Source: Nitrospirota bacterium (lineage in GTDB: Bacteria; Nitrospirota; Thermodesulfovibrionia; Thermodesulfovibrionales; Dissulfurispiraceae). Taken from it: DNA of 64,000 nucleotides. Every line of letters starts with the position of its first letter. The stretch's first letter is position 1. Position numbers and translations under genes: made by a program. The stretch is taken from positions 352,001 through 416,000 of the forward strand of contig CAVPZX010000005.1 in NCBI GenBank assembly GCA_963710375.1, given 5' to 3'. Below the pieces are notes generated by a model. The model saw nothing but the letters and a program-made list of their open reading frames with translations, did no database searches and had not been told where the DNA came from. Positions 1 through 64,000 of this stretch are shown here, piece after piece.

Positions 1-20
1 ACCGAGGATAACTATTTTTT

Positions 21-830
21 TCATAAAAGGAGCGTCATCCAGTATAGGACAGGTCCTGCAAAGAGTGCCCCATCTATTTTGTCAAGTAATCCCCCGTGAC
101 CCGGGATGATCGAGCCGGAATCTTTAATGTTTGCATCCCGCTTGAACATGGATTCGACGAGGTCTCCGGCAATGGTCACCGTCCCGATCACCCCCCCCAT
201 TACAAAAAGCTGAAACATTCCCTTATGGTCTAACAGCAGGGCTCCTAGAATGAGCGATGCAATGACGCCTCCGGCAACGGAACCGACAGCCCCGGCTATG
301 GTCTTGTTCGGGCTGACCGCACTATAAAGTTTTCTTTCCCCTATGCCCTTGCCCACATAGTAAGCCATGCTATCGGAAGCATAAACGCACCCGTACAAAA
401 ATAAAATCCATTCGTACCCCTCTAACCTCAAATACCACTGGGCCATTAAAAGGTTGGGAATATAAAAGATGCCGACGACAGCCGGCGCAATGTCTTTTAA
501 CGATGACAGAGGACCGCTTTTCGTAAAGAGCCTTACCAGCGCAATGAGCATAAATGTCAGTATAAAGGCACATGTCTGTGAGCTCATGTGAGAGTACGCC
601 ACTCCTGGAAAGTTCACCGGAATCAAGGGTGCGCATAGCGTTAAAATGCCGCCAAGCATTCCGCTCAGAGAGAGCAATCTGTTTGTTTTGTACATGGAAT
701 AAAATTCGGCCTGAGCAATGACGCTTACCAGGACCAGGAGGAAAAGGAAGTAAGTCGTGGAGAGTTTTGTAATATAAAAGTAGAACAGGGGCAGCGCAAT
801 GAGTGCAACAATGACTCTTTTCAGGTGCAT
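21..830 (-). CDS. cdsA: phosphatidate cytidylyltransferase
   Basis: Hydrophobic ORF with SPNKT..G and ESMFKRDANIKDSGSIIPGHGGLLDKID motifs; start set at ATG 830; follows uppS. Confidence 0.95.
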   Translation of the reverse strand: MHLKRVIVALIALPLFYFYITKLSTTYFLFLLVLVSVIAQAEFYSMYKTNRLLSLSGMLGGILTLCAPLIPVNFPGVAYSHMSSQTCAFILTFMLIALVRLFTKSGPLSSLKDIAPAVVGIFYIPNLLMAQWYLRLEGYEWILFLYGCVYASDSMAYYVGKGIGERKLYSAVSPNKTIAGAVGSVAGGVIASLILGALLLDHKGMFQLFVMGGVIGTVTIAGDLVESMFKRDANIKDSGSIIPGHGGLLDKIDGALFAGPVLYWMTLLL

Positions 831-834
831 AGTG

Positions 835-1590
835 TCAAACATCCCACGTGCCGGGCATTCCTGGAAATCTTTCAGCAAAGAGATTCCTCGAGTTCTCCAC
901 CTTGCCAAAGCGTCTGCTCCTTGTCCGGTATTCATGAATTGCATCGAGCAGTTCCTCCCTTGTGAAGTCAGGCCACAATGTATCGGTGAAATAGAATTCC
1001 GAATACGCCGACTGCCAAAGGAGAAAGTTGCTTAAGCGCTGTTCCCCGCTGGTCCTGATGATGAGGTCCGGGTCAGGGATTCCGGCTGTATCCAGCAGTC
1101 CGGCAATATAGTCTTCGGTGATTTCGTCCTGCCTGGCGCCCATTGCGACAGCTTTTTTTACGGCCCTTATGATTTCATCTCTTCCGCCGTAGCTTAGGGC
1201 GCACTGCAGAATAAGATTGCTGTTGTTTCTGGTCTCTTGTTCCACTACCTCGACAAAAGCCCTGATAGTCTCGGGGAGTTTGTCACGGTTACCGACAATC
1301 CTGAGACGCACGCCCTCTTTCATGAAACTTTCGAATTCTTTTTTCAGTGTGGATTCAAGGAGTTGCATGATGACAGCGACCTCTTCCTCCGGCCGCATCC
1401 AGTTCTCTATGGAAAAGGCATATAGAGAGAGGACCTCCACTCCAACTTCTTTTACCGCCTCCACTATTTCGTGCACCCTTTCGACGCCCCGCTTGTGGCC
1501 TTCAGACCGCGGCAGTCCTCTCAGCTCCGCCCATCTGCCGTTACCGTCCATGATGATGCCTATGTGTTTAGGCATTTCTTTTCCCTCCAA
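835..1590 (-). CDS. uppS: undecaprenyl diphosphate synthase
   Basis: HIGIIMDGNGRWA and PDLIIRTSGEQRLSNFLLWQ motifs. Confidence 0.97.
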   Translation of the reverse strand: MEGKEMPKHIGIIMDGNGRWAELRGLPRSEGHKRGVERVHEIVEAVKEVGVEVLSLYAFSIENWMRPEEEVAVIMQLLESTLKKEFESFMKEGVRLRIVGNRDKLPETIRAFVEVVEQETRNNSNLILQCALSYGGRDEIIRAVKKAVAMGARQDEITEDYIAGLLDTAGIPDPDLIIRTSGEQRLSNFLLWQSAYSEFYFTDTLWPDFTREELLDAIHEYRTRSRRFGKVENSRNLFAERFPGMPGTWDV

Positions 1591-1619
1591 ATACGCCTCT
1601 CCAGCCCCACATCAGGAAC

Positions 1620-3323
1620 TCAGCGCCCCTTGAGCGAATATATATATAGTGAGGAACCGAAGGGATTTTCTCCCTTGAATACCTTCATTACTCCGCTGCT
1701 GATGGTAGACCCTGACAGAACTATCAGCCGGTCTCCTACTACGTCATAATCAAGCAAGTCTCCGCCTGCATTTTCAAGAAAATTCCTCTCCTCAATCGTA
1801 GAGCCGTTCCACCATAAGCCCTTTATCGAAGATCCCCAATATCCGAGTCCTCTTGCCATACCAAAGAGCGGTTGGCGTTTCGGCGCAAGAAGTTCATTGT
1901 TGGAGATCAGCAGCCTGTCTTTTACAGACCATTTCCCCCTATCGACAACCATATCCGTACCCGCTTTGTCAAAGGTTGTCGAGAAGCCACCGAAATCCTC
2001 TTTTCCCACCCATAGACGGATGCCATCGCTATTATATATGTGTAAAAAGCCCTTTTCGTCCCATGCAGCAACTGACTGCTTCCCCTCGGGTGACTTGAAA
2101 AGCTGGAAGTCGTAAATATTGACGCCGTCAGGAAGCTTGAGAATCTTTCCCTTTTGAAAGGTGTTGCCTTTAAGGTTAAAAAAGTAAACAGGCCCATCGT
2201 AACCGTCGCCTTTACTGAAGTCCTGTGCGATTGCCTGGTTGCCGATCTTCCTTAAAAACTTGTCTTTTATTTTAAACAACGGCACATAAGATGAATCCTT
2301 AAATTCATAAATAAATGAAACTACCTCGTCTCCGCGCAAGGCGGTAATGAGTATCTCGTCTTTGCCGTCTTTATTAATATCCAGAGTGTCCATCCAGATA
2401 ATCTCGTTGGCGGGAACACTAAATTCTTCTAGAGCTTTAAGATCCACTCCTTGCCTGTAAATTCGTATCTCGTTGCCGTAAGCGAGCGCTATCTCCATGT
2501 CGCCATTGCCTGCCAGATCGCCTGTCGCCAAGCGGTCTGCCTTAAATGGCAAATGAAAAGAGACCAGTATTTCTCCCTCCCTGGGTATGAAAAGGCCTGA
2601 CCTGAGTCTCAGGTCTTTAACGCTGCTTACGTCTGCTTTAACCTCTTTTGCCGCAAACTCCTTGCTGTCCGCAACCCAAAAAAGCTTCTGTTTGAATGTC
2701 ACCTCACCTGCCGAGGTTTCAGAGGTCAATACCAATGCTGCATCAGCGCCTTTGGTTTTTGCATCGGCCAATATTTTGGCAATATCAGTAGTCTCATTAT
2801 CCGTATCAATTAGTTCAAAACGATGCGATTCTTTAAGCATCTGGTAGTAAGCGTCGCCAAAAGACCAATCTATATCACCCTGGTAAAACAGCATTCTGAC
2901 TTTGGTAGCCGGAATCTTGAGTCTTGCGTCTGCAAAATGCGCAGGGTCGCCCTTAAGAATAACTGCTGAAGCACCGCGTTCCGTAACCGAGGTGACTTCA
3001 ACGGCTCCTAACGGGAGTTCTATTTTTCCGAGCGGCTCTTTGGTTACCGGGTGAATAAATGTCGCGCCTTCTTTGAAAGCGGCAAACCGCATGCCCTTTT
3101 TCACGGATTCCTGGGACCCGGGTTCGATTTTCACCACGTTACCTTTAACAGAGACAACCTTTCCTGCAACAGGGTTGAAGTAAGAGATAGTCTGGTCCAT
3201 CAATAGTTTCAGCGCGGCATCCGCTTCGTTCTGAACAGCGTCTTGCCCGCTAAAGCCGGGTTGTGCAAAAAGAAGCAAAAGAGATAATGATAAGAGCACG
3301 GTCGCCCCTATTTTTTGGACCAT
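1620..3323 (-). CDS. exported protein with FG-GAP/VCBS-like repeats
   Basis: Signal peptide; GDLAGNGDMEI and DINKDGKDEI repeat-like motifs. Confidence 0.6.
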   Translation of the reverse strand: MVQKIGATVLLSLSLLLLFAQPGFSGQDAVQNEADAALKLLMDQTISYFNPVAGKVVSVKGNVVKIEPGSQESVKKGMRFAAFKEGATFIHPVTKEPLGKIELPLGAVEVTSVTERGASAVILKGDPAHFADARLKIPATKVRMLFYQGDIDWSFGDAYYQMLKESHRFELIDTDNETTDIAKILADAKTKGADAALVLTSETSAGEVTFKQKLFWVADSKEFAAKEVKADVSSVKDLRLRSGLFIPREGEILVSFHLPFKADRLATGDLAGNGDMEIALAYGNEIRIYRQGVDLKALEEFSVPANEIIWMDTLDINKDGKDEILITALRGDEVVSFIYEFKDSSYVPLFKIKDKFLRKIGNQAIAQDFSKGDGYDGPVYFFNLKGNTFQKGKILKLPDGVNIYDFQLFKSPEGKQSVAAWDEKGFLHIYNSDGIRLWVGKEDFGGFSTTFDKAGTDMVVDRGKWSVKDRLLISNNELLAPKRQPLFGMARGLGYWGSSIKGLWWNGSTIEERNFLENAGGDLLDYDVVGDRLIVLSGSTISSGVMKVFKGENPFGSSLYIYSLKGR

Positions 3324-3440
3324 TAAATTAATCCTCCGGATTTTAGATGGATTGCAGTACGGGATGCCATTTTTTTATCGCACATTCAGTATAAAACAGT
3401 TTAAAATATAGGCTATTGAGAAGTCAAAGCCACTACCACA

Positions 3441-3546
3441 AAGTGAAAGGTGAATGGTGAATAGTGAATAGTGAACGGCTCAAGGCAAAACACAAAAAAA
3501 TCTTTAGCTTTTAACCATTCACTATTCACTATTCACCTTTCACCTT
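3441..3546. repeat. inverted short-tandem-repeat hairpin, 7-bp unit GTGAATA
   Basis: AAGTGAAAGGTGAATGGTGAATAGTGAATAGTGAAC ... CATTCACTATTCACTATTCACCTTTCACCTT. Confidence 0.9.
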
Positions 3547-3591
3547 CCATAATCTTGACTAATAAGGGCGGCAAAGGGTTAAATATAAGAT

Positions 3592-4347
3592 ATGGTAAAA
3601 ATCAAGACGTTAGCTTTTTTTATACTTATCATTGTTCTCACTGCGGCGGTTAGCGGGTGTGGCGGGAAGCAAGTTACGAAAGATGAAGACTTCAATTCGG
3701 AGAAATTTCTGGCCAAGGCAAATACACTTATTGATAAAGGTGAGTATGATGAGGCACGAAAGTTATTGCTTGAGGTAAAGAACAGGGACATAACAAAACA
3801 GTATGCTCCACTCGCGCAGTTGAGGATTGCCGATTCATATATAAGGGACAGCGACCCGGACCACGGGATCGAGGAATACAGAAAATTTCTTGATCTCTAT
3901 CCCGATAACCAGCGGGCATCATTTGCCCAGTACCAGATTGCCATGGCTTACTTCTCACAGATTGAAGGCGCTGACAGGGGGCTCAGCGCTGCACAGAAGG
4001 CCCTGCATGAATTTATCCGCTTAAAAGAAGTGTATCCGCGGAATCCTTACAGGGATATTATAGAACTTAGGGTCCAGAAGTGCAGGAAGGTCATAGCGGA
4101 AGGCGAGTTTATTGTCGGAGAATTCTACTATAAAAAGGAATCATATAAACCGGCAATAGACAGGTTTGAGCATCTGCTCAAGCAATTCCCCGATTATGAC
4201 GGGACCGATAAAACACTTCTTTTTTTAGGTAAATCATACAAGGCCATTAAAATGGTAGACAAGGCACGGGAGGAATTTAAAACACTCATCGAAAAGTATC
4301 CATCGAGCAGGTTTGTTAAAGAAGCCAGGAAGGGCCTCCAGGGTTAG
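3592..4347 (+). CDS. bamD: outer membrane protein assembly factor BamD
   Basis: Lipobox VSGC, TPR helices, GEFYYKKESYKPAIDRF. Confidence 0.9.
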   Translation: MVKIKTLAFFILIIVLTAAVSGCGGKQVTKDEDFNSEKFLAKANTLIDKGEYDEARKLLLEVKNRDITKQYAPLAQLRIADSYIRDSDPDHGIEEYRKFLDLYPDNQRASFAQYQIAMAYFSQIEGADRGLSAAQKALHEFIRLKEVYPRNPYRDIIELRVQKCRKVIAEGEFIVGEFYYKKESYKPAIDRFEHLLKQFPDYDGTDKTLLFLGKSYKAIKMVDKAREEFKTLIEKYPSSRFVKEARKGLQG

Positions 4348-4354
4348 CAGCACG

Positions 4355-5011
4355 GTGGATCATCATTACTATCCTGCCTTTATAGATCTGAGAGGGAAAC
4401 ATTGTATTGTTGTCGGTGGCGGAAAAGTAGCTGAAAGAAAGGTTGCCGCTCTGCTTCGTTCAGGGGCCAAGGTCACCGTGATAAGCCCTATTGTAACCGG
4501 TGTGCTTGCAGATCATTGCGAGAGTAAGCGCATAAAACATATAAAAAGGAAGTACCGGAAGGGTGACCTTGAAGATGCTTTTATTGTTATTGCCGCTGCA
4601 TCCGACAGGAGGGTAAACCAGGAGGTTTCCCTTGATGCGCCGTTCCTTTTGAACGTAGTCGATGCTCCTGAGCTGGCCAACTTTATTGTGCCTTCAGTTG
4701 TAAAAAGGGGACCACTGGCCCTCGCTGTGTCTACATCCGGCTCCAGCCCTGCGCTCGCAAAAAGTATCAGAAAGGAGCTGGAAGTGTTCTACGGTAAACA
4801 GTTTGGTCTATTCGTAGATTTCCTGGGGAAGCAGCGGAAAAAGACACTCATTAATATTGCGGACGATGGTATAAGAGAACGTCTTATGAAACAAATCGCC
4901 ACGCCTGAGATGCTCGGGCTGCTCAGAAAAGAGGGGTTTAAGACTACGAGGAACCTAATCTTGAAAATAATAAAAGGGCAAAGGTCGAATACTGCAAAAT
5001 GCTCAAGGTAG
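4355..5011 (+). CDS. precorrin-2 dehydrogenase/sirohydrochlorin ferrochelatase (SirC/CysG N-terminal type)
   Basis: YYPAFIDL, VVGGGKVAERK, AVSTSGSSPALA motifs. Confidence 0.9.
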   Translation: MDHHYYPAFIDLRGKHCIVVGGGKVAERKVAALLRSGAKVTVISPIVTGVLADHCESKRIKHIKRKYRKGDLEDAFIVIAAASDRRVNQEVSLDAPFLLNVVDAPELANFIVPSVVKRGPLALAVSTSGSSPALAKSIRKELEVFYGKQFGLFVDFLGKQRKKTLINIADDGIRERLMKQIATPEMLGLLRKEGFKTTRNLILKIIKGQRSNTAKCSR

Positions 5012-5922
5012 GAGTAATAGGAGTAGGGTACCTGGGACAGCACCATGCCCGTATTTTTGCAGAACTCGAGGATGTCAGGATGGTTGCCGTTGCCGACACG
5101 GACGGAGAGCGGGCCGGTGAGGTTGCGGTAAAGTACGGGTGCAAAGCATATACCGATTATCGGAAACTACTTGACGAAGTGGATGCTGTGAGCATTGTCA
5201 CTCCTACTACACTTCATTATGCGGTGGCAATGGATTGTATAATGGCCGGCAAGGATGTCCTCATCGAAAAGCCTATTACTGCCACGATAGAGGAAGCAGA
5301 CCGGCTCATTGCAGCATCCGACAAGACAGGAATGCTTATCCAGGTGGGTCATCTGGAGCGGTTTAATCCGGTTGTGCCAGCGCTGTACCCCTTACTGGAT
5401 TCTCCGTCATTTATCGAAGCGGAGCGCTTGTCTCCATTTCAGGGGAGAGGGATTGATGTGGATATTACTCTTGACCTTATGATCCATGATATTGACGTGG
5501 TGCTTTCAATAATGGGCGAAAGCGTTGTGAAAGATGTGAAAGCTGCGGGCGCAAAGTTTATTACTGATACAATCGACATGGCAAAGGTCTGGCTTGAGTT
5601 TTCTAACGGCGCCCATGCACTGCTTGCGGCAAGCAGGATGGCATCCGACAAATCGAGGAAGCTCACTGTTTTTCAAAAGGATTCATATCTTGTAATGGAC
5701 TACCAGCAAATGGAGATAAAAAAATTTTTCAGGCGGGGAGATGAGATTGTGAGCGATTCCATTTCGATTGAGAAGAGGGAGCCGCTCAAAGAGGAGCTGA
5801 AAGATTTTGTGAAATGTGTCGGCAACAGGAGCAGGCCGGCTGTATGCGCCATAAAAGGGCGCAATGCCTTAAAGATTGCTCTTGAGGCAGGGGCACAGAT
5901 AAAACAGGGGTGGCAACGTTAA
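4999..5922 (+). CDS. gnnA: Gfo/Idh/MocA oxidoreductase, probable UDP-GlcNAc 3-dehydrogenase
   Basis: GVIGVGYLG, EKP, GHLERFNP, DLMIHDID; adjacent to a DegT aminotransferase and lpxB. Confidence 0.75.
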   Translation: MLKVGVIGVGYLGQHHARIFAELEDVRMVAVADTDGERAGEVAVKYGCKAYTDYRKLLDEVDAVSIVTPTTLHYAVAMDCIMAGKDVLIEKPITATIEEADRLIAASDKTGMLIQVGHLERFNPVVPALYPLLDSPSFIEAERLSPFQGRGIDVDITLDLMIHDIDVVLSIMGESVVKDVKAAGAKFITDTIDMAKVWLEFSNGAHALLAASRMASDKSRKLTVFQKDSYLVMDYQQMEIKKFFRRGDEIVSDSISIEKREPLKEELKDFVKCVGNRSRPAVCAIKGRNALKIALEAGAQIKQGWQR

Positions 5923-7019
5923 TGAAACCTATGATTGATTTAAAAAAACAGTACCTGGGGGTCAAAGATGAAATCCTCCATACGGTAAATGAAATACTCG
6001 AGAGCTCACAATACATACTGGGCAAAAAAGTTTCTGAGCTTGAGACTGAGGTCAGGAGCTACCACGGGGTGAAGGAGGCTATCGGCGTTGCTTCCGGCAC
6101 AGATGCCCTCCACCTTTCATTGAAGTCTCTTGGAGTGGGGCCCGGAGATGAGGTCATCACAAGTCCCTTTACTTTTTTTGCCACTGTTGAGGCGATTTTA
6201 TACACCGGCGCAAAGCCGGTTTTCGCCGATATCGAGGCAGATACATACAATATTAATCCGTCGCTCATAGAGAAAAAAATAACGAAACATACGAAGGCAA
6301 TTCTACCGGTCCATATCTTCGGACATCCTGCCGGTATGGAAGAAATTATGGAGATTGCTGAAGGCAGCGGACTGAAGGTGGTGGAAGATTGCGCCCAGTC
6401 TTTCGGCGCTTCATTGAACGGCAGAAGAACAGGAAGCTTTGGTGATGCCGGATGTTTCAGCTTCTATCCGAGCAAAAATCTTGGCGCCTTCGGAGACGGA
6501 GGGATGATTGTCCTGAACAACGCGGAAGCCGCCGGTACAATAAGGATTTTGAGGAACCACGGCTCCAAGGGCGGCTACCGGCATGAGTGTCTCGGCTACA
6601 ATAGCAGGCTTGACGAAATACAGGCAGGAATTCTTCTTATCAAGTTGAGGAAGATCGACGAGTACAACAGCAGGAGGCGCGAGAACGCTTATCTCTATAA
6701 CCGGTTGCTTGCCGGCAGCGTTGTCTGCCCTGTAGAGCGGCCAGGCGCATTACATGTATACCACCAGTATACGATCAGGAGTGGGCGGCGGGACCATATC
6801 CAGCAGCGGTTGAAGGAGCAGGGGACCGCATCTGTCGTCTATTACCCCATACCTCTACATATGCAGAAGGCCCTGGAATTTTTGGGCCACGGTGAAGGAA
6901 GTTTTCCTGTGGCAGAGCAGGTTTCAAAGGAAGTACTCTCGCTGCCCATGTATCCGGAGCTTGATGCCGCGGATATACACCATGCCGCAGACATAATCCT
7001 CGCATGCTTGAAAGAATAA
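5910..7019 (+). CDS. gnnB: DegT/DnrJ/EryC1/StrS aminotransferase, probable GnnB
   Basis: EDCAQS and SFYPSKNLGAFGDGG PLP motifs; lipid A operon context. Confidence 0.75.
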   Translation: MATLMKPMIDLKKQYLGVKDEILHTVNEILESSQYILGKKVSELETEVRSYHGVKEAIGVASGTDALHLSLKSLGVGPGDEVITSPFTFFATVEAILYTGAKPVFADIEADTYNINPSLIEKKITKHTKAILPVHIFGHPAGMEEIMEIAEGSGLKVVEDCAQSFGASLNGRRTGSFGDAGCFSFYPSKNLGAFGDGGMIVLNNAEAAGTIRILRNHGSKGGYRHECLGYNSRLDEIQAGILLIKLRKIDEYNSRRRENAYLYNRLLAGSVVCPVERPGALHVYHQYTIRSGRRDHIQQRLKEQGTASVVYYPIPLHMQKALEFLGHGEGSFPVAEQVSKEVLSLPMYPELDAADIHHAADIILACLKE

Positions 7020-8167
7020 TGATAATCGCAGGCGAAAGCTCCGGAGAATTATACGGGGCCCTGCTTGCGAAGATGCTCCTGTCTCGCAATCCGGGGCTGC
7101 GCATCTCAGGTGTCGGCGGAGAGAGAATGGAGTCCGCAGGTGTGGAACTCATATCGGTAATATCGAGTTCTTTCGGCCTTATTGAAGCGATCAGGACATT
7201 CGGTAAAATTAAAAAGACGTTTAAGAAGATAGTTGCCGCATTAACATCTTTTGCCCCTCAGGTGGTTGTGCTGATAGATTATCCGGATTTCAACATTCCT
7301 GTTGCCCGTGAAGCCAAAAGACGGGGGATAAAAGTACTTTATTATGTGAGCCCCCAAGTCTGGGCATGGAGAATCGGGAGGGTTGCGACCATCGGCAAAC
7401 TTGTTGATGCAATGGCGGTAATACTCCCTTTCGAGGCGGAGCTGTACCGGAGTACAGGTATCCCATGCGAATTCGTGGGACACCCGGTAATGGATGAGAT
7501 TGCCGGGGTGGCAGGAAATTCAGATTCAATAAAGGCGGAACTTGGGCTGCAGCCTGACCGGCCGGTTATGGCATTGATGCCTGGGAGCAGGCCGCACGAG
7601 GTGCAAAAACTGCTGCCGTTAATGGCAGCCGCCGCCGCTGCAATGAAAGAGCGTTCCCCCGAATATCAGTTCGTGATGCCGGTTGCGCCGAATCTGGGCA
7701 CTGAAGCCTTATCTGTGATGACCAATGAATTAAAGGAATTTGATCCTCACTCATTAGTCATCACTGACCAGGCGGTTAAAGCACTCCTTTCCGCTGACAT
7801 CGCCCTCATTGCATCCGGCACAGCTACATTGCAGGCAGCGCTTTTGGGCGTACCCATGGTGGTCCTGTACAAGTTGTCTGCCTTTACATACTTTGTGGGT
7901 AAGCTTGTCGTCAAAGTGAATTATGTTTCCCTGGCAAATATTCTTCTCGATAAATCGGTCCGGGATGACTCAGGGCTGAGGATCAGGGAATTATTGCAGG
8001 GAGCGGCAAATAAAAAAAATATTATGGAGGAGCTTGTACATCTGTCGGATAGTCAGGAATATAGAAATGCCATGATTTCACAAATGGAAAAGGTGAGGGC
8101 GTTTTTCCTTAACAGAAATGCGTCGCTGAGAGTTGCCGAAATGGTTGAACAGTTATCCAATGTTTAA
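7004..8167 (+). CDS. lpxB: lipid-A-disaccharide synthase
   Basis: AGESSGE, IDYPDFN, YYVSPQVWAWR, PGSR motifs. Confidence 0.96.
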   Translation: MLERIMIIAGESSGELYGALLAKMLLSRNPGLRISGVGGERMESAGVELISVISSSFGLIEAIRTFGKIKKTFKKIVAALTSFAPQVVVLIDYPDFNIPVAREAKRRGIKVLYYVSPQVWAWRIGRVATIGKLVDAMAVILPFEAELYRSTGIPCEFVGHPVMDEIAGVAGNSDSIKAELGLQPDRPVMALMPGSRPHEVQKLLPLMAAAAAAMKERSPEYQFVMPVAPNLGTEALSVMTNELKEFDPHSLVITDQAVKALLSADIALIASGTATLQAALLGVPMVVLYKLSAFTYFVGKLVVKVNYVSLANILLDKSVRDDSGLRIRELLQGAANKKNIMEELVHLSDSQEYRNAMISQMEKVRAFFLNRNASLRVAEMVEQLSNV

Positions 8168-9419
8168 TTCTTTATATAGCGCTTTCTATGCTGCGGCACT
8201 GGCCTTCCTGCTCCCACTGGAATATTTAAAGCGATCATCTGAATTTCGGAAGCGATGGCTGAGGGAACGCTTCGGCCTTTATAAGGGGAATAGGTTTAAC
8301 GGCCGGCCTATCTGGATCCACGCAGTTTCAGTTGGAGAAGTCATTGCAACCGTCCCGCTTATCGAAAAGATTAAACAGAGACATCCTTCACTTGAAATTC
8401 TCATTTCAACGGTTACCGACACCGGGCAGCAGGTTGCCCTGGAGCGGGCAGGGGCTTATGCTCGAATTATTTATGTGCCTTTTGACCTGCCTTTCGCTAT
8501 TAAGAATGCCCTGCATCATATCCGGCCGTCTGCCTTTATCATAATGGAGACAGAGTTGTGGCCCAATGTTATCAGGATTATGAAAGATAGCGATGTTCCT
8601 GTGATACTGATGAACGGCAGATTGTCCGAACGTTCATATAATGGTTATAAAAAACTCGATTTCTTTATCGGAAAAGTTCTCCTGAACATCAGTCTTCTCT
8701 GCGTGCAGGATGATATCTACGCCGGGCGATTCGGGAATCTTGGCGCGTTACCTGAGCGGATAAAGATCATCGGCAGTTTCAAGTTTGATACACGGCCCTC
8801 TTCAGATATTCCGGAATGGACTGAAGCACTCCGCGGTCCTGTTATAATTGCAGGAAGCACGCACGAGACCGAAGAGGAACTGGTGCTCGATGCCTATATA
8901 CGGTTAAAAGCTTACGAGCCCGGCCTTAATCTTATTATTGCTCCAAGACATCCCGGGCGTTTCAGGACTGTGGAGGAACTGGTAAAGAAAAAGGGCCTGC
9001 AATATGTGAAGCGATCGGAGTTCGCAAATAGTCAGGACTCTCAGGCTTCCGGGCTCGTCGTCATCCTCGACGTTATCGGGGAGTTGTCTGCCCTGTATGG
9101 CGCTGCCGATATTGCGGTCATGGGGGGGAGTTTTATCGAACACGGGGGTCAGAATCCTCTGGAGCCGGCGTTCTGGGGAAAAGCTATTGTATGCGGCCCC
9201 CATATGGAAAACTTTCCTTTTATGGAGGAGTTTTATTCGTGTAGAGGAGCGGTCAGGGCAGAAGGCCCCCGACTTTATAATGTCCTGAAAGAGCTGCTCG
9301 ATTCACCCGAACAAATGCGGAGTATGGGAAGCATTGCAAAGAAACTCTACGAGAAGAACTCAGGCGCTACAGAAAGGGCAATGGAACTAATAGAAAAATA
9401 TATAGGCAATGGGCAATAG
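8160..9419 (+). CDS. waaA: Kdo transferase
   Basis: WIHAVSVGE, ETELWPN, GGQNPLEPA motifs. Confidence 0.96.
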   Translation: MFNSLYSAFYAAALAFLLPLEYLKRSSEFRKRWLRERFGLYKGNRFNGRPIWIHAVSVGEVIATVPLIEKIKQRHPSLEILISTVTDTGQQVALERAGAYARIIYVPFDLPFAIKNALHHIRPSAFIIMETELWPNVIRIMKDSDVPVILMNGRLSERSYNGYKKLDFFIGKVLLNISLLCVQDDIYAGRFGNLGALPERIKIIGSFKFDTRPSSDIPEWTEALRGPVIIAGSTHETEEELVLDAYIRLKAYEPGLNLIIAPRHPGRFRTVEELVKKKGLQYVKRSEFANSQDSQASGLVVILDVIGELSALYGAADIAVMGGSFIEHGGQNPLEPAFWGKAIVCGPHMENFPFMEEFYSCRGAVRAEGPRLYNVLKELLDSPEQMRSMGSIAKKLYEKNSGATERAMELIEKYIGNGQ

Positions 9420-9503
9420 GCAATAGGTAAAGGCTATGAATACAGAAAATAAAAAACAATTTTTTATCTTTTGCCTATCGCCTATTGCCTATCGCCTATC
9501 GCC
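9403..9503. repeat. inverted short-tandem-repeat hairpin, 7-bp unit AGGCAAT
   Basis: TAGGCAATGGGCAATAGGCAATAGG ... GCCTATCGCCTATTGCCTATCGCCTATCGCC; left arm contains the waaA stop. Confidence 0.9.
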
Positions 9504-9515
9504 GGGTTTCATTCG

Positions 9516-10574
9516 ATGACACCGCTGGAGTTTTTATATTTCATCGGCTATATACTTAAAAAACGGCGCAGTTTAAGTCTCCAGAGAAGCCTTCCGAATG
9601 CTGTAATCAGCATAGGCAACATTACTGTCGGCGGGACTGGAAAGACGCCTGCGACCATAGCAGTTGCCCAGGAGTCTATAAAGAGGGGCTTTAGTCCTGT
9701 AATCCTGACGAGAGGATACAGGGGAAGGGTTAAAGGACCGTGTGTTGTCTCCAGTGATAAGCTGCCTGCCGGTAGTTTCATGGGAAATCCGCTTTCGGTT
9801 ATACATACTGTTAAAGACGGCGGTGATGAGCCGGTGCTTATGGCGGAACGACTCAAGGGTGTGCCTGTTATAAAATCGGCAAGCAGATACGAAGGGGGGA
9901 TTTTTGCCCTTCAATCTTTTTTATCCAATCCGGCAGAGCCTTTTATATTTATTCTTGACGATGGTTTCCAGCACTGGGGCCTTCACCGTGATATCAATAT
10001 TGTTCTTGTCAACGGTCTTAATCCTTTCGGCAACAGGAAGATGCTCCCGCTCGGGATATTGAGGGAGCCGCTGGGAGAATTGAAGCGTGCCGACATTTTT
10101 GTAATAACCAGATGCCGTGATGAGCGGCTGGCTGATGAACTCAGGGATGCTTGGCCGGGAAAGCCTGTCTATTTTTCGGAATACAGGGTTGTCAGGGCCA
10201 TTAACAAGGCGGCAGCCGAATTGCCGCTGGAAGCGCTCAGGAATAAACGTGTGTTTGCTTTTTGCGGTATAGCGCATCCGGAATCTTTCAGGCAGACACT
10301 TGCGTCTCTGTCATTGCTCCCTGCCGGATTCAAGGCGTATAGAGACCATTATTTTTATACACCTAAGGACTTGCATAATCTGCAGCGGCAAAGCAAGGGG
10401 CTTCAGTGCGATGTGCTGCTGACAACCGAAAAGGATATGATCAAGCTCAAAGAATTGAAAATTCCGGATACTGTTTTCAGTCTGGAGATGGAGTGGAACA
10501 CAGACCCTGCCTTTTATGATGAGGTGTTCAGCAGAATCGAAAAGGAAAGAGAGAAAGGTAAAGGTATAGGTTAA
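9516..10574 (+). CDS. lpxK: tetraacyldisaccharide 4'-kinase
   Basis: GNITVGGTGKTP, GDEP, DDGFQH, TTEKD motifs; start at ATG 9516. Confidence 0.96.
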   Translation: MTPLEFLYFIGYILKKRRSLSLQRSLPNAVISIGNITVGGTGKTPATIAVAQESIKRGFSPVILTRGYRGRVKGPCVVSSDKLPAGSFMGNPLSVIHTVKDGGDEPVLMAERLKGVPVIKSASRYEGGIFALQSFLSNPAEPFIFILDDGFQHWGLHRDINIVLVNGLNPFGNRKMLPLGILREPLGELKRADIFVITRCRDERLADELRDAWPGKPVYFSEYRVVRAINKAAAELPLEALRNKRVFAFCGIAHPESFRQTLASLSLLPAGFKAYRDHYFYTPKDLHNLQRQSKGLQCDVLLTTEKDMIKLKELKIPDTVFSLEMEWNTDPAFYDEVFSRIEKEREKGKGIG

Positions 10575-10616
10575 GAGATTATTTGCTTTACCTCTGCCTA
10601 TGCCTTTACCTTTCTC
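10551..10616. repeat. inverted short-tandem-repeat hairpin, 6-bp unit AGGTAW, between convergent genes
   Basis: GAGAAAGGTAAAGGTATAGG ... CCTATGCCTTTACCTTTCTC. Confidence 0.85.
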
Positions 10617-11800
10617 ATTTGCATATCTGAGAAGACAATTTATCTCTGCCGTATGGCGAGAGTATCCGCAGTTCTTTTATGATGGGAGGGAGCACCTCGA
10701 TAACTTTATCGATTTCCGCTTCGTTATTGTAACGGCTGAGCGAGAACCTGACTGATCCGTGCAATGCGGTAAACGCTACACCCATTGCCCGCAGGACATG
10801 ACTGGGCTCAAGAGACTCCTGATGTGCAGGCAGATCCCGATGATGCACAAATGCCATATTCATCGAGCCTGAGAAGAATCGCCTCTCCTTCAACATATTC
10901 GAAGCTGATATTTGTTGTATTCGGCAGGCGGTTGCCCCTGTCACCGTTGACCCTGGCATCGGGACAGTTTGCAAGAAGCGAGTTTTCGAGCTTGTCCCTC
11001 AGAATGCTCAGATAGCCATATTCTGTTCCAAGTGCTTCCATCGAGAGCTTGCAAGCCTCGCCCAGTCCAATAATCGAGGCTACATTTTCTGTCCCGGCCC
11101 TCCTGCTGTGCTCCTGATGACCTCCAATGATATATGGATAAAAACGGGTGCCTTTCCGTATATAAAGCGCCCCGATGCCTTTAGGAGCGTGCAGCTTGTG
11201 TCCTGAAAGTGAGAGCATGTCAACAGGGAGCGTTTTCATGTCCAGGGGTATCTTCCCAACTGCCTGCACGGCATCGGTGTGAAAAAGAATCCTCCGCTCT
11301 CTAAGGACTGTCCCGATCTCCTCTATTGGGAAGATCACGCCTGTCTCATTGTTGGCGTACATGATCGACACAATTGCAGTCTCATCGTCAAGCGCCTTGT
11401 AGAAGGCATCCATAGAGAGCCTGCCCATGTTGTCTACAGGAAGAAAGGTAACACGGTACCCCTTGCGCGCAAGGTGCTTGCAGAAATTGTATACTGCGGG
11501 ATGTTCAACCCTTGTCGTGATTATATGCTTCTTTTGAGGGTGTACTTCAAGAGCGCTCATGATAGCTGTATTGTCGCTTTCAGAGCCGCAGCTTGTGAAA
11601 ATAATTTCACCCGGCTCCGCACTGATAAGTTCAGCGACTTTCGCCCGGGCTGCCCGTAAGTGGGGACCGAGCTGTCCGCCAAACGTATGCATGCTTGACG
11701 CGTTACCGTACAGCTCTTTAAGGTAAGGGAGCATGGCTTCCAACACTTCAGGGGCAACGGATGTGGTTGCATTATTGTCCATGTAAATAGGGCTTGTCAT
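10615..11800 (-). pseudogene. nifS: cysteine desulfurase NifS with one +1 frameshift near 10817 (pseudogene or sequencing error)
   Basis: YMDNNATT, SGHKLHAPKG, SSGSACTSG in one frame; SLEPSHVLRAMG..RFSLSRY continues in another. Confidence 0.85.
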
Positions 11801-12636
11801 TCTGTCTTGGCCTCCACTACTATATCGCTGCTGACGAGTTCCCTTAACTTTTCCTCTATCCCCTTTATGGTAACACCGCCCATGGGGCATCCTACGCACA
11901 TTGCCCGCAGGGCAACTATCACATGTGGGCCCTCGACATCTATAAGCTCTATGTCCCCGTTGTCGGCCTGCAGCCGGGGCCGTATTTCCCGTTCTATAAC
12001 ATCTTGTATCAGCGCAATCTTCTGGAGATTGGTAAGTCTCCCGGGTGTTTTAGGCTTCTCAGGCAGAGGCTTTAATGCCCAGATGCCTTTAAGGATTGCT
12101 TCGATATCCGGTATGCAAGTGCCGCACCCGCCTCCTGCTTTTGTGTAATTGGTCACCTCTTCAACAGTGGTAAGACGGTTCTCGATTATTACTTTCCGGA
12201 TCTTCTCCTCGGTCACCTCAAAACACTTGCAGATGAGAGGCTCTCCCGGTTCCGCGACAGGGGCTTTGCCCCTGTAGTTGGCAATGGCGGCGTCGAGTGC
12301 TTCCTGACCCATTACGGAACAATGCATCTTTTCATCAGGTAAGCCGCCTAAAAAATCAGCTATGTCCTTATTGGAGAGCTTGAGCGCCTCGTCTAGCGTC
12401 ATGCCTTTGATCATTTCGGTAAGCGCTGAGGAGCTGGCTATAGCGGAGGCGCAGCCAAAGGTCTGGAATTTCGCATCGACAATCCTGCCGGTGTCTTTGT
12501 CGATTTTAAGAAAGAGTTTGAGGGCATCGCCGCAGATTATACTGCCGACTTCTCCCACTGCATCAGGGTGTTCTATCTCGCCGACATTCTTCGGATGAAG
12601 GAAAAGATCTCTAACCTTCTTTGTATATTCCCACAT
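11797..12636 (-). CDS. nifU: Fe-S cluster assembly protein NifU (three-domain)
   Basis: CGDAL, FQTFGC, KMHCS, ICKCF..GGGCGTC and C-terminal CVGC. Confidence 0.95.
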   Translation of the reverse strand: MWEYTKKVRDLFLHPKNVGEIEHPDAVGEVGSIICGDALKLFLKIDKDTGRIVDAKFQTFGCASAIASSSALTEMIKGMTLDEALKLSNKDIADFLGGLPDEKMHCSVMGQEALDAAIANYRGKAPVAEPGEPLICKCFEVTEEKIRKVIIENRLTTVEEVTNYTKAGGGCGTCIPDIEAILKGIWALKPLPEKPKTPGRLTNLQKIALIQDVIEREIRPRLQADNGDIELIDVEGPHVIVALRAMCVGCPMGGVTIKGIEEKLRELVSSDIVVEAKTE

Positions 12637-12676
12637 ATATCTTTTTAACACACATCAGAAGTCTTGTCAATTTTTG

Positions 12677-12846
12677 GGTAGTGGGCCAGTTTTTTTTTGC
12701 TCTGTATCACCTGGGTTATCAATAGTGGGCGAGTAACGCCGAGCCCACATATATAGAAGTGGCGACCACAGATAATGCTCAATATAGACCAGTGATTGAA
12801 TTGAACGGCTAATTGATACAGAGCAAAAAAAAACTGGCCCACTACC
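12677..12846. mobile_element. 170-bp MITE-like element, 33-bp perfect TIRs, 9-bp target duplication CAATTTTTG
   Basis: GGTAGTGGGCCAG(T9)GCTCTGTATCA ... TGATACAGAGC(A9)CTGGCCCACTACC, flanked by CAATTTTTG at 12668-12676 and 12847-12855. Confidence 0.85.
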
Positions 12847-12890
12847 CAATTTTTGCCTTCTTAACAATTTTATGCTATAGTTTTCTCTGT

Positions 12891-13610
12891 ATGAGAAAGC
12901 TCAATGTGCTTGTTGTCGATGATGTCGCATCCATGCGCAAATTCCTGAAGTACGGGCTGGATAAGAGCTTTCCCGAAATCTTTGTGGACGAGGCTGCCAA
13001 CGGGAAAGAGGCCCAGGCAAAATTAGAAAAAGAGGAGTATGACCTTGTGCTCTGCGACTGGGAAATGCCGTACGTAAACGGCGAAGAACTCCTGACCTGG
13101 GTGCGGAACCACCCGACACTCTCCAAGATGCCCTTTATAATGGTGACGTCAAGAAGTGATAAGCCGAGCGTATTAAAGGCTATGCATGGGGGAGTGGACT
13201 CGTACATGATAAAGCCCTTTACTGCTGACGGCCTTGCACAGAAGGTCATGATGCTTGTCGATAAGGCCGACAGGAGAGAATCGGAGCGCTTTGAAGCGCA
13301 CGGTGATATAAAATTGCATTTCAGGGACCAGGTATCCAGAGGAAATATTGTTGATCTCAGCATGGGAGGACTCTTCTGTTTGATTAGCAGGAAGAATCCA
13401 CTGCCGTCGATTTTTGAAGAGGTGCGGGTAGATGTAACACTTGAGGAAACGCAGAAGAAGGCGGAAGGGCTTCAGGGGTTCATTATCAGGATACAGGCTG
13501 CAGAAGCGTTTATCGATGCCGAAAACGTTAAGATCGCCGTGAAATTCCTCGAACAATCCAGCGAATCAACTAATCAAATTCAGCAGCTCATTGAATCATT
13601 GAAGACCTGA
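12891..13610 (+). CDS. response regulator receiver fused to PilZ-like domain
   Basis: VVDD, LCDWEMP, KPF receiver motifs; RRESER and DLSMGG PilZ motifs. Confidence 0.85.
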   Translation: MRKLNVLVVDDVASMRKFLKYGLDKSFPEIFVDEAANGKEAQAKLEKEEYDLVLCDWEMPYVNGEELLTWVRNHPTLSKMPFIMVTSRSDKPSVLKAMHGGVDSYMIKPFTADGLAQKVMMLVDKADRRESERFEAHGDIKLHFRDQVSRGNIVDLSMGGLFCLISRKNPLPSIFEEVRVDVTLEETQKKAEGLQGFIIRIQAAEAFIDAENVKIAVKFLEQSSESTNQIQQLIESLKT

Positions 13611-13613
13611 GGC

Positions 13614-15140
13614 TCAGAAGCTTTTATTTATTGTATCCCGCACGATCTCTGTTGTCCCCCTAAAATCAATTTTTCCGCTTCCCATTTTCGGGAGTTCTTC
13701 TATCACTACAAACTGGCTCGGGAGGGCGATATTGGGAAGATGCTTCGACATATCCTTTAGCATCTTTTTTTCATCCAGTTGCCGGGTGACAGCCGCCACT
13801 ATCTTTGCCCCTTTTATTGTATCCGGGATCTCGACCACGCAACAGGAAACATCTTGAGGAAGGAATCGTTCAAGTGTGTTTTCCACCCTTACCAATGAAA
13901 CCATTTCTCCCCCGATTTTAACAAATCTCTTTAATCTTCCTGAGTGCCACAGGTACCCATCTTCATCAAAAAAGCCCATATCGCCTGTATCATACCATCC
14001 GTGCCGGATGCGCATGGATGTCTCTTCAAGGTCATCAAAGTAACCCTTCATTACAATATCTCCCTTGACCAGGACCCGCCCAACCTCACCAAACCGGCAA
14101 TCAGCTCCGGTCTCATAATTCTCTATCCGGACCTGCACGCCCGGCAATATCTTGCCGACGCTTCCCGGCCTGCTGTTGCCAGGAGTGTTTGCGGAGATTA
14201 CCGGCGATGTCTCAGTGGTCCCATAACCTTCATAGAGAGTGATTCCATGTTTTTTTTGAAATTCCTCCTGCAGTGTTTCAGGACATTTGTCAGCGCCGCA
14301 GATGACATAACGCAAGCTCCCGAAATCTCCTGATTCGGATTTCCGGAGATAGCCCCATAAAAAACTGGGGGTCCCGACCATTATTGTCGGTTTATGATCT
14401 CTAACAATGTTGCAGATTATCTTGTAGTCGAGGGGGTTTGCATATGAAATGATTGTCATACCAAAGTAGAATGGCACCCAAAGATTGACTGTAAGGCCAA
14501 AGACATGGAAAAAAGGAAGGTTCGCAAGCATGCGGTCCTTATCATTAAGATCGATGATTTTAGAGACGCTTTCAATGTTGGATGCTATGTTACGATGGGT
14601 CAGTTGCACTGCTTTGGGATCTTTTTCGCTGCCGCTCGTGAACAATATAACAAGATTGTCGTCCTCATCACCCGCATGAATATATCTTCTTATACATAAC
14701 TCAGCCGGCAGTGATGCCTTTATCGTCGCTTTCAGTTTGTCGGAGACTGAAACCCTTTCCATGATATCTTCTATAAAGACCATCCCATCAACAGGTTCAC
14801 ATTTAATCTTTTCCAGAAGGGCTTTGGATGTAATAACAGTCTTAACATTGCATTTCCTCTGCGCATTACGAACATTATCTGAAGCGCCAGTAGAATAATT
14901 GATAATTACGGGGGTCTTTCCGCTCATCAATGTGCCAAGGATTGACAGGGCAGCTCCTGCAGACGTTGGAAGCATTATGCCCAGGAATCCTTCTTCATAC
15001 TTCCTGAATTTATCAGCAAGGATCAGAGAGGCGATTAGTGCCTTGGAATAGGTAACTCTTTTGTCGGTAGTGCAATCAATGAAGGCAAGTTTTTTGCCAT
15101 ACTTTTTAGCTGTCTGAACAAAATGATGATGCAAAAGCAT
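13614..15140 (-). CDS. AMP-dependent acyl-ACP synthetase (Aas C-terminal-like)
   Basis: ILFTSGSEKDPK, YEGYGTTETSP, YDTGD, KIGGEMVS motifs. Confidence 0.85.
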   Translation of the reverse strand: MLLHHHFVQTAKKYGKKLAFIDCTTDKRVTYSKALIASLILADKFRKYEEGFLGIMLPTSAGAALSILGTLMSGKTPVIINYSTGASDNVRNAQRKCNVKTVITSKALLEKIKCEPVDGMVFIEDIMERVSVSDKLKATIKASLPAELCIRRYIHAGDEDDNLVILFTSGSEKDPKAVQLTHRNIASNIESVSKIIDLNDKDRMLANLPFFHVFGLTVNLWVPFYFGMTIISYANPLDYKIICNIVRDHKPTIMVGTPSFLWGYLRKSESGDFGSLRYVICGADKCPETLQEEFQKKHGITLYEGYGTTETSPVISANTPGNSRPGSVGKILPGVQVRIENYETGADCRFGEVGRVLVKGDIVMKGYFDDLEETSMRIRHGWYDTGDMGFFDEDGYLWHSGRLKRFVKIGGEMVSLVRVENTLERFLPQDVSCCVVEIPDTIKGAKIVAAVTRQLDEKKMLKDMSKHLPNIALPSQFVVIEELPKMGSGKIDFRGTTEIVRDTINKSF

Positions 15141-15201
15141 AATTAGTATCTGTCCATAAATCAAGATTTAAGTAAAGGGATTCCATTCTTTTTAACATGT
15201 T

Positions 15202-15258
15202 CTGGATTGTCCGGTCAAGCCTCGTCCGGTCAATCCGCCTAGGCGGAGGGCAATCACA
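15202..15258. repeat. REP-like palindrome interrupted by a TCCGCCTAGGCGGA palindrome
   Basis: CTGGATTGTCCGGTCAAGCC, second GTCCGGTCAA, perfect palindrome 15234-15247, then GGGCAATC. Confidence 0.5.
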
Positions 15259-16669
15259 GTTTTTCCCATCCGCCTCCCAGTGCTTTGATCAGCCGCACGC
15301 TGGCGCCGAAGCGCTGTCCTTCTATCCGGGCCTTCTGAAGTTCGTATTGAAGCTTATTCCGTTCGGCATCCAGCAGTTCAAAGCGACTGATTGCGCCGGC
15401 TTCGTAGCGGGCTTTTGCCAGTATATTTACCCGTTCCGCTGAGGCTAGGGCTTCGTCCTGGGCAGCGGCCTGTTCATTGGTGAAGACAATTTGCGCGAGA
15501 GAATCTTCAACTTCTTTAAAGGCTGTGAGCACGGTTTGTCGATAGTCGGCCAGACCTTCATCGTAAGATGCCTTTGCCTGGTCAACGTCAGCAGCAGTCC
15601 GCCCTCCGGTAAACAACGGGAGGCTGACGCCAGGACCAAATGACCAGATGCGGTTGCCATACAAAAATAGATTGTCCACACTGTCGCTGAGATACCCGGC
15701 CTGGCCGGTCAGGTGGAGAACAGGGAAGTAAGCTGCGCGGGCAACACCGATTTGGGCGTTTTTTGCCGCGAGGTTTCTTTCCGCTCTCGCAATGTCGGGC
15801 CGGCGTTCGAGGAGCGATGAGGGCAGACCTGCCGGGATAACAGGAGGCTCAGCGGTCAGGGGGCATTTATGGATCTCAAATGAACTGGCGGGTCTGCCGC
15901 AGAGTAGTGCGATGGCATTTTGGGTTTCGGCGCGCTGACGTGCAGTATCGGCCAACCCGGCTTTGGCACTAGCCAGTTCAGTTTTTGCCTGGGCGAGATC
16001 GCTTTCCGGAACGGTGCCGGTTGTAAAACGGTCGCTCAAGATGCGGACTGTCTCATCGCGCAGTTCCACTGTCCGACGTAATACGGCAATTTCAGCATCC
16101 AGAGACCTGACCCTGAAATAGTCTGCTGCAACATCGGCAGTGAGCGCGAGGAGCACATTATGATAATCCGCGACGCTGGCCTGGGCCTGGGCCTTGGCGG
16201 ATTCCAAAGAGCGTCGGACCCGGCCCCAGAGGTCCACTTCATAACTCAAATCCAGTGGAACGCTGAAAGAATTCAGCTGCATGGAGACCTCTTTGAACTG
16301 GGAGGGGAGCGGGATTGGAATCGGCTGGTGGGCCGAAGTCCGCTGCCTGCTGAACGACGGATCGAGGGACAGTTCCGGGAATAACCGGCCTCTGCTGAGC
16401 CTTGCGGCAGCAAGGTATTCATCTATGCGGGCCACGGCGGCACGGAGATTTTGATTGTTTGAGACAGCGCCGTCTTCCAGTTCATCAAGTGCCGGGTCTT
16501 TGAAAAGTTTCCACCACTCGCCTTTCGGGATCGTATCCTTAGGCTCTGCAATTTTCCAGCGCCAGTCAGTAGGAGTGATGTTTGTCACATCGGGCCTCTT
16601 GTAGTCAGGGCCTACTGCGCATGAACAGAGCACCGCAAGCACCGCACATTGCCAAAGCAGCTTCTTCAT
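15254..16669 (-). CDS. efflux outer membrane lipoprotein (NodT/OprM family)
   Basis: Lipobox LCSC, YEVDLWGR, LLERRPDI, KALGGGW. Confidence 0.93.
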   Translation of the reverse strand: MKKLLWQCAVLAVLCSCAVGPDYKRPDVTNITPTDWRWKIAEPKDTIPKGEWWKLFKDPALDELEDGAVSNNQNLRAAVARIDEYLAAARLSRGRLFPELSLDPSFSRQRTSAHQPIPIPLPSQFKEVSMQLNSFSVPLDLSYEVDLWGRVRRSLESAKAQAQASVADYHNVLLALTADVAADYFRVRSLDAEIAVLRRTVELRDETVRILSDRFTTGTVPESDLAQAKTELASAKAGLADTARQRAETQNAIALLCGRPASSFEIHKCPLTAEPPVIPAGLPSSLLERRPDIARAERNLAAKNAQIGVARAAYFPVLHLTGQAGYLSDSVDNLFLYGNRIWSFGPGVSLPLFTGGRTAADVDQAKASYDEGLADYRQTVLTAFKEVEDSLAQIVFTNEQAAAQDEALASAERVNILAKARYEAGAISRFELLDAERNKLQYELQKARIEGQRFGASVRLIKALGGGWEKL

Positions 16670-16671
16670 AA

Positions 16672-17811
16672 TTAATCCAGTGTCCTCCGGTAACGCTTTA
16701 CTCCGATTGTCACGGCAAAAAAAGCAAAAAGCGCGATTTGCCAAAGTTGCAGCATGACGTCTGCAAAACCGTTGCCTTTTAACACAATCCCGCGGACGAT
16801 CCTCAGGTAATGGGTGAGCGGGAACCATTCCCCGAGCGCCTGTGCCCAGTGAGGCATGCCGCGGAAAGGGAACATGAACCCTGAAAGCAGTACCGAGGGC
16901 AGGAAGAAGAAATATGACATTTGAAGGGCCTGGCGCTGATTCTTGGCTATTGTGGAAACGCTGATGCCCAGCGCCAGATTTGCGGTGATAAACACAAATG
17001 AGGCCGCGAGCAGCAGGAATATGTTTCCAACCATAGGGACATGAAAAAGAAAACGGGCTGCTGCAAGGATGAGGAACAGCTGAATGTAACCTACTAGTAT
17101 ATAAGGAACGATCTTGCCCACCAGCACCTCGACCGGGCGTGTAGGCATGGAAAGGAGATTTTCCATGGTGCCGCTCTCGAGTTCCCGGGTAATTGCAAGG
17201 GCTGTTATAACGATCGTGGTCATAGTAAGGATGACGCCCATAAGGCCCGGCACTATGTTGAATTGCGTATTGACTTCGGGGTTATACAGGGCGTGTGTGC
17301 GCAGATCGATGGGGCCGTTAACGCCGGACAGATAAGAGAGCGGGCCCTTCAGATCGTTTTGCAACACGCTGTCGAACAGAAAGCGCAAAGAGCCGAGAGC
17401 ATTACTGGTAGCTGCAGGATCGGTTGCATCCGCTTCGATAAGAACGGGTGGCCTGTCGCCGCGCAGGAGGTCCCGCGTGAAATTCTGCGGGATATTAATT
17501 ACGAACTGTACCTCACCGCGTTCAAGCGCTTTGCGTCCTTCGGCTTCGGTCTTGATCTCCCTGACGAAATCGAAATAACTGCTGTTCCGAAGTGAGTAAA
17601 GAACAGTCCTGCCCATAGGGCCGTTATCGTTAACCAGCATCGCGGCAGGAAGGTGCTTGGGATCAGAATTGATTGCGTAGCCGAAAAGGGTGATCATAAT
17701 GAGAGGCATGATTATCATGAGCGCGAAGGTGACCCGGTCCCTGCGCATCTGGATAAATTCCTTGACCACCATAGCCCAGAACCGCGCCGGCGAAATCCTG
17801 ATTTTTATCAT
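16672..17811 (-). CDS. ABC-2 transporter permease
   Basis: KEFIQMRRD, RELESGTME, LSGFMFP motifs. Confidence 0.92.
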   Translation of the reverse strand: MIKIRISPARFWAMVVKEFIQMRRDRVTFALMIIMPLIMITLFGYAINSDPKHLPAAMLVNDNGPMGRTVLYSLRNSSYFDFVREIKTEAEGRKALERGEVQFVINIPQNFTRDLLRGDRPPVLIEADATDPAATSNALGSLRFLFDSVLQNDLKGPLSYLSGVNGPIDLRTHALYNPEVNTQFNIVPGLMGVILTMTTIVITALAITRELESGTMENLLSMPTRPVEVLVGKIVPYILVGYIQLFLILAAARFLFHVPMVGNIFLLLAASFVFITANLALGISVSTIAKNQRQALQMSYFFFLPSVLLSGFMFPFRGMPHWAQALGEWFPLTHYLRIVRGIVLKGNGFADVMLQLWQIALFAFFAVTIGVKRYRRTLD

Positions 17812-18734
17812 GACGACAGTCCATCCTTTGGCTGATTCATAAGATGGATGAAAACATCTTCCAGGCTCGAATCGACACGGCGCCAGTTATACCGTCCGGT
17901 GCGATACGGGACGATAGCTTTATCAAGAGCGGCAGGATCATCGCCGCTGACGCGGAGCGTATTGCCGAAAGGCACTGCCTGCTCCACGCCGGGTGCGTCC
18001 CGGAGCTGTCCGGCCAATTCGAGCAAGTCCGGTCCGCTGACCGACCACGTTGTGAGGTGGGCCCGATCGATGACTCCTCTGACTGTGCCGCGGGTGAGCA
18101 GAATGCTGTTGGAGATGAAGGCAATCCGATGGCAGCGTTCGGCTTCATCCATATAATGCGTGGCAACAAGGAATGTAAGCCCCTGTCCGGCAAGCTGATG
18201 GATCTCCTCCCAGAATTCCCTGCGCGCTTGCGGGTCAACGCCGGCAGTCGGTTCGTCCAGCAGCAGGAGCTTCGGCTGGTGAAGCATGCACGCCGCCAAT
18301 GCGAGGCGCTGTTTCCAGCCGCCCGAAAGCTCGCCTGCAAGCTGGTTCCTGCGCTCCGTCAGTCCTAGTTTTTCGATGCTCTCCCGGACAACATCCCTGC
18401 GGTTGCTCAGGGAATACATGCGCGCTACGAAATCAAGGTTCTCGGAAACACTCAAGTCCTCATAAAAACTGAACCGCTGGGTCATATACCCTACCCGCCG
18501 CTTTATATCTTCGCTCTCTGTGATCACGTTATGGCCAAGGCATGTACCGCTGCCGGAATCAGCCCTTAGAAGACCGCACAGCATGCGAATAAATGTGGTT
18601 TTGCCGCTGCCGTTCGGACCGAGAAATCCACATATTTCGCCGGTAGCGACCTGGAGGTCAACACTACTTACAGCGGTATGCCCGCCAAACCGCTTGGTCA
18701 TTCCATGCACATCTATGGCGAGTTCGGCGGCCAT
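17808..18734 (-). CDS. ABC transporter ATP-binding protein
   Basis: GPNGSGKTT, LSGG, LLLLDEPT. Confidence 0.95.
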   Translation of the reverse strand: MAAELAIDVHGMTKRFGGHTAVSSVDLQVATGEICGFLGPNGSGKTTFIRMLCGLLRADSGSGTCLGHNVITESEDIKRRVGYMTQRFSFYEDLSVSENLDFVARMYSLSNRRDVVRESIEKLGLTERRNQLAGELSGGWKQRLALAACMLHQPKLLLLDEPTAGVDPQARREFWEEIHQLAGQGLTFLVATHYMDEAERCHRIAFISNSILLTRGTVRGVIDRAHLTTWSVSGPDLLELAGQLRDAPGVEQAVPFGNTLRVSGDDPAALDKAIVPYRTGRYNWRRVDSSLEDVFIHLMNQPKDGLSS

Positions 18735-18737
18735 GGA

Positions 18738-19721
18738 TCAAGGACCTAACTGTACATCCACGGGCTGGCCTGGATGCAGCCTCGCCGCAGTTTCGGCATC
18801 GAATTCAACTTCAATCATGAAGACCAGTTTGCCGCGGTTTTCCCTGTTATAGATTACAGGCGGCGTGTATTCGGCCTTTGGCGAAATGAAACTTACCTTT
18901 CCCATAAATGGAGCAGGCACGCTGTCCACTATGACCCTTACTGTTTCGCCGTAATGAATTGAGCTGACGCGGGCTTCCGGCACAAACGCGCGAACTTTGA
19001 TGTTGCGGGGCGGCAGCAGCACAACGACGGGATGGCCTGCTGCGACCCATTCACCCTCGCGATAGAGCGTGTCATAAATCAATCCGGCTTCGGGCGCGGC
19101 CTGGCGTTTTTGAGAAAGGTCCCATCCCGCCCTGGCCAGCGTTGCTGTCAGCGCCCTCACATTGGCTTCTGCAGCTGCAATCTGGTCACTCCTGGAGCCC
19201 AGATGAGCTGTTGCCAGGTCGGCTTCCAATTGGGCCACCCGTTGGCGGTCCTGGTCCCTCGCTGAACGCGCTCGGTCAACGTCCTGGACAGAAGACGCCG
19301 ATGTCCGCAGGAGTTTTTCCTGTCGCGCGAGTTCTTTTTCCGAAAGTACCAGGGCTGCCTGGGCCTGACGCAACTGGGCTTCGGCGGACTCTATTTCTGT
19401 GGGCCGTCTGCCTTTCCTGGCGTCTTCCAAACTCGAGTGGGCCTGGACCAGCCTCCGTTCTGCCTCGTCCCTGGCAGATTTTTCAGGCTCATTATCCAAT
19501 GTGAAGAGCAGTTTGTCGGTCTTCACCTGATCTCCCCGCTGCACGTCCAAAGACTTTAACTCTCCGGCAAACGGTGAAGCGATATAAACGAATTCTCCCT
19601 CCGCATAACCCTGCACACTATTGTCAGCAGGGCGGCTGCAGCCGGCCAGAATGCACAACGCCGCCAGAATGCACAAGTTATTTATTCTCGAGCCCTTATG
19701 CGGAGCCCCTGCGCAGATCAT
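18738..19721 (-). CDS. HlyD-family membrane fusion lipoprotein
   Basis: LAGC lipobox, coiled coil, AEYTPP motif. Confidence 0.9.
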   Translation of the reverse strand: MICAGAPHKGSRINNLCILAALCILAGCSRPADNSVQGYAEGEFVYIASPFAGELKSLDVQRGDQVKTDKLLFTLDNEPEKSARDEAERRLVQAHSSLEDARKGRRPTEIESAEAQLRQAQAALVLSEKELARQEKLLRTSASSVQDVDRARSARDQDRQRVAQLEADLATAHLGSRSDQIAAAEANVRALTATLARAGWDLSQKRQAAPEAGLIYDTLYREGEWVAAGHPVVVLLPPRNIKVRAFVPEARVSSIHYGETVRVIVDSVPAPFMGKVSFISPKAEYTPPVIYNRENRGKLVFMIEVEFDAETAARLHPGQPVDVQLGP

Positions 19722-20347
19722 ATTTTCAACCTTCCTTTCTCGGTGATCAAACCCTCGAGAATCACCGTAATGATAGAGGCATAGGCCGCCTTTATCGTGA
19801 TACCCAGCTCTTCTAACCTCGAAGGGTTTATAATGGCCTGCACCGAGCTTAGGATAATGTCCGTCACCACTTTGGCCGGAATGTCCTTGCGTATGATCCC
19901 GGCCCTGCGTCCCGCGCCAAGTAGCCTCCCGAAATAGCGCTGAATAATATCGCGGCGCCGACCCTCTATCAGTTTGAAGATTTCTGGCGCCTCACGGCGA
20001 AGGTCACGGATAAAGGGGGGATGAATCTCCCCTATATGGCCTTGTATGCAGGTAAGCACATTTTGGAGGACTCGGGGAAAATCGGCCAACGGTCCGGAAC
20101 TTATTTGCTGCAGCTCAGACTCGACGTCCTGAAATTTATCGAGGATTACGACCTCTACAAGAGCCATCTTGCTCGGGAAGTGAGCGTAAAGGGTTTTTTT
20201 GCTCATCCCTAGTTCTTTTGCAATGTCATCCATTGTGACACCGCGAAAGCCGTTAGCGAAAAAATGCTGCCGGGCAGCGGCAACGATCCTCAGCCATTGG
20301 GAATTCACTGCAGGCGATTCTTTCAAATCCGCTTTGGTGCGTTGCAT
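19718..20347 (-). CDS. TetR/AcrR-family regulator
   Basis: TMDDIAKELGMSKKTLYAHFPSK helix-turn-helix. Confidence 0.93.
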   Translation of the reverse strand: MQRTKADLKESPAVNSQWLRIVAAARQHFFANGFRGVTMDDIAKELGMSKKTLYAHFPSKMALVEVVILDKFQDVESELQQISSGPLADFPRVLQNVLTCIQGHIGEIHPPFIRDLRREAPEIFKLIEGRRRDIIQRYFGRLLGAGRRAGIIRKDIPAKVVTDIILSSVQAIINPSRLEELGITIKAAYASIITVILEGLITEKGRLKI

Positions 20348-20447
20348 GGATAATAACACTCCTTCAGGGCAAGGACCTGTAACCGTGCTTAAATACTCTG
20401 TAAACTATCGAAGTATATAAAGTTTCCTTGACCGTGTCAAGGCCGGG

Positions 20448-20535
20448 TAGGTAAAGGTAGAGGTAGAGGTAGAGCAAAAGCAATAACCAGGGCAGGCTTA
20501 ATCGAGTATTTTCTATACCTCTACCTATACCTCTG
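20448..20535. repeat. inverted short-tandem-repeat hairpin, 6-bp unit AGGTAG
   Basis: AGGTAAAGGTAGAGGTAGAGGTAGAG ... CTATACCTCTACCTATACCTCT. Confidence 0.85.
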
Positions 20536-20657
20536 TTTGGCATCGCGATACGGTTGCTAAAACAACCCCAAAAAGGGTAGATTATTACAATTCAAATACA
20601 TTAGACAATAAGCACCGGCATGGCAGTCTCAGTAACTACGTGTTTTAAGAGTGTAAA

Positions 20658-20732
20658 GGGCGATTAGCTCAGTGGTAGAGCGCTTCCTTCACACGGAAGA
20701 GGTCGAGGGTTCGATACCCCCATCGCCTACCA
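20658..20732 (+). tRNA. tRNA-Val(CAC)
   Basis: Cloverleaf; anticodon arm CTTCC-TT-CAC-AC-GGAAG; GGTTCGA T-loop; CCA end. Confidence 0.95.
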
Positions 20733-20741
20733 TTAACGGCA

Positions 20742-20828
20742 AAGGTTAAGGTTGAGGTTGAGACAGATAATGTATAAGGGATTTAACTAAAGTCTTTTTT
20801 TCTTAACCTTAACCTTAACCTTGACCTG
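20742..20828. repeat. inverted short-tandem-repeat hairpin, 6-bp unit AGGTTR
   Basis: AAGGTTAAGGTTGAGGTTGAG ... CTTAACCTTAACCTTAACCTTGACCTG. Confidence 0.9.
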
Positions 20829-20846
20829 TTTTCTCCGGGGTGAAGT

Positions 20847-21419
20847 GTGAGCAAAAAAGAAAAGTGTGATCATCTAATCTCTCATTACAGTAAGCTTATC
20901 GAATCAAACCCGAATGATTACAGGGCATACAACAATCGCGGCAACGCATACCAGAAGTGTGGGGAATATGATCTCGCTCTTGCCGATTACGATGGGGCCC
21001 TCGAGCTGAACCCGTCATTCGACCTTTGCTACATCAACAGGGGCAACACGTACCAAAAGACAGGCGATTACGAACGTGCAATCGCAGACTATGACAGAGC
21101 GATCGCGCTGAATCCGGAAAACAGCATGGCCTATAACAACAGGGGCTTTGTGTACATGTTAATGCAAAAAAACAAGGAAGCGGAGAGGGACATTAATAAA
21201 TCAATAGAAATCAATCCGAACAATATATATGCCCTGAACAGTATGGCTGAATTTTGTGCTGCCCAACAAAATGCACAGGAGGCGTGCAAATGGCTGAAGA
21301 AGGCCATTGACAAGGGATATAACAACTGGGGATACATCAAATCCTCCCAAACCTACGACAACATACGCTCCGCCGCCTGTTTCAAAGAAATACTGAAGGC
21401 AATAGGCAATAGGCTATAG
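20847..21419 (+). CDS. tetratricopeptide repeat protein
   Basis: Repeated AYNNRG..Y..A..DY..A..LNP units. Confidence 0.92.
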   Translation: MSKKEKCDHLISHYSKLIESNPNDYRAYNNRGNAYQKCGEYDLALADYDGALELNPSFDLCYINRGNTYQKTGDYERAIADYDRAIALNPENSMAYNNRGFVYMLMQKNKEAERDINKSIEINPNNIYALNSMAEFCAAQQNAQEACKWLKKAIDKGYNNWGYIKSSQTYDNIRSAACFKEILKAIGNRL

Positions 21420-21819
21420 GCGATGGGAAAAAATGGTTTCAAGGATTTGATTGTTTGGCAAAAAGCTAAAGCTCTTGCAGTTTATATTTACAAAATATCT
21501 GAAGAAGGATCTATAGGTCGAGATTTTGGTTTGAAAGATCAGATTCGGCGAAGCGTTGTAAGTATAGCGAGCAATTTGGCAGAAGGAGATGAACGCGATA
21601 CAGATAAAGAATCTGTGCGTTTTTTTTATATTGCAAAAGGATCACTTGCCGAACTGCAAACTCAGATCCAAATTGCTAATGAGGTAGGTTATTTGGAAAA
21701 GAACATTTATGAACAATGTGAGAAATGTTGTAAAGAATTGGGGAAAATGATAGGCAGTCTCATCAAAGCGAGAACGAAATCCAATAACCTATAGCCCATC
21801 GCCTATAGCCTATTGCCTG
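21397..21819. mobile_element. cassette of a four-helix-bundle gene bracketed by inverted 7-bp-unit arrays
   Basis: Perfect 24-bp IR: AGGCAATAGGCTATAGGCGATGGG (21404-21427) and CCCATCGCCTATAGCCTATTGCCT (21795-21818); mobility is inferred. Confidence 0.65.
21423..21794 (+). CDS. four helix bundle protein (23S rRNA intervening-sequence protein family)
   Basis: FKDLIVWQKA, DQIRRSVVSIASNLAEG, FFYIAKGSLAELQTQ motifs; visibly AT-rich relative to neighbours. Confidence 0.93.
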   Translation: MGKNGFKDLIVWQKAKALAVYIYKISEEGSIGRDFGLKDQIRRSVVSIASNLAEGDERDTDKESVRFFYIAKGSLAELQTQIQIANEVGYLEKNIYEQCEKCCKELGKMIGSLIKARTKSNNL

Positions 21820-21913
21820 TCTTTTTGTGTTTTTTTTCACATTTATGTAGTATTATTGCTACATTCTCTTCCAGGTACTGTTTTATTATTACTGCATATC
21901 CAAGTAGTTATGC

Positions 21914-21930
21914 TCGGCATATTTTTTGCT
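21914..21930 (+). promoter_or_regulatory. putative sigma-54 (-24/-12) promoter upstream of porin
   Basis: TCGGCATATTTTTTGCT, GG-N10-GC spacing. Confidence 0.45.
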
Positions 21931-22191
21931 CTTTATCTTCTTGGGATTATTGCGTTCTTTGAAACCTCGCTGGTCGTAATTTTCTTGACTATTTGCTATG
22001 AAGCGGTTAAACTATGCCAGTTTTCATAAAACCTTTTACTTTTTTATAAGGCTTGTTTCCGTTGGCGGAAACAAAATCCACGGAAGAAAGGGGGGGTGAT
22101 ATAAGAAGATAAAAAACGGATAATGTAGAAGTCAGAGGATTTAAAATCCGCCTTTGGCGGACAAACTGAACTAACCTCAGGAGGTTAGGAA

Positions 22192-23739
22192 GTGAAAAAG
22201 TACTTATCAATTCTTTTAGCTATGTTGTGTGTCTTCGGCTTTGCAGCCAGCGCTTTTGCTATGCATGCCGACATCCCTTCAGAAACAACGGCGGCCATAG
22301 CCCAAGGCAGTACCCAGATAACAATAAGCGGTCAAATCAGGGCTAGATACAATTGGCAGCACACGGGTTTTAACAGTAACGATAACCAAGTCGAGTCAGC
22401 TTATATGGATGAGCGCATAAGACTCGGCGTCCTGGCCGTATTGAGTCCGAACACAACCGGTTTTATTGAGCTTTCGAGCGAGGCCGATCCAGCTTCATCC
22501 GGCACAGCTTCGTATGATAATATGTATGGCGGTTCGGGAGGCACAGGCGTTGGAGGATCCGGCAAGTCTGATTCTTACGGCCTGGCTGGTGGAGTGGGCA
22601 ATGAGTTGAAGGGAACCGTTGCCATTCGTAACATGTGGATACTGTACAAAGGCACAGGCCTGCTCGGCGTGGAGTCTGGAATTAAGGTCGGTCATATGCC
22701 GATGAGCCTTGGCAGCGGTCTGTTCTTTGACCACACCTATTTTGGCGACGACGGTATTATTGCATACGTGTTCCCTGTCAAAGAGCTTGAGGTTGCCGGA
22801 GTGGTAAACATTGCAGAAGTGGATGGTATAAACAATCCTCCATTGGGTTCTGCATTAAACACATCCTTAAGCAATAAGGCCACCGGATATGTCTTATTGG
22901 CAAATTATAAACCAAGCAAAACCACGTCTATCAGTGGCGACGTAACTTTCTTTAATGTACAGAATGCCGGCGAGACGACCACCACTACTAACGATTTCGG
23001 CAGTATTCACCTTTGGAACTTTGCTCTAAGAGGCAACACCGAGGTTTCAGGCGTGAGACTTAAGATCGATGGTGAACTCCAGGCAGGAGACTTTTTAACT
23101 TCGTTTACTCCAAGCACGACCCACACCACCGTGCCTGCCACTACTTTGCACGGCTATGCAGTGCAAGGAGGCATAGGCTATACAGTTGATCCTGTAATGC
23201 TCGACCTTGAGGTTGGGTATGGCAGCGGTGACAGCGGCAAGAATTCGACCAAAGCTAACTCCTTCTATACTGCGGAGGGTCCGGAGTCGACCTTTGGCGA
23301 TCCTTACAGGTACAGCCATGGAGTACAAGGCCCTTATGTGTATAATTACCGTACCGTCAATGCCGCAGGCATCCAGTACGGCGGTCTTTCAAACACCATG
23401 TATGTTAGAGTCGGCGGCAATGCTGATCTAACAAAGGGCCTGAATTTTGATGCCGCATTTTTCTACCTTTCGGCTGCTAATGCAATCACATCATCAAATG
23501 TTGGTTTATACGGCTTTTCAGCCTCTAACGTAGCGGCCGCGGGATATAAGGCCAGCCATGACATAGGTGAAGAAATTGACGCAAAACTCACCTACAAACT
23601 CGACAAAGGACTTCAGACCTGGGTCGAAGGTGGCTACCTTTGGGCAGGAGACTTCTGGAAAGCAGTTTCAACAGTTACACCCGGACAGAGTCCGAGCAAT
23701 TGCTACACAGCAAGGACCGGTATACAGTTAGACTTCTAA
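22192..23739 (+). CDS. outer-membrane beta-barrel (porin-like) protein
   Basis: Signal peptide ASAFA, amphipathic beta strands, C-terminal GIQLDF. Confidence 0.75.
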   Translation: MKKYLSILLAMLCVFGFAASAFAMHADIPSETTAAIAQGSTQITISGQIRARYNWQHTGFNSNDNQVESAYMDERIRLGVLAVLSPNTTGFIELSSEADPASSGTASYDNMYGGSGGTGVGGSGKSDSYGLAGGVGNELKGTVAIRNMWILYKGTGLLGVESGIKVGHMPMSLGSGLFFDHTYFGDDGIIAYVFPVKELEVAGVVNIAEVDGINNPPLGSALNTSLSNKATGYVLLANYKPSKTTSISGDVTFFNVQNAGETTTTTNDFGSIHLWNFALRGNTEVSGVRLKIDGELQAGDFLTSFTPSTTHTTVPATTLHGYAVQGGIGYTVDPVMLDLEVGYGSGDSGKNSTKANSFYTAEGPESTFGDPYRYSHGVQGPYVYNYRTVNAAGIQYGGLSNTMYVRVGGNADLTKGLNFDAAFFYLSAANAITSSNVGLYGFSASNVAAAGYKASHDIGEEIDAKLTYKLDKGLQTWVEGGYLWAGDFWKAVSTVTPGQSPSNCYTARTGIQLDF

Positions 23740-23787
23740 AAACAGTGATCGGTTATGCGTAACGCGTAATGTGTGAACGCAGTATCC

Positions 23788-23820
23788 AAGGCGGGTCGAA
23801 AGACCCGCCTTTCTTTTTTT
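23788..23820 (+). terminator. intrinsic terminator
   Basis: AAGGCGGGTC-GAAA-GACCCGCCTT followed by T tract. Confidence 0.85.
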
Positions 23821-24685
23821 ATTTATGGCATTTGCCGCAGTCTGTTACTGATGTCGCAATTGTACCGTTATGGCAGGCTCCGCACTGTTTACCCTTGTTC
23901 ATCGCATCCATGGTCATTTTGCCCTGAGTTTTTTTCATGGTAAATATTTTCGGATGGCACTTAGCGCAGGAGAATACGCCGGTATGAAAAGTATGGCTGA
24001 ATGTGACCGGTCCCATGTCTTTCACCTTGTAAACCAGCGGGGCTTTCGGCGCGGGCGTCTTTGCATGGCATTTCGTACAATCAGTGGAAGCAAAAGCCGT
24101 CTTACCGTTATGGCATGCGCCGCAGTATTTGCCCTTATAAAGGTCTCCCATGGTGATCTTATCCTGTCCTTTTTTCAGGGCAAAGAGCTTTGCGTGGCAA
24201 TCCGCGCATTTAAAAGTTGTCGTGTGTACCGCATGCTCAAAATTGACTGCTGAATCACCGGCCCCCAGTACAATTGCCTTCTTTGGAGCCTGAAATGACC
24301 AGGCAACAGGTTTGGCTTTTGCCGCAGCCGCAGCCTCTTTCAGGCCGCCATGACAGCGGGCGCACTCTGTGTTTGAAGCAAAGGCTGTCTTTCCGTTATG
24401 GCATGCGCCGCAGTACTTGCCCTTATAAAGCGCATCCATGGTAAAATCCTCTTTACTCTGCGCTGCCAGCGCCTTCATTTCAAAAAGTTTCATATGACAC
24501 ATATCGCAGCCTAGTTTTTTGTCTTCCACATGCAGCTTGTGGCTGAAAAGCACCGACTTAACAGGTTTCGTATACAGGATGTCCCCTCCGTAGGAAACAG
24601 CTTCCCCGGCAAGAGCCCTTCCAGAAGGCAGAAGGAAAAGCGCTATCACAATAATGAGCAAGTGGACAATTGGTATTTTTATCAT
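23819..24685 (-). CDS. periplasmic nonaheme cytochrome c (three c7-like triheme domains)
   Basis: Signal peptide; nine CxxCH in three repeats, each containing CGACHNG. Confidence 0.9.
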   Translation of the reverse strand: MIKIPIVHLLIIVIALFLLPSGRALAGEAVSYGGDILYTKPVKSVLFSHKLHVEDKKLGCDMCHMKLFEMKALAAQSKEDFTMDALYKGKYCGACHNGKTAFASNTECARCHGGLKEAAAAAKAKPVAWSFQAPKKAIVLGAGDSAVNFEHAVHTTTFKCADCHAKLFALKKGQDKITMGDLYKGKYCGACHNGKTAFASTDCTKCHAKTPAPKAPLVYKVKDMGPVTFSHTFHTGVFSCAKCHPKIFTMKKTQGKMTMDAMNKGKQCGACHNGTIATSVTDCGKCHK

Positions 24686-24706
24686 ATGTGACCCCTATTA
24701 AATATA

Positions 24707-25462
24707 TTATCCCTTTGTGTAAAAGACATTGGGTAGTGCTCCAACATCAGGGCGTAAAACCCATACCACTTTATCCAGTTGGTGCACCATTTTGTAGACC
24801 TCGCTGGCGGGGTCTGATAAATCTCCGAAATTCCTCGTCTTGGTCGGACATGCCGCAGCACAGGCAGTCAGTTTTTCACCCTTGGAGAGGCGGGTGTCAT
24901 AACAGAAATTGCACTTGTCAATGGCATGCCTCTCTTCATTAAAATACCGTGCATTGTACGGGCAAGCCAGCATGCAGGTCTTGCAGCCGATGCATTTATA
25001 GCTTATCATTAGGACAATCCCTGTTTTCTCGTCCTTGAAGGTCGCCCTCGTCGGGCAGGCCCTGACGCATGGGGGATTATTGCATTGGTTGCAAAGTACT
25101 GGAATAAATTCCCTCGTCCTGCCTATGGCATCCGGGACATCTTTTTCGAGTATCCTCGTCCGGTAACCATACGAGGGCACTTCGTTTGTTATGCGGCAGG
25201 CCTCGAGACATCGCCCGCAGTCAATGCACCTGTCCTGCCTCAGCACCATCCCATAATGCGGCTTGTACGGATACTTTTCAGCCGCCTCCTCAGGGGATGC
25301 GAAAACTTTGTTCAGATTCGACATCACAGAGAATACCGTGCCTCCCGCGAACACTCCTGTAATTATCAGTCCCACCCTCAGGAATTCCCTGCGCTCCATA
25401 GGCGAGACAGAGTCCATACTCTCCTTTTTTAGTTTCTCGAAATCTATTTTCCCGTTCTTCAT
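24707..25462 (-). CDS. 4Fe-4S dicluster protein (NrfC/DsrO-like)
   Basis: CIDCGRC, CNQCNNPPCVRACP, CIGCKTCMLACP, CNFC; ERREFLR Tat-like motif. Confidence 0.9.
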   Translation of the reverse strand: MKNGKIDFEKLKKESMDSVSPMERREFLRVGLIITGVFAGGTVFSVMSNLNKVFASPEEAAEKYPYKPHYGMVLRQDRCIDCGRCLEACRITNEVPSYGYRTRILEKDVPDAIGRTREFIPVLCNQCNNPPCVRACPTRATFKDEKTGIVLMISYKCIGCKTCMLACPYNARYFNEERHAIDKCNFCYDTRLSKGEKLTACAAACPTKTRNFGDLSDPASEVYKMVHQLDKVVWVLRPDVGALPNVFYTKG

Positions 25463-25486
25463 TGTCTAACCTCCGTTTTCTGCAGT

Positions 25487-26740
25487 TTAATGTATCTCGC
25501 TCTTGTGCCCGCGGAAGACCTTCTCTCCCATCATGAATGTCGTGGCTGTCAATCCCATGCCGGCCAGGACAATAAGTATCTCATGGAAAGAAGGGGTATA
25601 TGACAACAACCCGGGATATTCCTTGACACCAAGATCATGATAGACAGGTACAAGCTCTCCGATTACCAGGAGATCGTACCTCATAAAGAAGATTGCGAAA
25701 ATCATCATGGCGGAAGCGAGGAATGCTATATTGATATTCTTACCTTTGGAGGTCAGCAAGATCACGAACGGGATAATCAATCCCATAAGTATCTCTATAA
25801 CCCAGAAATTGAAAGCATAGGAGCCGCTCATCATAGCCGTGAGGGCCTCGATTTTATCGGGTCCACCTACCAGGCCGGTGAGGATCTTCCAGGCGACAAG
25901 AAATAGAGTCACCACGATCATAAGCATTAAGAGTTTTGAGATGGCCTCCATGGAGCGGAGCATAGGCCTGTCCATCTTCTCGTTTGTGATCTTGTACCCC
26001 AGCCACGTAAAGAAGATGATTGTGGCGCACCCCGACATGATCGCCGAAGCGATGAAATAAACGGGCAGGAACGGTCCGTACCAGTATTCACGCGCGTGCA
26101 GCATACCAAAGATAGCGCCCAGGTTGCTGTGTGCACTGACACCGGAGATCAACCCTGCCAGCCCGAAATAGGTGGCGAATTTGTGGTTATCCAACAAAAG
26201 GAAGATGAACTCGACAATCATGAAAAACATATATGCGCCGTAAAGGGTGCCCATCCACCAGATATTGGAGGTCAGCCCCGGTGAGATCACATTGTAAAGG
26301 GCCATTCTAAAGGGGTTCTCTATCTCGAATAAAATCACGGTGAACCCCGCTACGATGGTGACGATCGAGAGGAAGACCGCCCGCTTTGCGATGGGCATAA
26401 AGTTCTTGACGCCGAAAACATGCCCGATGGATGAAACTATACAAAGACCGGTGGATGTTACCACAAAGAAGATGTAGGTTGAAATCAGTATGCCCCAGGG
26501 TACCTCCCTGCTTACTCCATATGCATTCAGGTACCCTATACGGACCGCATCCAAAGCTCCGAGGGAACCGGCGTATACGATGATAACACCTATGCCTAAC
26601 AGAACATAAAAGGACTTGCTGCCTGAAAGGAACCCGGTCATAGTGGAATACCATTCCACCAGGAACGAGGACTTCAAAGACTTTGTCAGGCTATCCATTA
26701 TTTCCGAGGTTTTCACAGGTGGTTTTGACTCATTTTCCAT
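25487..26740 (-). CDS. NrfD/PsrC-family membrane subunit
   Basis: VPWGILISTYIFF, SNIWWMG; polytopic membrane protein upstream of an NrfC-like gene. Confidence 0.88.
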   Translation of the reverse strand: MENESKPPVKTSEIMDSLTKSLKSSFLVEWYSTMTGFLSGSKSFYVLLGIGVIIVYAGSLGALDAVRIGYLNAYGVSREVPWGILISTYIFFVVTSTGLCIVSSIGHVFGVKNFMPIAKRAVFLSIVTIVAGFTVILFEIENPFRMALYNVISPGLTSNIWWMGTLYGAYMFFMIVEFIFLLLDNHKFATYFGLAGLISGVSAHSNLGAIFGMLHAREYWYGPFLPVYFIASAIMSGCATIIFFTWLGYKITNEKMDRPMLRSMEAISKLLMLMIVVTLFLVAWKILTGLVGGPDKIEALTAMMSGSYAFNFWVIEILMGLIIPFVILLTSKGKNINIAFLASAMMIFAIFFMRYDLLVIGELVPVYHDLGVKEYPGLLSYTPSFHEILIVLAGMGLTATTFMMGEKVFRGHKSEIH

Positions 26741-26753
26741 AACTCCTCCTTAA

Positions 26754-26933
26754 GGGCTCGCGAATAAATACCTTGTACATTGATGCATCTCGGATTTAGG
26801 CCATCTTTGCCCGATCCTCAGTCACAAAATCCTCAACGTAGCTATGCTACGCCTGCGGTTTTGCTCAGTCGGATCAGCCAAATCTGACCCAAATCCGAGC
26901 GCCTGAATGCACAAGGTATTTATTCGCGAGCCC
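26754..26933. mobile_element. 180-bp palindromic MITE-like element, 23-bp perfect TIRs
   Basis: GGGCTCGCGAATAAATACCTTGT ... ACAAGGTATTTATTCGCGAGCCC; interior also pairs (CTCGGATTT/AAATCCGAG). Confidence 0.8.
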
Positions 26934-27024
26934 GTATCTTTTTAAAAGCTTGCTGTGTGCTCAAAACCTTTTTGCTAATCCCACAGCTGGCTGCGGGATT
27001 GATAAACCGAGACACTTTTAGTCT

Positions 27025-27066
27025 ATCATTAAAAACCGCCGGTGCGCTCCGGCGGTTTTTAATGAT
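27025..27066. terminator. bidirectional terminator-like hairpin
   Basis: ATCATTAAAAACCGCCGG-TGCGCT-CCGGCGGTTTTTAATGAT, 18-bp perfect stem. Confidence 0.75.
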
Positions 27067-27139
27067 ACAGGCGTCTTATTCCGCAAACTGCCCCTTCCAC
27101 TCTTTTGTGCAGACAAGTGGAAATCCATCTTCCGTTATA

Positions 27140-27472
27140 TTATATCTTTTCCGCTACCCTATGGGTCTCAGGTATCGCCACTTTACTGGCCTTCACAGCG
27201 TCTGCGATGAAACCCGCTGCCCATCCCAGCACACCAAGGCCGACAACAAAGACGACAGCGGTCATCAGTACTCCCGCTATCATGGAAAAGGCGACAATCA
27301 GCCGCGGCATTATAGCCCCTGCCACTATAGGCCCAAACATGCCCTCCGCAATCTTCAATCCGACATACCCTCCGACAAATGAGCCTGGAAGCACTCCTAC
27401 CAGTACCAACAGAACCAGTCCCATACCTGTCCCAATATACAATCCTTTCTTTGCCATATCATTCGTTGCCAT
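27140..27472 (-). CDS. small Gly-rich membrane protein (paralog of 27889-28227)
   Basis: RBS AGGAGG; MAKKGLY..LPGSFVGG shared with paralog. Confidence 0.8.
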   Translation of the reverse strand: MATNDMAKKGLYIGTGMGLVLLVLVGVLPGSFVGGYVGLKIAEGMFGPIVAGAIMPRLIVAFSMIAGVLMTAVVFVVGLGVLGWAAGFIADAVKASKVAIPETHRVAEKI

Positions 27473-27499
27473 TTTTACTCCCCTCCTTATTTATATTTG

Positions 27500-27853
27500 C
27501 TACCTTTTTTTGCCCTGAATTATTATTTCCTTCTTCACCTCTTTATACGGTGAACTGTAGGAAATGATAATATCGCCGTATTTGCTCTGGAAGTCCAATA
27601 ATTCATCGAGACTGTTGATCTCGACTACCCATTGTTTTGTTTTAGCCTTTTTATCGCATACGATCATTCCGTTTTCTTCCCTGTGATTTTCGCCTTCAGC
27701 GATCCAATCCTTATACCAGATTTTTCCCTTTGCCTCATCTAGCGTTTTTACATCTCTGTAATCCAAAGGGGTCAGCTCATATTCTTTTGCCTCACTGCAG
27801 GGACTTTTGCTCTCTGTCAGTGACACCCTCGTTCCGCTGATAACAAACAACAT
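27500..27853 (-). CDS. hypothetical protein
   Basis: 117-aa ORF with RBS GAGGAG between the two paralogs. Confidence 0.65.
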   Translation of the reverse strand: MLFVISGTRVSLTESKSPCSEAKEYELTPLDYRDVKTLDEAKGKIWYKDWIAEGENHREENGMIVCDKKAKTKQWVVEINSLDELLDFQSKYGDIIISYSSPYKEVKKEIIIQGKKR

Positions 27854-27888
27854 AATTATTTATCTTCCTCCTCTATTTTTCTATATTA

Positions 27889-28227
27889 TTATTTAACTAC
27901 GGATGTAACTTCTCTTTCAATTCTCTTGCCATGCCTTATCGTATCCACAGCATGCCCGACCAACCAGCCCAACAAAGAGAAGCCCACCACAAAGACCACC
28001 CCTGCTAGCATCACCCCAAGCACCATGGATACACTCACAATGATCCTGGGCAGCACAGATGCAGTCAACGGCAGTCCGAAGATGCGGCCCGCGATGTTAA
28101 GTCCGACCACTCCTCCGATAAAGGAGCCTGGAAGCAACCCTGTAAGTGCGAATAAAACGAGACCAGCCCCTATTCCAGTATATAATCCCTTTTTTGCCAT
28201 CTCTCCTAAACCATTACCGTTTGCCAT
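27889..28227 (-). CDS. small Gly-rich membrane protein
   Basis: RBS AGGAGG; MAKKGLY..LPGSFIGG. Confidence 0.8.
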   Translation of the reverse strand: MANGNGLGEMAKKGLYTGIGAGLVLFALTGLLPGSFIGGVVGLNIAGRIFGLPLTASVLPRIIVSVSMVLGVMLAGVVFVVGFSLLGWLVGHAVDTIRHGKRIEREVTSVVK

Positions 28228-28276
28228 CTTTATGTACCTCCTTACTTATTTGTGGTCGGTGTATCTGTCTTAAATA

Positions 28277-28293
28277 AAGCACTTCTCATGCCA
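28277..28293 (-). promoter_or_regulatory. putative sigma-54 promoter
   Basis: Minus strand TGGCATGAGAAGTGCTT (GG-N10-GC), about 50 nt upstream of 28227. Confidence 0.6.
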
Positions 28294-28408
28294 GCCGTGT
28301 ATGCATTGATTTTAAAAGGTTTTTACCTTGAAATCTTTCGCATGTTTGCAAAACAAGTTGTTTGTATTTGCGCAATTGCTAAAAATCAGATGATTGGATA
28401 GGCTATTG

Positions 28409-29293
28409 TTAATCGCTAAACAGAAAGGGATTTTTAGGCTTGTGACACTTGCCGCAAAGTATTTTGGCCCTGCTTTTTCCCACAAGCCAGGTATGTGGTT
28501 TGTGGCAGTACATACAATCGATCCCTTGCCGAAAGTGCAACGCATGTTGGCCTGAAGAGGTCTTATTGTGGTGGCACTTGTTCACGCAGGTTGCTGCAGC
28601 AGGCTCAACAGCGCTATGCGGTTTGTGGCACGCGTGGCAGAGAAGTCCTGACATCGGACCAGTTTTATGGACTTGAGTGTGGCACCTGTTGCACCGGTCG
28701 TTGGGAATCATCTTAGGTGTTTTTTCGGAGAAAGCATGGCAGCTGAGGCATGAGGACGTATCCATGCCGACCCCGTGAACGCTCTTGTCCTTATGGCAGT
28801 TCTGACACGCTGTTTCAGAGGGTCGGAAATTATGAAATGTTCTCTCATGGCATACCCGGCATGTCAGTTTCTGGAAGAAGACATGCCGGGCATGTCCGTA
28901 CGACTCGGTAGTCGTAACAGAGCCCTGCTCAATACTTTCCATATGGCAACCCTTGCATGCTAACCAGGGTTTTTCACGGCCGTGGGTCTGGGCAAGTGGC
29001 TGAGTGCCTTTTACAACATACGCGATAAGGAGCCGGTTTTTCTCCAGGATGCTCAACTGGTGGCACTTCTGGCAGACCACGTCCCTGTGCTTGCCTTTTT
29101 CCCATTCGATAAAAGCATCTTTCATCAGGTGGCAGGTGGCACAGAACTGCGGGTCGTCCTCCGTATAGCGATTGTACCGGTAGCCGACCAGCAGACTGAG
29201 GATTGCAACAGTTACGAATGCGGCCAGAATAAATCCTTTGACATGCTCCAGCACCTTTTCAAGCAACTCGTCAATTTTGCTCTGTCTTTTCAT
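28409..29293 (-). CDS. membrane-anchored multiheme cytochrome c (NapC/NirT-like N-terminus)
   Basis: N-terminal TM helix; ten CxxCH plus one CxxxCH (CVNKCH). Confidence 0.85.
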   Translation of the reverse strand: MKRQSKIDELLEKVLEHVKGFILAAFVTVAILSLLVGYRYNRYTEDDPQFCATCHLMKDAFIEWEKGKHRDVVCQKCHQLSILEKNRLLIAYVVKGTQPLAQTHGREKPWLACKGCHMESIEQGSVTTTESYGHARHVFFQKLTCRVCHERTFHNFRPSETACQNCHKDKSVHGVGMDTSSCLSCHAFSEKTPKMIPNDRCNRCHTQVHKTGPMSGLLCHACHKPHSAVEPAAATCVNKCHHNKTSSGQHALHFRQGIDCMYCHKPHTWLVGKSRAKILCGKCHKPKNPFLFSD

Positions 29294-29323
29294 ATGAGCT
29301 ATTTTATGAATGCTCCGCTTGAA

Positions 29324-30325
29324 TCATTTCCCTCTCGCAGATATATCTTCCAGCACCCTTAATTTAGGGACCTCTCCCAGGGCAATCAACGTATCACCGG
29401 CTTCAATAATATTTTGTGAGGTGGGATTGAACTTCATCTCCCCCGAACTTTTTCTGATTGCGACAATGATAATCCCGAGGTCCCGCCCTATGCCGCCTTC
29501 GTCCAGTGTTACCCCGACTAGTCTGGAGCCCTCCGAAATAGAGACCTCTTCCATTTGAAGATCGATATTACCGCTTTGTGTAGCGAATTCTATAAAATCC
29601 ACTACAGCCGGCTTGAGTATAGTATGAGCGATATGGAGACCGCCTATATGATATGGCGATGTTACCCTGTCTGCACCGGCCCGGAGCAGTTTCCGTCCCG
29701 AACCCTCCTCCCCTGCACGGGCGACTATTAAAAGTTGGGGGTTGAGGCCGCGGGCACTCAGGACAACAAAAAGATTTTCCGCATCGGTCGGCAGTACCGT
29801 TATCAGTCCCTTTGCCTTTTCGATACCTGCATCTATCAGCACCGCATCTTGTGTTGCATCACCCTCTACAATAAGGATATTGTCTTTCTCATGCAGCTTA
29901 TTGGGGTTCTTTTCAATAACAATGAACTTTTCCCCCTTTGCATTTAACTCTCTGCATATGATTCTACCCATCCGGCCATACCCGCAAATAATATAGTGGT
30001 CATGCAGATCTCTTATTTTCTTTTCCAATCTATTCCTCCCGAACATGTCTTGAAGTTCTCCTTCCAGCACCACCTTGGCCCCCGTGCTAAGCGCGTAGAA
30101 AACCGTGCCCACACCCCCAATGATAAGGAAAATATTAAATATCCTTCCTTCCGACGATAGATTATGGACTTCCGCATAGCCGACAGTGGTAAGGGTTATA
30201 ATGGTCATATAAAGGGCATCAAGAAAATTCCATCGTTCTATGATGATAAAGCCTGCTGTGCCGATAGCGACTATCAGGAATATCAGCAGGCCGGAGAGTA
30301 TCAGTCTTTTTCTGAGTGTTTCCAA
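29324..30325 (-). CDS. potassium channel with TrkA-N/TrkA-C (RCK) domains
   Basis: TLTTVGY filter (GYA variant); IICGYGRMG Rossmann motif. Confidence 0.9.
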   Translation of the reverse strand: METLRKRLILSGLLIFLIVAIGTAGFIIIERWNFLDALYMTIITLTTVGYAEVHNLSSEGRIFNIFLIIGGVGTVFYALSTGAKVVLEGELQDMFGRNRLEKKIRDLHDHYIICGYGRMGRIICRELNAKGEKFIVIEKNPNKLHEKDNILIVEGDATQDAVLIDAGIEKAKGLITVLPTDAENLFVVLSARGLNPQLLIVARAGEEGSGRKLLRAGADRVTSPYHIGGLHIAHTILKPAVVDFIEFATQSGNIDLQMEEVSISEGSRLVGVTLDEGGIGRDLGIIIVAIRKSSGEMKFNPTSQNIIEAGDTLIALGEVPKLRVLEDISARGK

Positions 30326-30867
30326 TTGTCTAATATTTTTTCCAACTGGGAATCAATGGATTTTTTATGCGAACCACACCAATAAACTTTACCACATTCC
30401 TTGCAAGTAAGAATAGACGTTGCGTTCAGAAAGACATATTCCGGGATCCGGTCGGCAACAGCTTCCCTATCTGTTGCAGCAAGTTCTCCGTTGCATAAAG
30501 TACACCGGGGAACACCTGAAAGGGGGAAAGAGGGACCATCTGAAAGGGGGAACCGGAGAATCGGAGAATCGGGGAAAAGTCTGTAGAGAACCTCTTTCAA
30601 CTGTTCAAGAGTCGAGTTGGAGTGTATGAGAATGACATCAGGCCCAACTTTGCTCCGATTCGCCGATTCCCCGGTTCCCCCTTTCAGCTTTATTGAGGGA
30701 CGCCGCGCGATACCTGTGTCTCTTGTTAAAAGGGTCCTCTCTTGCTGACGGGCTATCTTTATAAGTTCATTATCATCGATGGCCCTGAAATAGATTGTAT
30801 CGAAACCCAGTATCCTGAGCCATCTGGCAAGGCTTCCGAGCATAACATCAGCAATAAAACGAGGCAT
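30301..30867 (-). CDS. Mut7-C RNase domain protein with in-frame repeat insertions
   Basis: FIADVMLGSLARWLRILGFD, LLTRD, RCTLCN, CKECGKVYWCGSH. Confidence 0.9.
   Translation of the reverse strand: MPRFIADVMLGSLARWLRILGFDTIYFRAIDDNELIKIARQQERTLLTRDTGIARRPSIKLKGGTGESANRSKVGPDVILIHSNSTLEQLKEVLYRLFPDSPILRFPLSDGPSFPLSGVPRCTLCNGELAATDREAVADRIPEYVFLNATSILTCKECGKVYWCGSHKKSIDSQLEKILDNWKHSEKD
30540..30687. repeat. intragenic inverted repeat pair with 8-bp unit GGAGAATC
   Basis: CTGAAAGGGGGAACCGGAGAATCGGAGAATCGGGG ... CTCCGATTCGCCGATTCCCCGGTTCCCCCTTTCAG (35 bp, 3 mismatches). Confidence 0.85.
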
Positions 30868-30935
30868 AGGAAGGTTAAGGTCAAGGTTAAGGTTGAGAAA
30901 GGTTTTGACTTAACCTTAACCTCAACCTTATCCTG
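30868..30935. repeat. inverted short-tandem-repeat hairpin, unit AGGTTR, downstream of rpoC
   Basis: AAGGTTAAGGTCAAGGTTAAGGTTGAG ... CTTAACCTTAACCTCAACCTT. Confidence 0.9.
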
Positions 30936-30942
30936 ACTTTTG

Positions 30943-33900
30943 TTACTCTACTTCAGCTTCTTCATGCTCAAGCTGCATGGAATAAAAGTCGCCTTTGATG
31001 AAGGTGTCCCTATATATCTTCATGCCGGATCCAGCAGGTATTACCCTTCCCATAATAACGTTTTCTTTCAGTCCTCTGAGTTCGTCAACAAGCCCGCTCA
31101 ACGCCGCTTCGGTCAAGACCCTCGTGGTTTCCTGGAATGAGGCAGCTGAGACCCAGCTTTCCGTTGACAATGAGGCTTTCGTGATACCGAGCAGTAACGG
31201 CCTGCCCTGGGCAGGTCTCTCGCCTTCACCTCTTACACGCTCATTCTCTTCGGCAAATACCATCCTGTCGACTTCATCACCCATAAGAAATATCGTGTCG
31301 CCAGGGTCCTCAATCCGTATTTTCCGCATCATCTGCCGCACGATGACCTCGATATGCTTATCATTGATAGAGACGCCCTGCAGCCGATAGACCTTCTGCA
31401 CCTCGTCAACAAGATAGCTCTGCAATTCCTTTGGGCCGAGGATGTCGAGTATGCTGTGGGGATTTACCGCTCCATCCATCAGCGGTTCTCCTGCCTTGAC
31501 CCAGTCGCCTTCATGCACGGTAACGTGCTTGCCCTTAGGAATCAGGTATTCTCTCGACTCGCTGCCGCCTTTAACTACGACAACTCTCATCCCTTTATGC
31601 GCGCCCCTGAACTCGACAATGCCGTCGATTTCACTGACAATTGTCTGCTCCTTGGGCTTCCTGGCCTCAAAAAGCTCAGCGACCCTCGGGAGACCCCCGG
31701 TGATGTCCTTTGTTTTTGTAGTTTCCCTCGGTATCTTGGCAAGAATATCGCCTGGCGCCAGCAGATCTCCTCTTTCAACAAGCATATGAGCGCCCGCAGG
31801 CAGCAGATATCTGGCAGGGTTATTTGTGCCAGGGCTCTTAACGGTCTTGCCGTGTTCATCCTTTATCGAAATCCTGGGTCTCATATGAGCAGGATAGTCT
31901 ATGACGACCTTATGCGCTAGACCGGTGGTTTCGTCAACCTCTTCTTTAAAGGTTACGCCTTCGACAAGGTCGCCGAGCGCTATCCTGCCTCCGATTTCAG
32001 TCAGGATCGGAGTAGAGTAAGGGTCCCACTCGACCAGACGCTGGGCGGCATCCACCTTTTGCCCGTCTTCCACAAATATCCTTGCCCCATAGACAAGACT
32101 GTATTTTTCTTTTTCGCGGCCTGTCTTATCGACAATGGCGAGCATGGCGTTCCGGTTGAGCACTATCAGAACGTCCTCCTTGTTTTTGACCGCGCTTACG
32201 TCAATGAATTTTACAAACCCGGAATTCTTCGGCGCCAACGTAGCCTGCTCAATGATCTTTGTAGCAGCTCCACCGATATGGAAGGTCCTCATGGTGAGCT
32301 GCGTGCCGGGCTCTCCTATAGACTGGGCAGCGATAATGCCTATCGACTCTCCGATCTCGATCTTGCCGCCCCTCGCAAGGTCTCTGCCATAGCATTTGCC
32401 GCATACGCCGATCTTTGAGTGGCAGGTTAGCACAGAGCGTATCTTCACCCTATCAATGCCCGCATCCACGACCTTCCTTGCCAATTCGTCGTCAATTTCG
32501 ACGTTTCTGTTTGCAATGATCTCATTGGTCACGGGATCTTTGAGAGTTTCGGCAAGCGTCCTGCCGAATATGCGCTCCTCAAGGGACTGAATAATTTCTC
32601 CCCCCTCTATGAGCGGGATTACCGTAATCCCTTCCCTTGTGCCGCAGTCTTCTTCTATGAGGATAACGTCCTGGGCAACATCGACAAGTCTCCTGGTAAG
32701 GTATCCCGCGTTGGCGGTTTTCAATGCGGTATCGGCAAGGCCCTTACGCGCACCGTGCGTTGAAATAAAGTACTGGAGCGGAGTAAGTCCTTCCCTGAAA
32801 TTGGCGGTAATAGGCGTCTCTATGATCTCCCCCGAAGGCTTGGCCATCAGTCCCCTCATACCCGCAAGCTGGCGTATCTGGGCTGCGCTGCCTCTTGCTC
32901 CGGAGTCAGCCATCATAAATATGCTGTTAAAGGAACGGCTCTCTTTAATTTCTTCTTCGGAGAGCGACTTGCCCTCCTCAGCGCCCAGTTCCTTCATCAT
33001 CTCATCGGCGACCTTCTCTGTAACGTTGGCCCAGATATCGATGACCTTGTTGTACCGCTCACCCTGGGTAATCAGACCGTCGGCATACTGCCGCTGGACC
33101 TCCATTACTTCCTGTTCAGCCTCTTTGATCAGCTCAGCCTTTTTAGACGGCACGTGCATATCATCGATGCAGATAGAAATGCCGGAGTTGGTAGCGTATT
33201 TGAATCCCAGCCGTTCGAGCTCATTCAGAAACACAACAGTATCCCGTTTCCCCGATACTTTATGTATATACTCGATCAGCTTTCCCAATTCCTTCTTAGT
33301 CAGTTCTCTGTTGGCCGCTTCAAAGGGTATATTCTTGGGCAGTATCTCGCTGAATATAATCCTTCCCACAGTTGTTTCGACAAAACCGCCGTTCATTCTT
33401 ACCTTGACGGCAGCGTGCTCATCAATAACCCCGGAGTCATAAGCAATACGCACATCATCGGTATCAGCGAACAGCTTCCCTTCACCCCTCGCCCCTTTCC
33501 TCTGCTTTGTCAGATAGTAGAGGCCGAGGACCATGTCCTGCGTAGGTACAACTACAGGCTTTCCGTTGGCCGGCGAAAGGAGGTTGTTTACCGAGAGCAT
33601 CAATACCCGCGCCTCTATTTGTGCTTCAACCGACAAGGGGACATGCACTGCCATCTGATCACCGTCAAAGTCGGCATTGAACGCCGTACAGACAAGCGGG
33701 TGCAGCTTTATGGCTTTCCCTTCCACCAGGACAGGGTCAAAAGCCTGTATTCCCAGGCGGTGCAGTGTCGGGGCACGGTTCAACAGCACGGGGTGCTCAC
33801 TTATGACGTCCTCGAGGGCATCCCATACTTCAGGCTGTTCATGCTCGACGAGCCTTTTTGCCTGCTTTATTGTCGTAGCGTAACCTTTCTCCTCAAGCTT

Positions 33901-35052
33901 GTTGAATACAAATGGTTTGAAAAGCTCAAGCGCCATGCGCTTGGGAAGGCCGCACTGGTTCATCTTGAGTTCGGGACCGACCACAACAACGGAACGGCCG
34001 GAATAGTCCACTCTCTTGCCGAGCAGGTTTTGCCTGAAACGTCCCTGTTTGCCTTTTATCATATCGCTGAGGGATTTAAGGGCGCGCTTGCCGCCTGCTT
34101 TCAACACTTTTGCCCGCTTGCTGTTATCGAAGAGTGCATCCACTGCTTCCTGGAGCATTCTTTTTTCATTCTTTATAATGACGCTTGGGGCCTTCAGTTC
34201 CATGAGCCGTTTAAGCCTGTTGTTCCTGTTGATTACTCGCCTGTACAGATCATTCAGGTCCGAGGTGGCGAAGCGGCCGCCGTCGAGAGGGACGAGGGGT
34301 CTCAGATCAGGGGGCAGCACAGGCACTATGTCAAGGATCATCCAGTCAGGCTTGTTCTCCGATCTCAGAAATGCTTCCACTGTTTTAATCCTTTTGGAGA
34401 GTTTCCTTTTTACGCCGATAGACGAGACAGAGTCGATTTTTTCCTTTAAATCGGCTGCCAGAGACTTAAGGTCTACCTTCCTCAAAAGCTCGCGTATGGC
34501 ATCGGCCCCCATTCCCGCCTTGAACCTGTTGCCGAATTCGGCAATCTTCTTCTTGTGTTCATCCTCGGTCAGCAGTTCCTTTTCTTTCAACGGAGTATCG
34601 CCGGCATCGATGACAATGTATTCTTCAAAATAAAGCACCTTTTCAAGCTGCCGTATGGTCATGTCGAGAAGAGTGCCTATCCTGCTCGGCACTCCACGGA
34701 GGAGCCACACATGTGCGACAGGTGTCGCCAACTCTATGTGCCCCATGCGCTCCCGTCTGACCTTTGACTGGATGACTTCAACGCCGCATTTGTCGCAGAT
34801 CACACCCCGATGTTTCATCCTTTTGTACTTTCCGCAGAGACATTCCCAGTCTTTTACAGGGCCGAATATTTTGGCGCAGAAAAGCCCGTCGCGTTCAGGC
34901 TTAAAAGTGCGGTAGTTAATGGTCTCCGGCTTTTTTACTTCTCCGTGGGACCATTCTCTGATCTTCTCAGGCGAAGCAAGTTTTATCCTTATTGCATCAA
35001 AGTCTTTAGGATTCTTCGGTTTTTGAAAAAGGGCATAAATATCTTCTATCAA
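30943..35052 (-). CDS. rpoC: RNA polymerase beta' subunit
   Basis: NADFDGD catalytic motif, zinc-binding Cys motifs, 1369 aa. Confidence 0.99.
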
Positions 35053-38000
35053 GCTAATTCCTCCCTCTTTTTCTTTTTCTCCAGGAGTTCAACATCAAGA
35101 CCGAGACTCTGGAGTTCTTTTATTAATACATGGAAAGACTCGGGTACTCCGGGTTCCAGTATTGGATCACCTTTTACAATAGCCTCGTACATACGCGATC
35201 TTCCGCTGATGTCGTCGCTCTTCACCGTCAGGAATTCCTGCAGTGTATGAGCAGCGCCATATGCTTCCAATGCCCACACTTCCATTTCACCAAGCCGCTG
35301 GCCGCCAAACTGGGCCTTGCCGCCAAGAGGCTGCTGTGTTACAAGAGAGTATGGTCCGATAGAGCGGGCATGTATCTTGTCGGCAACAAGGTGATGTAAT
35401 TTCAGCATATACATGCATCCAACCGTAACCGGTCTCTGGAACGGCTCACCTGTCTTCCCGTCGTGCAGCGTGATCTGTCCGCTGGTAGGCAGGTCGGCTT
35501 TTTTTAGAAGGTCCTTGATCTCGCTTTCTTTGGCCCCTTCAAAAACAGGTGTCGATACGTAGAGGCCGAGTGTCCTGGCTGCCCAGCCCAGATGAATTTC
35601 GAGTATCTGTCCAACGTTCATTCGAGAAGGTACACCGAGTGGATTCAGGACAAAATCAACTGGCGTGCCGTCGGGAAGATAAGGCATGTCTTCTTCCGGC
35701 AGCACCATTGACACGACGCCCTTGTTACCATGGCGTCCTGCCATTTTATCGCCTACCTGTATTTTCCGCTTCATTGCAATAAACACTTTGACCACTTTGT
35801 TGACGCCGGGAGACAGCTCGTCTCCTTTCTTGATCCGTTCCAGGCGCTCCTGGTAACGCGATTCCAGTAACTTAATATATTGGATGCTTGCAGTATTGAC
35901 GGTCTCTATCTGTGCCCTTGCATCGGCATTTTCGATCTTTACCCTGAGGAGATGGTCGTCCTTAATCCTTGCCACCAGCGCATCTGTCAGCTTCTTGCCC
36001 TTCAGGCCTATCGGTTCTTTGGTCTTCGGATCATTGAAATCCTCGGCTGGTTTCTGATTGACCAATAGCTTTCTTATCTTTGACGCACGCTCTTCTTTGA
36101 GAATCTTTGTCTCCTCTTCAAGGTCCCGCTGCAACTTGATTATATCGTCTTCTTCTATGCTCTTCGTCCTCTTGTCCTTTTCAACTCCCTTTCTGGAAAG
36201 GATCCTGACATCAACAATAACACCCTCGATGCCGGGGGGCACATAAAGGCAGCTTTCCTTTACCTCCTCAGCTTTCTCGCCGAATATGGCGCGCAGCAGT
36301 TTTTCCTCGGGGGTCAGCATTGTTTCGCCTTTGGGTGTGACCTTGCCGACAATAATATCGCCTGGTTTAACCTCAGCACCTATCCTGATGATGCCGCTTT
36401 CGTCGAGGTCTTTTAACGCTTCCTCTCCAACATTAGGGATGTCCCTGGTGATGTCTTCGGGCCCGAGTTTTGTGTCACGGGCTTCAGCTTGAAATTCTTC
36501 TATGTGTATCGAGGTATAAACATCATCCTTGACCAATCTTTCATTGAGAAGTATGGCATCCTCAAAGTTGTAACCTCCCCAGGGCATGAAGGCAACAGTC
36601 ACATTTTTCCCCAGCGCAAGTTCGCCGAGATCGGTCGAAGGGCCGTCAGCCAATGCACTGCCTTGCTCAACTATATCCCCGACGTTAACAATAGGCTTCT
36701 GGTTCATGCAGGTGCCCTGATTGGAGCGATCGAATTTGACGAGGTTGTAAATGTCAACTGCTCCCTCTTCAGTTGCCCGGACCACTATCCTGGCAGAGTC
36801 AACGCTTTCAACAATTCCTGCCCGTTTTGCGAGTACCAGCCATCCCGAATCTTTCGCGGCAGCGTGTTCCATGCCTGTGCCTACAATCGGCGCATCCGGC
36901 ACTAACACAGGGACAGCCTGGCGCTGCATATTGGAACCCATAAGGGCCCTGTTCGCGTCGTCATTTTCGAGGAAAGGGATCAGGGCTGCAGACACGCTGA
37001 CAATCTGTTTAGGAGAAACGTCCATATACTGGACCTCTTCGGGCGCGACTATTTTAAAATCTCCGCCGACCCTTGCAGACACGGCCCCGCCCAGGAGATT
37101 CCCTTTCTTGTCGATTGATGACGTCGCCTCCGCAATAATATTGTTCTCACCTTGTATGGCTGACAAGTATACGATTTCTTTTGTCACGCGGCCCTGCTGG
37201 ACCTTTCTGTAAGGCGCCTCTATGAATCCAAAATCATTGATCTTGGCATATGATGCGAGCGATGTTATAAGGCCTATGTTGGGTCCTTCAGGGGTCTCGA
37301 TAGGACATATCCTGCCGTAGTGCGTAGGATGGACGTCCCTTACTTCAAAACCGGCCCTTTCACGCGTTAGTCCACCCGGTCCAAGGGCGGAAAGCCTTCT
37401 CTTGTGGGTTATCTCAGAAAGTGGATTGGTTTGGTCCATAAACTGGCTCAACTGGCTCGAACCGAAAAACTCCTTTACCGCAGCCATGACCGGTTTAGCG
37501 TTAATCAGGTCATGCGGCATTGCACTTTCGAGTTCGGTGAGCGTCATCTTCTCCTTGATGGCGCGTTCCATGCGCACCAGCCCTATCCTGAAATGGTTTT
37601 CGAGGAGTTCTCCAATACCTCGTATCCGCCTGTTGCCCAGATGGTCTATATCATCGACTTCCCCTTTGCCAGTTCTGAGATTGAGAAGGTAGCGCACAAT
37701 CTCGACAATGTCGGCGTCTGTCAGGACTCTCGTAGTGAGAGGCACATTAAGACCGAGTTTCTCATTGACTTTCAGCCTGCCCACCGGTGAAAGGTCATAC
37801 CTCTTCGGATCAAAAAACAGACCGTTGAAAAGTTCCCGGGCAGCATCCTCGGTCGCAGGCTCTCCAGGTCTCAGTTTCCGGTAAATCTCCTTAAGGGCCT
37901 CTTCCTGTTTCGCCACTTTGTCGGTCAGGAGAGTCTCTCTGAATGAGGACAGGTAGTTAACGTTGTCAATAAAAAGCAGGTGCAATGTCGTGATCTTCAA

Positions 38001-38990
38001 AGAAAGGATAGTGTAGAACACCTCTTCGGTTATTTCCTTGTTTCCATCGAGAATAATCTCTCCAGTTGCTGGGTTGACTATGTCGGTGAGTGTGACCCTG
38101 CCGATTATGTCGCTGTTTGACAGAGGGATTTCCTTTATCCCCGATGTCTCCATTTTCTTAAGCGCCGCCTTGGTGATCTTGCTGGCTTCCCTTACGATTA
38201 CCTCATTTGTGTTAGGAGCTATGATATTCTGCTTCGCACGAACTCCGGCAAGGACCTCGCTGACTACTCGCGTGTAGTTGTCTTTGCCCTTAATCCTTAT
38301 CTCTTCCACTGGATAGAAAGTCCGCAGAAGGTCCTCATTGGAATAACCAAGAGCCTTCAGCACAATCGTTGCGGGCAATTTCCGGCGCCGGTCTATCCTC
38401 ACATAAAGTATGTCCTTAGAATCAAACTCGAAGTCCAGCCAGGAACCCCTTGCAGGGATTGCACGTGCTGTATATAAAAGCCTCCCGCTCGCATGCGTCT
38501 TGCCCTTGTCAGGCGCAAAATAAACGCCCGGGGAGCGATGCAGCTGGCTGACAATTACCCGCTCAGTTCCATTTATGATAAAGCTTCCTGTATCAGTCAT
38601 TACAGGCATGTCGCCGATATAGACTTCCTGTTCGCGGGATTCTTTCAGGCGCTTATTTCCACGATCATCCTTCTCCCATATGTTGAGTTTCACCTTTATC
38701 CGCAGCGGCGCTGCATAGGTCAGGCCTTTGAGTATGCACTCGCGGGGTGTCAGCTTTGAATCACTCAACGTATATGAGATAAAGTCTATGGATGCAGTAT
38801 CATTGTAATCAGTTATAGGGAAAACACTGTTAAACGCCGAATGCAGTCCTTCATCTGTCCGCTGTTCAGGTGCATCGTCCTTCTGCAGGAATCTTTCAAA
38901 GGACCTTTTTTGGAATTCCACAAGGTAGGGGACTTCCAGAACCAACGGAACTTTCCCGAAATTTACTCTCTCTCTCAGAAGCTTAGCCAT
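35049..38990 (-). CDS. rpoB: RNA polymerase beta subunit
   Basis: [36 protein letters not shown]. Confidence 0.99.
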
Positions 38991-39009
38991 AGGTCTCCTT
39001 CTTTAAAAT

Positions 39010-39108
39010 CAGGTTGAGGTTTAGGTTAAGGTTAAGTAAAATCAAAGACAAAGGCAATCTAAATGCAGATTTGTTCCTCATCTTGCCCTCAACCTTAACC
39101 TTAACCTG
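39010..39108. repeat. inverted short-tandem-repeat hairpin, unit AGGTTR, rplL-rpoB spacer
   Basis: CAGGTTGAGGTTTAGGTTAAGGTTAAG ... CTCAACCTTAACCTTAACCTG. Confidence 0.9.
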
Positions 39109-39119
39109 TCTTTCCCGTG

Positions 39120-39503
39120 TTATTTTATTTCTACTTTAGCCCCTTCTGCCTCGAGTTTGGCCTTGATTGAGTCAGCTTCTTCCTTTGAGACGCCTGTCTT
39201 GACCGGCTTGGGCGCACTATCTACCACGTCTTTGGCTTCTTTGAGACCGAGACTGGTGATTTCCCTTACGACTTTGATGACCTGAATTTTCTTGTCACCG
39301 ACTGCTGTCAGAATAACATCAAAACTCGACTTTTCTTCAGCCGCAGCAGGCGCGCCGGCCGCAGCACCCGGCGCTGCAGCAACCGCAACCGGGGCAGCCG
39401 CGGTTACCCCGTAGCGCTCCTCGAATTCCTTAATAAACTTCGACATCTCGAGAATAGTCATATTATCAATGAAACCGAATACATCATCCTTTGTAACAGC
39501 CAT
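39120..39503 (-). CDS. rplL: 50S ribosomal protein L7/L12
   Basis: Ala-rich hinge, [17 protein letters not shown]. Confidence 0.98.
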
Positions 39504-39517
39504 CTAAATGTCCTCCT

Positions 39518-40039
39518 TTATGTACTTTTTTTATTTTTTACCGCTTCTAAAGCGTAAGCAAATTGAGCTATAGTTGCATTCAGCGCACAGGCCAGTTTAG
39601 CTGCAGGAGCCTGGAAGGTCCCTGCCATCATGCCAAGAAGAATATTCCTCGGCGGCAGCTTTGAAATGGCTTTAAGTTCATCAAATGAGAAGAGTTTCCC
39701 TTCAACAATGCCGCTCTTGATTTTGAGCTTGTCGTTCTTTGCGGAATACTCAAGTAACTTTTTGGCGGCGGCTACCGGATCATCAAAACCGAACGCGACA
39801 GCGGTAGGGCCCACAAAAAAGTCTTTAGCTGCTTCTACGGGGGTGCCTTTTACCGCGATAGCGATCAGCGTATTCTTTGCAACCTTATATTCTGCGTTGA
39901 CTTCCTTCAAGAGCTTTCGAAGGTTGGCGATCTCGGCTACAGTCAGCCCTTTGTACTCCGTGAAAACAACAGCTTTTGACCGTGAAAACTTTTCAGTCAG
40001 TTCCGTTATTTGTTGGGATTTTTTTTCCTTGGTAATCAA
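39518..40039 (-). CDS. rplJ: 50S ribosomal protein L10
   Basis: YKGLTV, VAKNTL motifs; synteny. Confidence 0.97.
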   Translation of the reverse strand: MITKEKKSQQITELTEKFSRSKAVVFTEYKGLTVAEIANLRKLLKEVNAEYKVAKNTLIAIAVKGTPVEAAKDFFVGPTAVAFGFDDPVAAAKKLLEYSAKNDKLKIKSGIVEGKLFSFDELKAISKLPPRNILLGMMAGTFQAPAAKLACALNATIAQFAYALEAVKNKKST

Positions 40040-40070
40040 ATGCTTCCTCCTTTCCTAGAGACCATCTTTC

Positions 40071-40165
40071 AGCAGGCAGTAAGCAGTATAAGTAAGCAGT
40101 AGGCAGTAAATACTTCAGCAGGCAGTAAGCAGTCTACTGCTTACTTATACTCTTTACTGCATACT
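40071..40165. repeat. inverted short-tandem-repeat hairpin, 7-bp unit GCAGTAR
   Basis: AGTATAAGTAAGCAGTAG / CTACTGCTTACTTATACT, plus a duplicated TTCAGCAGGCAGTAAGCAGT. Confidence 0.8.
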
Positions 40166-40182
40166 CGTTCTTTTCTGTCACT

Positions 40183-40246
40183 GTCTCGGTAGGCTGGCCG
40201 GTATAGCTGCCAATTAAAGTATGCCGTACTACCTACTGTCTCCGAC
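40183..40246 (-). promoter_or_regulatory. ribosomal protein L10 leader RNA
   Basis: Minus strand GTCGGAGACAGTAGGT...TTAAT...CCTACCGAGAC upstream of rplJ resembles the L10 leader core. Confidence 0.75.
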
Positions 40247-40280
40247 TAGTATCTAAACAGGCAAAGCCTGTATAAAAACA

Positions 40281-40394
40281 TAGGCAATAGGCGAGAGGTT
40301 AAAGGCTAAAGGTAAAAGACAGAACACGGACATGCTTTCATTTATATTTTGTGCCTTTATTAACCCTTTAGCCATTTGCCTCTTGCCTTTCGCC
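40281..40394. repeat. inverted short-tandem-repeat hairpin, degenerate 7-bp unit AGGCWAW
   Basis: TAGGCAATAGGCGAGAGGTTAAAGGCTAAAGG ... CCTTTAGCCATTTGCCTCTTGCCTTTCGCC. Confidence 0.8.
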
Positions 40395-40399
40395 AGCTG

Positions 40400-41089
40400 T
40401 TAACCCACTTTTAGTCTGGCGACATCAAGTTTAATTCCAAGTCCCATGGTTGATGACATTGTGATTTTCTTTATATACTTCCCTTTTGAAGAAGAGGGCT
40501 TTGCCTTTACTACGGCCTTCAACACAGCCGCTGTATTTTCCAGGAGCTTTTCTTTATCGAACGAAACCTTTCCTACCGGCACATGCACAATGCCCGCTTT
40601 CTCAACTTTATATTCAACCTTGCCCGCCTTTATCTCCTTAACAGCCTTACCGATGTCAAACGTCACTGTGCCCAGTTTGGGATTTGGCATAAGTCCTCTC
40701 GGTCCGAGCAGCTTGCCGAGTTTGCCTACCATTCCCATCAAGTCGGGTGTTGCCACAGCCTTGTCAAAATCCAGCCATCCTTTCTGGATTTTTTCAACCA
40801 TGTCCTCAGCACCAACGAAATCCGCGCCAGCCTCTCTCGCCTCTTTTTCCTTTTCTCCCTTTGCAAATGCCAGCACACGCACAGGTTTTCCTGTTCCATA
40901 AGGGAGCACAACGGTCCCCCTTACCATCTGGTCGGACTTCTTTGCATCAACACCGAGGTTTATTGCGATATCAACCGTCTCGTCGAACTTTGCAACCATG
41001 TTCTCCTTAACCAGAGTTATTGCTTCCTCGATGGTGTATTCTTTATTTGTATCAACCTTTGCCGCCGCATTGTCAAATTTCTTGCCCAT
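40400..41089 (-). CDS. rplA: 50S ribosomal protein L1
   Basis: [23 protein letters not shown]. Confidence 0.98.
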
Positions 41090-41103
41090 TTGCTCGCTCC
41101 TCC

Positions 41104-41532
41104 TCAATCCTTTATTTCCACACCCATGCTTCTGGCGGTGCCCTTGATAATCCGTGCCGCAGATTCAAGCGATGTGGTATTCAGGTCGGGCAATTTTGTC
41201 TTTGCTATCTCTTCCACCTGGGCATTAGTCAAGGCGCCGACCTTATCCTTGTTGGGAACACCCGAGCCCTTTACAATGCCTGCCGCCTTCTTGATGAGTT
41301 CCGATGCAGGCGGCGTCTTAAGCACAAACGTAAAGGACCTGTCATTATAAATGTTTAACACTGCTGGGATTAGCGTATCGCCCATGCTCTGGGTCTGTGC
41401 ATTGAACTGTTTGCAGAATTCCATAATATTGATCCCGTGCGGTCCGAGCGCCGGTCCTACAGGTGGCGCCGGGTTCGCCTTTCCAGCAGGTATCACGAGC
41501 TTAACCTGTGCAATTACCTCTTTCTTAGCCAT
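41104..41532 (-). CDS. rplK: 50S ribosomal protein L11
   Basis: [22 protein letters not shown]. Confidence 0.98.
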
Positions 41533-41561
41533 TTATAACCTCCAAAAATTTCTTTTTCTTT

Positions 41562-41595
41562 GACCCAGTGCCCATAGCCCATTGCCCATAGCCTG
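41562..41595. repeat. solo 7-bp-unit array (GCCCATW)
   Basis: GACCCAGTGCCCATAGCCCATTGCCCATAGCCTG with no partner arm nearby. Confidence 0.65.
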
Positions 41596-41598
41596 TCT

Positions 41599-42123
41599 TT
41601 AAGCTTTTTCCACCTGCGAGAAGGCCAATTCAACTGGTGTCTGCCTCCCGAATATGCTCACCAGAACACGCATCCTTCCGTGGTCCATATCGACTTCATC
41701 CACATAGCCGACAAAATTGCTGAACGGGCCGTCGATGATTCTTACGTTTTCACCCTTTTCATACTGACTCTTTACCATAGGGGCAGGTCCTTTTTCGATC
41801 TGCTGAAGTATAACTTCGACCTCTTCTTCAGGAAGCGGTACCGGCCTGGCCCCCCCTACAAAGCCTGTGACACGTGGAGCATTCTTGACGAGATGCCACG
41901 TATCGTCATCAAGCTCCATTTCTACAAGGATGTAACCAGGATAAAACTTCCTGTTGGTCTCCTTCTTCTTTTTCCCCTTGAGTTCGACAACCTTTTCGGT
42001 GGGGATCAGTATCCTGGTAATTTTTTCCTCAAGGGATTTCAGTTTGACTTTCTCTTCAATGGAAATCTTTACCTTTTCTTCGTAGCCCGAATATGTGTGC
42101 ACAACGTACCAGCTCTTAGCCAT
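41599..42123 (-). CDS. nusG: transcription factor NusG
   Basis: WYVVHTYSGYE, YPGYILVEM, KOW domain. Confidence 0.98.
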   Translation of the reverse strand: MAKSWYVVHTYSGYEEKVKISIEEKVKLKSLEEKITRILIPTEKVVELKGKKKKETNRKFYPGYILVEMELDDDTWHLVKNAPRVTGFVGGARPVPLPEEEVEVILQQIEKGPAPMVKSQYEKGENVRIIDGPFSNFVGYVDEVDMDHGRMRVLVSIFGRQTPVELAFSQVEKA

Positions 42124-42131
42124 CGCCCCTC

Positions 42132-42317
42132 TTACCGTATGAGTAATTTCACAATTTTAGACAGACTCAGATCGACAATACCCAGAAACACCGAGACGAT
42201 TATCACCGTAATAATAACGACCCGTGTAGAGCCCAGAAGATCGTCCCTTGATGGATAATTGACCTTCTTTGCCTCTGTTTTCACTTCTTTGAAAAAGGTT
42301 TTCAACTTGTCCAGCAT
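42132..42317 (-). CDS. secE: preprotein translocase SecE
   Basis: EAKKVNYP plus TM helix; synteny. Confidence 0.95.
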   Translation of the reverse strand: MLDKLKTFFKEVKTEAKKVNYPSRDDLLGSTRVVIITVIIVSVFLGIVDLSLSKIVKLLIR

Positions 42318-42336
42318 TCCGTCTCCTTAAATTGCA

Positions 42337-42408
42337 AAGTTAAGGTTGAGGTTCAGGTTAAGAATTTAGATGCTTTAAAATCTTAGCCTCAACCTTAGAC
42401 TTAACCTG
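42337..42408. repeat. inverted short-tandem-repeat hairpin, unit AGGTTR
   Basis: AAGTTAAGGTTGAGGTTCAGGTTAAG ... CTTAGCCTCAACCTTAGACTTAACCTG. Confidence 0.85.
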
Positions 42409-42415
42409 CCTATTA

Positions 42416-42491
42416 TGGCAGGCCAGGAGGGATTTGAACCCCCAGCCCTCGGATTTGGAGTCCGATGCTCTGCCGTTAGAGCTACTGGCCT
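42416..42491 (-). tRNA. tRNA-Trp(CCA)
   Basis: Cloverleaf on minus strand, anticodon CCA, CCA end; canonical position before secE. Confidence 0.96.
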
Positions 42492-42495
42492 ATCC

Positions 42496-42648
42496 TTATG
42501 CTTTTGTCTCCTTATGCACGCTATGCTTTCTGCAATGCCTGCAATATTTCTTGAGCTGGAGTTTCTCGGTTGTATTCTTCTTGTTCTTCATGTTGGAATA
42601 ATTTTTATTTTTGCACTCAGTGCACTGAAACAGGATTATATCTCTCAT
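42496..42648 (-). CDS. rpmG: 50S ribosomal protein L33 (not in ORF track)
   Basis: Manual translation [50 protein letters not shown]. Confidence 0.96.
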
Positions 42649-42651
42649 GGG

Positions 42652-43851
42652 TTACTCCAGTATTTCCGTAACAACACCGGCGCCAACTGTCCTGCCGCCC
42701 TCGCGTATGGCAAACCGCAGTTCCTTCTCCATCGCTATGGGCGCTATCATCTCTACCGATATCGTTACATTGTCGCCAGGCATTACCATCTCTATCCCCT
42801 CAGGCAACGTCGCCACCCCTGTCACGTCCGTTGTCCTGAAATAGAACTGCGGACGATATCCGTTGAAAAACGGGGTGTGTCTGCCCCCCTCTTCCTTCGT
42901 CAGTATGTACGCCTCTGCCTTGAACTTCGTGTGCGGGGTTATACTGCCCGGCTTTGCCAGCACCATGCCCCTCTCCACTTCGTCCTTCCCTGTTCCCCTG
43001 AGCAGTACCCCTATATTGTCTCCGGCACGCCCTTCATCCAGCAGCTTCCTGAACATCTCCACCCCGGTAGCCACTGTCTTCCTCGTCTCCCTCAACCCCA
43101 CTATCTCTACTTCCTCTCCTACCTTCACTATCCCGCGCTCTACCCTTCCTGTCACTACCGTGCCCCTTCCAGATATCGAAAATACATCCTCTATCGGCAT
43201 GATGAACGGCTTGTCCACAGGCCGCTCTGGCGTCGGTATGTAACTGTCAACAGCATCGCCAAGCTCAAGTATGCACTTGTACTCAGGCGCATTGGGATCA
43301 TTGCTCGGGCTCTCCATCGCCTTCAGCGCGCTGCCCCTTATTATAGGTATCTCATTGCCCGGAAATCCGTACTTCACCAACAACTCCCTTACTTCAAGCT
43401 CCACCAGGTCCAATAGCTCAGGGTCATCCACCATGTCCACTTTATTCATAAATACCACCATGTACGGCACCCCTACCTGACGCGCCAGCAGTATGTGCTC
43501 CCTTGTCTGCGGCATCGGCCCGTCCGCTGCGCTCACTACCAATATCGCGCCGTCCATCTGCGCTGCACCGGTGATCATGTTCTTTACATAGTCGGCATGC
43601 CCCGGACAGTCTACATGTGCATAGTGACGCTTCTCTGTCTCGTACTCCACATGCGCTGTCGCTATCGTTATACCACGAGCCTTCTCTTCAGGCGCGTTGT
43701 CTATCTGATCATATGCCTTGTACTGTGCCAGGCCCTTCATCGCTAATACCTTGGTTATCGCCGCCGTCAATGTCGTCTTGCCATGGTCAACATGCCCTAT
43801 CGTCCCCACGTTCGCGTGCGGCTTTACCCTCTCAAATTTCGCCTTAGCCAT
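42652..43851 (-). CDS. tuf: elongation factor Tu
   Basis: [21 protein letters not shown]. Confidence 0.99.
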
Positions 43852-43894
43852 ATCTCTCCCCCCTCAGTAAATTAGGAATTCGTAATCATCTCAA

Positions 43895-43967
43895 AGCCCA
43901 TGATCGGAATCGAACCGATGACCTCATCCTTACCAAGGATGTGCTCTGCCGACTGAGCTACATGGGC
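43895..43967 (-). tRNA. tRNA-Thr(GGT)
   Basis: Cloverleaf, anticodon GGT. Confidence 0.95.
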
Positions 43968-43970
43968 AAG

Positions 43971-44042
43971 AGCGGGAAACGGGATTCGAACCCGCGACCC
44001 TCAGCTTGGAAGGCTGACGCTCTACCGCTGAGCTACTCCCGC
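43971..44042 (-). tRNA. tRNA-Gly(TCC)
   Basis: Cloverleaf, anticodon TCC. Confidence 0.95.
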
Positions 44043-44154
44043 AATCAGCAAATGTATAGTATAAACTAAAAAAGAGATTAATGCTATAGCCGTCTATACT
44101 ATTCATGCTGTTCCGGAAAACCATGCCGCCCCATTTGTCAGCCCCATTAGCTTA

Positions 44155-44239
<85 letters not shown>

Positions 44240-44246
44240 TGAAAAT

Positions 44247-44321
44247 CAGGTTAAGGTTAAGGCAAGCGAAGAAAAAAGTTCTTAATGTTTTTTACTTAAC
44301 CTTAACCTCAACCTTAACCTG
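44247..44321. repeat. inverted short-tandem-repeat hairpin, unit AGGTTA, between tRNAs
   Basis: CAGGTTAAGGTTAAGG ... CTTAACCTTAACCTCAACCTTAACCTG. Confidence 0.85.
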
Positions 44322-44331
44322 TCTTTTACAA

Positions 44332-44404
<73 letters not shown>

Positions 44405-44525
44405 TTGAACTTTTTAATATAGGGTAAATATTATAATATTGTCAATCCCATTTTTGCAACATATCTCAACAAGAATTGACTTTTAATCAGCCGATTAATT
44501 AAAGTAAGAACTTCGGTTCATTATA

Positions 44526-44600
<75 letters not shown>

Positions 44601-44603
44601 TTT

Positions 44604-44677
<74 letters not shown>

Positions 44678-44740
44678 CTTGGAAGCTTTATCGCGGACAC
44701 AGAATAATCGAGCATTTTCGTTTAACGCTGTGCGCGTTAT

Positions 44741-44817
44741 GGTGGGCGTAGTTCAATGGTTAGAGCACTGGATTGTGGATCCAGACGTTGGGGGTTCGAG
44801 TCCCCTCGCCCACCCCA
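44741..44817 (+). tRNA. tRNA-His(GTG)
   Basis: G-1, CTGGA-TT-GTG-GA-TCCAG, CCA end. Confidence 0.95.
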
Positions 44818-44866
44818 TTTGCAACCCTCAGCAAGACAATATCAGCTATGGTTATTTCTTTGCGCA

Positions 44867-46275
44867 TTAACGTTTTGATAGCTCATCAGCAGCTACTATC
44901 CATCCTCCTCCCATCGCCTTGTACAGGTTTACTAATGACTGGAAAAGTGTTCCCTGGGTCTGTGTGTAGTTAAGTTCGGCGCTGAACAGGCTCCGCTCGG
45001 CGTCCAGCACCTCGATGTAGCTCGTGTATCCGTTATCGTAACGGAGCCTTGCCACCCGGGCATAGGTGCGCAGGGCCTCCACCTGCCGCGTAGGCTTCAA
45101 GCTGCTCCCGGGTGCGGTGTTGGTCTGCGAGGGAGTCCTCCACATCCCGGAAGGCATTCTGAATCGTCTGTTGGTACTGCAAGAGGGCTTCCTTCTGAAT
45201 CGCCTCTGCCTCTTTGACCTGACCTGCAATGGCGCCTCCTGTAAAGATCGGGGCGGTGAGAGGAACGGACCAGTTCCATATGCGCGCCGGGCCGGAGAAG
45301 AGAGACGATAGTTTTATGCTCTCATAACCGAACATGCCGGTTAAGGAGATATCAGGAAAGTACTGGGCCCGGGCGACCCCGATTTGTGCGTTGGCGGAGA
45401 TGAGGTTTTGCTCTGCCTGGCGTATATCAGGGCGCTGTGCGAGCAAGTCTGACGGGAGTCCTGCCGGGATGTCCGGCATTCCAAGTCATCTATCGATTTG
45501 CCCCTTGGAATGGGACCAGGATTGCGGCCAAGGAGCACGCACAGGGCGTTTTCCTGCTGTGCAATACTCTTTTCCAGGGGTGGGATGGTCGCAAGTACCT
45601 GTTCGAGATCGGACTTGGCCTGGCTCAGTTCCAGTTCTGAAACGTACCCTGCTTTGAAGCGGATATTGAATATATGGTATGTTTCTTCGCGAATTTTTGC
45701 GGTCTGCCGGGCAATATCCAGTTGCCGGTCAAGGTCGCGAAGGTTTACATATGCGTCGGCAACAGAGGTGACGAGGGACAGGATAACGCTCTTCCTCCCC
45801 TCCTCGGTGCTGAGGAGAGCGGCGCGGGCCGCCTCTGTTGCATAACGCAGTTTGCCCCACAGGTCGATTTCCCAACTGGCTGATAAGGACGCCTGGTACT
45901 GATAGAATGGATTCGGGGTCCCGGCTGGAAGGGGTTCCTGCCCAAGTTCGGTAGTGCGTTCTCTTTCCGTGCCGGCATTTGCGACAACCTGCGGAAAGAG
46001 GGCGGCGCGCGTGACGGCATATTTTCCGATGAATTCATCCAGCCGTGCCGCGGCGATTTTGAGGTCCTTGTTTTCCCGAAGGGCTGTACCGATCAGTTCG
46101 TTTAGTACAGGGTCCTTGAACTGTTGCCACCAGGCGGTGTTGACTATATCTTTTGCCTCTTTCTCCCCGAAACGCCATGATTGCGGTGTCTCAACCGAGG
46201 GCGTTTATACTCGGTGCCGGCCATGCAGCCGCACAGAGTCAGGACAAGCAGCGCTGTTGCCGCGATTCTGCGCAT
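44867..46275 (-). pseudogene. efflux outer membrane factor, multiply frameshifted
   Basis: Fragments LLAQRPDIRQAE and YKAMGGGW lie in different frames. Confidence 0.8.
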
Positions 46276-46314
46276 GTCACTCTTCTCCTGCCCGGAGGAG
46301 TAGTATGCCCGCGA

Positions 46315-49300
46315 TTACATTTTTACTTTTTCTCTAGCCGTCTTGTCCTGCGATGTACTTTTATTCCTGCCTCTGCCGAGCTTCTCGATGACATAGTACA
46401 TCATCGGGATCAGGAATATGGCGATGCAGGTCGCCGCGAGCATGCCGCCGATGACGCCGGTGCCCATCACCCTGCGGGCGATGGCGCCGGAGCCGCTGGC
46501 GATTGCGAGCGGCAAGCAGCCAAGAATAAATGCGAAGGAGGTCATCAGGATCGGCCGCAGCCGCAGCCGTGCGCCGGTAAGCGCCGCGTCTTTCAGGTCC
46601 TGGCCTTTTTCGTATTCGTCTTTGGCAAATTCGACGATCAGAATGGCGTTCTTCGCCGCCAGGCCGATAAGCACGATGAGGCCGATCTGGGCATAGATAT
46701 TGAACTCCATCCCGCGGACCCAGAGTGCCGCAAACGCGCCGAAGACAGCGATGGGCGTGCTGAGCAGAACGCTGAAGGGCAGCGACCAGCTCTCGTAGAG
46801 GGCCGCAAGGATCAGGAACACGAAGAGCAGTGAGAGCGCGAAGATGGCTGCGGGCGGCACGCCCTGCTGCGCCTGTTTCTCCTGGAACGACATGCCGAGG
46901 TAATCGAAGCCCATGTCGGACGGCATGGTCTGGGCAAAGACCTCTTCCAGAGCCTTCATCGCCTGCGCCGAACTGTAGCCGGGTGCGGCCGTGGCATTGA
47001 TCTGGGCCGACCGGTAGAGGTTGTACCGCATGGTGAACTCCGGGCCCGTCGCGCGGCTCGACGTGCGTCACCGCCGCGAGCGGCACAGGGTCGCCGTTGG
47101 AGTTGCGCACGTAGAACTGGCCCAACTGCTTGACGTCGGTCCGGTAGTCGCCCTCGGCCTCCACGTACACCTGCCACTGCCTGCCGAAACGGTTGAAGTA
47201 GTTTACGAATGCCCGCCCATGAAGGCCTGGAGCGTGCCATACACCTGGCCGAGGTCCACCCCCTCGCTCAGCACCTTGTCGCGGTCCACATCCACGAAAT
47301 ACTGCGGCACACTTGGTAGAATGGTCGTAGCTTACCCGCGCCAGTTCCGGCCGCTTTTGGGCCGCGGCAATGAACTTCTGCGTATTGTCCGCCAGGAAAC
47401 CGATGTCCTTGCCGGCGCGGTCTTCGAGAATGAATGTCACGCCCCGCAGGTGCCGACCCCCTGGATGGCCGGCGGGGAGAATGCGAAGGCGTTCCCCTGC
47501 GGCAGTTGGCCCAGTTCGCGGTTAAGGCGGGCCATGATGGCCGGGGCCTTCTCCTCCGGACTTTTCCGCTCGTCCCATTCCTTGAGACTGATGAAGAAGA
47601 AGCCGCTGTAGGTGTTCCGCACATAGCTCAGGAGGTTGAAGCCGATGACCGTGGTACAGTACTCAACGCCGGGGGTGTTCAAGATAATCCGCTCCGCCTC
47701 GCGGGTGGCCTCGGCGGTGCGCTGGAGCGATGCGGCATTGGGCAGTTGAATGACGGCGTAAAGGTAGCCCTGGTCCTCCTCGGGCAGAAAACCGCCGGGA
47801 CCCGCCTGCCGAGCAAGCCGATACCCAGAGCTGCCACCAGGAGAATGGCGAACCCGATCACGGCCTTGCGGATGACAATGCCGGACAAGCTTACGTAACC
47901 TCGGTAGTACGTTTGAACATCCGGTTGAACCAGCTGTAAAACCAGCCCAACGGACCGCCCGTTTCCTTCTTCGGGCGGAGCAGGACGAGCAAAGCGCGGG
48001 ACTGAGCGTCAGGGCGTTGAAGGCGGACAGGAGCACCGAGATGGCGATGGTGACGGCAAACTGTGGTAGAGCCGCCCGGTGATGCCGGGAATGAAAACGG
48101 TCGGGAGAAATACGGACGCCAGGACGAGCGCGATGGCCGTGACCGGGCCGGCAACCTCCTCCATGGCCTTGAGGGCCGCTTCCTTCGGCGTCAGTCCTTC
48201 CTCGATATGGCGTTCCACTGCCTCAACCACGACGATGGCGTCGTCCACGACGAGTCCGATTGCCACGACCATCCCCATGAGGGCAATCGGGTTGATGGAG
48301 AAGCCGAGGAGGGGAAAAAAGGCGAAGGTGCCGATGAGCGAGACCGGCACGGCGATCGCTGGAATGAGCGTGGCCCGCCAACCCTGGAGGAAGACGAACA
48401 CCACGATGATCACCAGGACCATCGCAATAAAGAGGGTCACGACGATCTCCTTAATCCCTGCGGTGACGGGGAGGGTGGTGTCGAGCGCGATGTCGTAATC
48501 CAGGTCGGCCGGAAAGGACTCCTTGAGCTTGGCCATCACTTTCTTGGCGCCGTCTGCCGCCTCCAGGGCGTTCGTGCCGGGCAGTTGGTAAAGCGCGAGG
48601 ATCCCTGACGGCTTGCCGTTGAAGCGCCCCTGAATGTTGTAGTCCTGGGCGCCCAACTCGATGCGGGCGACGTCCTTCAGGCGCACCAGGGAGCCGTCAG
48701 GGTTGGCGCGCAGGACGATCCGGCCGAACTCCTCGGGGGTCACAAGCCGCCCCTGCGCCCGGATCGCGTAGGTGAATTCCTGGCCCGGCGGGATGGGCTC
48801 GCCGCCGACCTGTCCGGCGGGGTTCACCGTGTTTTGCTTCTGAAGCGCGTCGACGATCTCGGGAACGGTGATATTGAGCTTGGCCAGCAGGTCCGGGCGC
48901 ACCCAGCAGCGCATGGCGTACTGGCCGGCGCCGAAGACCGTGACACTGGCGATCCCCCTCACCCGCGTCAGCTGGTCGTTTAAGTGGATATAGGCGTAGT
49001 TGGCCAGGAAGGTGGCGTCGTAGGTCCCTTTGGGCGAATAGAGGGCGAAGAGCATGAGCGGCGCGGAAAGAGCTTTCTGGACCGTCACCCCGTAGTTGCG
49101 CACGTCGATCGGGAAGCTGCGATTCCGCCTGGGACTCGCGCAGTTGGGCGAGCACCTGGTCGGTATTCGGGTCGGTCTTCACGTCGAAGTTCACGGTCAT
49201 CCGCATCAACCCGTTGTTGGGGTTGAGGGAATACATGTAGTTCATGTTGTCCACGCCGCTCATCTGCTGCTCGATAGGCGTGGCCACGGACTGCTCGATC

Positions 49301-49466
49301 GTCAGGGCGTCGGCGCCCACATAAGTGGCCTGAACGAGGATTTCGGGGGGACGATATTGGGATACTGCGCCACCGGCAGCCCTGACATTGCGACCAGGCC
49401 GACGATGACTGTGATGATCGCGATGACCATCGCCACGATGGGGCGTCTGATGAAGAAGCGGTACAT
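46315..49466 (-). pseudogene. AcrB-family RND permease, multiply frameshifted
   Basis: [26 protein letters not shown] and RLRPILMTS spread over at least five ORF fragments; GC-rich. Confidence 0.85.
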
Positions 49467-49471
49467 GACGG

Positions 49472-50656
49472 TCTACTGCCCTGCAGCCGGGGGCCGGCGC
49501 GCAGGTGAGGTTTCCTGATCGGGTGGAACTCCCGGGGACGAATGGCTTTGCGGTTACGGCAATGCCCTGTTTCACCTTCTGTACCCCTTCGACCACGACC
49601 CGCTCTCCAGGCTTCAAGCCCTCGTCGATCATCCAGAGCGGGCCTACGATGTCCCCTGCCTTGACCGTCCGGATATCTATCCGGTTGTCAGCTCCCACGA
49701 CTGCCACCTGGTAGCTCCCCTGCAGTTCCGTCACAGCCCGCTGAGGCACGAGCAGGGCCCCCTTTTTAGTTCCGACCAATACACGGACACTTACGAACTG
49801 TCCGGGACGGAGCAGATTGGCCGGATTCGGAAAGAGTCCGCAACCCGGAGCGTCCCTGTTCTTACGTCCACCTCACGGTCAAAGGCGTAGAATGTGCCTT
49901 TGTATGGATAGAGAGACCCGTCCGCCAGGATAAGTTCCAACTTCAGCTTTCTTGCATGTTCGAGACCGCGGCCTCTGACGAGAACTGTTTCATGAAGTCG
50001 ATATAGGCCTGTTCGTTGATTGTGTAGTACACCTTGATCGGGTTGATCGTCGAAACTGTTGTCAGTTCGCCGGCCTGGGCCGGTCCAACCAGGTCTCCCG
50101 ACCTGGGCCCTGGCGAGGCCGGCCATGCCATCGATGAGGGAGGTGATTTTCGTGAAGCTGAGATCGAGCCTGGCCTTCTCAACCGCTGCCCTGGCTGCGG
50201 TAACTGCGGCCAGGGCTGACTGCTCTGCTCCGATAGCGTCGTCCAGGTCCTTCTTGCTCAGTGCGTTCTGTTCAGCGAGAGGTCTGATCCGGTCAAGATT
50301 GCCCTGGCATTCTTATACTGTGCTTCCTGCTGCGCCAGGTCTCCCATTGTCTGGTCCAAAGCAGCCTGGAAAGGCCGCGGGTCGATCTCGAACAGCACCT
50401 GTCCCTTCTTCACTAAATCACCTTCCTTATAGTACTGCCTGATAAGGTAGCCCGTGACCTGTGCCCTTATAGTGGCGTTGACCATGCCGTCGGTGGTGCC
50501 GACCCATTCGTGCTGGATAGGGACGTCTTTTTGAATGACCTCCATGACTTCCACAACCGGAGGCTGAGGCGGGGGTTTCTGCTCTTTCTTGCATCCTGCC
50601 AGAAAGATGGAAACAGAACAGAAGATAATGATGATTCTAAAAAGTGCCGGACTCAT
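49472..50656 (-). pseudogene. RND membrane fusion protein, multiply frameshifted
   Basis: LAGC lipobox, IRAQVTG, LLVPQRAV, GLKPGERVV in separate frames. Confidence 0.8.
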
Positions 50657-50789
50657 TAGGTCATCCCCTATTAAATATTTTTACAGTAACAATTATAACA
50701 GATTATTGATTGATAATCAGGCATAAAAATTCTATTGTTATTTCAAATCTGACGACGTTGTAAAAAGTCTGGGAAAGCGTTTTTTCGCC

Positions 50790-50809
50790 ATTCCCGTGAA
50801 AACGGGAAT
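50790..50809. repeat. ATTCCC-N8-GGGAAT palindrome (REP/dRS3-like)
   Basis: ATTCCCGTGAAAACGGGAAT followed by CCAG. Confidence 0.55.
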
Positions 50810-50947
50810 CCAGCCTCCCTTCAATCAGAAAAAACCGCACTAAAATAATCACGGCGGTAGCTTAGCGTGTTGATAATAACGCCAAAACTTGCTAATAAGC
50901 CCATCATACAGTATACTTATTGTAGATACAATATAGGAGGTAGAAAT

Positions 50948-51193
50948 ATGACCACAAAGATACAGCAGTGGGGAAATAGTCTGGCTTTGAGAATTCCGAA
51001 GGCATTTGCGGTGGAAGCAAATCTTCACAAGGGAGCGATTGTTGATGTTTCGGAAGAAGGCGGCAAAATCATCCTTACACCCGTTAAGAAGAAAAGGAAA
51101 TTCACTTTAGAAGGTTTATTGTCGGGGGTAACAAAGGAGAATATCCATGGCGAGATTAGCACCGGGAAGAGGGTGGGTAAGGAAATATGGTAA
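50948..51193 (+). CDS. mazE: AbrB/MazE antitoxin
   Basis: KIQQWGNSLALRIP; RBS AGGAGG. Confidence 0.92.
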   Translation: MTTKIQQWGNSLALRIPKAFAVEANLHKGAIVDVSEEGGKIILTPVKKKRKFTLEGLLSGVTKENIHGEISTGKRVGKEIW

Positions 51194-51533
51194 AACAGAA
51201 GGATTTTATTCCGGACCGGGGGCATATCGTTTGGATAGACTTTGACCCGCAGTCCGGACATGAGCAAGCAGGCAGGAGACCCGCCCTTGTGGTATCGCCG
51301 GCCGCCTACAACGAGAAAATCGGCTTGGCTTTATTGTGTCCTATAACGAGACGGGTGAAAGGTTATCCTTTTGAGGTTGGAATTCCAAAAGGGTTAGAGT
51401 GTATCCGGTGTAATTCTCGCAGACCAGATAAAAAGTCTTGATTGGAAGAGTCGGAACACAGAGTTGTAGTTGCAATGCGCCTCACGAGGTTGTCAATCTT
51501 GTCCTGGAGAAACTGGCTACGCTCTTGTCGTAA
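51187..51533 (+). pseudogene. mazF: MazF/PemK toxin, frameshifted
   Basis: PDRGHIVW, GHEQAGRRPALV, CPIT; ILADQIKSLDW continues in another frame after about 51396. Confidence 0.85.
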
Positions 51534-51658
51534 CGCCGGCTCAGTTCTCAATCCATGCAGTCTCAATTCTTGACAGACAGAGGAACGAGGCAGAGTCGGG
51601 CCATCCTTTGCTACAAATAGGGCACAGTCTCATGTTACAATAATTGCAGACCTTTTAT

Positions 51659-51732
51659 GCGCCTGTAGCTCAGTGGATTAGAGCATCGGCCTCCGAAGCC
51701 GAGGGTCAGAGGTTCGAATCCTCCCAGGCGCG
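51659..51732 (+). tRNA. tRNA-Arg(CCG)
   Basis: Cloverleaf, TCGGC-CT-CCG-AA-GCCGA. Confidence 0.94.
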
Positions 51733-52947
51733 TTATACATTCTCCAGAATGTGGCCCATCTTTTTCTTTTTGGTCTGCAGGTAAATTATATTTCTGTCGT
51801 GCGGCTGGACTTCTGCGGGTACCCGTTCGACGATTTTAATCCCATAGCCCTCGAGTCCGACAATCTTCTTTGGGTTGTTTGTTATCAGCCGCATCTTCTT
51901 AATCCCGAGGTCTACCAGTATCTGGGCGCCGACGCCGTAGTCTCTCAGGTCAGCCTTAAACCCGAGTTTGAGGTTGGCCTCGACCGTATCAAGGCCCTTG
52001 TCCTGAAGTTCGTAAGCAAGGAGCTTGTTTGCGAGCCCTATCCCCCTGCCTTCCTGTCTCATGTAAAGGATGACCCCTTTGCCCTCTTTCCTGATAATTT
52101 CCATCGCTTTTTGCAACTGATCGCCGCAATCACACCGCTTTGAACCGAACACATCGCCGGTAAGGCACTCGGAGTGCACCCTCACCAGCACTTTGTCCTC
52201 AGGTGTGAACTCCCCCTTGACCAGCGCGATATTAATATTGCTGTCAACGTCATTAGCATAGGCAATAGCTGTGAAATCCCCGCCGTGCTTCGTAGGCATC
52301 TGGACAGTGGCTATCCTTCTGACGAAACGCTCGGCACGCATCCGGTACTGTATAAGATCTTTTACCGTGATCAGCTTTAATTTATGCTGTTTTGCGAATT
52401 CCATTAATTGCGGCATTCTGGCCATGCTTCCGTCATCGTTCATAATCTCGCAGATAACGCCTGAGGGGTTAAGGCCGGCCAGCTTTGCAAGGTCAACCGA
52501 CCCTTCCGTTTGTCCGGCCCGCTGCAAAACCCCCCCTGGCTTCGCCCTCAGCGGGAAGACATGACCGGGCTTTGCAATGTCTTCCGGCCTGGTCTTGGGA
52601 TCAATAGCAGTCAGGATTGTAACAGCGCGGTCATGGGCTGAGATTCCGGTAGAAACACCTTTTTTTGCCTCTATGGATACGGTAAACGCAGTTCCGAAGG
52701 AAGAAGTATTGTTTTCGGTCATCATGCGAAGTTTAAGGTCGTCGACTCTCTGCGGGGTAAGCGAGAGACAAATAAGCCCTCTGCCGTATCTTGCCATAAA
52801 ATTAATGGCTTCGGGAGTGACCTTTTCAGCAGCCATGCAAAGGTCTCCCTCGTTTTCTCGATCCTCATCATCCACCAGGATGACCATCCTGCCTTTTGCT
52901 ATATCCTCAAGGGCTTCCTCTATAGTGTTGATTTTACCTTTCTCCAC
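51733..52947 (-). CDS. ribBA: bifunctional DHBP synthase/GTP cyclohydrolase II
   Basis: [29 protein letters not shown]. Confidence 0.97.
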
Positions 52948-53029
52948 TGACAGACCTCCATATCACGCATCATATATTTGGAAAGTATATTCCAGTATAA
53001 CAGAAAGAGAAACTGCCTTTCCATGAGGG

Positions 53030-53105
53030 GGTAAAGGTTAAGGTTGAGGTTGAGGGAAAGCTTTTTTTGTTAGCTGTTTCTTAACCTTAACCTTAACCTC
53101 TACCT
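53030..53105. repeat. inverted short-tandem-repeat hairpin, unit AGGTTR
   Basis: GGTAAAGGTTAAGGTTGAGGTTGAG ... CTTAACCTTAACCTTAACCTCTACC. Confidence 0.9.
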
Positions 53106-53111
53106 ATCTTC

Positions 53112-53747
53112 CTAGACAAACCCTGACTGTTTCAGGGCTGAAAGAAGCGAGGAACTGCTATCCGGCCGGACAAATTTCTCAACATATTTTGCAAGAATGT
53201 CTGGCTCCAGATTAACCGTATTGCCTGCTGCTTTAAATCCCAGTGTCGTCAATGTTGCTGTATGGGGTATGATTACTACGCAGAAGGCATCTTTTGATAC
53301 ATCAACAACAGTCAGGCTTATGCCGTCCACCGCAACCGAGCCTTTCTCGACAAGATATTTTAAGATATCAGCCGGGGCTTCTATTACTATCCTCACCGCA
53401 TTCCCAGAGACCGTTTTTGAGCGTATTTTGCCGGTACCGTCGATATGGCCGGTGACGAAGTGCCCGCCCATTTTCGAGCTCGGTTTTAACGACGGCTCCA
53501 GGTTTACACGTTCACCCTTTTTCAGACTTTCAAGGTTGGTGCTCTTTAACGTCTCATATGAAACATCAAAGTAAAGAATGTTTTTATCGATGGCAGTAAC
53601 TGTAAGGCATATGCCGTTGACCGAAATACTATCGCCAATAGCGGTATCAGAGACTATCTCCCCTGCCTTGACTGAAAGTCTTGCGCTCCCGGCCTTTTTT
53701 TCGAGGGATGCAATCTCACCTAATTCTATGATCAATCCGGTAAACAT
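53112..53747 (-). CDS. ribE: riboflavin synthase
   Basis: MFTGLI, GDSISVNGICLTV, GHFVTGHID. Confidence 0.96.
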   Translation of the reverse strand: MFTGLIIELGEIASLEKKAGSARLSVKAGEIVSDTAIGDSISVNGICLTVTAIDKNILYFDVSYETLKSTNLESLKKGERVNLEPSLKPSSKMGGHFVTGHIDGTGKIRSKTVSGNAVRIVIEAPADILKYLVEKGSVAVDGISLTVVDVSKDAFCVVIIPHTATLTTLGFKAAGNTVNLEPDILAKYVEKFVRPDSSSSLLSALKQSGFV

Positions 53748-53756
53748 ATCTTATAA

Positions 53757-53848
53757 AATTTTGAATGTTGAATTTTAAATTTTGAATTGTGGAAGAAAAA
53801 ATTGCTTCACTTCATTAATTCAAAACTCAGCATTCAAAATTCAAAATT
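53757..53848. repeat. inverted short-tandem-repeat hairpin, 7-bp unit TTGAATK
   Basis: AATTTTGAATGTTGAATTTTAAATTTTGAATT ... AATTCAAAACTCAGCATTCAAAATTCAAAATT. Confidence 0.85.
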
Positions 53849-53849
53849 G

Positions 53850-54461
53850 TCATTTAACCAAATCACCCATTCTGCTGAACCTCGGGAAGTTTTTTGTGCT
53901 GTCCCATGACCAGTATATAATCATCGCTTTGCCTCTCACAAGTTTGAGATCAACATAGCCCCAGTACCTACTGTCGTAGCTCTGGTCCCTGTTGTCACCC
54001 ATTACGAAAAGCTTGCCACCGGGTACAAGGTAAGGGCCGAAATTGTCTCTCGGTTCAATACTGTTTACGGAATTGTCCGTATGCTGTACATATGGTTCGG
54101 TCAGAGGCTTCCCATTGACAAAAACCACCTTGTTCCTTTCCTCTACGATATCGCCTCCGACGCCGATGACCCTTTTGATGAAGTCTTTGGACAAATCTTC
54201 GGGGTATTCAAATACGATAATATCACCTCTTTCAGGTTTTCTAATTACCAGAATCTTTTTATCAGTAAAAGGAATGGGTGTTCCGTATAAGAATTTGTTC
54301 ACAAGGATATGATCACCTATGAGCAGCGTCTGGATCATGGACCCTGAGGGTATTTTGAATGCCTGCACTATATATGTTCTTATAATCAGCGCAAAGATCA
54401 GCGCGGTGCCGATGGCTTTTGCGTATTCCAAAAATTTGTTCTGTTTCCGTTCCAAAGTCAT
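53850..54461 (-). CDS. lepB: signal peptidase I
   Basis: IPSGSM, FIKRVIG, GDNRDQSYDSR. Confidence 0.96.
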   Translation of the reverse strand: MTLERKQNKFLEYAKAIGTALIFALIIRTYIVQAFKIPSGSMIQTLLIGDHILVNKFLYGTPIPFTDKKILVIRKPERGDIIVFEYPEDLSKDFIKRVIGVGGDIVEERNKVVFVNGKPLTEPYVQHTDNSVNSIEPRDNFGPYLVPGGKLFVMGDNRDQSYDSRYWGYVDLKLVRGKAMIIYWSWDSTKNFPRFSRMGDLVK

Positions 54462-54481
54462 TGCCTCCCGTATAGTTATAT

Positions 54482-54545
54482 TAAGGTTAAGGTTGAGGTT
54501 AAGGTTAAGTCTTTGTCTTTTTGCTTAACCTCAACCTTAACCTTA
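54482..54545. repeat. inverted short-tandem-repeat hairpin, unit AGGTTR; contains lepA stop
   Basis: TAAGGTTAAGGTTGAGGTTAAG ... CTTAACCTCAACCTTAACCTTA. Confidence 0.9.
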
Positions 54546-56333
54546 CTCTTTCACCTTGAGAACAGTCAGGAAGGCTTCCTGGGGGATTTCTACCTTTCCG
54601 ATCTGCTTCATTTTCTTTTTGCCCTCTTTTTGCTTTTCGAGCAGCTTTCTTTTTCTTGTTATGTCGCCGCCATAGCATTTTGCAAGGACATTTTTTCTCA
54701 TTGCCTTGACACTTTCCCGCGCAATTATCTTGCCGCCGATGGCAGCCTGTATGGCGATTTCAAACATCTGCCTCGGGATGACCTGTCTCAGCTTTTCCAC
54801 AATTTGCCTGCCCTTATAATAAGATTTCTCACTGTGGACAATCAAGGAGAGGGCATCCACAGGCTCTCCGTTAAGCAGCACATCCAGCTTTACAAGTTTG
54901 GACGGACGGTAGCCTATGAATTCGTAGTCCATAGATGCGTAACCGCGCGAAACAGACTTTAGACGGTCATAAAAATCCCAGAGGATCTCGTTGAGCGGTA
55001 TCTCGTAGGCAACCATTATACGGTCTTTGCTGATGAAAGTGAATTCCGTCTGAGTGCCTCGTTTTTCCTGGCAGAGTTCCAGTATCTGTCCTATATATTC
55101 CTGCGGCACAAAGACCGAAACTTTTACATACGGTTCTTCTATCTTTTCAAAAGAGTCCGGAAGGCTGCTAGGGTTATCAATAAAAAATTCATCCCCCTTT
55201 ACACCAGTCACTTTGTAGATGACGGTAGGGGCGGTGGTTATCAGCGAAAGCTCAAATTCTCTTTCGAGCCTCTCCTTTATGATCTCCATATGCAGGAGGC
55301 CCAGAAAGCCGCAGCGGAAGCCGAAACCCAGGGCCGAAGAGGTCTCCGGCTCAAATCTGAACGACGAATCGTTCAGCCGCAATTTTTCGAGCGCGTTTTT
55401 CAAATCCTCATACTGTATATTTTCGACCGGGTAGAGACCCGAAAATACCATGGGCTTGATTTCTTTGTACCCTGACAGCGGGGTTTCAGCGGGACGGGCG
55501 GCGTCGGTAATTGTATCTCCTATCTTAGTGTCCCCAACCGTCTTGATGCCGGCAATAATATAACCTACATCACCTGCCGAAAGCTGGGACACAGTCTCCA
55601 TTTTAGGCCGAAAAACTCCGACCTTGTCGATCTCGTACTCTTTGCCCGCAGCCATCAATCTCATCTTCATACCGGGCCGCACTGTTCCGTCGAAGACCCT
55701 GACAAGGACGATCACCCCCTGATAGTTGTCAAACCATGAGTCGAAGATAAGGGCCTTTAGCGGCGCTTCATCGGTGCCTGCGGGAGGAGGGACTTTCCTG
55801 ACAATTGCCTCGAGTATCTCCTTTGTGCCTATGCCCTCCTTTGCGCTTGCGAGGATTGCCTCGGAGCAATCTATTCCTATTGCATTCTCTATCTGTTCCC
55901 TAACTTTCTGCGGTTCAGCACCCGGCAGGTCTATTTTGTTGATCACGGGAATGATTTCATGATTATGTTCGAGGGCGAGATATGTATTGGCAAGGGTTTG
56001 CGCCTCAACTCCCTGTGTGGCGTCTACAACCAACAGGCTTCCTTCGCAGGAAGCGAGGCTTCTGGATACTTCATATGAAAAATCAACATGTCCGGGGGTG
56101 TCGATAAGATTGAGTACATACTCATTGCCATCATCGGCCTTATAGCCGAGCCTTACTGCGTGTGCCTTGATCGTAATACCCCGCTCCCGCTCTAGGTCCA
56201 TTGAATCTAGCACCTGCTCCATCATATCTCTGGAGCTTACGGCTCCCGTATACTCCAGCAGCCTGTCGGCAAGAGTGGATTTTCCGTGGTCGATATGTGC
56301 GATTATAGTAAAATTACGGATGTTTTTTGGCAT
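54543..56333 (-). CDS. lepA: elongation factor 4
   Basis: [38 protein letters not shown]. Confidence 0.98.
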
Positions 56334-56347
56334 GGCACATTATAAAT

Positions 56348-56433
56348 AATTTTGAATGTTGAATGCTGAATGTTCAACGGAGGATGAAATAATGTATTTT
56401 ATATTTAAATTCCACAGTTCAACATTCAAAATT
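56348..56433. repeat. inverted short-tandem-repeat hairpin, 7-bp unit TTGAATG
   Basis: AATTTTGAATGTTGAATGCTGAATG ... TTCAACATTCAAAATT. Confidence 0.8.
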
Positions 56434-56440
56434 CTTAGCA

Positions 56441-57379
56441 TTATGTTCTGTATTGCTCTAAAACGAGGCGAGCAGCACCGATAAGTCCCGCATCATCTCC
56501 CAGCTTGGAAGCAATAATCTGCACCTTACCGTAAAGTTCCTTTAAAGCCCTTTTCGATGCCTCCTTTATCGCTGATTCTATGTAAATATTCCAGGCGCCC
56601 ATAAGACCTCCGGTAAGAATGATTGCATCAGGGCTCATGATGTTAATGACATTGGCAATGCCGAGGCCGAGGCATTTGCCGGCCTCTCGCAAAACATTTC
56701 TTGCAAGCGGGTCTCCTTCAAGCGCAGCATCATAAATATCCTTGGCCGTAATTTTGTAAACATTACCGTTATTGAAATCTTTTAGAATACTGCTGTGCCC
56801 TTTTTCAAGCTCGGCAATGGTATTGCCGATAATGGCTGTTGCCGAGGCATACAGTTCAAGGCAGCCCACATTGCCGCATGGGCATTGCGGGCCGTCTGCA
56901 TTGATGGTCATATGGCCGATTTCAGCAGCCACAGGCAGCAGCTCGTCATTAAAAACTATACCAGTGCCGACGCCGGTGCCCAGGGTGAACATAACAAAGT
57001 TTTTGAAATCTTTTCCAGCCCCAGAAGATTTCTCACCATAAGCGGCGGCATTGGCATCGTTTTCTACAACAACGAGTGTCTTGTGACGGTCCGCTATTTG
57101 TGATTTCAGATTTGCGCCGTTCAGTTTCGGAATATTCGGCGACCGCATGACAACACCATTTTCTCTGTCGATCAGCCCCGCGACCGCAATGCCTACACCT
57201 GCAACTTCCCCGGCATTGCCGGAATATACTAAATCCAGCAACTTGAAGAGGACCTGTATAGGGTCTTTGCCGATAGACACCTTTGATTTGGTCACTACCG
57301 TCCCCTCGGAATCTATGAGTGCCGCCCTGATATTAGTGCCGCCCAAATCAACACCTATGACATATTTATTATTTGCCAT
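56441..57379 (-). CDS. ROK-family sugar kinase (glucokinase-like)
   Basis: GVDLGGT, ENDANAAA, EIGH, CPCGNVGCLE. Confidence 0.92.
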   Translation of the reverse strand: MANNKYVIGVDLGGTNIRAALIDSEGTVVTKSKVSIGKDPIQVLFKLLDLVYSGNAGEVAGVGIAVAGLIDRENGVVMRSPNIPKLNGANLKSQIADRHKTLVVVENDANAAAYGEKSSGAGKDFKNFVMFTLGTGVGTGIVFNDELLPVAAEIGHMTINADGPQCPCGNVGCLELYASATAIIGNTIAELEKGHSSILKDFNNGNVYKITAKDIYDAALEGDPLARNVLREAGKCLGLGIANVINIMSPDAIILTGGLMGAWNIYIESAIKEASKRALKELYGKVQIIASKLGDDAGLIGAARLVLEQYRT

Positions 57380-57514
57380 TGTCCTCTCTTGCAAAAAAAA
57401 TATTTGAATTTAACGACGCTGATACGCTTACCAGACCTCAAGCCGGTGAGCATAAGGGTTATATCTCTGTGGAACGCTAATGTAATATCACCGTGTGTAT
57501 ATTACCACAAAGAC

Positions 57515-57638
57515 AGGCTAAAGGCAAAAGGCTAAAGGGCAAAAGCTAAAGGATAAATAAGAAAAAAGAACTAAAAATTAGAAGTATGTTTTTCTTTATT
57601 TTTTTCCCCTTAGCCTTTAGCCCTGAGCCTTTTGCCTT
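57515..57638. repeat. inverted short-tandem-repeat hairpin, 7-bp unit AGGCWAA
   Basis: AGGCTAAAGGCAAAAGGCTAAAGGGCAAAAGCTAAAGG ... CCTTAGCCTTTAGCCCTGAGCCTTTTGCCTT. Confidence 0.85.
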
Positions 57639-57657
57639 TTTAATGATATAATCATGG

Positions 57658-58581
57658 ATGGACCTTTACCTGATCGACGGAAACTCCTATTTCCACAGGG
57701 CTTTCCATGCCATAAAAGCGCTTGCGAACTCAAAAGGCGCTCCCACAAACGCCATTTATGGTTTCACCACCATGATACTAAAGATACTCCGGGAGAAAAA
57801 ACCTGATGCCCTGGCAATAGTCTTTGATTCTCCGGTGCCGACCCAACGGCACAAGCTCTACGAGCAATATAAGGCGCATCGGCCCGAAACACCCGGCGAT
57901 CTTATCATTCAGATTCCCCGGATCAAGGAGATCATAAAGGCCTTCAATATTCCAGTTTTCGAAATGCCGGGCTACGAGGCGGACGATGTGATCTGCACAC
58001 TTGCAAGGAAGGCCGCTTCACAGCTGTCCCGCGTATTTATTGTCACCGGTGATAAAGACATGATGCAGGCGGTTGATAGTTTCATTAAAATTTACGATCC
58101 TATGAAAGACGTAGTTATTGACAAGGAATATATAACCGGGCGCTTCGAAATGCCTCCTCAAAATATTGCTGAAATTATGGCACTTACAGGAGATGCTGTC
58201 GATAATATACCTGGAGTAAAGGGCATAGGAGAGAAAACCGCGAAAGGACTTCTCTTGAAGGCAGGGGGGCTGGACAATCTGCTGAGTCATCCCGAAAAGA
58301 TCGACAATGTGCGTCTGAGAAAGCTTATCATCGACAACATCGGGGATATACGGCTTAGCAAGGAGCTTGCAACCATAGATATGGGCCTGCCTGTTGAGGC
58401 GCATCTGGAGGACCTTATGATCAAAGAGCCTGATTGGGCAGCGCTTCTTCACCTGTTTACAGAATTGGAATTCAGAAGCCTTCTAAAGCTCATCCCCTCT
58501 CATGGCTATGCGCCACGCGGAGAATATTTCACGATCACAAGCCGTAAACATCTTAAGGAATTCCTCGGGCTTGCCAGATGA
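57658..58581 (+). CDS. polA: DNA polymerase I 5'-3' exonuclease domain (separate ORF)
   Basis: IDGNSYFHRAFH, YEADD, GDKD, DNIPGVKGIGEKTA. Confidence 0.85.
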   Translation: MDLYLIDGNSYFHRAFHAIKALANSKGAPTNAIYGFTTMILKILREKKPDALAIVFDSPVPTQRHKLYEQYKAHRPETPGDLIIQIPRIKEIIKAFNIPVFEMPGYEADDVICTLARKAASQLSRVFIVTGDKDMMQAVDSFIKIYDPMKDVVIDKEYITGRFEMPPQNIAEIMALTGDAVDNIPGVKGIGEKTAKGLLLKAGGLDNLLSHPEKIDNVRLRKLIIDNIGDIRLSKELATIDMGLPVEAHLEDLMIKEPDWAALLHLFTELEFRSLLKLIPSHGYAPRGEYFTITSRKHLKEFLGLAR

Positions 58582-60371
58582 AACAATGTTCGCTTTTCGG
58601 AGATAGTGTAAATGATTCACAGCAAGAAGTTCACGCGGTAATCGATACCGGCACTATTTCTGAATTATCGTTCGATATTGAGGCGACGGGGAGGGACCCC
58701 CTTAGTGATTCAATTGTAGGAATAGCCCTTTGCAAGGAAAAAGGAAGATCATATTATGTTCCGGTCAGGCACACCGGACCATGCAATGTTCAGGATGCCC
58801 TGTCCATTTTGACGCCTGTACTTGAGGACCCTGCCGTAGCAAAGGTAGGACATAATCTGAAATACGATATGCTGATACTTAGGCAGGAGGGAATTCACGT
58901 GAGAGGAATGCTCTATGATACCATGGTGGCGTCCTACCTGCTGAACCCGATTAAGCCTGACCACAGCCTCCAGGATTCGGCAGTTGAGCACCTCGGGCAC
59001 AAGAAACGCCCGTTTACCGAAGTCCTGGGCAAACGGGCATCGTTTGCAGAGGTCCCCATTGAAGAGGCTACGCAGTATGCTGCCGAAGATGCCGAACTGG
59101 CAATGGAACTGAAAGATATTCTCTTTGACAAGCTGCAAAGTGCCGGACTGCAACGCATCTACTTTGAAATCGAAATGCCGCTTATCTATATACTGACTGA
59201 TATGGAAGAGACCGGAATCAAAATTAATAGAGAACGTACCGAGGAATTATCAAAGGAACTCGACCGTGAGCTGGAGGAGCTGCAGTCAAAGATATATATA
59301 CTTGCCGGCAGCACCTTTAACATAAACTCTCCGCGTCAGCTCGGCAAGGTGCTCTTCGATGACCTCGGGCTGAAGCCGATGAAAAAAACTAAAACCGGCT
59401 TTTCTACAAGTATGGATGTCCTTGAGGAACTCTCAAAGAGCCACGAACTTCCACGAGAAATACTTAATTACAGGTCTTTTTATAAGCTCAAGACAACCTA
59501 TACTGATGCGTTGCCTAAACTTATCAATGCAAGAACCGGCCGGATCCATACCTCTTTTAACCAGACAGTCACTTCAACAGGAAGGCTTAGCAGCAGCGAT
59601 CCCAATCTTCAGAATATTCCCATTCGTGGTGAGTGGGGGACTAAAATCAGAGAGATTTTTATTGCTGACAAAGGTCATATGCTTGTCTCAGCAGACTATT
59701 CCCAGATTGAGTTGCGGATATTGGCACATATGAGTGAAGACGAAAGCCTTATTGACGCTTTTAAAAAAAACATCGACGTTCATACCAGAACAGCCTCGGA
59801 GATATTCGGGGTGCCGCTCGAAGCAGTGACCTCCGACATGAGGAGGGCGGCAAAAGTCGTGAATTTCGGGATCGTGTATGGTATGAGTGCCTATGGCTTA
59901 TCTGACGCACTCTCTATTAGCCCCAAAGAGGCAGCCGTCTACATAGAAAATTATTTTAAAAAGCATGACGGGGTAAAGCGTTTTATGGAACATACTATAC
60001 AGATTGCCAGGCAGAAGGGATACGTCACCACACTTCTGGGCAGAATAAGACCCCTACCTGAAATCACCAGCACCAATGCGGCGATCAGACAGCAGGCAGA
60101 GAGGCTGGCCATTAATACACCTGTTCAGGGCACAGCTGCTGATTTGATTAAAATAGCGATGGTGCGCGTTTCAAAGGCGCTGCAGGCGAGAAATCTTTCA
60201 ACGAAAATGCTGCTGCAGATCCATGACGAGCTTCTTTTTGAAGTGCCGGAAAATGAGATCGACGAAATCCAGGAGTTAATCGCCTTGGAAATGGAGGCTG
60301 CCCTCGATCTTTCGGTCCCACTAAAAGTGGAGTTTGGGCGGGGAAATAACTGGGCGGATGCCCACCATTGA
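58578..60371 (+). CDS. polA: DNA polymerase I 3'-5' exonuclease plus polymerase domains
   Basis: FDIE, GHNLKYD, YAAEDA, DYSQIELR, KVVNFGIVYG, IHDE. Confidence 0.88.
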   Translation: MKQCSLFGDSVNDSQQEVHAVIDTGTISELSFDIEATGRDPLSDSIVGIALCKEKGRSYYVPVRHTGPCNVQDALSILTPVLEDPAVAKVGHNLKYDMLILRQEGIHVRGMLYDTMVASYLLNPIKPDHSLQDSAVEHLGHKKRPFTEVLGKRASFAEVPIEEATQYAAEDAELAMELKDILFDKLQSAGLQRIYFEIEMPLIYILTDMEETGIKINRERTEELSKELDRELEELQSKIYILAGSTFNINSPRQLGKVLFDDLGLKPMKKTKTGFSTSMDVLEELSKSHELPREILNYRSFYKLKTTYTDALPKLINARTGRIHTSFNQTVTSTGRLSSSDPNLQNIPIRGEWGTKIREIFIADKGHMLVSADYSQIELRILAHMSEDESLIDAFKKNIDVHTRTASEIFGVPLEAVTSDMRRAAKVVNFGIVYGMSAYGLSDALSISPKEAAVYIENYFKKHDGVKRFMEHTIQIARQKGYVTTLLGRIRPLPEITSTNAAIRQQAERLAINTPVQGTAADLIKIAMVRVSKALQARNLSTKMLLQIHDELLFEVPENEIDEIQELIALEMEAALDLSVPLKVEFGRGNNWADAHH

Positions 60372-60395
60372 AAATTATATTCTTCCATTTTTCCC

Positions 60396-60424
60396 TTGAC
60401 AAATAAGCATCTTCTTGTTATCGT
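60396..60424 (+). promoter_or_regulatory. sigma-70 promoter of hup
   Basis: TTGACA-17-TATCGT. Confidence 0.6.
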
Positions 60425-60484
60425 GTATACCAGTCTTGAAATTATAAAAAACTTTTTTATTGGGAGAAAGGGGGGAACAAGGAT

Positions 60485-60757
60485 ATGACTAAGGCAGATC
60501 TTATAGACAAAATTGCATCGGGCGCAAGTCTCTCAAAGACTGATGCGGGCAAGGCACTGGATGCAACTGTTGATGCAGTTAAATTAGCTCTCAAAAAAGG
60601 GCACAAAGTGACGCTGGTCGGTTTCGGAACATTTTCAGTTTCAAAAAGAAAAGCGAGAAAGGGCCGCAACCCTAGGACAGGCGCAGAAATCAAGATACCC
60701 GCAGCAAAGGTTCCAAAATTTACTGCTGGAAAGACATTAAAAGACGCTGTGAAGTAA
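60485..60757 (+). CDS. hup: HU DNA-binding protein
   Basis: VGFGTF, GRNPRTG, PKFTAGK. Confidence 0.97.
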
Positions 60758-60830
60758 ACATTAACGGGGCAAGCGAGAAGTTATAGTTATAAATAGATAT
60801 CCCAATAACTCTTGGTAAACTGTTAGAGAT

Positions 60831-60866
60831 AAGAGGTGAGGAGATCACTCCCCCACCTCTTTTTTA
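60831..60866 (+). terminator. intrinsic terminator
   Basis: AAGAGGTGAGGAG...CCCCCACCTCTT followed by T tract. Confidence 0.65.
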
Positions 60867-60880
60867 TTGCAAATTAAAGG

Positions 60881-60977
60881 CAGGCAAAGGTAAAGGTATA
60901 GGTATAGGTAGAGAAAAAGTCTGATAAAAGCTGTCTTAGTTTTTTTGGATCTATACCTATACCTTTACCTTTGCCTG
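60881..60977. repeat. inverted short-tandem-repeat hairpin, 6-bp unit AGGTAW, 27-bp perfect IR
   Basis: CAGGCAAAGGTAAAGGTATAGGTATAG / CTATACCTATACCTTTACCTTTGCCTG. Confidence 0.92.
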
Positions 60978-60997
60978 TTGTTATACTTCAGGCATAC

Positions 60998-61879
60998 ATG
61001 GACCGTAAGGAAACAACAATACTCGCCGCAGTTGATCTGGGCGCTGATACAGAGAAAGTCCTCTCTTATGCATTATGGTTGTCGCAGGCCCTTGCTGATG
61101 GCAGCGGGGACATCACAATCCTCAACGTCATGGATTATGCCCTCACCCCCCCGTCGTATCTTCTGCCCTATATGGAAAAAGAAGAAGAGGCAACTTGTAT
61201 GGAACTTAAGCAATGGGCTGATCGCCTGAAACAATACGATGGGACCGCGACTGTCAGGCTTGGAGTCGGCATGCTTGTCGAAACATTCAGCAAGACAATG
61301 CATGCTCTTAATGTCACCGCCATGGTGCTCGGGCATAAATCTCATGTGATACGGACAAGCAGTTCAGAGAGGCTCATAAAATCGCTTAACGTGCCGATGC
61401 TGGTTGTTCGGGGCAGGAAAGCGGATAGTGCCGTATTGGGATCGATCGTTATAAAGAATATTTTGTGCGCTGTCGATTTTTCCGTTCATTCAAACAGGGC
61501 GCTTGAGTTTGCGCATGCTATAGCTGAGAAGAATTCATCGGGGCTGCAGGTTGCCCATATTCTTTCCAGCCTCAAGCTGGAAAAGAGTTTTGCCAGTCTC
61601 AGGAATTTGAGCGAAGAGGACAAAAAGAACTATCGGGACCATGCAATTCAGGAGGCTGAGAAAGCTATGTCCTCTCCGGCAAATGTATGCGACGCGGCGG
61701 TGCGCATTATTAAAATAGGTGTCCCCTATAAGGCCGTCAATGAGATTGCTTCGGAGAGAGACTCTGATCTGATTGTCATCGGGGCCCAGGGAGTGTCCTC
61801 CACAAAGGGAGTCCTGCTCGGAAGCATAGCTGAAGCTCTAATCAAATCTTCACCTTGTCCTGTAATGCTCGTTCGCTGA
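60998..61879 (+). CDS. tandem universal stress protein
   Basis: ILAAVD and ILCAVDFS domains; GSIAEALIKSSPCPVMLV. Confidence 0.9.
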   Translation: MDRKETTILAAVDLGADTEKVLSYALWLSQALADGSGDITILNVMDYALTPPSYLLPYMEKEEEATCMELKQWADRLKQYDGTATVRLGVGMLVETFSKTMHALNVTAMVLGHKSHVIRTSSSERLIKSLNVPMLVVRGRKADSAVLGSIVIKNILCAVDFSVHSNRALEFAHAIAEKNSSGLQVAHILSSLKLEKSFASLRNLSEEDKKNYRDHAIQEAEKAMSSPANVCDAAVRIIKIGVPYKAVNEIASERDSDLIVIGAQGVSSTKGVLLGSIAEALIKSSPCPVMLVR

Positions 61880-62925
61880 TGATACAGCCGATCCTGTTTC
61901 TCATTGGCAGCCTTTTTATGATTTTGGTCAGTGCTGAGTTTTTTACCAATGGGGTTGAATCCTTCGGCAGGCGTCTCTCCTTATCACAGGCTGTTGTCGG
62001 AAGCGTTTTGGCCGCAATCGGCACTGCCTTGCCGGAGACAATCCTGCCCCTGGTCGCCATCCTCCTGCACGGCGATAATACTGCAAGGAAGATCGGTGTC
62101 GGTGCAATCCTTGGCGCTCCCTTCATGCTTTCGACGCTCGCCTTTTTTGTTGTAGGGGCGACAGTAGTATTCGGTATGCTCAGAAAAAAAAGAAAATTCG
62201 TGCTTTATGTAGATACCAGTTCTATAAGACGCGACCTCATCTTTTTCATCATCATGTACGGCTCAGCTATCTTTTTGCCACTTCTCGTACCGTACAGTCA
62301 TCTCCTGATTGCAGGATTGCTTGTAACCGGCTATGTGCTGTACGTATACTCGACATTTAAGGCCGAAAGTGCCGAGATACTCCATGCCGATCAGCTGCAT
62401 TTTGAAAAGCTGTTGTCCGACTTTAGGAGGCTCGCAGGTTTGCAACTGCGATCGGCCCGGGCAGAGCCATACAAGACCACTTCTTTGATACTTATTTGCT
62501 TTCAGATAACCGCTTCGCTCAGCGTCATGGTAGGCGGCGCACATATATTTGTCGGGAGTCTCGAAAAACTTTCACTCTCGTGGGGCATGAGTCCCCTGCT
62601 GTTTGCCCTGCTGGTCGCGCCGATTGCCACGGAATTGCCCGAGAAATTCAATAGCGTGACATGGACGCTGAAAGGCAGAGACACGCTTGCCATGGGAAAC
62701 ATAACCGGTGCAATGGTTTTTCAGACAACATTTCCTGTCTCGGTAGGGTTACTGTTTACAGAATGGCATATCTCAGGACTGGCGCTCCTCTCAGCAGTCC
62801 TGGCATTGATATCAGCCTTGATCGTCCTGGTAAATATTCAGATCGGCAAGAAAATCTCACCTGCCGCAATGCTTTTTGGAGGCGTAATTTACACGATCTT
62901 TGCGCTATCCGTATTGTTAAAGTGA
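61879..62925 (+). CDS. sodium:calcium antiporter family protein
   Basis: GTALPE and ATELPE alpha repeats. Confidence 0.88.
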   Translation: MIQPILFLIGSLFMILVSAEFFTNGVESFGRRLSLSQAVVGSVLAAIGTALPETILPLVAILLHGDNTARKIGVGAILGAPFMLSTLAFFVVGATVVFGMLRKKRKFVLYVDTSSIRRDLIFFIIMYGSAIFLPLLVPYSHLLIAGLLVTGYVLYVYSTFKAESAEILHADQLHFEKLLSDFRRLAGLQLRSARAEPYKTTSLILICFQITASLSVMVGGAHIFVGSLEKLSLSWGMSPLLFALLVAPIATELPEKFNSVTWTLKGRDTLAMGNITGAMVFQTTFPVSVGLLFTEWHISGLALLSAVLALISALIVLVNIQIGKKISPAAMLFGGVIYTIFALSVLLK

Positions 62926-63110
62926 CTGCAATTCAGACAGTACGGGGTAATTTTTCTTTGCGAGCGATTAGCCCTCTGTACCAGCCCTGCTGCCTATACG
63001 GAAGATAAACTTTGTTCCAGCTATATATGTTGGGCTCGGCGTTACTCGCCCCTGCAGATAACCCAGGCGCTCGACTGCAGAAAAACAACCCCGTACTGTC
63101 TGAATTGCAG
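62926..63110. mobile_element. 185-bp MITE-like element, 23-bp perfect TIRs, 9-bp target duplication TTAAAGTGA
   Basis: CTGCAATTCAGACAGTACGGGGT ... ACCCCGTACTGTCTGAATTGCAG; TTAAAGTGA at 62917-62925 and 63111-63119. Confidence 0.85.
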
Positions 63111-63144
63111 TTAAAGTGAAGAGTCAGAATTTAGTTTTTATTGA

Positions 63145-64000
63145 CTACTGCTTACTTCTAACTTGATCATTGATGAACTTCTGCAGGTTTTTGCTGTTGT
63201 CGATCGGCTCATAGCATACATCCCCTGCACATGGGATAATGCGGTTATGGTCTTCTTTGTATGCGATGCTCATGTAAGGGGCAAACAGAGATAGGGCAGC
63301 GGCGGCGAGACTGCTCTCCGGTTGGGCCTCCACCGTAAGTTGTAACGTATGAAAATACGCATCGAGCCCGCAAAAGTAATATCCGGCATGGATGCTTAAT
63401 TCGCGCACCTGGGTCGAGAATGCCTCAAGAGCGGTCGCTGCATATTGGCGATATATTGATTTCTCGGTTGCGTAAAATAATTTAAGCAGTTGCATGATTC
63501 CAGCAGCATTAGCTGATGGGTTGGGTATGTCCTCTATCCCCTTAAGTCTTAGACCGAGCACTGCTGTGTCGGAGTCAAAAAATCCACCTTCGGCCTTGTC
63601 CCAGAAGCTCTCCAGACACCGCTCCATAAGTTCATCTGCCCTGCCCATATAATACCTATTGCCGGTTACCTCATATGCGGCGACCAGCGCCTCGATCAAA
63701 TATATGTAATCATCCGGCAGGGCCTTTATTCCATCTGAGTGGAACAGTTCGTTCCCTGATGAACGGATTTGCAGTATTCTGTTCAGGCTTTTTAGCGCAA
63801 AATCTTTAACCTCACCATCTTTAAGCGCACGGTATGCTTTAAAATACGATGTGAGGAGCATGCCGTTCAATGAAGTATAAAGTGTGGTATCTATAAAGGG
63901 TTCTTCCCTTGTTTGGCGTGACTGAAGAAGCTTTTTTTTGCCCACGCTTACCAGCCTGTCAACCCGTTCCTGATCCATTTTGAGAGTACGTGCAATTTCA
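63145..64000 (-). CDS. YyaL/SSP411-like thioredoxin domain-containing protein, C-terminal part (runs off window)
   Basis: PFIDTTLYTSLNG, DDYIYLI, FWDKAEGGFF, PSAN motifs. Confidence 0.8.
   Translation of the reverse strand, partial: EIARTLKMDQERVDRLVSVGKKKLLQSRQTREEPFIDTTLYTSLNGMLLTSYFKAYRALKDGEVKDFALKSLNRILQIRSSGNELFHSDGIKALPDDYIYLIEALVAAYEVTGNRYYMGRADELMERCLESFWDKAEGGFFDSDTAVLGLRLKGIEDIPNPSANAAGIMQLLKLFYATEKSIYRQYAATALEAFSTQVRELSIHAGYYFCGLDAYFHTLQLTVEAQPESSLAAAALSLFAPYMSIAYKEDHNRIIPCAGDVCYEPIDNSKNLQKFINDQVRSKQ

Follow-up and report, generated by a model that had tools for sequence, protein, structure and literature searches.

The helix-45 IVS of Coxiella burnetii carries S23p, encoded by a PF05635 ORF in the loop of a long terminal stem, with tandem heptamers of variable copy number directly upstream of the ORF (PMC4990558, available text). 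REPINs are ~100-nt extragenic hairpins of two inverted repeats around a variable spacer, present in hundreds per genome; several populations can occupy one genome, each following its cognate gene, which they can outlast, and different types at one extragenic place have been read as overwriting, while RAYTs are described as vertically inherited and non-jumping (10.1101/2021.07.10.451892; 10.1101/2024.10.14.618302, available portions). Xanthomonas GGGAATC arrays prefer four units, form 70-75 convergent inverted pairs per genome, and place their G-rich arm in sense near stops and in antisense near starts (Rehm et al. 2015, PMC4692102); the available text treats them as one G-quadruplex-forming SSR at stable loci, contains no link to a gene family, and relates that heptamer over-representation was noted in 2007 with no detailed follow-up. 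In Beggiatoaceae, intergenic TAACTGA heptamer arrays end just 5' of start codons and are regarded as direct repeats for which a regulatory role is proposed (MacGregor 2015, PMC4679880, in whose available text "four helix" and "intervening" are absent). The Avd protein of DGRs is pentameric, positively charged and RNA-binding, and copying needs Avd, which is not catalytic (10.1101/2023.10.23.563531, available portion). Parts of what follows are already in print separately, namely the Xanthomonas pairs (a single-unit version; Rehm 2015) and the Coxiella IVS; our literature searches found no published link of heptamer hairpins to four-helix-bundle genes.

Inverted repeat arrays in the window

The window is a 64,000-nucleotide stretch of a Nitrospirota genome (here G000; contig CAVPZX010000005.1, 352,001 to 416,000). 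A sequence-only reading had listed 19 elements of one common architecture, which is borne out: all 19 listed starts carry a tandem array, then a reverse-complement array. The features are as follows, with strand where assigned and the state of the site in relatives.

3441..3546, gene-less element, family GTGAA-NN (7-mer), member of a spacer-sharing subfamily
9403..9503, gene-less element, RGGYNAW (7-mer), left arm overlapping the waaA stop; 8-mer CACDGAGR family in G003
10551..10616, gene-less element, 6-mer AGGYHN, overlapping the lpxK stop; GCAGTA family in G003
20448..20536, gene-less element, 6-mer, junction of TetR-type gene and tRNA-Val
20742..20830, gene-less element, 6-mer, after tRNA-Val; 8-mer GAAGDTGN element in G003, RGGYNAW cassette filled with a four-helix-bundle gene in G006
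21397..21426, plus strand, left arm of gene-bearing cassette, AGGCWAT x4, running into the start codon
21423..21794, plus strand, four-helix-bundle gene, 123 aa, TIGR02436, PF05635 23S_rRNA_IVP
21788..21818, minus strand, right arm of gene-bearing cassette (reverse-complement array), overlapping the stop codon
30540..30688, 8-mer GGHGAAYC arms in a Mut7-C gene (30301-30867, minus), in frame in two protein loops; the arms enclose ~80 nt of conserved host coding sequence
30868..30934, gene-less element, 6-mer, 3' of the rpoC stop; site holds other families in G003, G004, G006
39010..39110, gene-less element, 6-mer, rplL-rpoB junction
40071..40166, compound GCAGTA-family element, variable part of the rplJ leader; TGAAT family in G003, G004
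40281..40397, gene-less element, RGGYNAW, directly 3' of the rplA stop; absent in G003, G004
41564..41595, minus strand, solo left arm, RGGYNAW, 3' of the nusG stop, an addition to the earlier list; full elements or empty site in relatives
42337..42400, gene-less element, 6-mer, tRNA-Trp to secE
44247..44322, gene-less element, 6-mer, tRNA-Thr / tRNA-Tyr junction; empty in G006, G007, G008, GTGAA family in G002, G003
53030..53108, gene-less element, 6-mer, flanked by riboflavin genes
53757..53848, gene-less element, TGAATKY family; site empty in G008, RGGYNAW family in G003
54482..54548, gene-less element, 6-mer, lepA / signal peptidase junction; site empty in G008
56348..56436, gene-less element, TGAATKY family; empty in G008
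57515..57630, gene-less element, RGGYNAW, upstream of polA
60881..60979, gene-less element, 6-mer

A frequency no higher than in shuffled sequence had been named as a refutation. Genome-wide there are 236 inverted array pairs with a spacer of at most 150 nt (period 7, 137; period 6, 72; period 8, 27), and three dinucleotide shuffles (200-nt blocks) each contain 0. In 232 of the 236 the purine-rich arm precedes the other; the arrays had been called G-rich, which holds insofar as the first arm is purine-rich, but it is not always G-rich (53757, 56348). A family-aided scan yielded 248 elements, 223 of them intergenic, with no pairs in flipped arm order and none in reversed sequence. It recovered 17 of the 19 listed elements; 21397 was retrieved as a long pair (spacer 362 nt), and folding revealed 40071, which is compound and has additional arrays on its left side.

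Each element comprises an A-rich lead-in, ~4 tandem units, a spacer and the inverted array, with a median stem of 26 bp; the unit has a fixed 3-5-base core and 2-3 free positions. The spacer either holds a gene or is A-rich then T-rich (first half 46% A, second half 46% T), its halves being complementary barely above shuffles, and the two arms resemble independent draws from their family. Having two inverted arms rather than direct repeats, the elements are, as previously stated, not a CRISPR array, and a suggested Rfam search returned only tRNAs at the gathering threshold and no Rfam family for the elements. Public contigs from four runs in two studies, one of which runs may be the source sample, span several elements with zero differing letters, so the elements are not assembly artefacts.

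The units had been judged locus-specific and therefore not copied. This does not hold: they recur at many loci, forming ~11 families in G000 with near-invariant cores, and whole elements including spacers have been copied between unlinked sites. The subfamily of 3441..3546 has 11 unlinked copies with a common spacer, and 27 of 178 spacers have best match scores of at least 40 (half-shuffled controls, 0). Best identity between paralogous elements has a median of 0.74; only 2 of 211 reach at least 0.9, both the rRNA-operon duplicate, and no near-identical pair marking a recent jump was found among the 211 elements compared. Free unit positions are scrambled between copies, suggesting that copying is error-prone or that arms are re-made. 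Unit number varies, collapsed and one-armed forms occur, and solo arms are products of decay by internal deletion; their G-rich arms are in sense near stops (28 vs 5) and antisense near starts (17 vs 6). Most families lack GGG runs and cannot form G4. Overall, the earlier idea that a dedicated mechanism makes these elements is very likely correct.

The four-helix-bundle gene and its repeat words

The element at 21397 had been listed among the hairpins, but it is not empty: its arms enclose an Avd-like four-helix-bundle gene, and this overlooked cargo is the key to the element family. The protein scores 120 bits against TIGR02436 (cut-off 24), and its structure model aligns to XCC0516 at Z 19.5 (rmsd 1.1, 112 aligned) and to DGR Avd at Z 14.6 and 14.1; against Avd profiles it falls below the cut-offs. 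The genome has six TIGR02436 genes, each beside a different repeat family, which together cover the four most abundant families (71, 52, 38 and 18 elements), while no cognate gene was found for 5 of the ~11 families (37 elements). Values of dN/dS (0.05-0.16 in nine pairs, with three further pairs saturated) point to strong purifying selection on these genes. They encode no known catalytic domain, and no catalytic partner was identified in this 98.8% complete genome, which has no PF00078 reverse transcriptase or GxxExxY gene and whose sole Y1 transposase (Y1_Tnp) gene is bounded by inverted repeats of its own, with no element nearer than 10 kb.

Repeat family, labelled by eye, changes 32 times on a tree of 59 proteins (minimum 30), compared with a mean of 48.5 for shuffled labels, of which 0 of 200 were as low as 32. 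For five families picked after the tree was seen, and among 41 relatives that include kin and are hence non-independent data points, abundance tends to go with the gene: 14 of the 16 genome-family pairs that have it show an abundant family, compared with 5 of the 189 that lack it. GTRTCARA arrays give 58 and 54 matches in two clade-bearing genomes from two genera, 0-6 elsewhere among the 41, and 0 in the three closest kin of G003. GGTKAAGR occurs only in two clade-bearing genomes from two families, at several unlinked sites, and GAAGDTGD gives 27-53 matches in four gene-bearing genomes and 0-3 in 37 others. There are counter-cases: 6-mer arrays are abundant in G003 (40) and G001 (33), and GCAWAGN in G002 (32), G037 (20) and G001 (15), where the cognate clade was not found, while G024 has the GCAWAGN gene with only 1 match and G023 the 6-mer gene with only 4. 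Across phyla, of 42 gene-less hairpins lying no more than 10 kb from a four-helix-bundle gene, 24 match the arms of that gene (permutation mean 5.6, maximum 15), and GGGAATC-type arms flank a homologue in Xanthomonas vasicola. A gene riding on the founding copy as a passenger would also be expected to give co-occurrence and clade coupling.

Placement, turnover and competing explanations

Elements sit just 3' of stop codons and of tRNA ends, and in the loops of leader and rRNA helices; only rarely do they lie in frame within protein loops. They occur inside ribosomal-protein operons, tRNA clusters and 23S rRNA; at co-directional junctions the median distance to the upstream stop is 5 nt. Orthologous intergenic regions, whose comparison had also been proposed, include empty and filled sites in relatives, with clean empty alleles in essential operons. 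Of 29 sites shared with relatives ~89% identical, 16 are occupied there by another family. Between G000 and G003, 147 junctions are empty in both, 13 hold the same family, 16 a different one, and 9 and 21 are one-sided (site re-use odds ratio 12.4, p 1e-7); against G008, re-use is not significant (odds ratio 4.2, p 0.08). Junction occupancy is better conserved than junction sequence, and no target-site duplication was seen by eye in 19 filled/empty junction pairs and the operon series. The 23S gene holds 2 of the 248 genome copies, and 0 of 19 window elements lie in an rRNA helix. At 23S model positions ~275-295, a helix loop carries a 6-mer element in G000 (gene-less, in both 23S copies), G005 and G007, two other families, one per rRNA copy, in G003, and 16-19 nt in G001 and G033.

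Our best reading is that the elements are REPIN-like, gene-less cassettes of the rRNA-intervening-sequence type, with the four-helix bundle as their likely cognate factor; these data suggest that this protein helps spread them. On balance, we favor the view that the hairpins are gene-less copies of four-helix-bundle cassettes, and that each clade likely reads its own word and promotes copying. Each clade would recognise its own repeat word, and the insert would be copied, promoted by the protein, into new or already occupied neutral sites, a role analogous to that proposed for RAYT with REPINs. The protein may form a pentameric ring like its solved relatives and bind tandem cores as single-stranded DNA or RNA; ~4 units per arm would fit a five-membered ring. 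Lacking any known catalytic domain, it would depend on recruiting a polymerase, nuclease or recombinase, either from the host or only transiently present. New elements would often land in the loops of older ones, whose arms would then erode, giving rise to site re-use. Simple insertion does not account for the Mut7-C case, in which the arms surround host sequence. Tentatively, a wider claim can be entertained, in which four-helix bundles drive widespread transposase-free copy-and-overwrite, reading their own 6-9-base word, remaking arms and inserting hairpins, which would explain IVS, scattered genes and the heptamer excess; the driver would be an S23p/Avd-like pentamer and the targets transcribed non-coding spots and RNA loops.

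It is rather unlikely, if well worth weighing, that the protein instead binds the arms for a cellular job (RNA processing, stability, translation), with spread by host recombination, slippage and horizontal junction exchange, starting from an imported copy that bore the gene. The strong purifying selection acting on genes without a known catalytic motif, abundant families for which no gene was found, the lack of recent identical copies, occupancy outlasting junction sequence, and the precedent of Avd, a structural relative that is a non-catalytic RNA-binding scaffold, all agree with this. However, homology-driven exchange alone cannot place an unrelated word family at a site, and newly gained clades with dozens of dispersed copies absent in closest kin, as well as the clean empty alleles in essential operons, argue against it. 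Intrinsic termination, an earlier suggestion, finds no support: convergent junctions are not enriched (25/352 occupied, against 173/2298 co-directional and 23/350 divergent), and elements lie inside operons and 23S. No selection for RNA pairing was seen, with G.U at 150 vs A.C at 147 on the sense strand.

These same counts make it improbable that the stems evolve in place as RNA structures under selection (RNase III sites, terminators, stabilisers), despite their 26-bp median, their proximity to upstream stops, the RNase III encoded in the genome, and RNase III cleavage of the heptamer-bearing Coxiella IVS stem (PMC4990558, available text). The sense fold is the more stable in only 95 of 173, cognate arms are no better matched than other copies' arms in 5 of 8 families and only marginally better in one, close relatives have empty sites, and fixed words and protein coupling are left unexplained; incidental RNase III cleavage is compatible with the cassette reading too. 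De novo arm synthesis at breaks or nicks, with purine-rich repeat tails added to both 3' ends and then joined, would yield the purine-arm-first polarity (248 vs 0), and staggered nicks would leave arms around host DNA as in Mut7-C; the A-half/T-half spacers, barely complementary beyond shuffles, and the independent arms also fit. It is nonetheless very improbable, as unlinked copies have homologous spacers, so a template or copying is needed, and no repeat-synthesising polymerase was found in the genome. Least credible is microsatellite slippage with template switching generating random hairpins: variable unit number and collapsed, one-armed forms accord with it, but it is largely refuted by the empty shuffles, strict polarity and common spacers, and by the few fixed words common across phyla and the protein-clade coupling.

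Significance and relation to described systems

The finding joins the function of S23p/four-helix-bundle proteins, the origin of bacterial heptamers, and the origin and change of rRNA IVS, and makes all of these testable; the six protein-word pairs that occur naturally in this single genome provide a ready-made specificity matrix. S23p/four-helix-bundle proteins are very common. If the protein drives insertion, it would represent a repeat-guided DNA-writing activity of a type so far unknown; if it only binds, it would still be a reprogrammable reader of short tandem words. Annotators should be aware that the arms yield false starts, insert low-complexity stretches into proteins and make junctions hypervariable within conserved operons.

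Like MITEs, these are short non-coding inverted-repeat elements with a gene-bearing relative; unlike MITEs, they show no target-site duplication, near-identical copies or transposase with matching ends. The window protein has the Avd fold in its structure model, but DGR Avd adjoins a reverse transcriptase and template repeat, and this genome has no PF00078 match. The TAACTGA word forms the right arm of a four-helix-bundle cassette (L064) in relative G025. Four-unit preference, inverted pairs and the stop/start bias of solo arms are shared with Xanthomonas GGGAATC, whereas most families here cannot form G4 and turn over fast. As with REPINs and RAYTs, there are several populations of ~100-nt extragenic inverted pairs (248 copies), each following its cognate gene (here a four-helix-bundle clade, with exceptions), types swap at one site, and populations can outlast the gene. 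REPIN arms, however, are REPs with a short internal palindrome, whereas these are palindrome-free tandem 6-8-mers, and the cognate gene encodes an all-helical Avd-like protein rather than a Y1/HUH transposase, sits inside the element, changes site and crosses genera; no RAYT-like Y1/HUH gene flanked by element repeats was found in the genome. With the 23S IVS, the elements share a PF05635 protein in the stem loop (at 21397 and in some further cassettes), tandem units of variable number directly 5' of the ORF, an insertion in the loop of an rRNA helix, and terminal inverted repeats forming a long stem; unlike the IVS, 246 of the 248 copies are located away from the 23S gene, an ORF is missing from most, and they form ~11 word families with cognate paralogues.

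Number, build and families of the hairpins

The repeat hairpins, each a tandem array of 6-8-mers (the arm), a spacer and the inverted array, are real and are not ordinary. The sequence-only reading had listed 19 in the window, and all 19 are present, in a stretch that encodes lipid A genes, rpoBC, the rplKAJL-nusG-secE-tuf-tRNA cluster, rib genes, lepA and polA; several are spanned by contigs from four public runs with 0 differing bases. The shuffle comparison it proposed was run across the whole genome (3.19 Mb, 98.8% complete). A motif-free scan for arrays of period 5-10 with an inverted array at most 150 nt away returned 236 pairs, versus 0, 0 and 0 in three block-wise dinucleotide shuffles, and the purine-rich arm leads in 232/236. 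Adding family patterns to the scan gave 248 elements, with 0 in the opposite arm order. Stems have a median length of 26 bp (222 elements), while spacers are 46% A in their first half and 46% T in their second. Rfam matched tRNAs alone and none of the elements.

The earlier claims that units are locus-specific and that this is not one sequence being copied are not supported: the words fall into about 11 families, and whole elements are copied, with spacers common to unlinked copies.

Table. Elements per repeat family in the genome under study (family labels are our own assignment).
6-mer AGGYHN: 71
GTGAANN: 52
RGGYNAW: 38
GAAGDTGN: 18
TGAATKY: 11
GAATTAN: 10
CACDGAGR: 7
GCAWAGN: 7
GCAGTAN: 5
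GGHGAAYC: 4
AGGACTG: 4
Outside the named families: 21

Unit cores are ~94-100% invariant with 2-3 free positions per unit, and four is the most frequent number of units per arm in 6/7 families profiled, both as measured with a scan that itself favours intact cores. An unlinked best spacer match scoring at least 40 was found for 27/178 spacers, versus 0 for half-shuffled spacers, and good spacer matches fell within the same family in 64/75 cases. The element at 3441, for example, is one of 11 copies on 7 contigs that have a common spacer and scrambled free positions. No recent identical pair was detected in this genome except in the duplicated rRNA operon, and the median best identity is 0.74. 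DGR-type adenine mutagenesis is ruled out as the origin of the free positions, because the core adenines are invariant.

Placement and turnover

By a simple gene caller, 223/248 elements are intergenic. Junction occupancy is flat across gene orientations (173/2298 co-directional, 25/352 convergent, 23/350 divergent), and in co-directional junctions the element begins a median of 5 nt past the upstream gene. Some elements sit in frame within genes; in the Mut7-C gene, two arms occupy separate loops flanking conserved coding sequence, relatives G002 and G003 have the second arm only, and further relatives carry different families in this loop. Both 23S rRNA copies carry an element in a helix loop (Rfam model positions ~275-295), where 138 nt replace 6:

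C2:686597-686680 and C2:1070228-1070311: gene-less 6-mer hairpin within 23S rRNA; putative intervening sequence (IVS), at a helix not usual for one

Directly upstream of 23S there is another element. The window also contains a conserved leader upstream of rplJ (40180-40270) that scores below the Rfam gathering threshold; from its position it is likely the L10 leader, perhaps missed by Rfam due to inserted elements. At locus L007 of relative G006, a GC-rich palindromic element of the CCCCTCC...GGAGGGG type fills the rplJ leader and Mut7-C loops used by hairpins.

The proposed comparison of empty and filled sites bore out turnover. Across 20 relatives and the window, rpl/rpo/tRNA junctions are either empty or differ in the family they hold. 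This is true even within the group of the four closest genomes, whose genes are 89-96% identical. We then surveyed about 420 kb each of relatives G003 and G008. The 206 junctions orthologous with G003 comprise 147 doubly empty, 13 with the same family, 16 with different families, and 9 and 21 occupied on one side; joint occupancy is enriched (odds ratio 12.4, p 1e-7, same-family sites excluded). The 160 element-poor junctions with G008 gave a non-significant trend (p 0.08). Same-family orthologous elements are 47-93% identical, mostly under their genomes' ~89%. In G003, the 23S loop is occupied by one family in one rRNA copy and by another in the second copy. Several empty alleles are internal-deletion remnants, and neither a target-site duplication nor a target motif was seen in the empty alleles compared. 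Nested elements at the rplJ leader, in the 23S loop and in relative G037 indicate that the loop of an existing element can receive a newer one. The tRNA-Val/TPR junction holds a gene-bearing cassette in G006 and gene-less elements in G003 and the genome under study; cassettes and gene-less elements use common sites.

Other features of the window are:

27140-27472 and 27889-28227: two similar small hydrophobic ORFs without Pfam match, flanking a third ORF (span 27140-28227)
44794-50704: RND efflux operon split into many short ORFs
50704-51595: 890-nt MazE/MazF-like toxin-antitoxin module before tRNA-Arg, toxin ORF apparently broken
57658-60371: polA as two ORFs that overlap, the first for the 5'-3' exonuclease and the second for the polymerase; either a natural split or a frameshift

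The efflux stretch may be poorly polished or a divergent allele, since it differs by 4-15%, with indels, from contigs of four public runs, versus 0 differences in its flanks. The toxin-antitoxin module is skipped by contigs in 4/4 public runs compared.

Four-helix-bundle genes and repeat families

The arms at 21397 enclose a gene:

21423..21794 (+): four-helix-bundle gene, TIGR02436/PF05635 (S23p/Avd-like), 123 aa

The genome has six such genes, each adjoining a different family, some cleanly enclosed and others in arm mosaics; a broader profile found no further paralogues in it. By eye, arrays flank these genes in 32/32 loci of one set and about 35/40 of another. Among 18 correctly ordered pairs of long inverted arms in this genome, only four-helix-bundle cassettes stood out as cargo, and the 19 opposite-order long pairs all derive from one repeat cluster. 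Elements clearly lie near their cognate gene only in small families; large families cover 8-9 of 9 contigs. Long AGGACTG-arm mosaics, some overlapping called genes, lie near the cognate gene at C5:211000-217700 and C5:267900-270500.

The genes are under purifying selection, and residues Q40, S47, N51, E54, S74 and E77 of the protein are invariant. The model of the window protein (pLDDT 94) matches XCC0516, BT_0352 and DGR Avd (Z 19.5, 16.3 and, for Avd, 14.6 and 14.1, versus 13.2 for generic bundles). Two armless loci with weak TIGR02436 matches, L129 and L130, are probably true avd genes; their downstream sequence resembles a DGR template repeat. On a tree of 59 proteins, drawn after excluding 3 that lacked the anchor motif and 10 that were unlabelled, short or only weakly matching, repeat family changes 32 times, versus a minimum of 30 and 48.5 when shuffled. 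Because 18 groups are singletons and kin carry common labels, the tree shows a coupling of repeat family to protein rather than co-evolution.

The presence of the cognate gene predicts family abundance. Pooling five families by hand tally, at least 10 matches occur in 14/16 genome-family pairs with the gene versus 5/189 without, a difference whose nominal p-value overstates its significance.

Table. Three-unit pattern matches in one set of 41 genomes, several incomplete; counts include overlaps and gene-adjacent matches.
GTRTCARA: with gene 58 and 54 (different genera); elsewhere at most 6
GGTKAAGR: with gene 13 and 14 (different taxonomic families); 0 in 39
GAAGDTGD: with gene 27-53 (four genomes); at most 3 in 37
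6-mer: with gene 141, 37, 33, 28, 11, 4; without 40, 33, 7, 5, rest at most 2
GCAWAGN: with gene 36 and 1; without 32, 20, 15

Neither a protein search nor 9 sampled stretches revealed a hidden GCAWAGN cognate gene in G037, G002 or G001; a 340-nt pair in G037 proved to be a nested compound element. In a cross-phyla set (80 loci, 77 testable, 32 passing a strict matching-inverted-array test), 24/42 nearby gene-less hairpins match the arms of the gene they accompany, against a mean of 5.6 and a maximum of 15 under permutation. GGGAATC-type arms also frame a Xanthomonas vasicola homologue that lies between acc genes.

Possible mechanism and known systems

Excerpts of one study describe Avd as a pentameric, non-catalytic RNA-binding partner of reverse transcriptase (10.1101/2023.10.23.563531). 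Given this Avd-like, non-catalytic kinship and that no reverse transcriptase (PF00078) was found in the genome under study, we lean towards a model in which the four-helix-bundle protein, presumably as a pentamer, would bind its cognate arms and recruit a separate catalyst for element spread. Nor was a GxxExxY nuclease found in this genome. A Y1 transposase was rejected as driver, being unlinked to the elements; the Y1_Tnp gene (C2:219441-220386) is bounded by ~27-bp terminal inverted repeats of its own that bear no relation to the arrays. Selection at the RNA level was undetected (G.U 150 versus A.C 147; sense fold lower in 95/173), and same-element arms beat random same-family arms in only 2/8 families, marginally in a third. 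That the gene is instead a passenger or serves a host function seems to us less likely. Simple insertion would not account for the arrangement in the Mut7-C gene.

Comparable repeats have been described, as excerpts of the following sources show: convergent GGGAATC pairs, treated as G4 repeats (Rehm 2015, PMC4692102); TAACTGA arrays (MacGregor 2015, PMC4679880); heptamers beside S23p in the RNase III-cut stem of the Coxiella IVS (PMC4990558); and REPIN populations, which, with RAYT, behave in the same way, including overwriting (10.1101/2021.07.10.451892, 10.1101/2024.10.14.618302). We found no paper tying the four-helix-bundle family to dispersed repeat hairpins in a literature where subscription papers were thinly covered and supplements (Rehm 2015, preprints) could bear on novelty; two 2026 genome-language-model preprints gave no match to 'heptamer' or 'four-helix'. 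Although on the features tested they belong to neither group, the elements are built like S23p IVSs and work like REPIN-RAYT systems.

Follow-up and report, generated by a model that had tools for sequence, protein, structure and literature searches.

Background

Among MITEs, sharing restricted to the TIRs is a standard class in the part of a review cited here (PMC10969869). Conservation of the interior over the TIRs is already published for coral MITEs: in the CMITE of Acropora, the internal region is better conserved than the TIRs, and the cited part of that paper proposes, rather than demonstrates, a role in transposition (PMC2872659). Among prokaryotic systems, the IS1-family transporter IS (tIS) has been defined in PMC9330008, TIRtrons are described in PMC3733652, and MITEPpu9/ssr9 from Pseudomonas putida is a non-coding module riding on the machinery of an insertion sequence (PMC12288879). 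Members of the IS1272/IS1182 family target inverted repeats or hairpins (PMC5678879), and other ISs target REPs (PMC1525189). The cited part of PMC11602168 does not mention Nitrospirota, and no description of the module presented below was found in a literature search that covered mainly openly accessible papers.

Here, we analyse two elements, A and B, of a 64-kb stretch of a Nitrospirota genome (G000), which we call the window, together with their relatives in this and other genomes. The reading that we favour, and to which we give about an even chance, is that one old non-coding module, which likely works as a folded single strand and likely hitchhikes on borrowed, unrelated DDE ends, underlies both MITEs. 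Present across families of one order and folded on a specific strand, this module is carried by two or more kinds of DDE ends and is itself targeted by two IS families. Its anatomy and history are documented; its function, we infer.

The module resembles CMITE in that both concern MITE families with an interior conserved above the TIRs (PMC2872659). However, CMITE is eukaryotic and belongs to the single superfamily piggyBac, whereas the module has ends of at least two unrelated types, mostly lacks a target duplication in relatives, and has an interior that folds on one strand. With its 17-bp ends and duplications of 8(-9) bp, A fits elements that carry an IS1-like transposase and cargo, as tISs do, but its cargo is a non-coding module common to other end types, and the related transposase scores 62.7 bits on NF033558, below the cut-off. 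The likeness to ssr9 lies in a non-coding module using the machinery of an IS; ssr9, in contrast, retains the ends of one IS110 element (PMC12288879). ERIC/IRU and Correia elements are likewise short repeats of the MITE type that are closed by a long stem, and the arms of ERIC, by eye, also contain G.A oppositions, but the module has an open loop with a side hairpin rather than a rod, and is without TA flanks.

Several described classes were ruled out as the identity of the module. ERIC homology fails because comparison with 13 ERIC copies of E. coli K-12, run both ways by sequence and by model, gave no match, and an IS110/IS1111 bridge-RNA MITE is excluded by 29 IS110 loci that gave no profile match and only short look-alike words. 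A retron msr-msd was discarded because RVT_1 is missing from G000, G007 and five genomes of other families, and the module from 14 reverse transcriptase loci. A REP/REPIN or TIRtron (Y1 HUH) origin is excluded as well, since the TIRs at the 16 RAYT-like loci are different ones and the module is absent there. In the window, no Rfam family reached its gathering score, loose E-values yielding only chance matches of miRNA type. Two negative results count against our favoured reading: no protein that would read the module was found next to the RAYT-like (16), IS110 (29) or reverse transcriptase (14) loci, and no long, transposase-bearing version of the module was found among the metagenome and phylum matches of its 3' motif.

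Two observations made along the way concern other elements. A single IS110 of this genome (contig C6, ~147,900-149,400; L663), like L661 and L687, has a conserved, bridge-RNA-like upstream non-coding region with variable guide segments. RAYT-like Y1 genes lie inside 17-35-bp TIRs, an arrangement of the TIRtron type, at C2:218524-221850 (L038) and in congeners.

Elements A and B

Element A (12677-12846) is located between nifU (11797..12651, reverse strand; Pfam NifU_N/Fer2_BFD/NifU) and a divergent receiver-PilZ response regulator gene (12891..13610, forward strand). It is 170 bp long, with perfectly complementary 33-bp arms (36 bp counting flank), and is framed by 9-bp target duplications at 12668..12676 and 12847..12855, both on the forward strand. 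Both A and B lie where a preceding sequence-only reading of the window had placed them. In the congeners G005, G001 and G009, the nifU spacer is empty of A, which marks it as an insertion specific to its lineage; the nifU spacer of G003 is occupied by a tandem-word hairpin. Element B (62926..63110, reverse strand) measures 185 bp, and its 33-bp arms are 94% complementary. Its 9-bp target duplication lies at 62917..62925, including the stop codon of a Na/Ca-exchanger gene, and at 63111..63119 (both forward strand). A and B are therefore, as MITEs are, short and non-coding with inverted arms; the multicopy state and the filled and empty sites expected of MITEs are given by 19 paired A ends in this genome and by the three empty nifU spacers.

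Between its tips, A can be read on the forward strand as follows. The left tip (12677..12693), 17 bp of an IS1-like transporter element end, is followed by an inner left arm (12694..12709), a T-run plus inner stem that can be aligned in all end types. The loop opens with a conserved 5' segment (12710..12724), CCTGGGTT in A and B and CACGGGTC in other families, and continues with the core GC hairpin (12725..12748), which has tandem G.A oppositions and a TAACG loop and contains the invariant 20-mer (12727-12746) and an AAC triplet (12735..12737). An AT-rich spacer of near-constant length, ending in a conserved 3' loop motif (12749..12813), leads to the inner right arm (12814..12829) and the 17-bp IS1-like right tip (12830..12846). 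B has the same module inside unrelated tips of 15-16 bp, with its invariant 20-mer hairpin at 63032..63051 on the reverse strand.

The sequence-only reading had proposed that A and B share a core of about 47 bp between unrelated TIRs. The core match was borne out: 12710-12756 and the reverse complement of 63021-63067 are 89.6% identical over 48 columns (E 5e-10 for a genome of 3.19 Mb), and chance is not the explanation, since the genome has 35 copies of the central 20-mer and none of its backwards control. The proposed limits of the match did not hold, as A and B are homologous over their whole interior. Likewise, the outer tips do differ, but the inner halves of what had been taken for TIRs are part of the common module. 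Judged from the aligned sequences, A and B thus have in common a complete module, ~135-140 bp long and including inner arms, which consists of a 30-38-bp closing stem and a loop of ~100 nt, comprising 5' motif, GC hairpin, AT-rich spacer and 3' motif. In alignments of 47 and 58 chosen copies, collinearity extends from the left arm's T-run to the A-run of the right arm. The 3' loop-side 62 nt, which exclude the hairpin, score -4.5 between A and B (shuffles -15.6 ± 0.6) and -2.5 between C-type and g38 copies (shuffles -15.6); A against C-type gives -11.3 against -14.0 in shuffles, the weakest margin of those reported.

The window holds other palindromes besides these. An imperfect rod of 186 bp at 26751-26936 belongs to neither A nor B. 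Tandem-word hairpins occupy the intergenic spacers at 3444-3549, 9405-9503, 30872-30934, 40076-40160, 53030-53104, 53757-53848, 54482-54545, 57520-57639 and 60881-60977.

Copies in this genome

Allowing up to three substitutions, the 20-nt hairpin is present in 35 copies in the genome, 34 of them exact. Their ends are of type A (16), B (10), C (7) and D (2), C and D standing head to head twice. The host elements are 170-185 bp long, and in every one of the 35 the core lies 50-60 nt inside one end, in line with the earlier description of a core close to one TIR. Another three A copies differ from these by an older hairpin, by an insertion or by a deletion. Since all 35 copies lie within long-armed elements, a free-standing repeat that landed in A and B by chance, named beforehand as a result that would overturn the idea, is ruled out. 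An ORF remnant, which had been one of the suggested identities of the core, is excluded too by a stop codon in A's frame and by length changes that are out of frame.

Conservation is concentrated in the core. Sites deviating from the family consensus amount to 5/340 in A, 0/200 in B and 0/180 in C/D (5/720 in total), against 79/1411, 81/830 and 113/747, respectively, at the remaining loop sites (273/2988 in total).

Composite elements were also observed. Head-to-head C-D composites lie at C8:106768-107146 and C8:216767-217141 of this genome, with several more in G005 and G008; they have an AT-rich spacer with -10-like boxes facing both ways and sometimes sit within A shells. No duplication was found for these composites, whose ends may be IS5-like, to judge by resemblance.

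Spread among relatives

The exact 20-mer, with one mismatch allowed, is present in all 10 genomes of the genus and in none of 31 other relatives. The module itself reaches further. A covariance model, which the sequence-only reading had suggested building, recovers it in nine genomes when applied to another 120 from the order, and it is multicopy in all six genomes of genus g38. A g38 copy used as query finds matches in 11 of 201 class genomes belonging to five families, four of which have the full module and the fifth a half module. What is kept across families is the closing stem, mostly 30-38 bp with free outer sequence, as well as the motif past the left arm, the GC hairpin, the AT-rich spacer and the motif before the right arm. 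The 3' motif occurs in 7 of 401 phylum genomes, every one inside the order.

Matches of the core in the genome collection fit this distribution: 48 of 49 are titled Nitrospirota/Nitrospirae or Dissulfurispiraceae, and the remaining one is a single Anaerolineales sequence without arms. Viral contigs contain no exact core, and no match came from 72,556 plasmids, from phages or from E. coli. The 5' motif has two viral matches, of which the one inspected is a chance match. In several g38 copies, a tandem-word hairpin about as long takes the place of hairpin and spacer; the core hairpin is therefore dispensable at times there, which counts against our favoured reading.

Ends and target duplications

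By comparison of sequences, A's outer 17 bp are the ends of an IS1-like transporter element. A 3053-bp element of G008 (L244 1446-4498) has A-type ends, an 8-bp duplication and a transposase nearest IS1, so that A has both its ends and its duplication length in common with an autonomous element. The tip of the G008 element is identical to that of one A subfamily and differs from the main type at 3 of 17 bases. As for its transposase, PF03400 is just above its cut-off, and NF033558 is below its 100-bit cut-off. An almost identical end motif recurs widely in viral contigs, where 40 of 137 loci match the IS1-like transposase; 18 distinct end pairs in these loci have duplications of 8 bp (14), 9 bp (1) or none (3). 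Such IS1-like transporter elements are widespread (viral loci L247-L383); they have 17-bp ends, duplicate 8 bp of target and carry cargo that ranges in size between ~150 bp and several kb. The present assembly gave no tblastn match to an IS1-like transposase, which counts against our reading: the partner was seen only in G008 and G007, and the mobilisation of A in this genome consequently rests on an element known only from there. An IS4 element of G008 flanked by A ends was ruled out as the parent of A, being a separate IS inserted into A's arm.

The tips of B are unrelated in sequence to those of A, and the duplications are mostly of 9 bp, against 8 bp in A. B's outer 15-16 bp also end unrelated rods without the core. 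These rods measure 184-252 bp (C1:92216-92400, C3:189728-189937, C5:42611-42820, C5:314364-314547 and others in this genome) and have a different, mismatch-rich interior, 9-bp duplications and no significant ERIC match. No autonomous partner or transposase was found for the B ends, and the viral-contig matches of the B tip gave no convincing IS.

Target duplications exceed expectation in A (21/59, 0.3 expected) and B (14/36, 0 expected), and are enriched in the core-less B-tipped rods (6/22). The g38, C, D and E types show no enrichment, in a count whose C rows take in both orientations. Most relatives of the module are thus without a target duplication, and a search for filled and empty sites of the types lacking one, including g38, gave no clean pair, which again speaks against our reading.

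A tree of 46 interiors, a capped sample of the 230 modules with arms excluded and the hairpin included, puts A and B together as one side of a 100/100 branch and places two A-tipped elements from G006 among the C-types. Because a single origin of the A-tipped elements is rejected by this interior-only tree (p-AU 0.0014), IS1-like ends have come to lie on two separate interior lineages. A clade of the C-types plus the two G006 elements is rejected as well (0.011); g38 rows nest within the C-types, and one g38 row is mislabelled. The module interior is older than its ends. With IS1-like tips on A, B tips that also occur on core-less rods, and more than one origin of A-tipped elements, the earlier idea of a conserved passenger on different transposon ends has stood up.

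Fold, strand and function

The core hairpin covaries: 81.5% of 460 cells are paired, with two-sided changes at 5 of 8 pairs, and none of 500 shuffles is paired as highly, slid controls reaching 34-49%. A copies of the congeners show at least four alternative hairpin stems. The arms point to one strand. On the core-forward strand of 225 of the 230 collected modules, the arm mismatches are A.G 429, C.T 56, G.T 232 and A.C 79, counts that, coming from related and non-independent copies, give a direction rather than a significance. By type, A.G/C.T is 280/8 in g38-like, 118/27 in C-type, 30/18 in A and 1/3 in B copies, while G.T/A.C is 25/4 in B; the modest A.G/C.T bias of A and the lack of one in B count against our reading. 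The forward strand folds lower in 104 of 120 sampled modules with RNA energies and in 110 of 120 with DNA energies. In g38 and two other genera, an internal loop of the arm can be read as two tandem G.A pairs. The module thus likely works as a folded single strand. The inner hairpin of g38 is often closed over a GAA triloop, which we take to be a DNA-type motif and hence a hint of DNA.

A folded single strand could also be RNA. The host would then benefit from the module as a structured RNA, either a small RNA of its own or a stem that stabilises read-through transcripts or directs their cleavage, and transposon ends would merely spread it. This we consider rather unlikely. It would explain the bias of G.T over A.C and of A.G over C.T on one strand, and effects on transcripts are reported, in the cited part of PMC3184786, for ERIC and Correia elements. 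In addition, -10-like hexamers lie just 5' of the left arm in 12 of 22 C copies, nine of them at one spacing (control side 1/22), and in 9 of 13 D copies (control side 2/13). However, these C and D boxes stem from one common spacer, and such hexamers are few or missing in A (5/60), B (0/32) and g38 (11/71, against 4). The orientation towards upstream genes is not fixed: the core-distal arm faces a gene start in 26 of 36 cases against ~54% expected, a weak excess based on crude gene calls. Insertion sites vary from congener to congener, the module loop was found to contain no second conserved helix, and the g38 triloop is of a DNA type.

Alternatively, the module may have no function at all, being an old repeat whose arms and hairpin stay complementary through fold-back repair and whose 20-mer is uniform through recent gene conversion. 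Conversion of arms and flanks is indeed visible: several A copies, including the T-run of the window copy, have private substitutions mirrored on both arms, and in 7 of 19 A copies the flanks pair with each other over 5-10 bp. Some congener hairpins have been 'corrected' into perfect palindromes, and the exact 20-mer is limited to one genus. Strand-neutral repair, though, does not predict an excess of A.G over C.T; the unpaired loop motifs and their spacing are maintained across families of the order; and the G.A oppositions of the core are uncorrected in all 35 copies bearing the 20-mer. We regard this explanation as improbable.

In the reading of the module as hitchhiking cargo, the fold would be kept because it helps the copying of the element, the ends being brought together on the extruded strand, and the hairpin may be read by a host or transposon protein. 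An IS end landing in or beside one arm could become a matched pair via arm-to-arm copying, for which the mirrored substitutions and complementary flanks also speak, and a further MITE family would be founded in this way. That the 20-mer is identical in the four end types of this genome would be the outcome of recombination from family to family, with IS1182 copies in the loop among its sites. Sixteen A copies of this genome bear the B/C-type hairpin, and A copies of congeners mostly have other stems. In G008, locus L482 has a B half and an A half on opposite sides of one IS1182 copy, which provides a route for such mixing; C-D composites are nested in A shells there, and nesting is frequent.

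The module as an insertion target

In G008, 20 of the 21 listed copies of an 1811-bp IS1182 element (L452, L453, L479-L497; NF033551, 275.6 bits, cut-off 270) sit at one base of the module's hairpin loop, the position duplicated corresponding to the AAC triplet of A. All 20 have one orientation and duplicate 3 bp, whether the module is of type A, B, C or D or has other arms, and the 21st sits in a similar loop word outside any module. Apparent excision footprints of IS1182 were noted at L074 and L233. By homing to a repeated hairpin, this element resembles the IS1272/IS1182 members and the REP-targeting ISs; unlike in published hairpin targeting, it duplicates 3 bp of the loop, keeps the hairpin instead of replacing it and inserts in one orientation, into a target that is itself the cargo of mobile MITEs. 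An IS4-family element of the same genome has 5 of its 7 copies (L068, L074, L077, L079, L082) in A's core-distal arm, the equivalent of 12814..12829, in both orientations and with 9-bp duplications. In the present genome, an A copy and a B copy each have a 42-bp hairpin inserted at the same point, just past the AAC triplet. Hairpins of ~35-42 bp, without duplication, are found inside other repeats, the module loop included, at 22 sites of this genome, such as C3:169398 and C2:213081.

This raises the idea of a decoy kept by the host to absorb insertion sequences at harmless intergenic sites, for which the IS1182 and IS4 copies held by G008 modules, and the 42-bp hairpin and C-D composites nested in others, could be adduced. 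It is very improbable: the 20-mer is intact in the present genome, where no IS1182 or IS4 of the G008 kind was detected, and the targeting of repeats by ISs is, in the cited parts of PMC1525189 and PMC5678879, accounted for from the side of the IS. That the module primes synthesis on a single strand, as the sso does in rolling-circle plasmids, is hardly credible, because the likeness of the E/F and g38 right arm to the RSB box and of the module loop to CS-6 (PMC6395029, PMC8860593, in the parts cited) is one by eye that adds to a long imperfect palindrome and a one-strand fold, whereas the RSB-like word is missing from A and B, the loop word lies on the side hairpin rather than at the tip of the long stem, and the 72,556 plasmids hold no match.

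Implications

With 20 of its 21 copies inserted at a single position within a 20-bp hairpin, the IS1182 element is a candidate site-selective transposase. More generally, the module bears on how MITEs originate and on why some of them have conserved interiors: one set of ends with an identified autonomous partner, a defined strand, covarying pairs and an IS that marks a single base make the module as hitchhiking cargo directly testable. A bolder version, which we put forward tentatively and think somewhat unlikely, is that the module propagates itself: it would fold as a single strand, copy a neighbouring IS end to its second arm, recruit unrelated transposases one after another and, with its hairpin and arm as dedicated targets, serve as a hub for IS1182 and IS4. 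If this were true, the module would manufacture MITE families and stand at the centre of a community of mobile DNA.

Follow-up and report, generated by a model that had tools for sequence, protein, structure and literature searches.

A four-helix-bundle gene boxed by inverted heptamer arrays in a Nitrospirota genome: a probable gene-bearing form of a dispersed hairpin-repeat family

Genes of the PF05635 family framed by a terminal stem are known from 23S rRNA. The S23p intervening sequence (IVS) found in Coxiella burnetii is about 430 nt long and AT-rich, carries heptamer repeats just before the ATG, and varies in unit number between strains (PMC4990558); an ORF-bearing 23S rRNA IVS in Leptospira is cited in the same article. 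Another related organization is that of the REPIN/RAYT systems, in which a low-copy gene in extragenic position is flanked by its own repeats, and non-autonomous inverted doublets with variable spacers are dispersed in groups that are each tied to one gene (PMC3337134). Bare inverted heptamer pairs have been described in Xanthomonas (GGGAATC; PMC4692102) and in Beggiatoaceae (TAACTGA; PMC4679880), with the purine arm first, a preference for about four units, a location near stop codons and between co-oriented genes, and no link to a transposase; the main texts of both articles mention no helix-bundle or IVS gene. Last, the DGR accessory protein Avd is a pentamer that binds structured RNA without catalysis (PMC6182149, 10.1101/2023.10.23.563531), and in the DGR structure all five subunits touch one RNA stem-loop via flipped-out bases (10.1101/2023.10.23.563531). 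PF05635 itself has two solved structures and no function, and the heptamer repeats of bacteria have been described without a cause. In the open literature that we searched, we found no paper linking this family to dispersed repeat classes.

The cassette studied here resembles the first three of these groups in the characters just listed, and its protein is akin to Avd in fold and likely in its pentameric state. Both its form (known from rRNA IVSs, as in Coxiella; PMC4990558) and bare heptamer pairs (PMC4692102, PMC4679880) have precedents. It lies in a stretch of 64,000 nucleotides (hereafter, the window) of a 3.19-Mb Nitrospirota genome (G000). A perfect 24-bp inverted repeat (21404-21427 / 21795-21818), embedded in 7-bp arrays (21397-21421 and 21784-21818), brackets a four-helix-bundle gene, and A-rich and T-rich outer tails lengthen the stem to 43 nt with 79% complementarity (21385-21427 / 21795-21837). 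The ATG (21423) is inside the left arm, together with the stop codon of the upstream TPR gene (21417-21419) and what appears to be a Shine-Dalgarno-like stretch, and the TAG (21792-21794) is inside the array unit adjoining the perfect right arm. The GC content of the gene is 0.36, against 0.45 to 0.51 in four neighbours and 0.49 in the window. The boxing, the placement of both codons and the AT richness had been pointed out in a preliminary description of this DNA, and all of them hold. The inverted arrays around the gene are not a product of chance, as contig C5 has 151 short-period arrays versus 3 in a locally shuffled copy, the folded RNA of the cassette reaches -145 kcal/mol (z = -8.4), and the flank-pairing score of the gene is 48, with the 99.5th percentile of 2781 ORFs at 32. 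In a related strain, exactly two units (14 bp) are missing from the right arm, with the gap at 21790 (sequencing run X8).

Table 1. Coordinates of the cassette, its host genes and gene-less hairpins in the window
Feature	Position	Strand	Remarks
Left arm	21397..21427	+	4-5 purine-rich 7-bp units, class RGGYNAK; contains TPR stop and ATG of helix-bundle gene
Four-helix-bundle gene (PF05635/TIGR02436)	21423..21794	+	123 aa; clade loop motif AEGDERDT; XCC0516/BT_0352/Avd fold
Right arm	21784..21818	+	5 pyrimidine-rich 7-bp units inverted to left arm; contains TAG
Whole cassette	21385..21837	.	Includes outer A-rich and T-rich tails
Host TPR gene	20847..21419	+	Last codons and stop supplied by left arm; orthologs mark the slot in relatives
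Outer-membrane porin-like host gene, downstream	22192..23739	+	Context only
Gene-less hairpin, 7-bp class as boxed gene	9402..9503	.	Empty site with abutting genes in G002, G007 and G009; another class in G003
Gene-less hairpin, same broad 7-bp class as boxed gene	40281..40394	.	Between putative rplJ-like and rplA-like genes
Gene-less hairpin, same broad class as boxed gene, AAGGCTA subtype	57515..57639	.	6-mer class in G007 at this slot
Gene-less 6-bp-unit hairpin	20742..20827	.	Between tRNA-Val and TPR

The product of the gene is a clear family member (PF05635, 124 bits with a cut-off of 33.8; TIGR02436, 120 bits with a cut-off of 24), and it falls under the cut-offs of both Avd models (PF22296, 32.3 < 40 bits; NF033474, 36.7 < 80 bits). 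Its predicted model (pLDDT 92) was matched by Foldseek to XCC0516 (2GSC; TM 0.86), BT_0352 (2RLD; TM 0.79) and Avd (4DWL; TM 0.77 at 16% identity), in agreement with the fold shared with Avd that the preliminary description gives for the family. As the structure entries of the two homologs, 2GSC and 2RLD, have five chains each, the protein is likely a pentamer; a predicted complex of four copies gave a median of 0.11, with the mark at 0.42. The gene is under purifying selection (codon test, with locus L083 left out). No reverse transcriptase, transposase or nuclease domain was found in the domain listing of 66 longer forms of the protein, and none is encoded in the cassette; the absence of a linked transposase noted earlier is borne out. 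Many of these longer proteins are fusions by read-through into a pilin-like or surface protein downstream, the arm being translated as a linker (P0005, P0052, P0058, P0019 and others), and several of them are from Patescibacteria. In two others (P0039 and P0023), the helix bundle is a fusion partner that follows a portion of BREX PglX, a different one in each (1-297 and 906-1008 of the 1210 model positions), and these look as if cassettes had inserted within pglX.

The cassette departs from the IVS, REPIN/RAYT, MITE and DGR elements in defining characters of each. It shares with the IVS a terminal complementary stem around a PF05635 ORF with heptamer repeats; however, it stands between TPR and porin-like protein genes and not in rRNA, it is accompanied by hundreds of gene-less hairpins and many word classes, and its stem signature is weak. 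Seven other helix-bundle loci that were tested are outside rRNA too. At L184 (G016 C1:1520320 and 1736797), there are two equal-scoring helix-bundle copies with an internal TAA, one of which was checked with Rfam and lies outside rRNA. The one-gene-per-group organization of REPIN/RAYT is present, though five of eleven classes in G000 have no gene, but the gene codes for an Avd-fold helix bundle without the HUH/Y motif of a Y1 transposase, the arms are tandem degenerate 6- to 8-mers instead of palindromic REPs, and the same word is shared by close homologs from many phyla. As in MITEs, terminal inverted repeats surround a non-coding core and have been copied between unlinked loci; unlike in MITEs, a target-site duplication was not seen at four clean slots. 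Unlike in DGRs, the protein is below both family cut-offs, and neither a reverse transcriptase nor a template/variable repeat is found nearby or in the genome.

A comparison of homologs, proposed in the preliminary description, shows that the boxing is not restricted to this gene. We kept 80 loci from 116 homologs found across GTDB (53-79% identity), with hosts among Nitrospirota, deltaproteobacteria, Verrucomicrobiota, Omnitrophota, Brocadia, Betaproteobacteria, Clostridia and others. After dropping 3 edge loci, a flank-pairing score of at least 26 was reached by 66 of the 77 close homologs, versus 37 of 2781 control ORFs of G000, and by 35 of 41 PF05635 loci of the same class that had not been picked by clade. 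A same-strand gene precedes 65 of 76 cassettes. Two of four copies on cyanobacterial plasmids are boxed by inverted heptamers (L210 and L213, Nostoc plasmids) and the other two (L211 and L212) are not; the boxed genes, being in cultured cyanobacteria, are tractable test systems. The helix-bundle cassette had no match in 50,697 phage records.

The repeat word follows the protein clade. Nearly all members of the clade of the boxed gene carry an RGGYNAK-type word, and the other clades have other words of 6, 7, 8 or 10 bases (6-mer, 8-mer, GTGAA, CACAGAG, GGGTTCA, CAGA and TCAGC). Each clade also has its own motif after the conserved SNxAEG, in the loop between helices 2 and 3: DERDT in 71 of 78 members of the boxed gene's clade, FGRNHT in the 6-mer clade and WRKRRY in the 8-mer clade. 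The closest sister clade uses an 8-base version of the word and has YER replacing DER. On the protein tree, from which we left out 1 locus that had no hit and 4 cores that were short or frameshifted, class labels require 13 changes versus at least 21 in 1000 shuffles, a signal explained in part by labels shared among kin and by co-inheritance of gene and arms. Four-fold sites are saturated between the query and its clade (mean identity 0.26), with the core positions of the arms still at G97, G98 and A87%, which indicates that the match of word and protein is kept by selection and not only by recent co-transfer. Since related loci are not independent samples and the arm partly serves as a start signal as well, we take the tie between repeat class and protein clade as strong circumstantial evidence, short of proof of binding. 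Genomes that carry the gene are also rich in its word: the three carriers of the 7-mer clade gene, G000 among them, are in the top 6 of 161 genomes (four of seven initial hits belonged to the 8-mer sister clade, leaving three true carriers). Five array-rich genomes that we tested do not have the gene of this clade. For the Xanthomonas word, we looked at 80 of at least 120 loci; 69 of these had room for the gene, and in none did it follow the arm, a result that the excess of empties over genes, about 40 to 1, could itself account for. The clade-by-clade match of loop and word makes the function of PF05635 and the cause of the repeats directly testable by one binding assay, and if the protein does read its word, the long unexplained 6- to 8-base repeats of bacteria would gain a testable protein partner.

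G000 contains 513 arrays of period 6-9 and 234 called short hairpins (a few complex arrays being counted more than once), about 230 of them gene-less, which fall into at least 11 word classes. The empty hairpins of the boxed gene's unit type announced in the preliminary description near 9402 and 40281 are real, and there is another at 57515; the one at 40281..40394 stands between what we take to be rplJ-like and rplA-like genes. Between nusG-like and rplK-like genes, a right arm of the boxed gene's 7-mer class stands alone (window 41564-41593), and a compound AGCAGTA array (window 40076-40140) lacks a cognate gene in this genome. Six helix-bundle genes are above cut-off in G000, each at a different word, with no further, more divergent ones beyond these six. 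The four largest hairpin classes (65, 50, 34 and 21 of 234) have one gene each and five small classes have none; GxxExxY (TIGR04256), considered as cargo for the latter, is missing from G000. Only two of the six genes are neatly boxed (21423-21794 and L001), the other four being in compound arrays, and two (L002 and L005) have a flank score below 22. The number of units per arm peaks at 5 in four 7-mer classes and at 4 for the 6- and 8-mers. Within a unit, 3-5 positions reach 85% or more, the rest being free, and neighbouring units are identical in only 7-25%, so the arrays would resemble rows of binding sites more than a slippage microsatellite.

Hairpins are concentrated at gene ends. By crude ORF calls, they occupy 133 co-oriented, 26 convergent and 19 divergent gaps, versus a background of 824/200/302, starting at a median of 5 nt past the stop codon and ending at a median of 15 nt ahead of the next start. 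The upstream stop codon is inside an arm in 97 of 220 hairpins, and the purine-rich arm comes first in 228 of 234. In several 7-mer classes, every one of the three frames of the purine arm is closed by a stop codon (48 of 50 in the GTGAATA class), and therefore an insertion near a gene end would close the reading frame. Hairpin density is highest in contig C5 (12.4 per 100 kb versus 3.6-8.3).

The preliminary description had read the hairpins as empty or filled states of one type of mobile element, and orthologous slots, together with the boxing, support this. At the TPR-porin slot, one congener has a full helix-bundle gene that is non-orthologous (G009; AU test p = 2e-5), another shows that arm with its ATG where the contig ends (G001), and in a third only 30 codons of a gene are left, flanked by intact arms (G007). 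The remaining ones have an empty hairpin of another class (G004), remnants without a gene (G002, G005 and G006) or another array plus an unrelated long inverted-repeat element of about 200 bp nested in array remnants (G003, locus L009), so that five of the eight congeners with a TPR ortholog have no gene at the site. Among more distant relatives, 14 TPR orthologs were compared and all lack the gene at this slot, and no member of the 80-homolog set adjoins TPR or porin. Vertical conservation at the locus, which had been named as the observation that would count against a cassette, is thus not what we found. Gene retention is seen in two lineages, where the gene stays in one neighbourhood (31 loci, mostly Opitutaceae, and 14 Nitrospira), one point in favour of vertical keeping there.

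Other slots turn over as well. Congeners vary at the slot upstream of TPR (20742..20827): some have a 7-mer or 8-mer hairpin, some none, and G006 has a filled cassette where the others show empty hairpins of three classes. The slot at 9402..9503 is empty with abutting genes in G002, G007 and G009 and is taken by another class in G003, the one at 57515..57639 has a 6-mer class in G007, and up to five different classes occur at one slot within the genus. Slots used by G000 have a different class in 22 of 55 comparisons, and unused slots have an array in 11 of 80 (seven relatives, one region). A 6-mer hairpin between tRNA-Thr and tRNA-Tyr (window 44240-44330) replaces the encoded CCA; in G008 and G006 the CCA is all that this site contains, and G002 and G003 have a different class. 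The position between tRNA genes indicates that insertion is not tied to translation. Inspection by eye of the four slots whose empty orthologs are clean (window 9402, 44248, 53757 and 54482) showed no target duplication, although with relatives 80-95% alike a 2-bp duplication could be missed.

Whole empty hairpins, arms and loop, are common to unlinked loci in both orientations, and loops are similar in 51 of 3961 same-class hairpin pairs versus 3 of 15146 cross-class pairs. In one six-member family, identity is 0.86 in the loop, 0.95 at core positions and 0.63 at free positions, versus 0.38 in the control. We discarded a telomere-like mode of building arms at broken ends, given that each arm has been copied along with its loop. 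Deletion as the origin of empties has one clear case, the 30-codon remnant of G007; no hairpin loop of G000 matches a gene core, so most empties are not simple deletion products. As for enzymes, G000 (98.8% complete) has no PF00078 reverse transcriptase, and its sole Y1 (PF01797) transposase (C2:219441-220401; L140) ends in 24-bp inverted repeats of its own that bear no relation to the arrays. Among the control ORFs, the six top-scoring ones that were read included no transposase sharing array ends. Five ORFs of about 1065 bp with equal flank score (C2:32237, C2:264243, C2:630981, C2:1008681 and C8:11770) look like one multi-copy insertion sequence, of which one copy was read.

The mobility through an RNA stem suggested in the preliminary description is not supported. 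In this scenario, which we consider improbable, the arms pair in the transcript, RNase III excises the cassette as in rRNA IVSs, and the freed RNA is mobile. The long stable stem of this copy, the same-strand gene ahead of most cassettes and the binding of RNA by Avd are consistent with it, as is the Coxiella 23S IVS, in which the protein family and heptamer repeats recur and RNase III cuts a stem of 28 bp (PMC4990558). However, there is no clear excess of G·U on the coding strand, with 79 G·U versus 124 A·C mismatches in 92 filled cassettes and 105 versus 83 in 133 empties. Register pairing of units in six hairpin classes is 0.15-0.42 versus 0.13-0.40 with shuffled order, without any excess in three of them, which makes the perfect 24-bp stem of this gene atypical. 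Besides, G000 lacks a reverse transcriptase, the excised Coxiella RNA is rapidly degraded (PMC4990558), and no excised form was found in DNA contigs or sequencing runs; joints in the DNA runs that skip the gene were rejected as excision, having only 24-26 letters on a side and corresponding to other empty hairpins. RNase III may still cut such stems as a side effect. Even less credible, and strongly disfavoured, is a neutral by-product, in which slippage microsatellites or terminators make up the arrays and carry the gene along. Unit number does vary by whole units and array-rich genomes without the cognate gene exist, but adjacent units are seldom identical and combine fixed and free positions, the clade-word match outlasts the saturation of silent sites, and the purine arm nearly always comes first.

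The main rival, although rather unlikely, is a domesticated regulator, a protein that reads its word on intercistronic mRNA and tunes decay, termination or translation, with arrays turning over by ordinary recombination and gene conversion and no dedicated mobility. The preference of hairpins for transcribed gaps near stops, often with the upstream stop in the arm, fits this role, as do the conserved core positions of the units, the purifying selection on the gene and its permanence in two lineages, and a regulatory role has been suggested for other heptamer repeats (PMC4679880). Against it, one slot switches among five classes or none within a genus, a poor fit to gene-specific regulation, elements also occur between tRNA genes and in both orientations, and in two proteins the helix bundle follows differing portions of PglX, as though it had entered the gene. 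Regulation and a reader-plus-repeat model are compatible and not mutually exclusive.

Boxing across phyla, the matching of clade and word, one gene per word in G000, slot turnover and hairpin copying seem to us best accommodated by a reader-plus-repeat system organized like REPIN/RAYT. We lean toward the gene being the gene-bearing form of a dispersed hairpin-repeat family, with a protein that likely reads its own 6- to 8-base word and likely acts as the adaptor that lets gene-bearing and gene-less copies colonize gene boundaries. A pentameric ring could bind about five cognate units on a purine-rich single strand, roughly one per subunit, which matches arms that mostly count 4-5 units, some positions being fixed and others free. 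The bound protein would then recruit a host enzyme to copy or insert the hairpin, whether it carries the gene or not, at the ends of genes; as the cassette encodes none, our guess is a host repair or recombination enzyme that cuts and joins in trans. The protein could also repress its own translation, as its ATG sits in the last repeat unit. If the protein does drive the spread, this would be a mobile-element family without a transposase of its own, remodelling about one gene boundary in twelve in this genome, and also a natural library of small sequence-specific nucleic-acid binders. More tentatively, PF05635 as a whole may be a large family of modular repeat readers, pentameric rings in which the helix 2-3 loop sets a word of 6-10 bases read at one unit per subunit, driving transposase-free mobile hairpins behind many unexplained hexa- to octamer repeats, and rRNA IVSs would be copies that landed in rRNA loops.

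Regarding their genomic surroundings, gene-bearing cassettes often split surface-polysaccharide operons, such as rfbF-rfbG, rmlB-rmlA, kdsA-kdsD and wzt (G000 C5:200000-290000; loci L001, L004, L005, L006, L039, L047, L050 and L071).

What the first reader, a model, noticed from the sequence alone, without database searches (positions are those of the whole stretch)
30540..30687. Repeat arms inserted in-frame inside a Mut7-C gene around host coding sequence
Seen: 35-bp inverted arms (3 mismatches, unit GGAGAATC) are translated as LKGGTGESANRS and FPDSPILRFPLS. They enclose VILIHSNSTLEQLKEVL, which looks like the normal Mut7-C linker, and the reading frame is preserved. A further copy of CTGAAAGGGGG lies at 30516. 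Inference: the loop is host DNA, so paired arms can arise around pre-existing sequence rather than inserting as one block. This constrains the mechanism and creates new protein loops.
Basis: partly seen in the sequence, partly recalled or inferred. Interest (0 to 1): 0.7.

Follow-up and report, generated by a model that had tools for sequence, protein, structure and literature searches.

The report
Pruned hairpin repeats bracketing host codons
Two facing 41-base repeat arms sit in frame in neighbouring loops of a bacterial Mut7-C gene with 16 ordinary host codons between them; relatives show a complete hairpin repeat at the second loop, so the pair is likely the outer halves of two separate repeats that lost their inner halves, not a new element that wraps itself around host DNA.

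Summary
In detail: arms at 30540-30580 and 30647-30687 (37 of 41 complementary) lie in frame in a Mut7-C gene, and the 16 codons between them are orthologous host sequence. The 148 bp is not one insertion. But the arms were probably not born as a pair. Homologs show every intermediate: a complete compact hairpin in the 3' loop (including the closest homolog, 91% identical), that hairpin plus the 5' arm, the 5' arm alone, the 3' arm alone with several deletion junctions, and a flipped hairpin. The 5' site keeps half an apex and an outer-end remnant. Best reading: two same-family hairpins, inner arms deleted, alleles shuffled by recombination, and the outer end of the 5' arm briefly corrected against its new partner. 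The 30516 copy is a local 24-nt tandem duplication. A relative has a second bracketed pair in another gene, at background complementarity. The repeat class (four tandem 6-8-nt words, paired, often intragenic) is described in Geobacter and Xanthomonas, and this scan found it before in this genome and many others. What spreads these repeats remains unknown.

The parts
30301..30867 (-). Host gene: Mut7-C RNase-domain protein, 188 aa, directly downstream of rpoC and upstream of a TrkA-domain potassium channel gene
   Evidence: PF01927, E 1.2e-36. D7, D50 and the four cysteines C122/C125/C155/C158 are invariant or nearly so in alignment A2.
30634..30699 (-). Site 1 insert (codons 57-78; net +16 codons against arm-less alleles): A-rich flank, purine arm, half apex and outer-end remnant
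   Evidence: Same length and position in G001, L110, L111, P0001 and P0004.
30647..30687 (-). 5' (gene-sense) purine arm: four 8-nt words of the GAATCGGN family plus half apex; encodes LKGGTGESANRSK
30634..30645 (-). Likely remnant of the lost pyrimidine arm of site 1 (GPDV codons), resembling the outer end of the site-2 element
   Evidence: 6-7 of 7 match to five site-2 alleles; 5 of 65 other family flanks match as well. Inferred.
30586..30633 (-). Orthologous host sequence (codons 79-94, ILIHSNSTLEQLKEVL); predicted core strand and helix
   Evidence: (3 differences in 48 nt to G005 and to L110)
30580..30585 (-). Deletion junction where relatives L110 and L111 carry 51 more bases, including the inner purine arm of the site-2 hairpin
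   Evidence: alignment
30540..30580 (-). 3' (gene-sense) pyrimidine arm: half apex plus four words; surviving half of the site-2 compact hairpin; encodes LFPDSPILRFPLS
   Evidence: 0 of 12 residues differ from P0002, which has the whole hairpin
30505..30552 (-). 24-nt tandem duplication (two units, codons 106-113 and 114-121) that explains the extra copy at 30516; likely slippage between CCGG microhomologies
   Evidence: absent from the relatives aligned there. Slippage is inferred.
30864..30941 (.). Neighbouring intergenic compact hairpin of another word family (AGGTT hexamers) between rpoC and the Mut7-C start; shown for context

Best explanation
The two arms are members of a genome-wide family of four-word hairpin repeats and are likely the outer halves of two separate compact hairpins that entered neighbouring tolerant loops of Mut7-C in frame and then lost their inner halves by deletion, leaving 16 host codons between facing arms. 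Steps. (1) A whole hairpin sat at site 2: shown in relatives. (2) A second family copy entered site 1: shown as a separate insert; that it was once whole is inferred from its half apex and outer-end remnant; whether it came from site 2 or from elsewhere is open, with a lean to local copying. (3) The inner purine arm of site 2 was deleted several times at different junctions: junctions shown, deletion inferred. (4) Homologous recombination moved the tract 'site-1 arm plus loop' between lineages: inferred from mosaic alleles. (5) Polymerase template switching corrected the outer few bases of the 5' arm against its new partner: inferred. The repeats are probably tolerated passengers; no function is shown, and the enzyme that spreads them is unknown.
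For: Allelic series: whole site-2 hairpin without site 1 (P0002, P0029/L114); site 1 plus whole hairpin (P0003/L110, L111); site 1 only (P0004); pyrimidine arm only (P0006, P0009, P0013, P0014); site 1 plus pyrimidine arm (G000, G001/P0005, P0001). At least four different junctions remove the inner arm (G000; G001, L113, L115; G002; G003). P0002 differs from G000 at 0 of 56 N-terminal, 0 of 12 arm-2 and 3 of 62 C-terminal residues, yet lacks site 1; P0001 shares site 1 and the loop (1 of 17 different) but differs at 17 of 62 C-terminal residues. Lone arms are common: 151 of 596 arms in G000. The two arms of ordinary family hairpins are no more alike than arms of different loci (24.5 vs 24.9 of 33). 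A second bracketed pair, in a membrane/TPR-family gene of G001, encloses 119 nt of conserved codons with only 30 of 41 complementary. Templating: G000's 5' arm has three changes at its outer end (positions 1, 6, 7) that match its partner, and that outermost word is seen in 2 of 65 other arms. L114 carries site 2 in flipped form. Template switching is reported to homogenise arms and invert spacers (PMC5941160, PMC8604942; abstracts seen). Neighbouring elements share a word family more than shuffled labels do (13 of 27 vs 5.0 at 100-500 nt; 25 of 68 vs 12.6 at 0.5-1.5 kb).
Against: No allele with a whole hairpin at site 1 was found among the site-1 carriers seen (G000, G001, L110, L111, P0001, P0004), so that step rests on a 7-nt remnant. 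The half apex at site 1 is mostly the type expected of an inverted copy of arm 2, which also fits the first rival. Two of the five positions where G000's 5' arm differs from all three orthologous arms point away from its partner. The pair was picked for its symmetry, so 30 of 33 (reached by 2.1% of 2446 cross pairs) is subject to ascertainment. The protein tree is poorly resolved (12 of 28 inner branches open) and does not reject one clade of site-1 carriers (p-AU 0.064), so the order and direction of events are not established. The loop DNA of G002, a close relative by rpoC, is further from G000 (17 of 45) than that of the more distant G001 (13 of 45). P0001, P0002 and P0004 were seen as proteins only.
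Confidence: 0.62

Rival explanations
1. The 5' arm was made in one step as an inverted copy of the 3' arm by template switching across the host codons, so a paired arm really does arise around existing sequence.
For: In G001 and L110 site 1 ends in the half apex expected of an inverted copy. G000's 5' arm is as close or closer to six of seven site-2 pyrimidine arms (32-37 of 41; 28 for G001's) than to other 5' arms (31-33). The word family is rare in G000 (7 of 330 elements), so two independent hits in one gene are unlikely. L114 shows that inversion events occur at this site.
Against: The other three 5' arms are not closer to their own partners (28, 32, 32 of 41) than to each other (32-34). 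Site 1 also carries a direct-orientation outer-end remnant that a simple inverted copy does not explain. An unrelated locus (L095) has similar ends. The second bracketed pair is at background complementarity.
Confidence: 0.2
2. The long hairpin is kept by selection as an RNA or DNA structure, for example a pause or processing signal at the end of the rpoBC transcript.
For: Stable predicted stem (z -5.02). The purine-then-pyrimidine order matches the genome-wide bias (230 vs 15). G000 and P0001 share the more complementary outer word (protein level).
Against: The closest homolog lacks the 5' arm; 64 of 72 classified homologs lack site 1; arms are lost repeatedly; the G001 pair is only 28 of 41 complementary.
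Confidence: 0.1
3. The 148 bp is a single MITE- or RPE-like block, inserted or inherited as a unit.
For: The 5' arm and the loop do appear to travel together as a recombination tract.
Against: The loop is orthologous in all 29 relatives. The arms occur separately. Arm 2 is identical to P0002's while arm 1 and the loop resemble P0001's. The outer 17-mer has no other copy in the genome.
Confidence: 0.03
4. Assembly artefact or chance symmetry.
For: P0007, a clustered near-copy, is frameshifted just after the 24-nt duplication, so errors do occur here.
Against: A contig of run X5 spans the region with 0 differences. The cluster's 188-aa member is on 7 contigs. Reversed-word controls give 16 tracts (35 of the 40 words) against 596 arms.
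Confidence: 0.02

Closest known systems
Geobacter multicopy four-repeat elements (G. metallireducens, PMC2700814; G. bemidjiensis, PMC2996986; passages read, supplements not seen)
   Same: Sites of four tandem octa- or heptanucleotide repeats, found in pairs on opposite strands at variable distance. [quoted passage not shown] A G. bemidjiensis family is inserted in genes without frameshifts.
   Different: Different words (GAATCGGN here; GTTGCTYN, GGACCGG and others there). They were read as putative regulator sites or RNAs. The passages seen give no allelic series and no pair enclosing conserved host codons. Their alignments are in supplements I did not open and may bear on the variable-distance pairs.
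GGGAATC / GGGGA(C/T)T heptamer repeats of Xanthomonas and Nostoc (Rehm et al. 2015, PMC4692102; passages read)
   Same: Preference for four units; 70-75 convergent inverted pairs per Xanthomonas genome; similar word.
   Different: Heptamers with G-tracts able to form G-quadruplexes, under-represented in coding regions. Here the unit is 8 nt with only GG-GGG and sits in frame in core genes.
Rickettsia palindromic elements (as summarised in PMC6649704, passages read; otherwise recalled)
   Same: Palindromic repeat DNA tolerated in frame inside protein-coding genes and losing repeat identity over time.
   Different: RPEs insert as one block of conserved sequence (recalled). Here the arms are tandem words, the loop is host DNA, and the two arms have separate histories.
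Template-switch homogenisation of inverted repeats (PMC5941160, PMC8604942; abstracts read)
   Same: Correction of one arm against the other and inversion between arms, including in coding DNA; matches the clustered outer-end changes in G000 and the flipped allele L114.
   Different: Those studies concern short native inverted repeats, not dispersed repeat families. Here the correction is partial (37 of 41) and inferred from three bases.
Four-helix-bundle (PF05635, TIGR02436; Avd-like) genes flanked by tandem-word arms
   Same: Same geometry, purine arm - enclosed gene - pyrimidine arm; one example lies in this window (gene match 21441-21755, arms 21385-21837).
   Different: None of the six G000 copies carries the GAATCGG word. 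The Mut7-C pair encloses part of a core gene, not a passenger gene. A role of the protein in spreading the repeats is untested.

Membership tests
Four-word tandem hairpin repeats (Geobacter/Xanthomonas type) | Arm of about four tandem 6-8-nt words | tested here: met
   Both arms have four 8-nt words; most of 71 family arms have four
Four-word tandem hairpin repeats (Geobacter/Xanthomonas type) | Dispersed, multicopy, paired on opposite strands | tested here: met
   Pattern hits in 7 of 10 genus genomes, 0 for the reversed control; 13 family arms in G000
Four-word tandem hairpin repeats (Geobacter/Xanthomonas type) | Occurs both between and inside genes without frameshift | tested here: met
   66 of 596 arms lie inside my own gene calls; in-frame family hairpin in prmC of G000 and G001
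Xanthomonas/Nostoc G-quadruplex heptamers | Four consecutive G3-G4 tracts in a 7-nt unit | tested here: not met
   Unit is 8 nt and mostly GG plus a variable base; folding not tested experimentally
Rickettsia palindromic element / MITE | Inserted as one block whose loop belongs to the element | tested here: not met
   Loop is orthologous host sequence and the arms assort separately
Rickettsia palindromic element / MITE | Other copies of the whole element in the genome | tested here: not met
   The outer 17-mer occurs only in these two arms
Rickettsia palindromic element / MITE | Target-site duplication | tested here: inconclusive
   No clean duplication is visible in alignments; junctions are eroded
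Four-helix-bundle cassette | PF05635/TIGR02436 gene between the arms | tested here: not met
   The arms enclose Mut7-C codons; the six PF05635 genes lie elsewhere with other words
Template-switch-corrected inverted repeat | Clustered changes in one arm that match the other arm | tested here: inconclusive
   3 clustered changes towards the partner, 2 away; ascertainment applies
Mut7-C RNase domain (host) | Pfam PF01927 above cut-off with conserved acidic residues and four cysteines | tested here: met
   126.4 bits against cut-off 23.3
Mut7-C RNase domain (host) | Nuclease activity retained with the inserts | not testable with these tools
   Needs an assay

The most novel reading that the evidence does not exclude
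These hairpin repeats can capture adjacent host DNA into their loop. A local duplication or template jump copies the site-2 element one loop upstream, reciprocal pruning leaves one arm on each side of host codons, and templated correction re-couples them into a new pair. The Mut7-C alleles would then be snapshots of the route by which the same arms come to flank whole passenger genes such as the four-helix-bundle cassettes.
Probability: 0.22. Interest if true: 0.68.

Novelty: new variant of a known kind. Interest (0 to 1): 0.38.

Why it matters
The origin and spread of four-word tandem repeats in Geobacter, Xanthomonas, cyanobacteria and Nitrospirota is unexplained. This locus gives a rare allelic series (whole, pruned, flipped, recombined) in one core gene. 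It shows that a long-loop pair around host DNA need not reflect a special pairing mechanism, and it warns against reading such pairs as element ends. It also gives a concrete substrate for testing local copying and template switching. It does not identify the mobilising enzyme or a function, which limits its weight.

Tried and rejected
Single-sequence AlphaFold2 gave pLDDT 39 and was not used; the alignment-based model was used. Foldseek against the PDB gave no match at E <= 0.001; a profile search found C. elegans-type exonuclease mut-7 chain 8q66_A at E 3.4e-4 (the organism label is recalled). No GxxExxY-type PF13366 gene in G000. No RNA holder listed for the region. Contigs of X4, X5, X6 and X8 showed no inverted or deleted loop of G000's own allele; the joint 30581-30650 matches a paralogous family hairpin and the X6 joints look like relatives' alleles; contigs cannot show rare variants. 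An early idea that G000 and G001 are sisters was rejected: G000 groups with G002, G003 and G005 (92-93% rpoC identity) and G001 lies outside (86.6%). An early idea that the 3' arm came alone and first was dropped once whole site-2 hairpins appeared. The 5' flank test for a local copy was mixed: 7-8 of 12 for three alleles, 3-5 of 12 for G000. In one search the site-2 anchor was misplaced for G000 and G001, so those two rows were not counted. Paper searches found no description of tandem-word arms enclosing host codons or of four-helix-bundle genes flanked by them; the library is open-access only, so this is weak evidence. A sequence look-up of earlier scan notes found nothing for this gene. 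Pfam gave no family for the membrane part of the G001 second-case gene; its identity rests on similarity to a TPR-bearing G000 protein.

Full report
Observation. The window lies in genome G000 (3.19 Mb, 9 contigs). A homolog with the same sequence as the same-genus G001 protein is labelled Dissulfurispiraceae by its source, and other homologs Nitrospirota. The ORF 30301-30867 (-) encodes a 188-aa Mut7-C protein between rpoC and a TrkA-domain channel gene. Arms at 30540-30580 and 30647-30687 pair at 37 of 41 positions. The predicted RNA stem has z -5.02. A contig of run X5 spans 30220-31400 without differences.

The repeat family. Each arm is four 8-nt words (GAATCGGN and variants) followed by half of an AAAAG-N-CTTTT apex. 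The word occurs in tandem in 7 of 10 genus genomes, and in none when reversed. I collected 71 arms from all of G000 and from selected loci of G001, G002, G003 and G005; these loci were chosen from pattern hits, so they are a partial sample, and one G002 arm is counted twice. G000 has many such families: 193 of 342 inverted repeats are tandem-like, 172 of them purine arm first. A word scan gives 596 arms, 66 inside my own gene calls, against 16 tracts for 35 reversed control words. 151 arms have no partner within 150 nt. Twenty host genes checked include prmC, tgt, hypF, fliP and a radical-SAM/TRAM protein; 19 of 20 had a Pfam match. At the same intergenic sites, relatives often carry a different word.

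Is the loop host DNA? Yes. The middle segment aligns in all 29 relatives. G000's 48 nt differ from G005 and L110 at 3 positions. With alignment A2, AlphaFold2 places it as a core strand and helix at pLDDT about 90, with both inserts in low-confidence loops. Of the first 74 homologs (120 listed, 315 found), 64 have the 31-residue arm-less spacing at site 1, 6 have 47, 2 have 30 or 34, and 2 could not be parsed. One of the six, P0007, is a frameshifted near-copy of G000's own protein. The 3' site is a hotspot: more distant relatives carry other word families there.

How the pair formed. The genus sample first suggested that the 3' arm came alone (G002, G003). Wider sampling changed this. P0002, the closest homolog (91%), has no site-1 insert and a complete hairpin at site 2. 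P0003/L110 and L111 have the site-1 arm and the complete hairpin. P0004 has only site 1. L114/P0029 has the site-2 hairpin in flipped form. P0006, P0009, P0013 and P0014 keep only the pyrimidine arm. The DNA alignment shows at least four different junctions removing the inner purine arm; G000 lacks 51 nt present in L110 and L111. Site 1 ends in a half apex followed by a short remnant that matches the outer end of five site-2 alleles at 6-7 of 7 positions; 5 of 65 other family flanks do as well. I infer that site 1 is itself a pruned hairpin. No whole site-1 hairpin was found.

Mosaic alleles. G000 groups with G002, G003 and G005 by rpoC, rpoB and the channel gene, with G001 outside, yet G000 and G001 share site 1. 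G000 matches P0002 at both flanks and arm 2 (0 of 56, 0 of 12, 3 of 62 differences) and P0001 in the loop (1 of 17). So the tract from site 1 to the site-2 apex was probably exchanged by homologous recombination. The direction is unknown, the protein tree is largely unresolved, and one clade of site-1 carriers is not rejected (p-AU 0.064).

Why the arms match so well. The two arms of ordinary family hairpins are no more alike than arms of different loci (24.5 vs 24.9 of 33). The Mut7-C pair, at 30, is the best of 28 pairs and is reached by 2.1% of 2446 cross pairs. G000's 5' arm matches its partner at 37 of 41 but its three orthologous arms at 31-33. Of five positions where it differs from all three, three lie in the outer 7 nt and match the partner; two point away. 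The outermost word is seen in 2 of 65 other arms. This fits a short template-switch correction (mechanism as in PMC5941160 and PMC8604942, abstracts read), with the caveat that the pair was chosen for its symmetry. The 30516 copy is the second unit of a 24-nt tandem duplication absent from the aligned relatives.

Was site 1 copied locally? It is not settled. For: the family is 7 of 330 elements in G000; neighbouring elements share a family more than chance up to 5 kb, also without the densest cluster; the end remnant resembles site 2. Against: G000's 5' flank matches site-2 flanks only at 3-5 of 12, and an unrelated G001 locus (L095) has similar ends. Clustering could also reflect regions acquired from donors with one preferred word.

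Generality. Of 47 same-family pairs with loops over 45 nt in G000, Mut7-C is the only one with both arms inside one well-supported gene; the others were not tested against orthologs. A second case was found in G001 (L093:983-1183, minus strand): family arms in two neighbouring loops of a membrane/TPR-family gene enclose 119 nt of conserved codons and pair at only 30 of 41. Paralogs of that gene carry whole hairpins, lone arms and mixed-word pairs in the same loops. As a control, prmC of G000 and G001 has the family hairpin as one block, absent in the four other genus genes that my pattern parsed.

Comparison with what is known. Geobacter genomes have four-repeat octamer and heptamer sites in pairs on opposite strands at variable distance, and intragenic families without frameshifts (PMC2700814, PMC2996986; passages read, supplements not seen). 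Xanthomonas and Nostoc have four-unit heptamers in inverted pairs (PMC4692102; passages read). Rickettsia elements show in-frame palindromes (via PMC6649704; passages read). PMC4679880 (passages read) describes intragenic heptamers in Beggiatoaceae. The locus works like these repeats and meets their descriptive features; it is not an RPE- or MITE-like block. Six four-helix-bundle genes exist in G000, two directly bracketed by facing arms of other words; their role is untested. Seven paper searches found no account of arms enclosing host codons. Earlier notes of this scan report the class in this genome and in many others.

Verdict. The feature is real and the loop is host DNA. The pair is best read as the remains of two pruned hairpins with a little local correction (0.62), ahead of a direct inverted copy (0.2). 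It is a new variant of a known kind, interest 0.38. The bolder reading, capture of host DNA into a repeat loop by local copying, has probability about 0.22.

Noticed in passing
window 21385-21837: Four-helix-bundle gene (PF05635, TIGR02436; weak match to Avd below cut-off) bracketed by AGGCAAT-type purine and pyrimidine arms; five more such genes lie elsewhere in G000.
   Followed up: partly
window about 39000-44330 and loci L035-L050: The spacers tRNA-secE, nusG-rplK, rplA-rplJ, rplL-rpoB and rpoC-mut7C carry hairpins whose word family changes between close relatives at the same site; nusG-rplK of G000 has a lone purine arm.
   Followed up: partly
window about 40040-40400: Two tandem-word hairpins in the rplA-rplJ spacer, one between conserved blocks that look like the L10 leader RNA (label recalled, not tested); relatives have other words at the same place.
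   Followed up: no
L154 (G000 prmC) and L187 (G001): In-frame whole GAATCGG hairpin between the two domains of PrmC, longer in G001.
   Followed up: partly
L093:983-1183 (-), G001: Second case of same-family arms enclosing conserved host codons, 30 of 41 complementary.
   Followed up: yes
L160/L174 and L175-L185: An expanded membrane/TPR gene family carries repeat arms of many words in the same four to five loops, including mixed-word facing pairs.
   Followed up: partly
L083 (G003:C4:268500-273000): Three compact GAATCGG hairpins about 500 nt apart, suggesting local propagation.
   Followed up: no
window 12674-12849, 26751-26936, 62925-63111: Three non-tandem inverted repeats (36 nt at 100%, 36 nt at 89%, 33 nt at 94%) with 104-121-nt loops; possibly MITE-like.
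   Followed up: no
G009:C133 and G006:C15 (L031, L026): The Mut7-C gene appears broken in G009 (stops inside the match) and frameshifted near the start in G006, so it may be dispensable or misassembled there.
   Followed up: no
window 27140-27472 and 27889-28227: Two paralogous glycine-rich membrane ORFs (71% DNA identity over 128 nt) flank a 117-aa ORF that had no match in the fetched syntenic loci.
   Followed up: no
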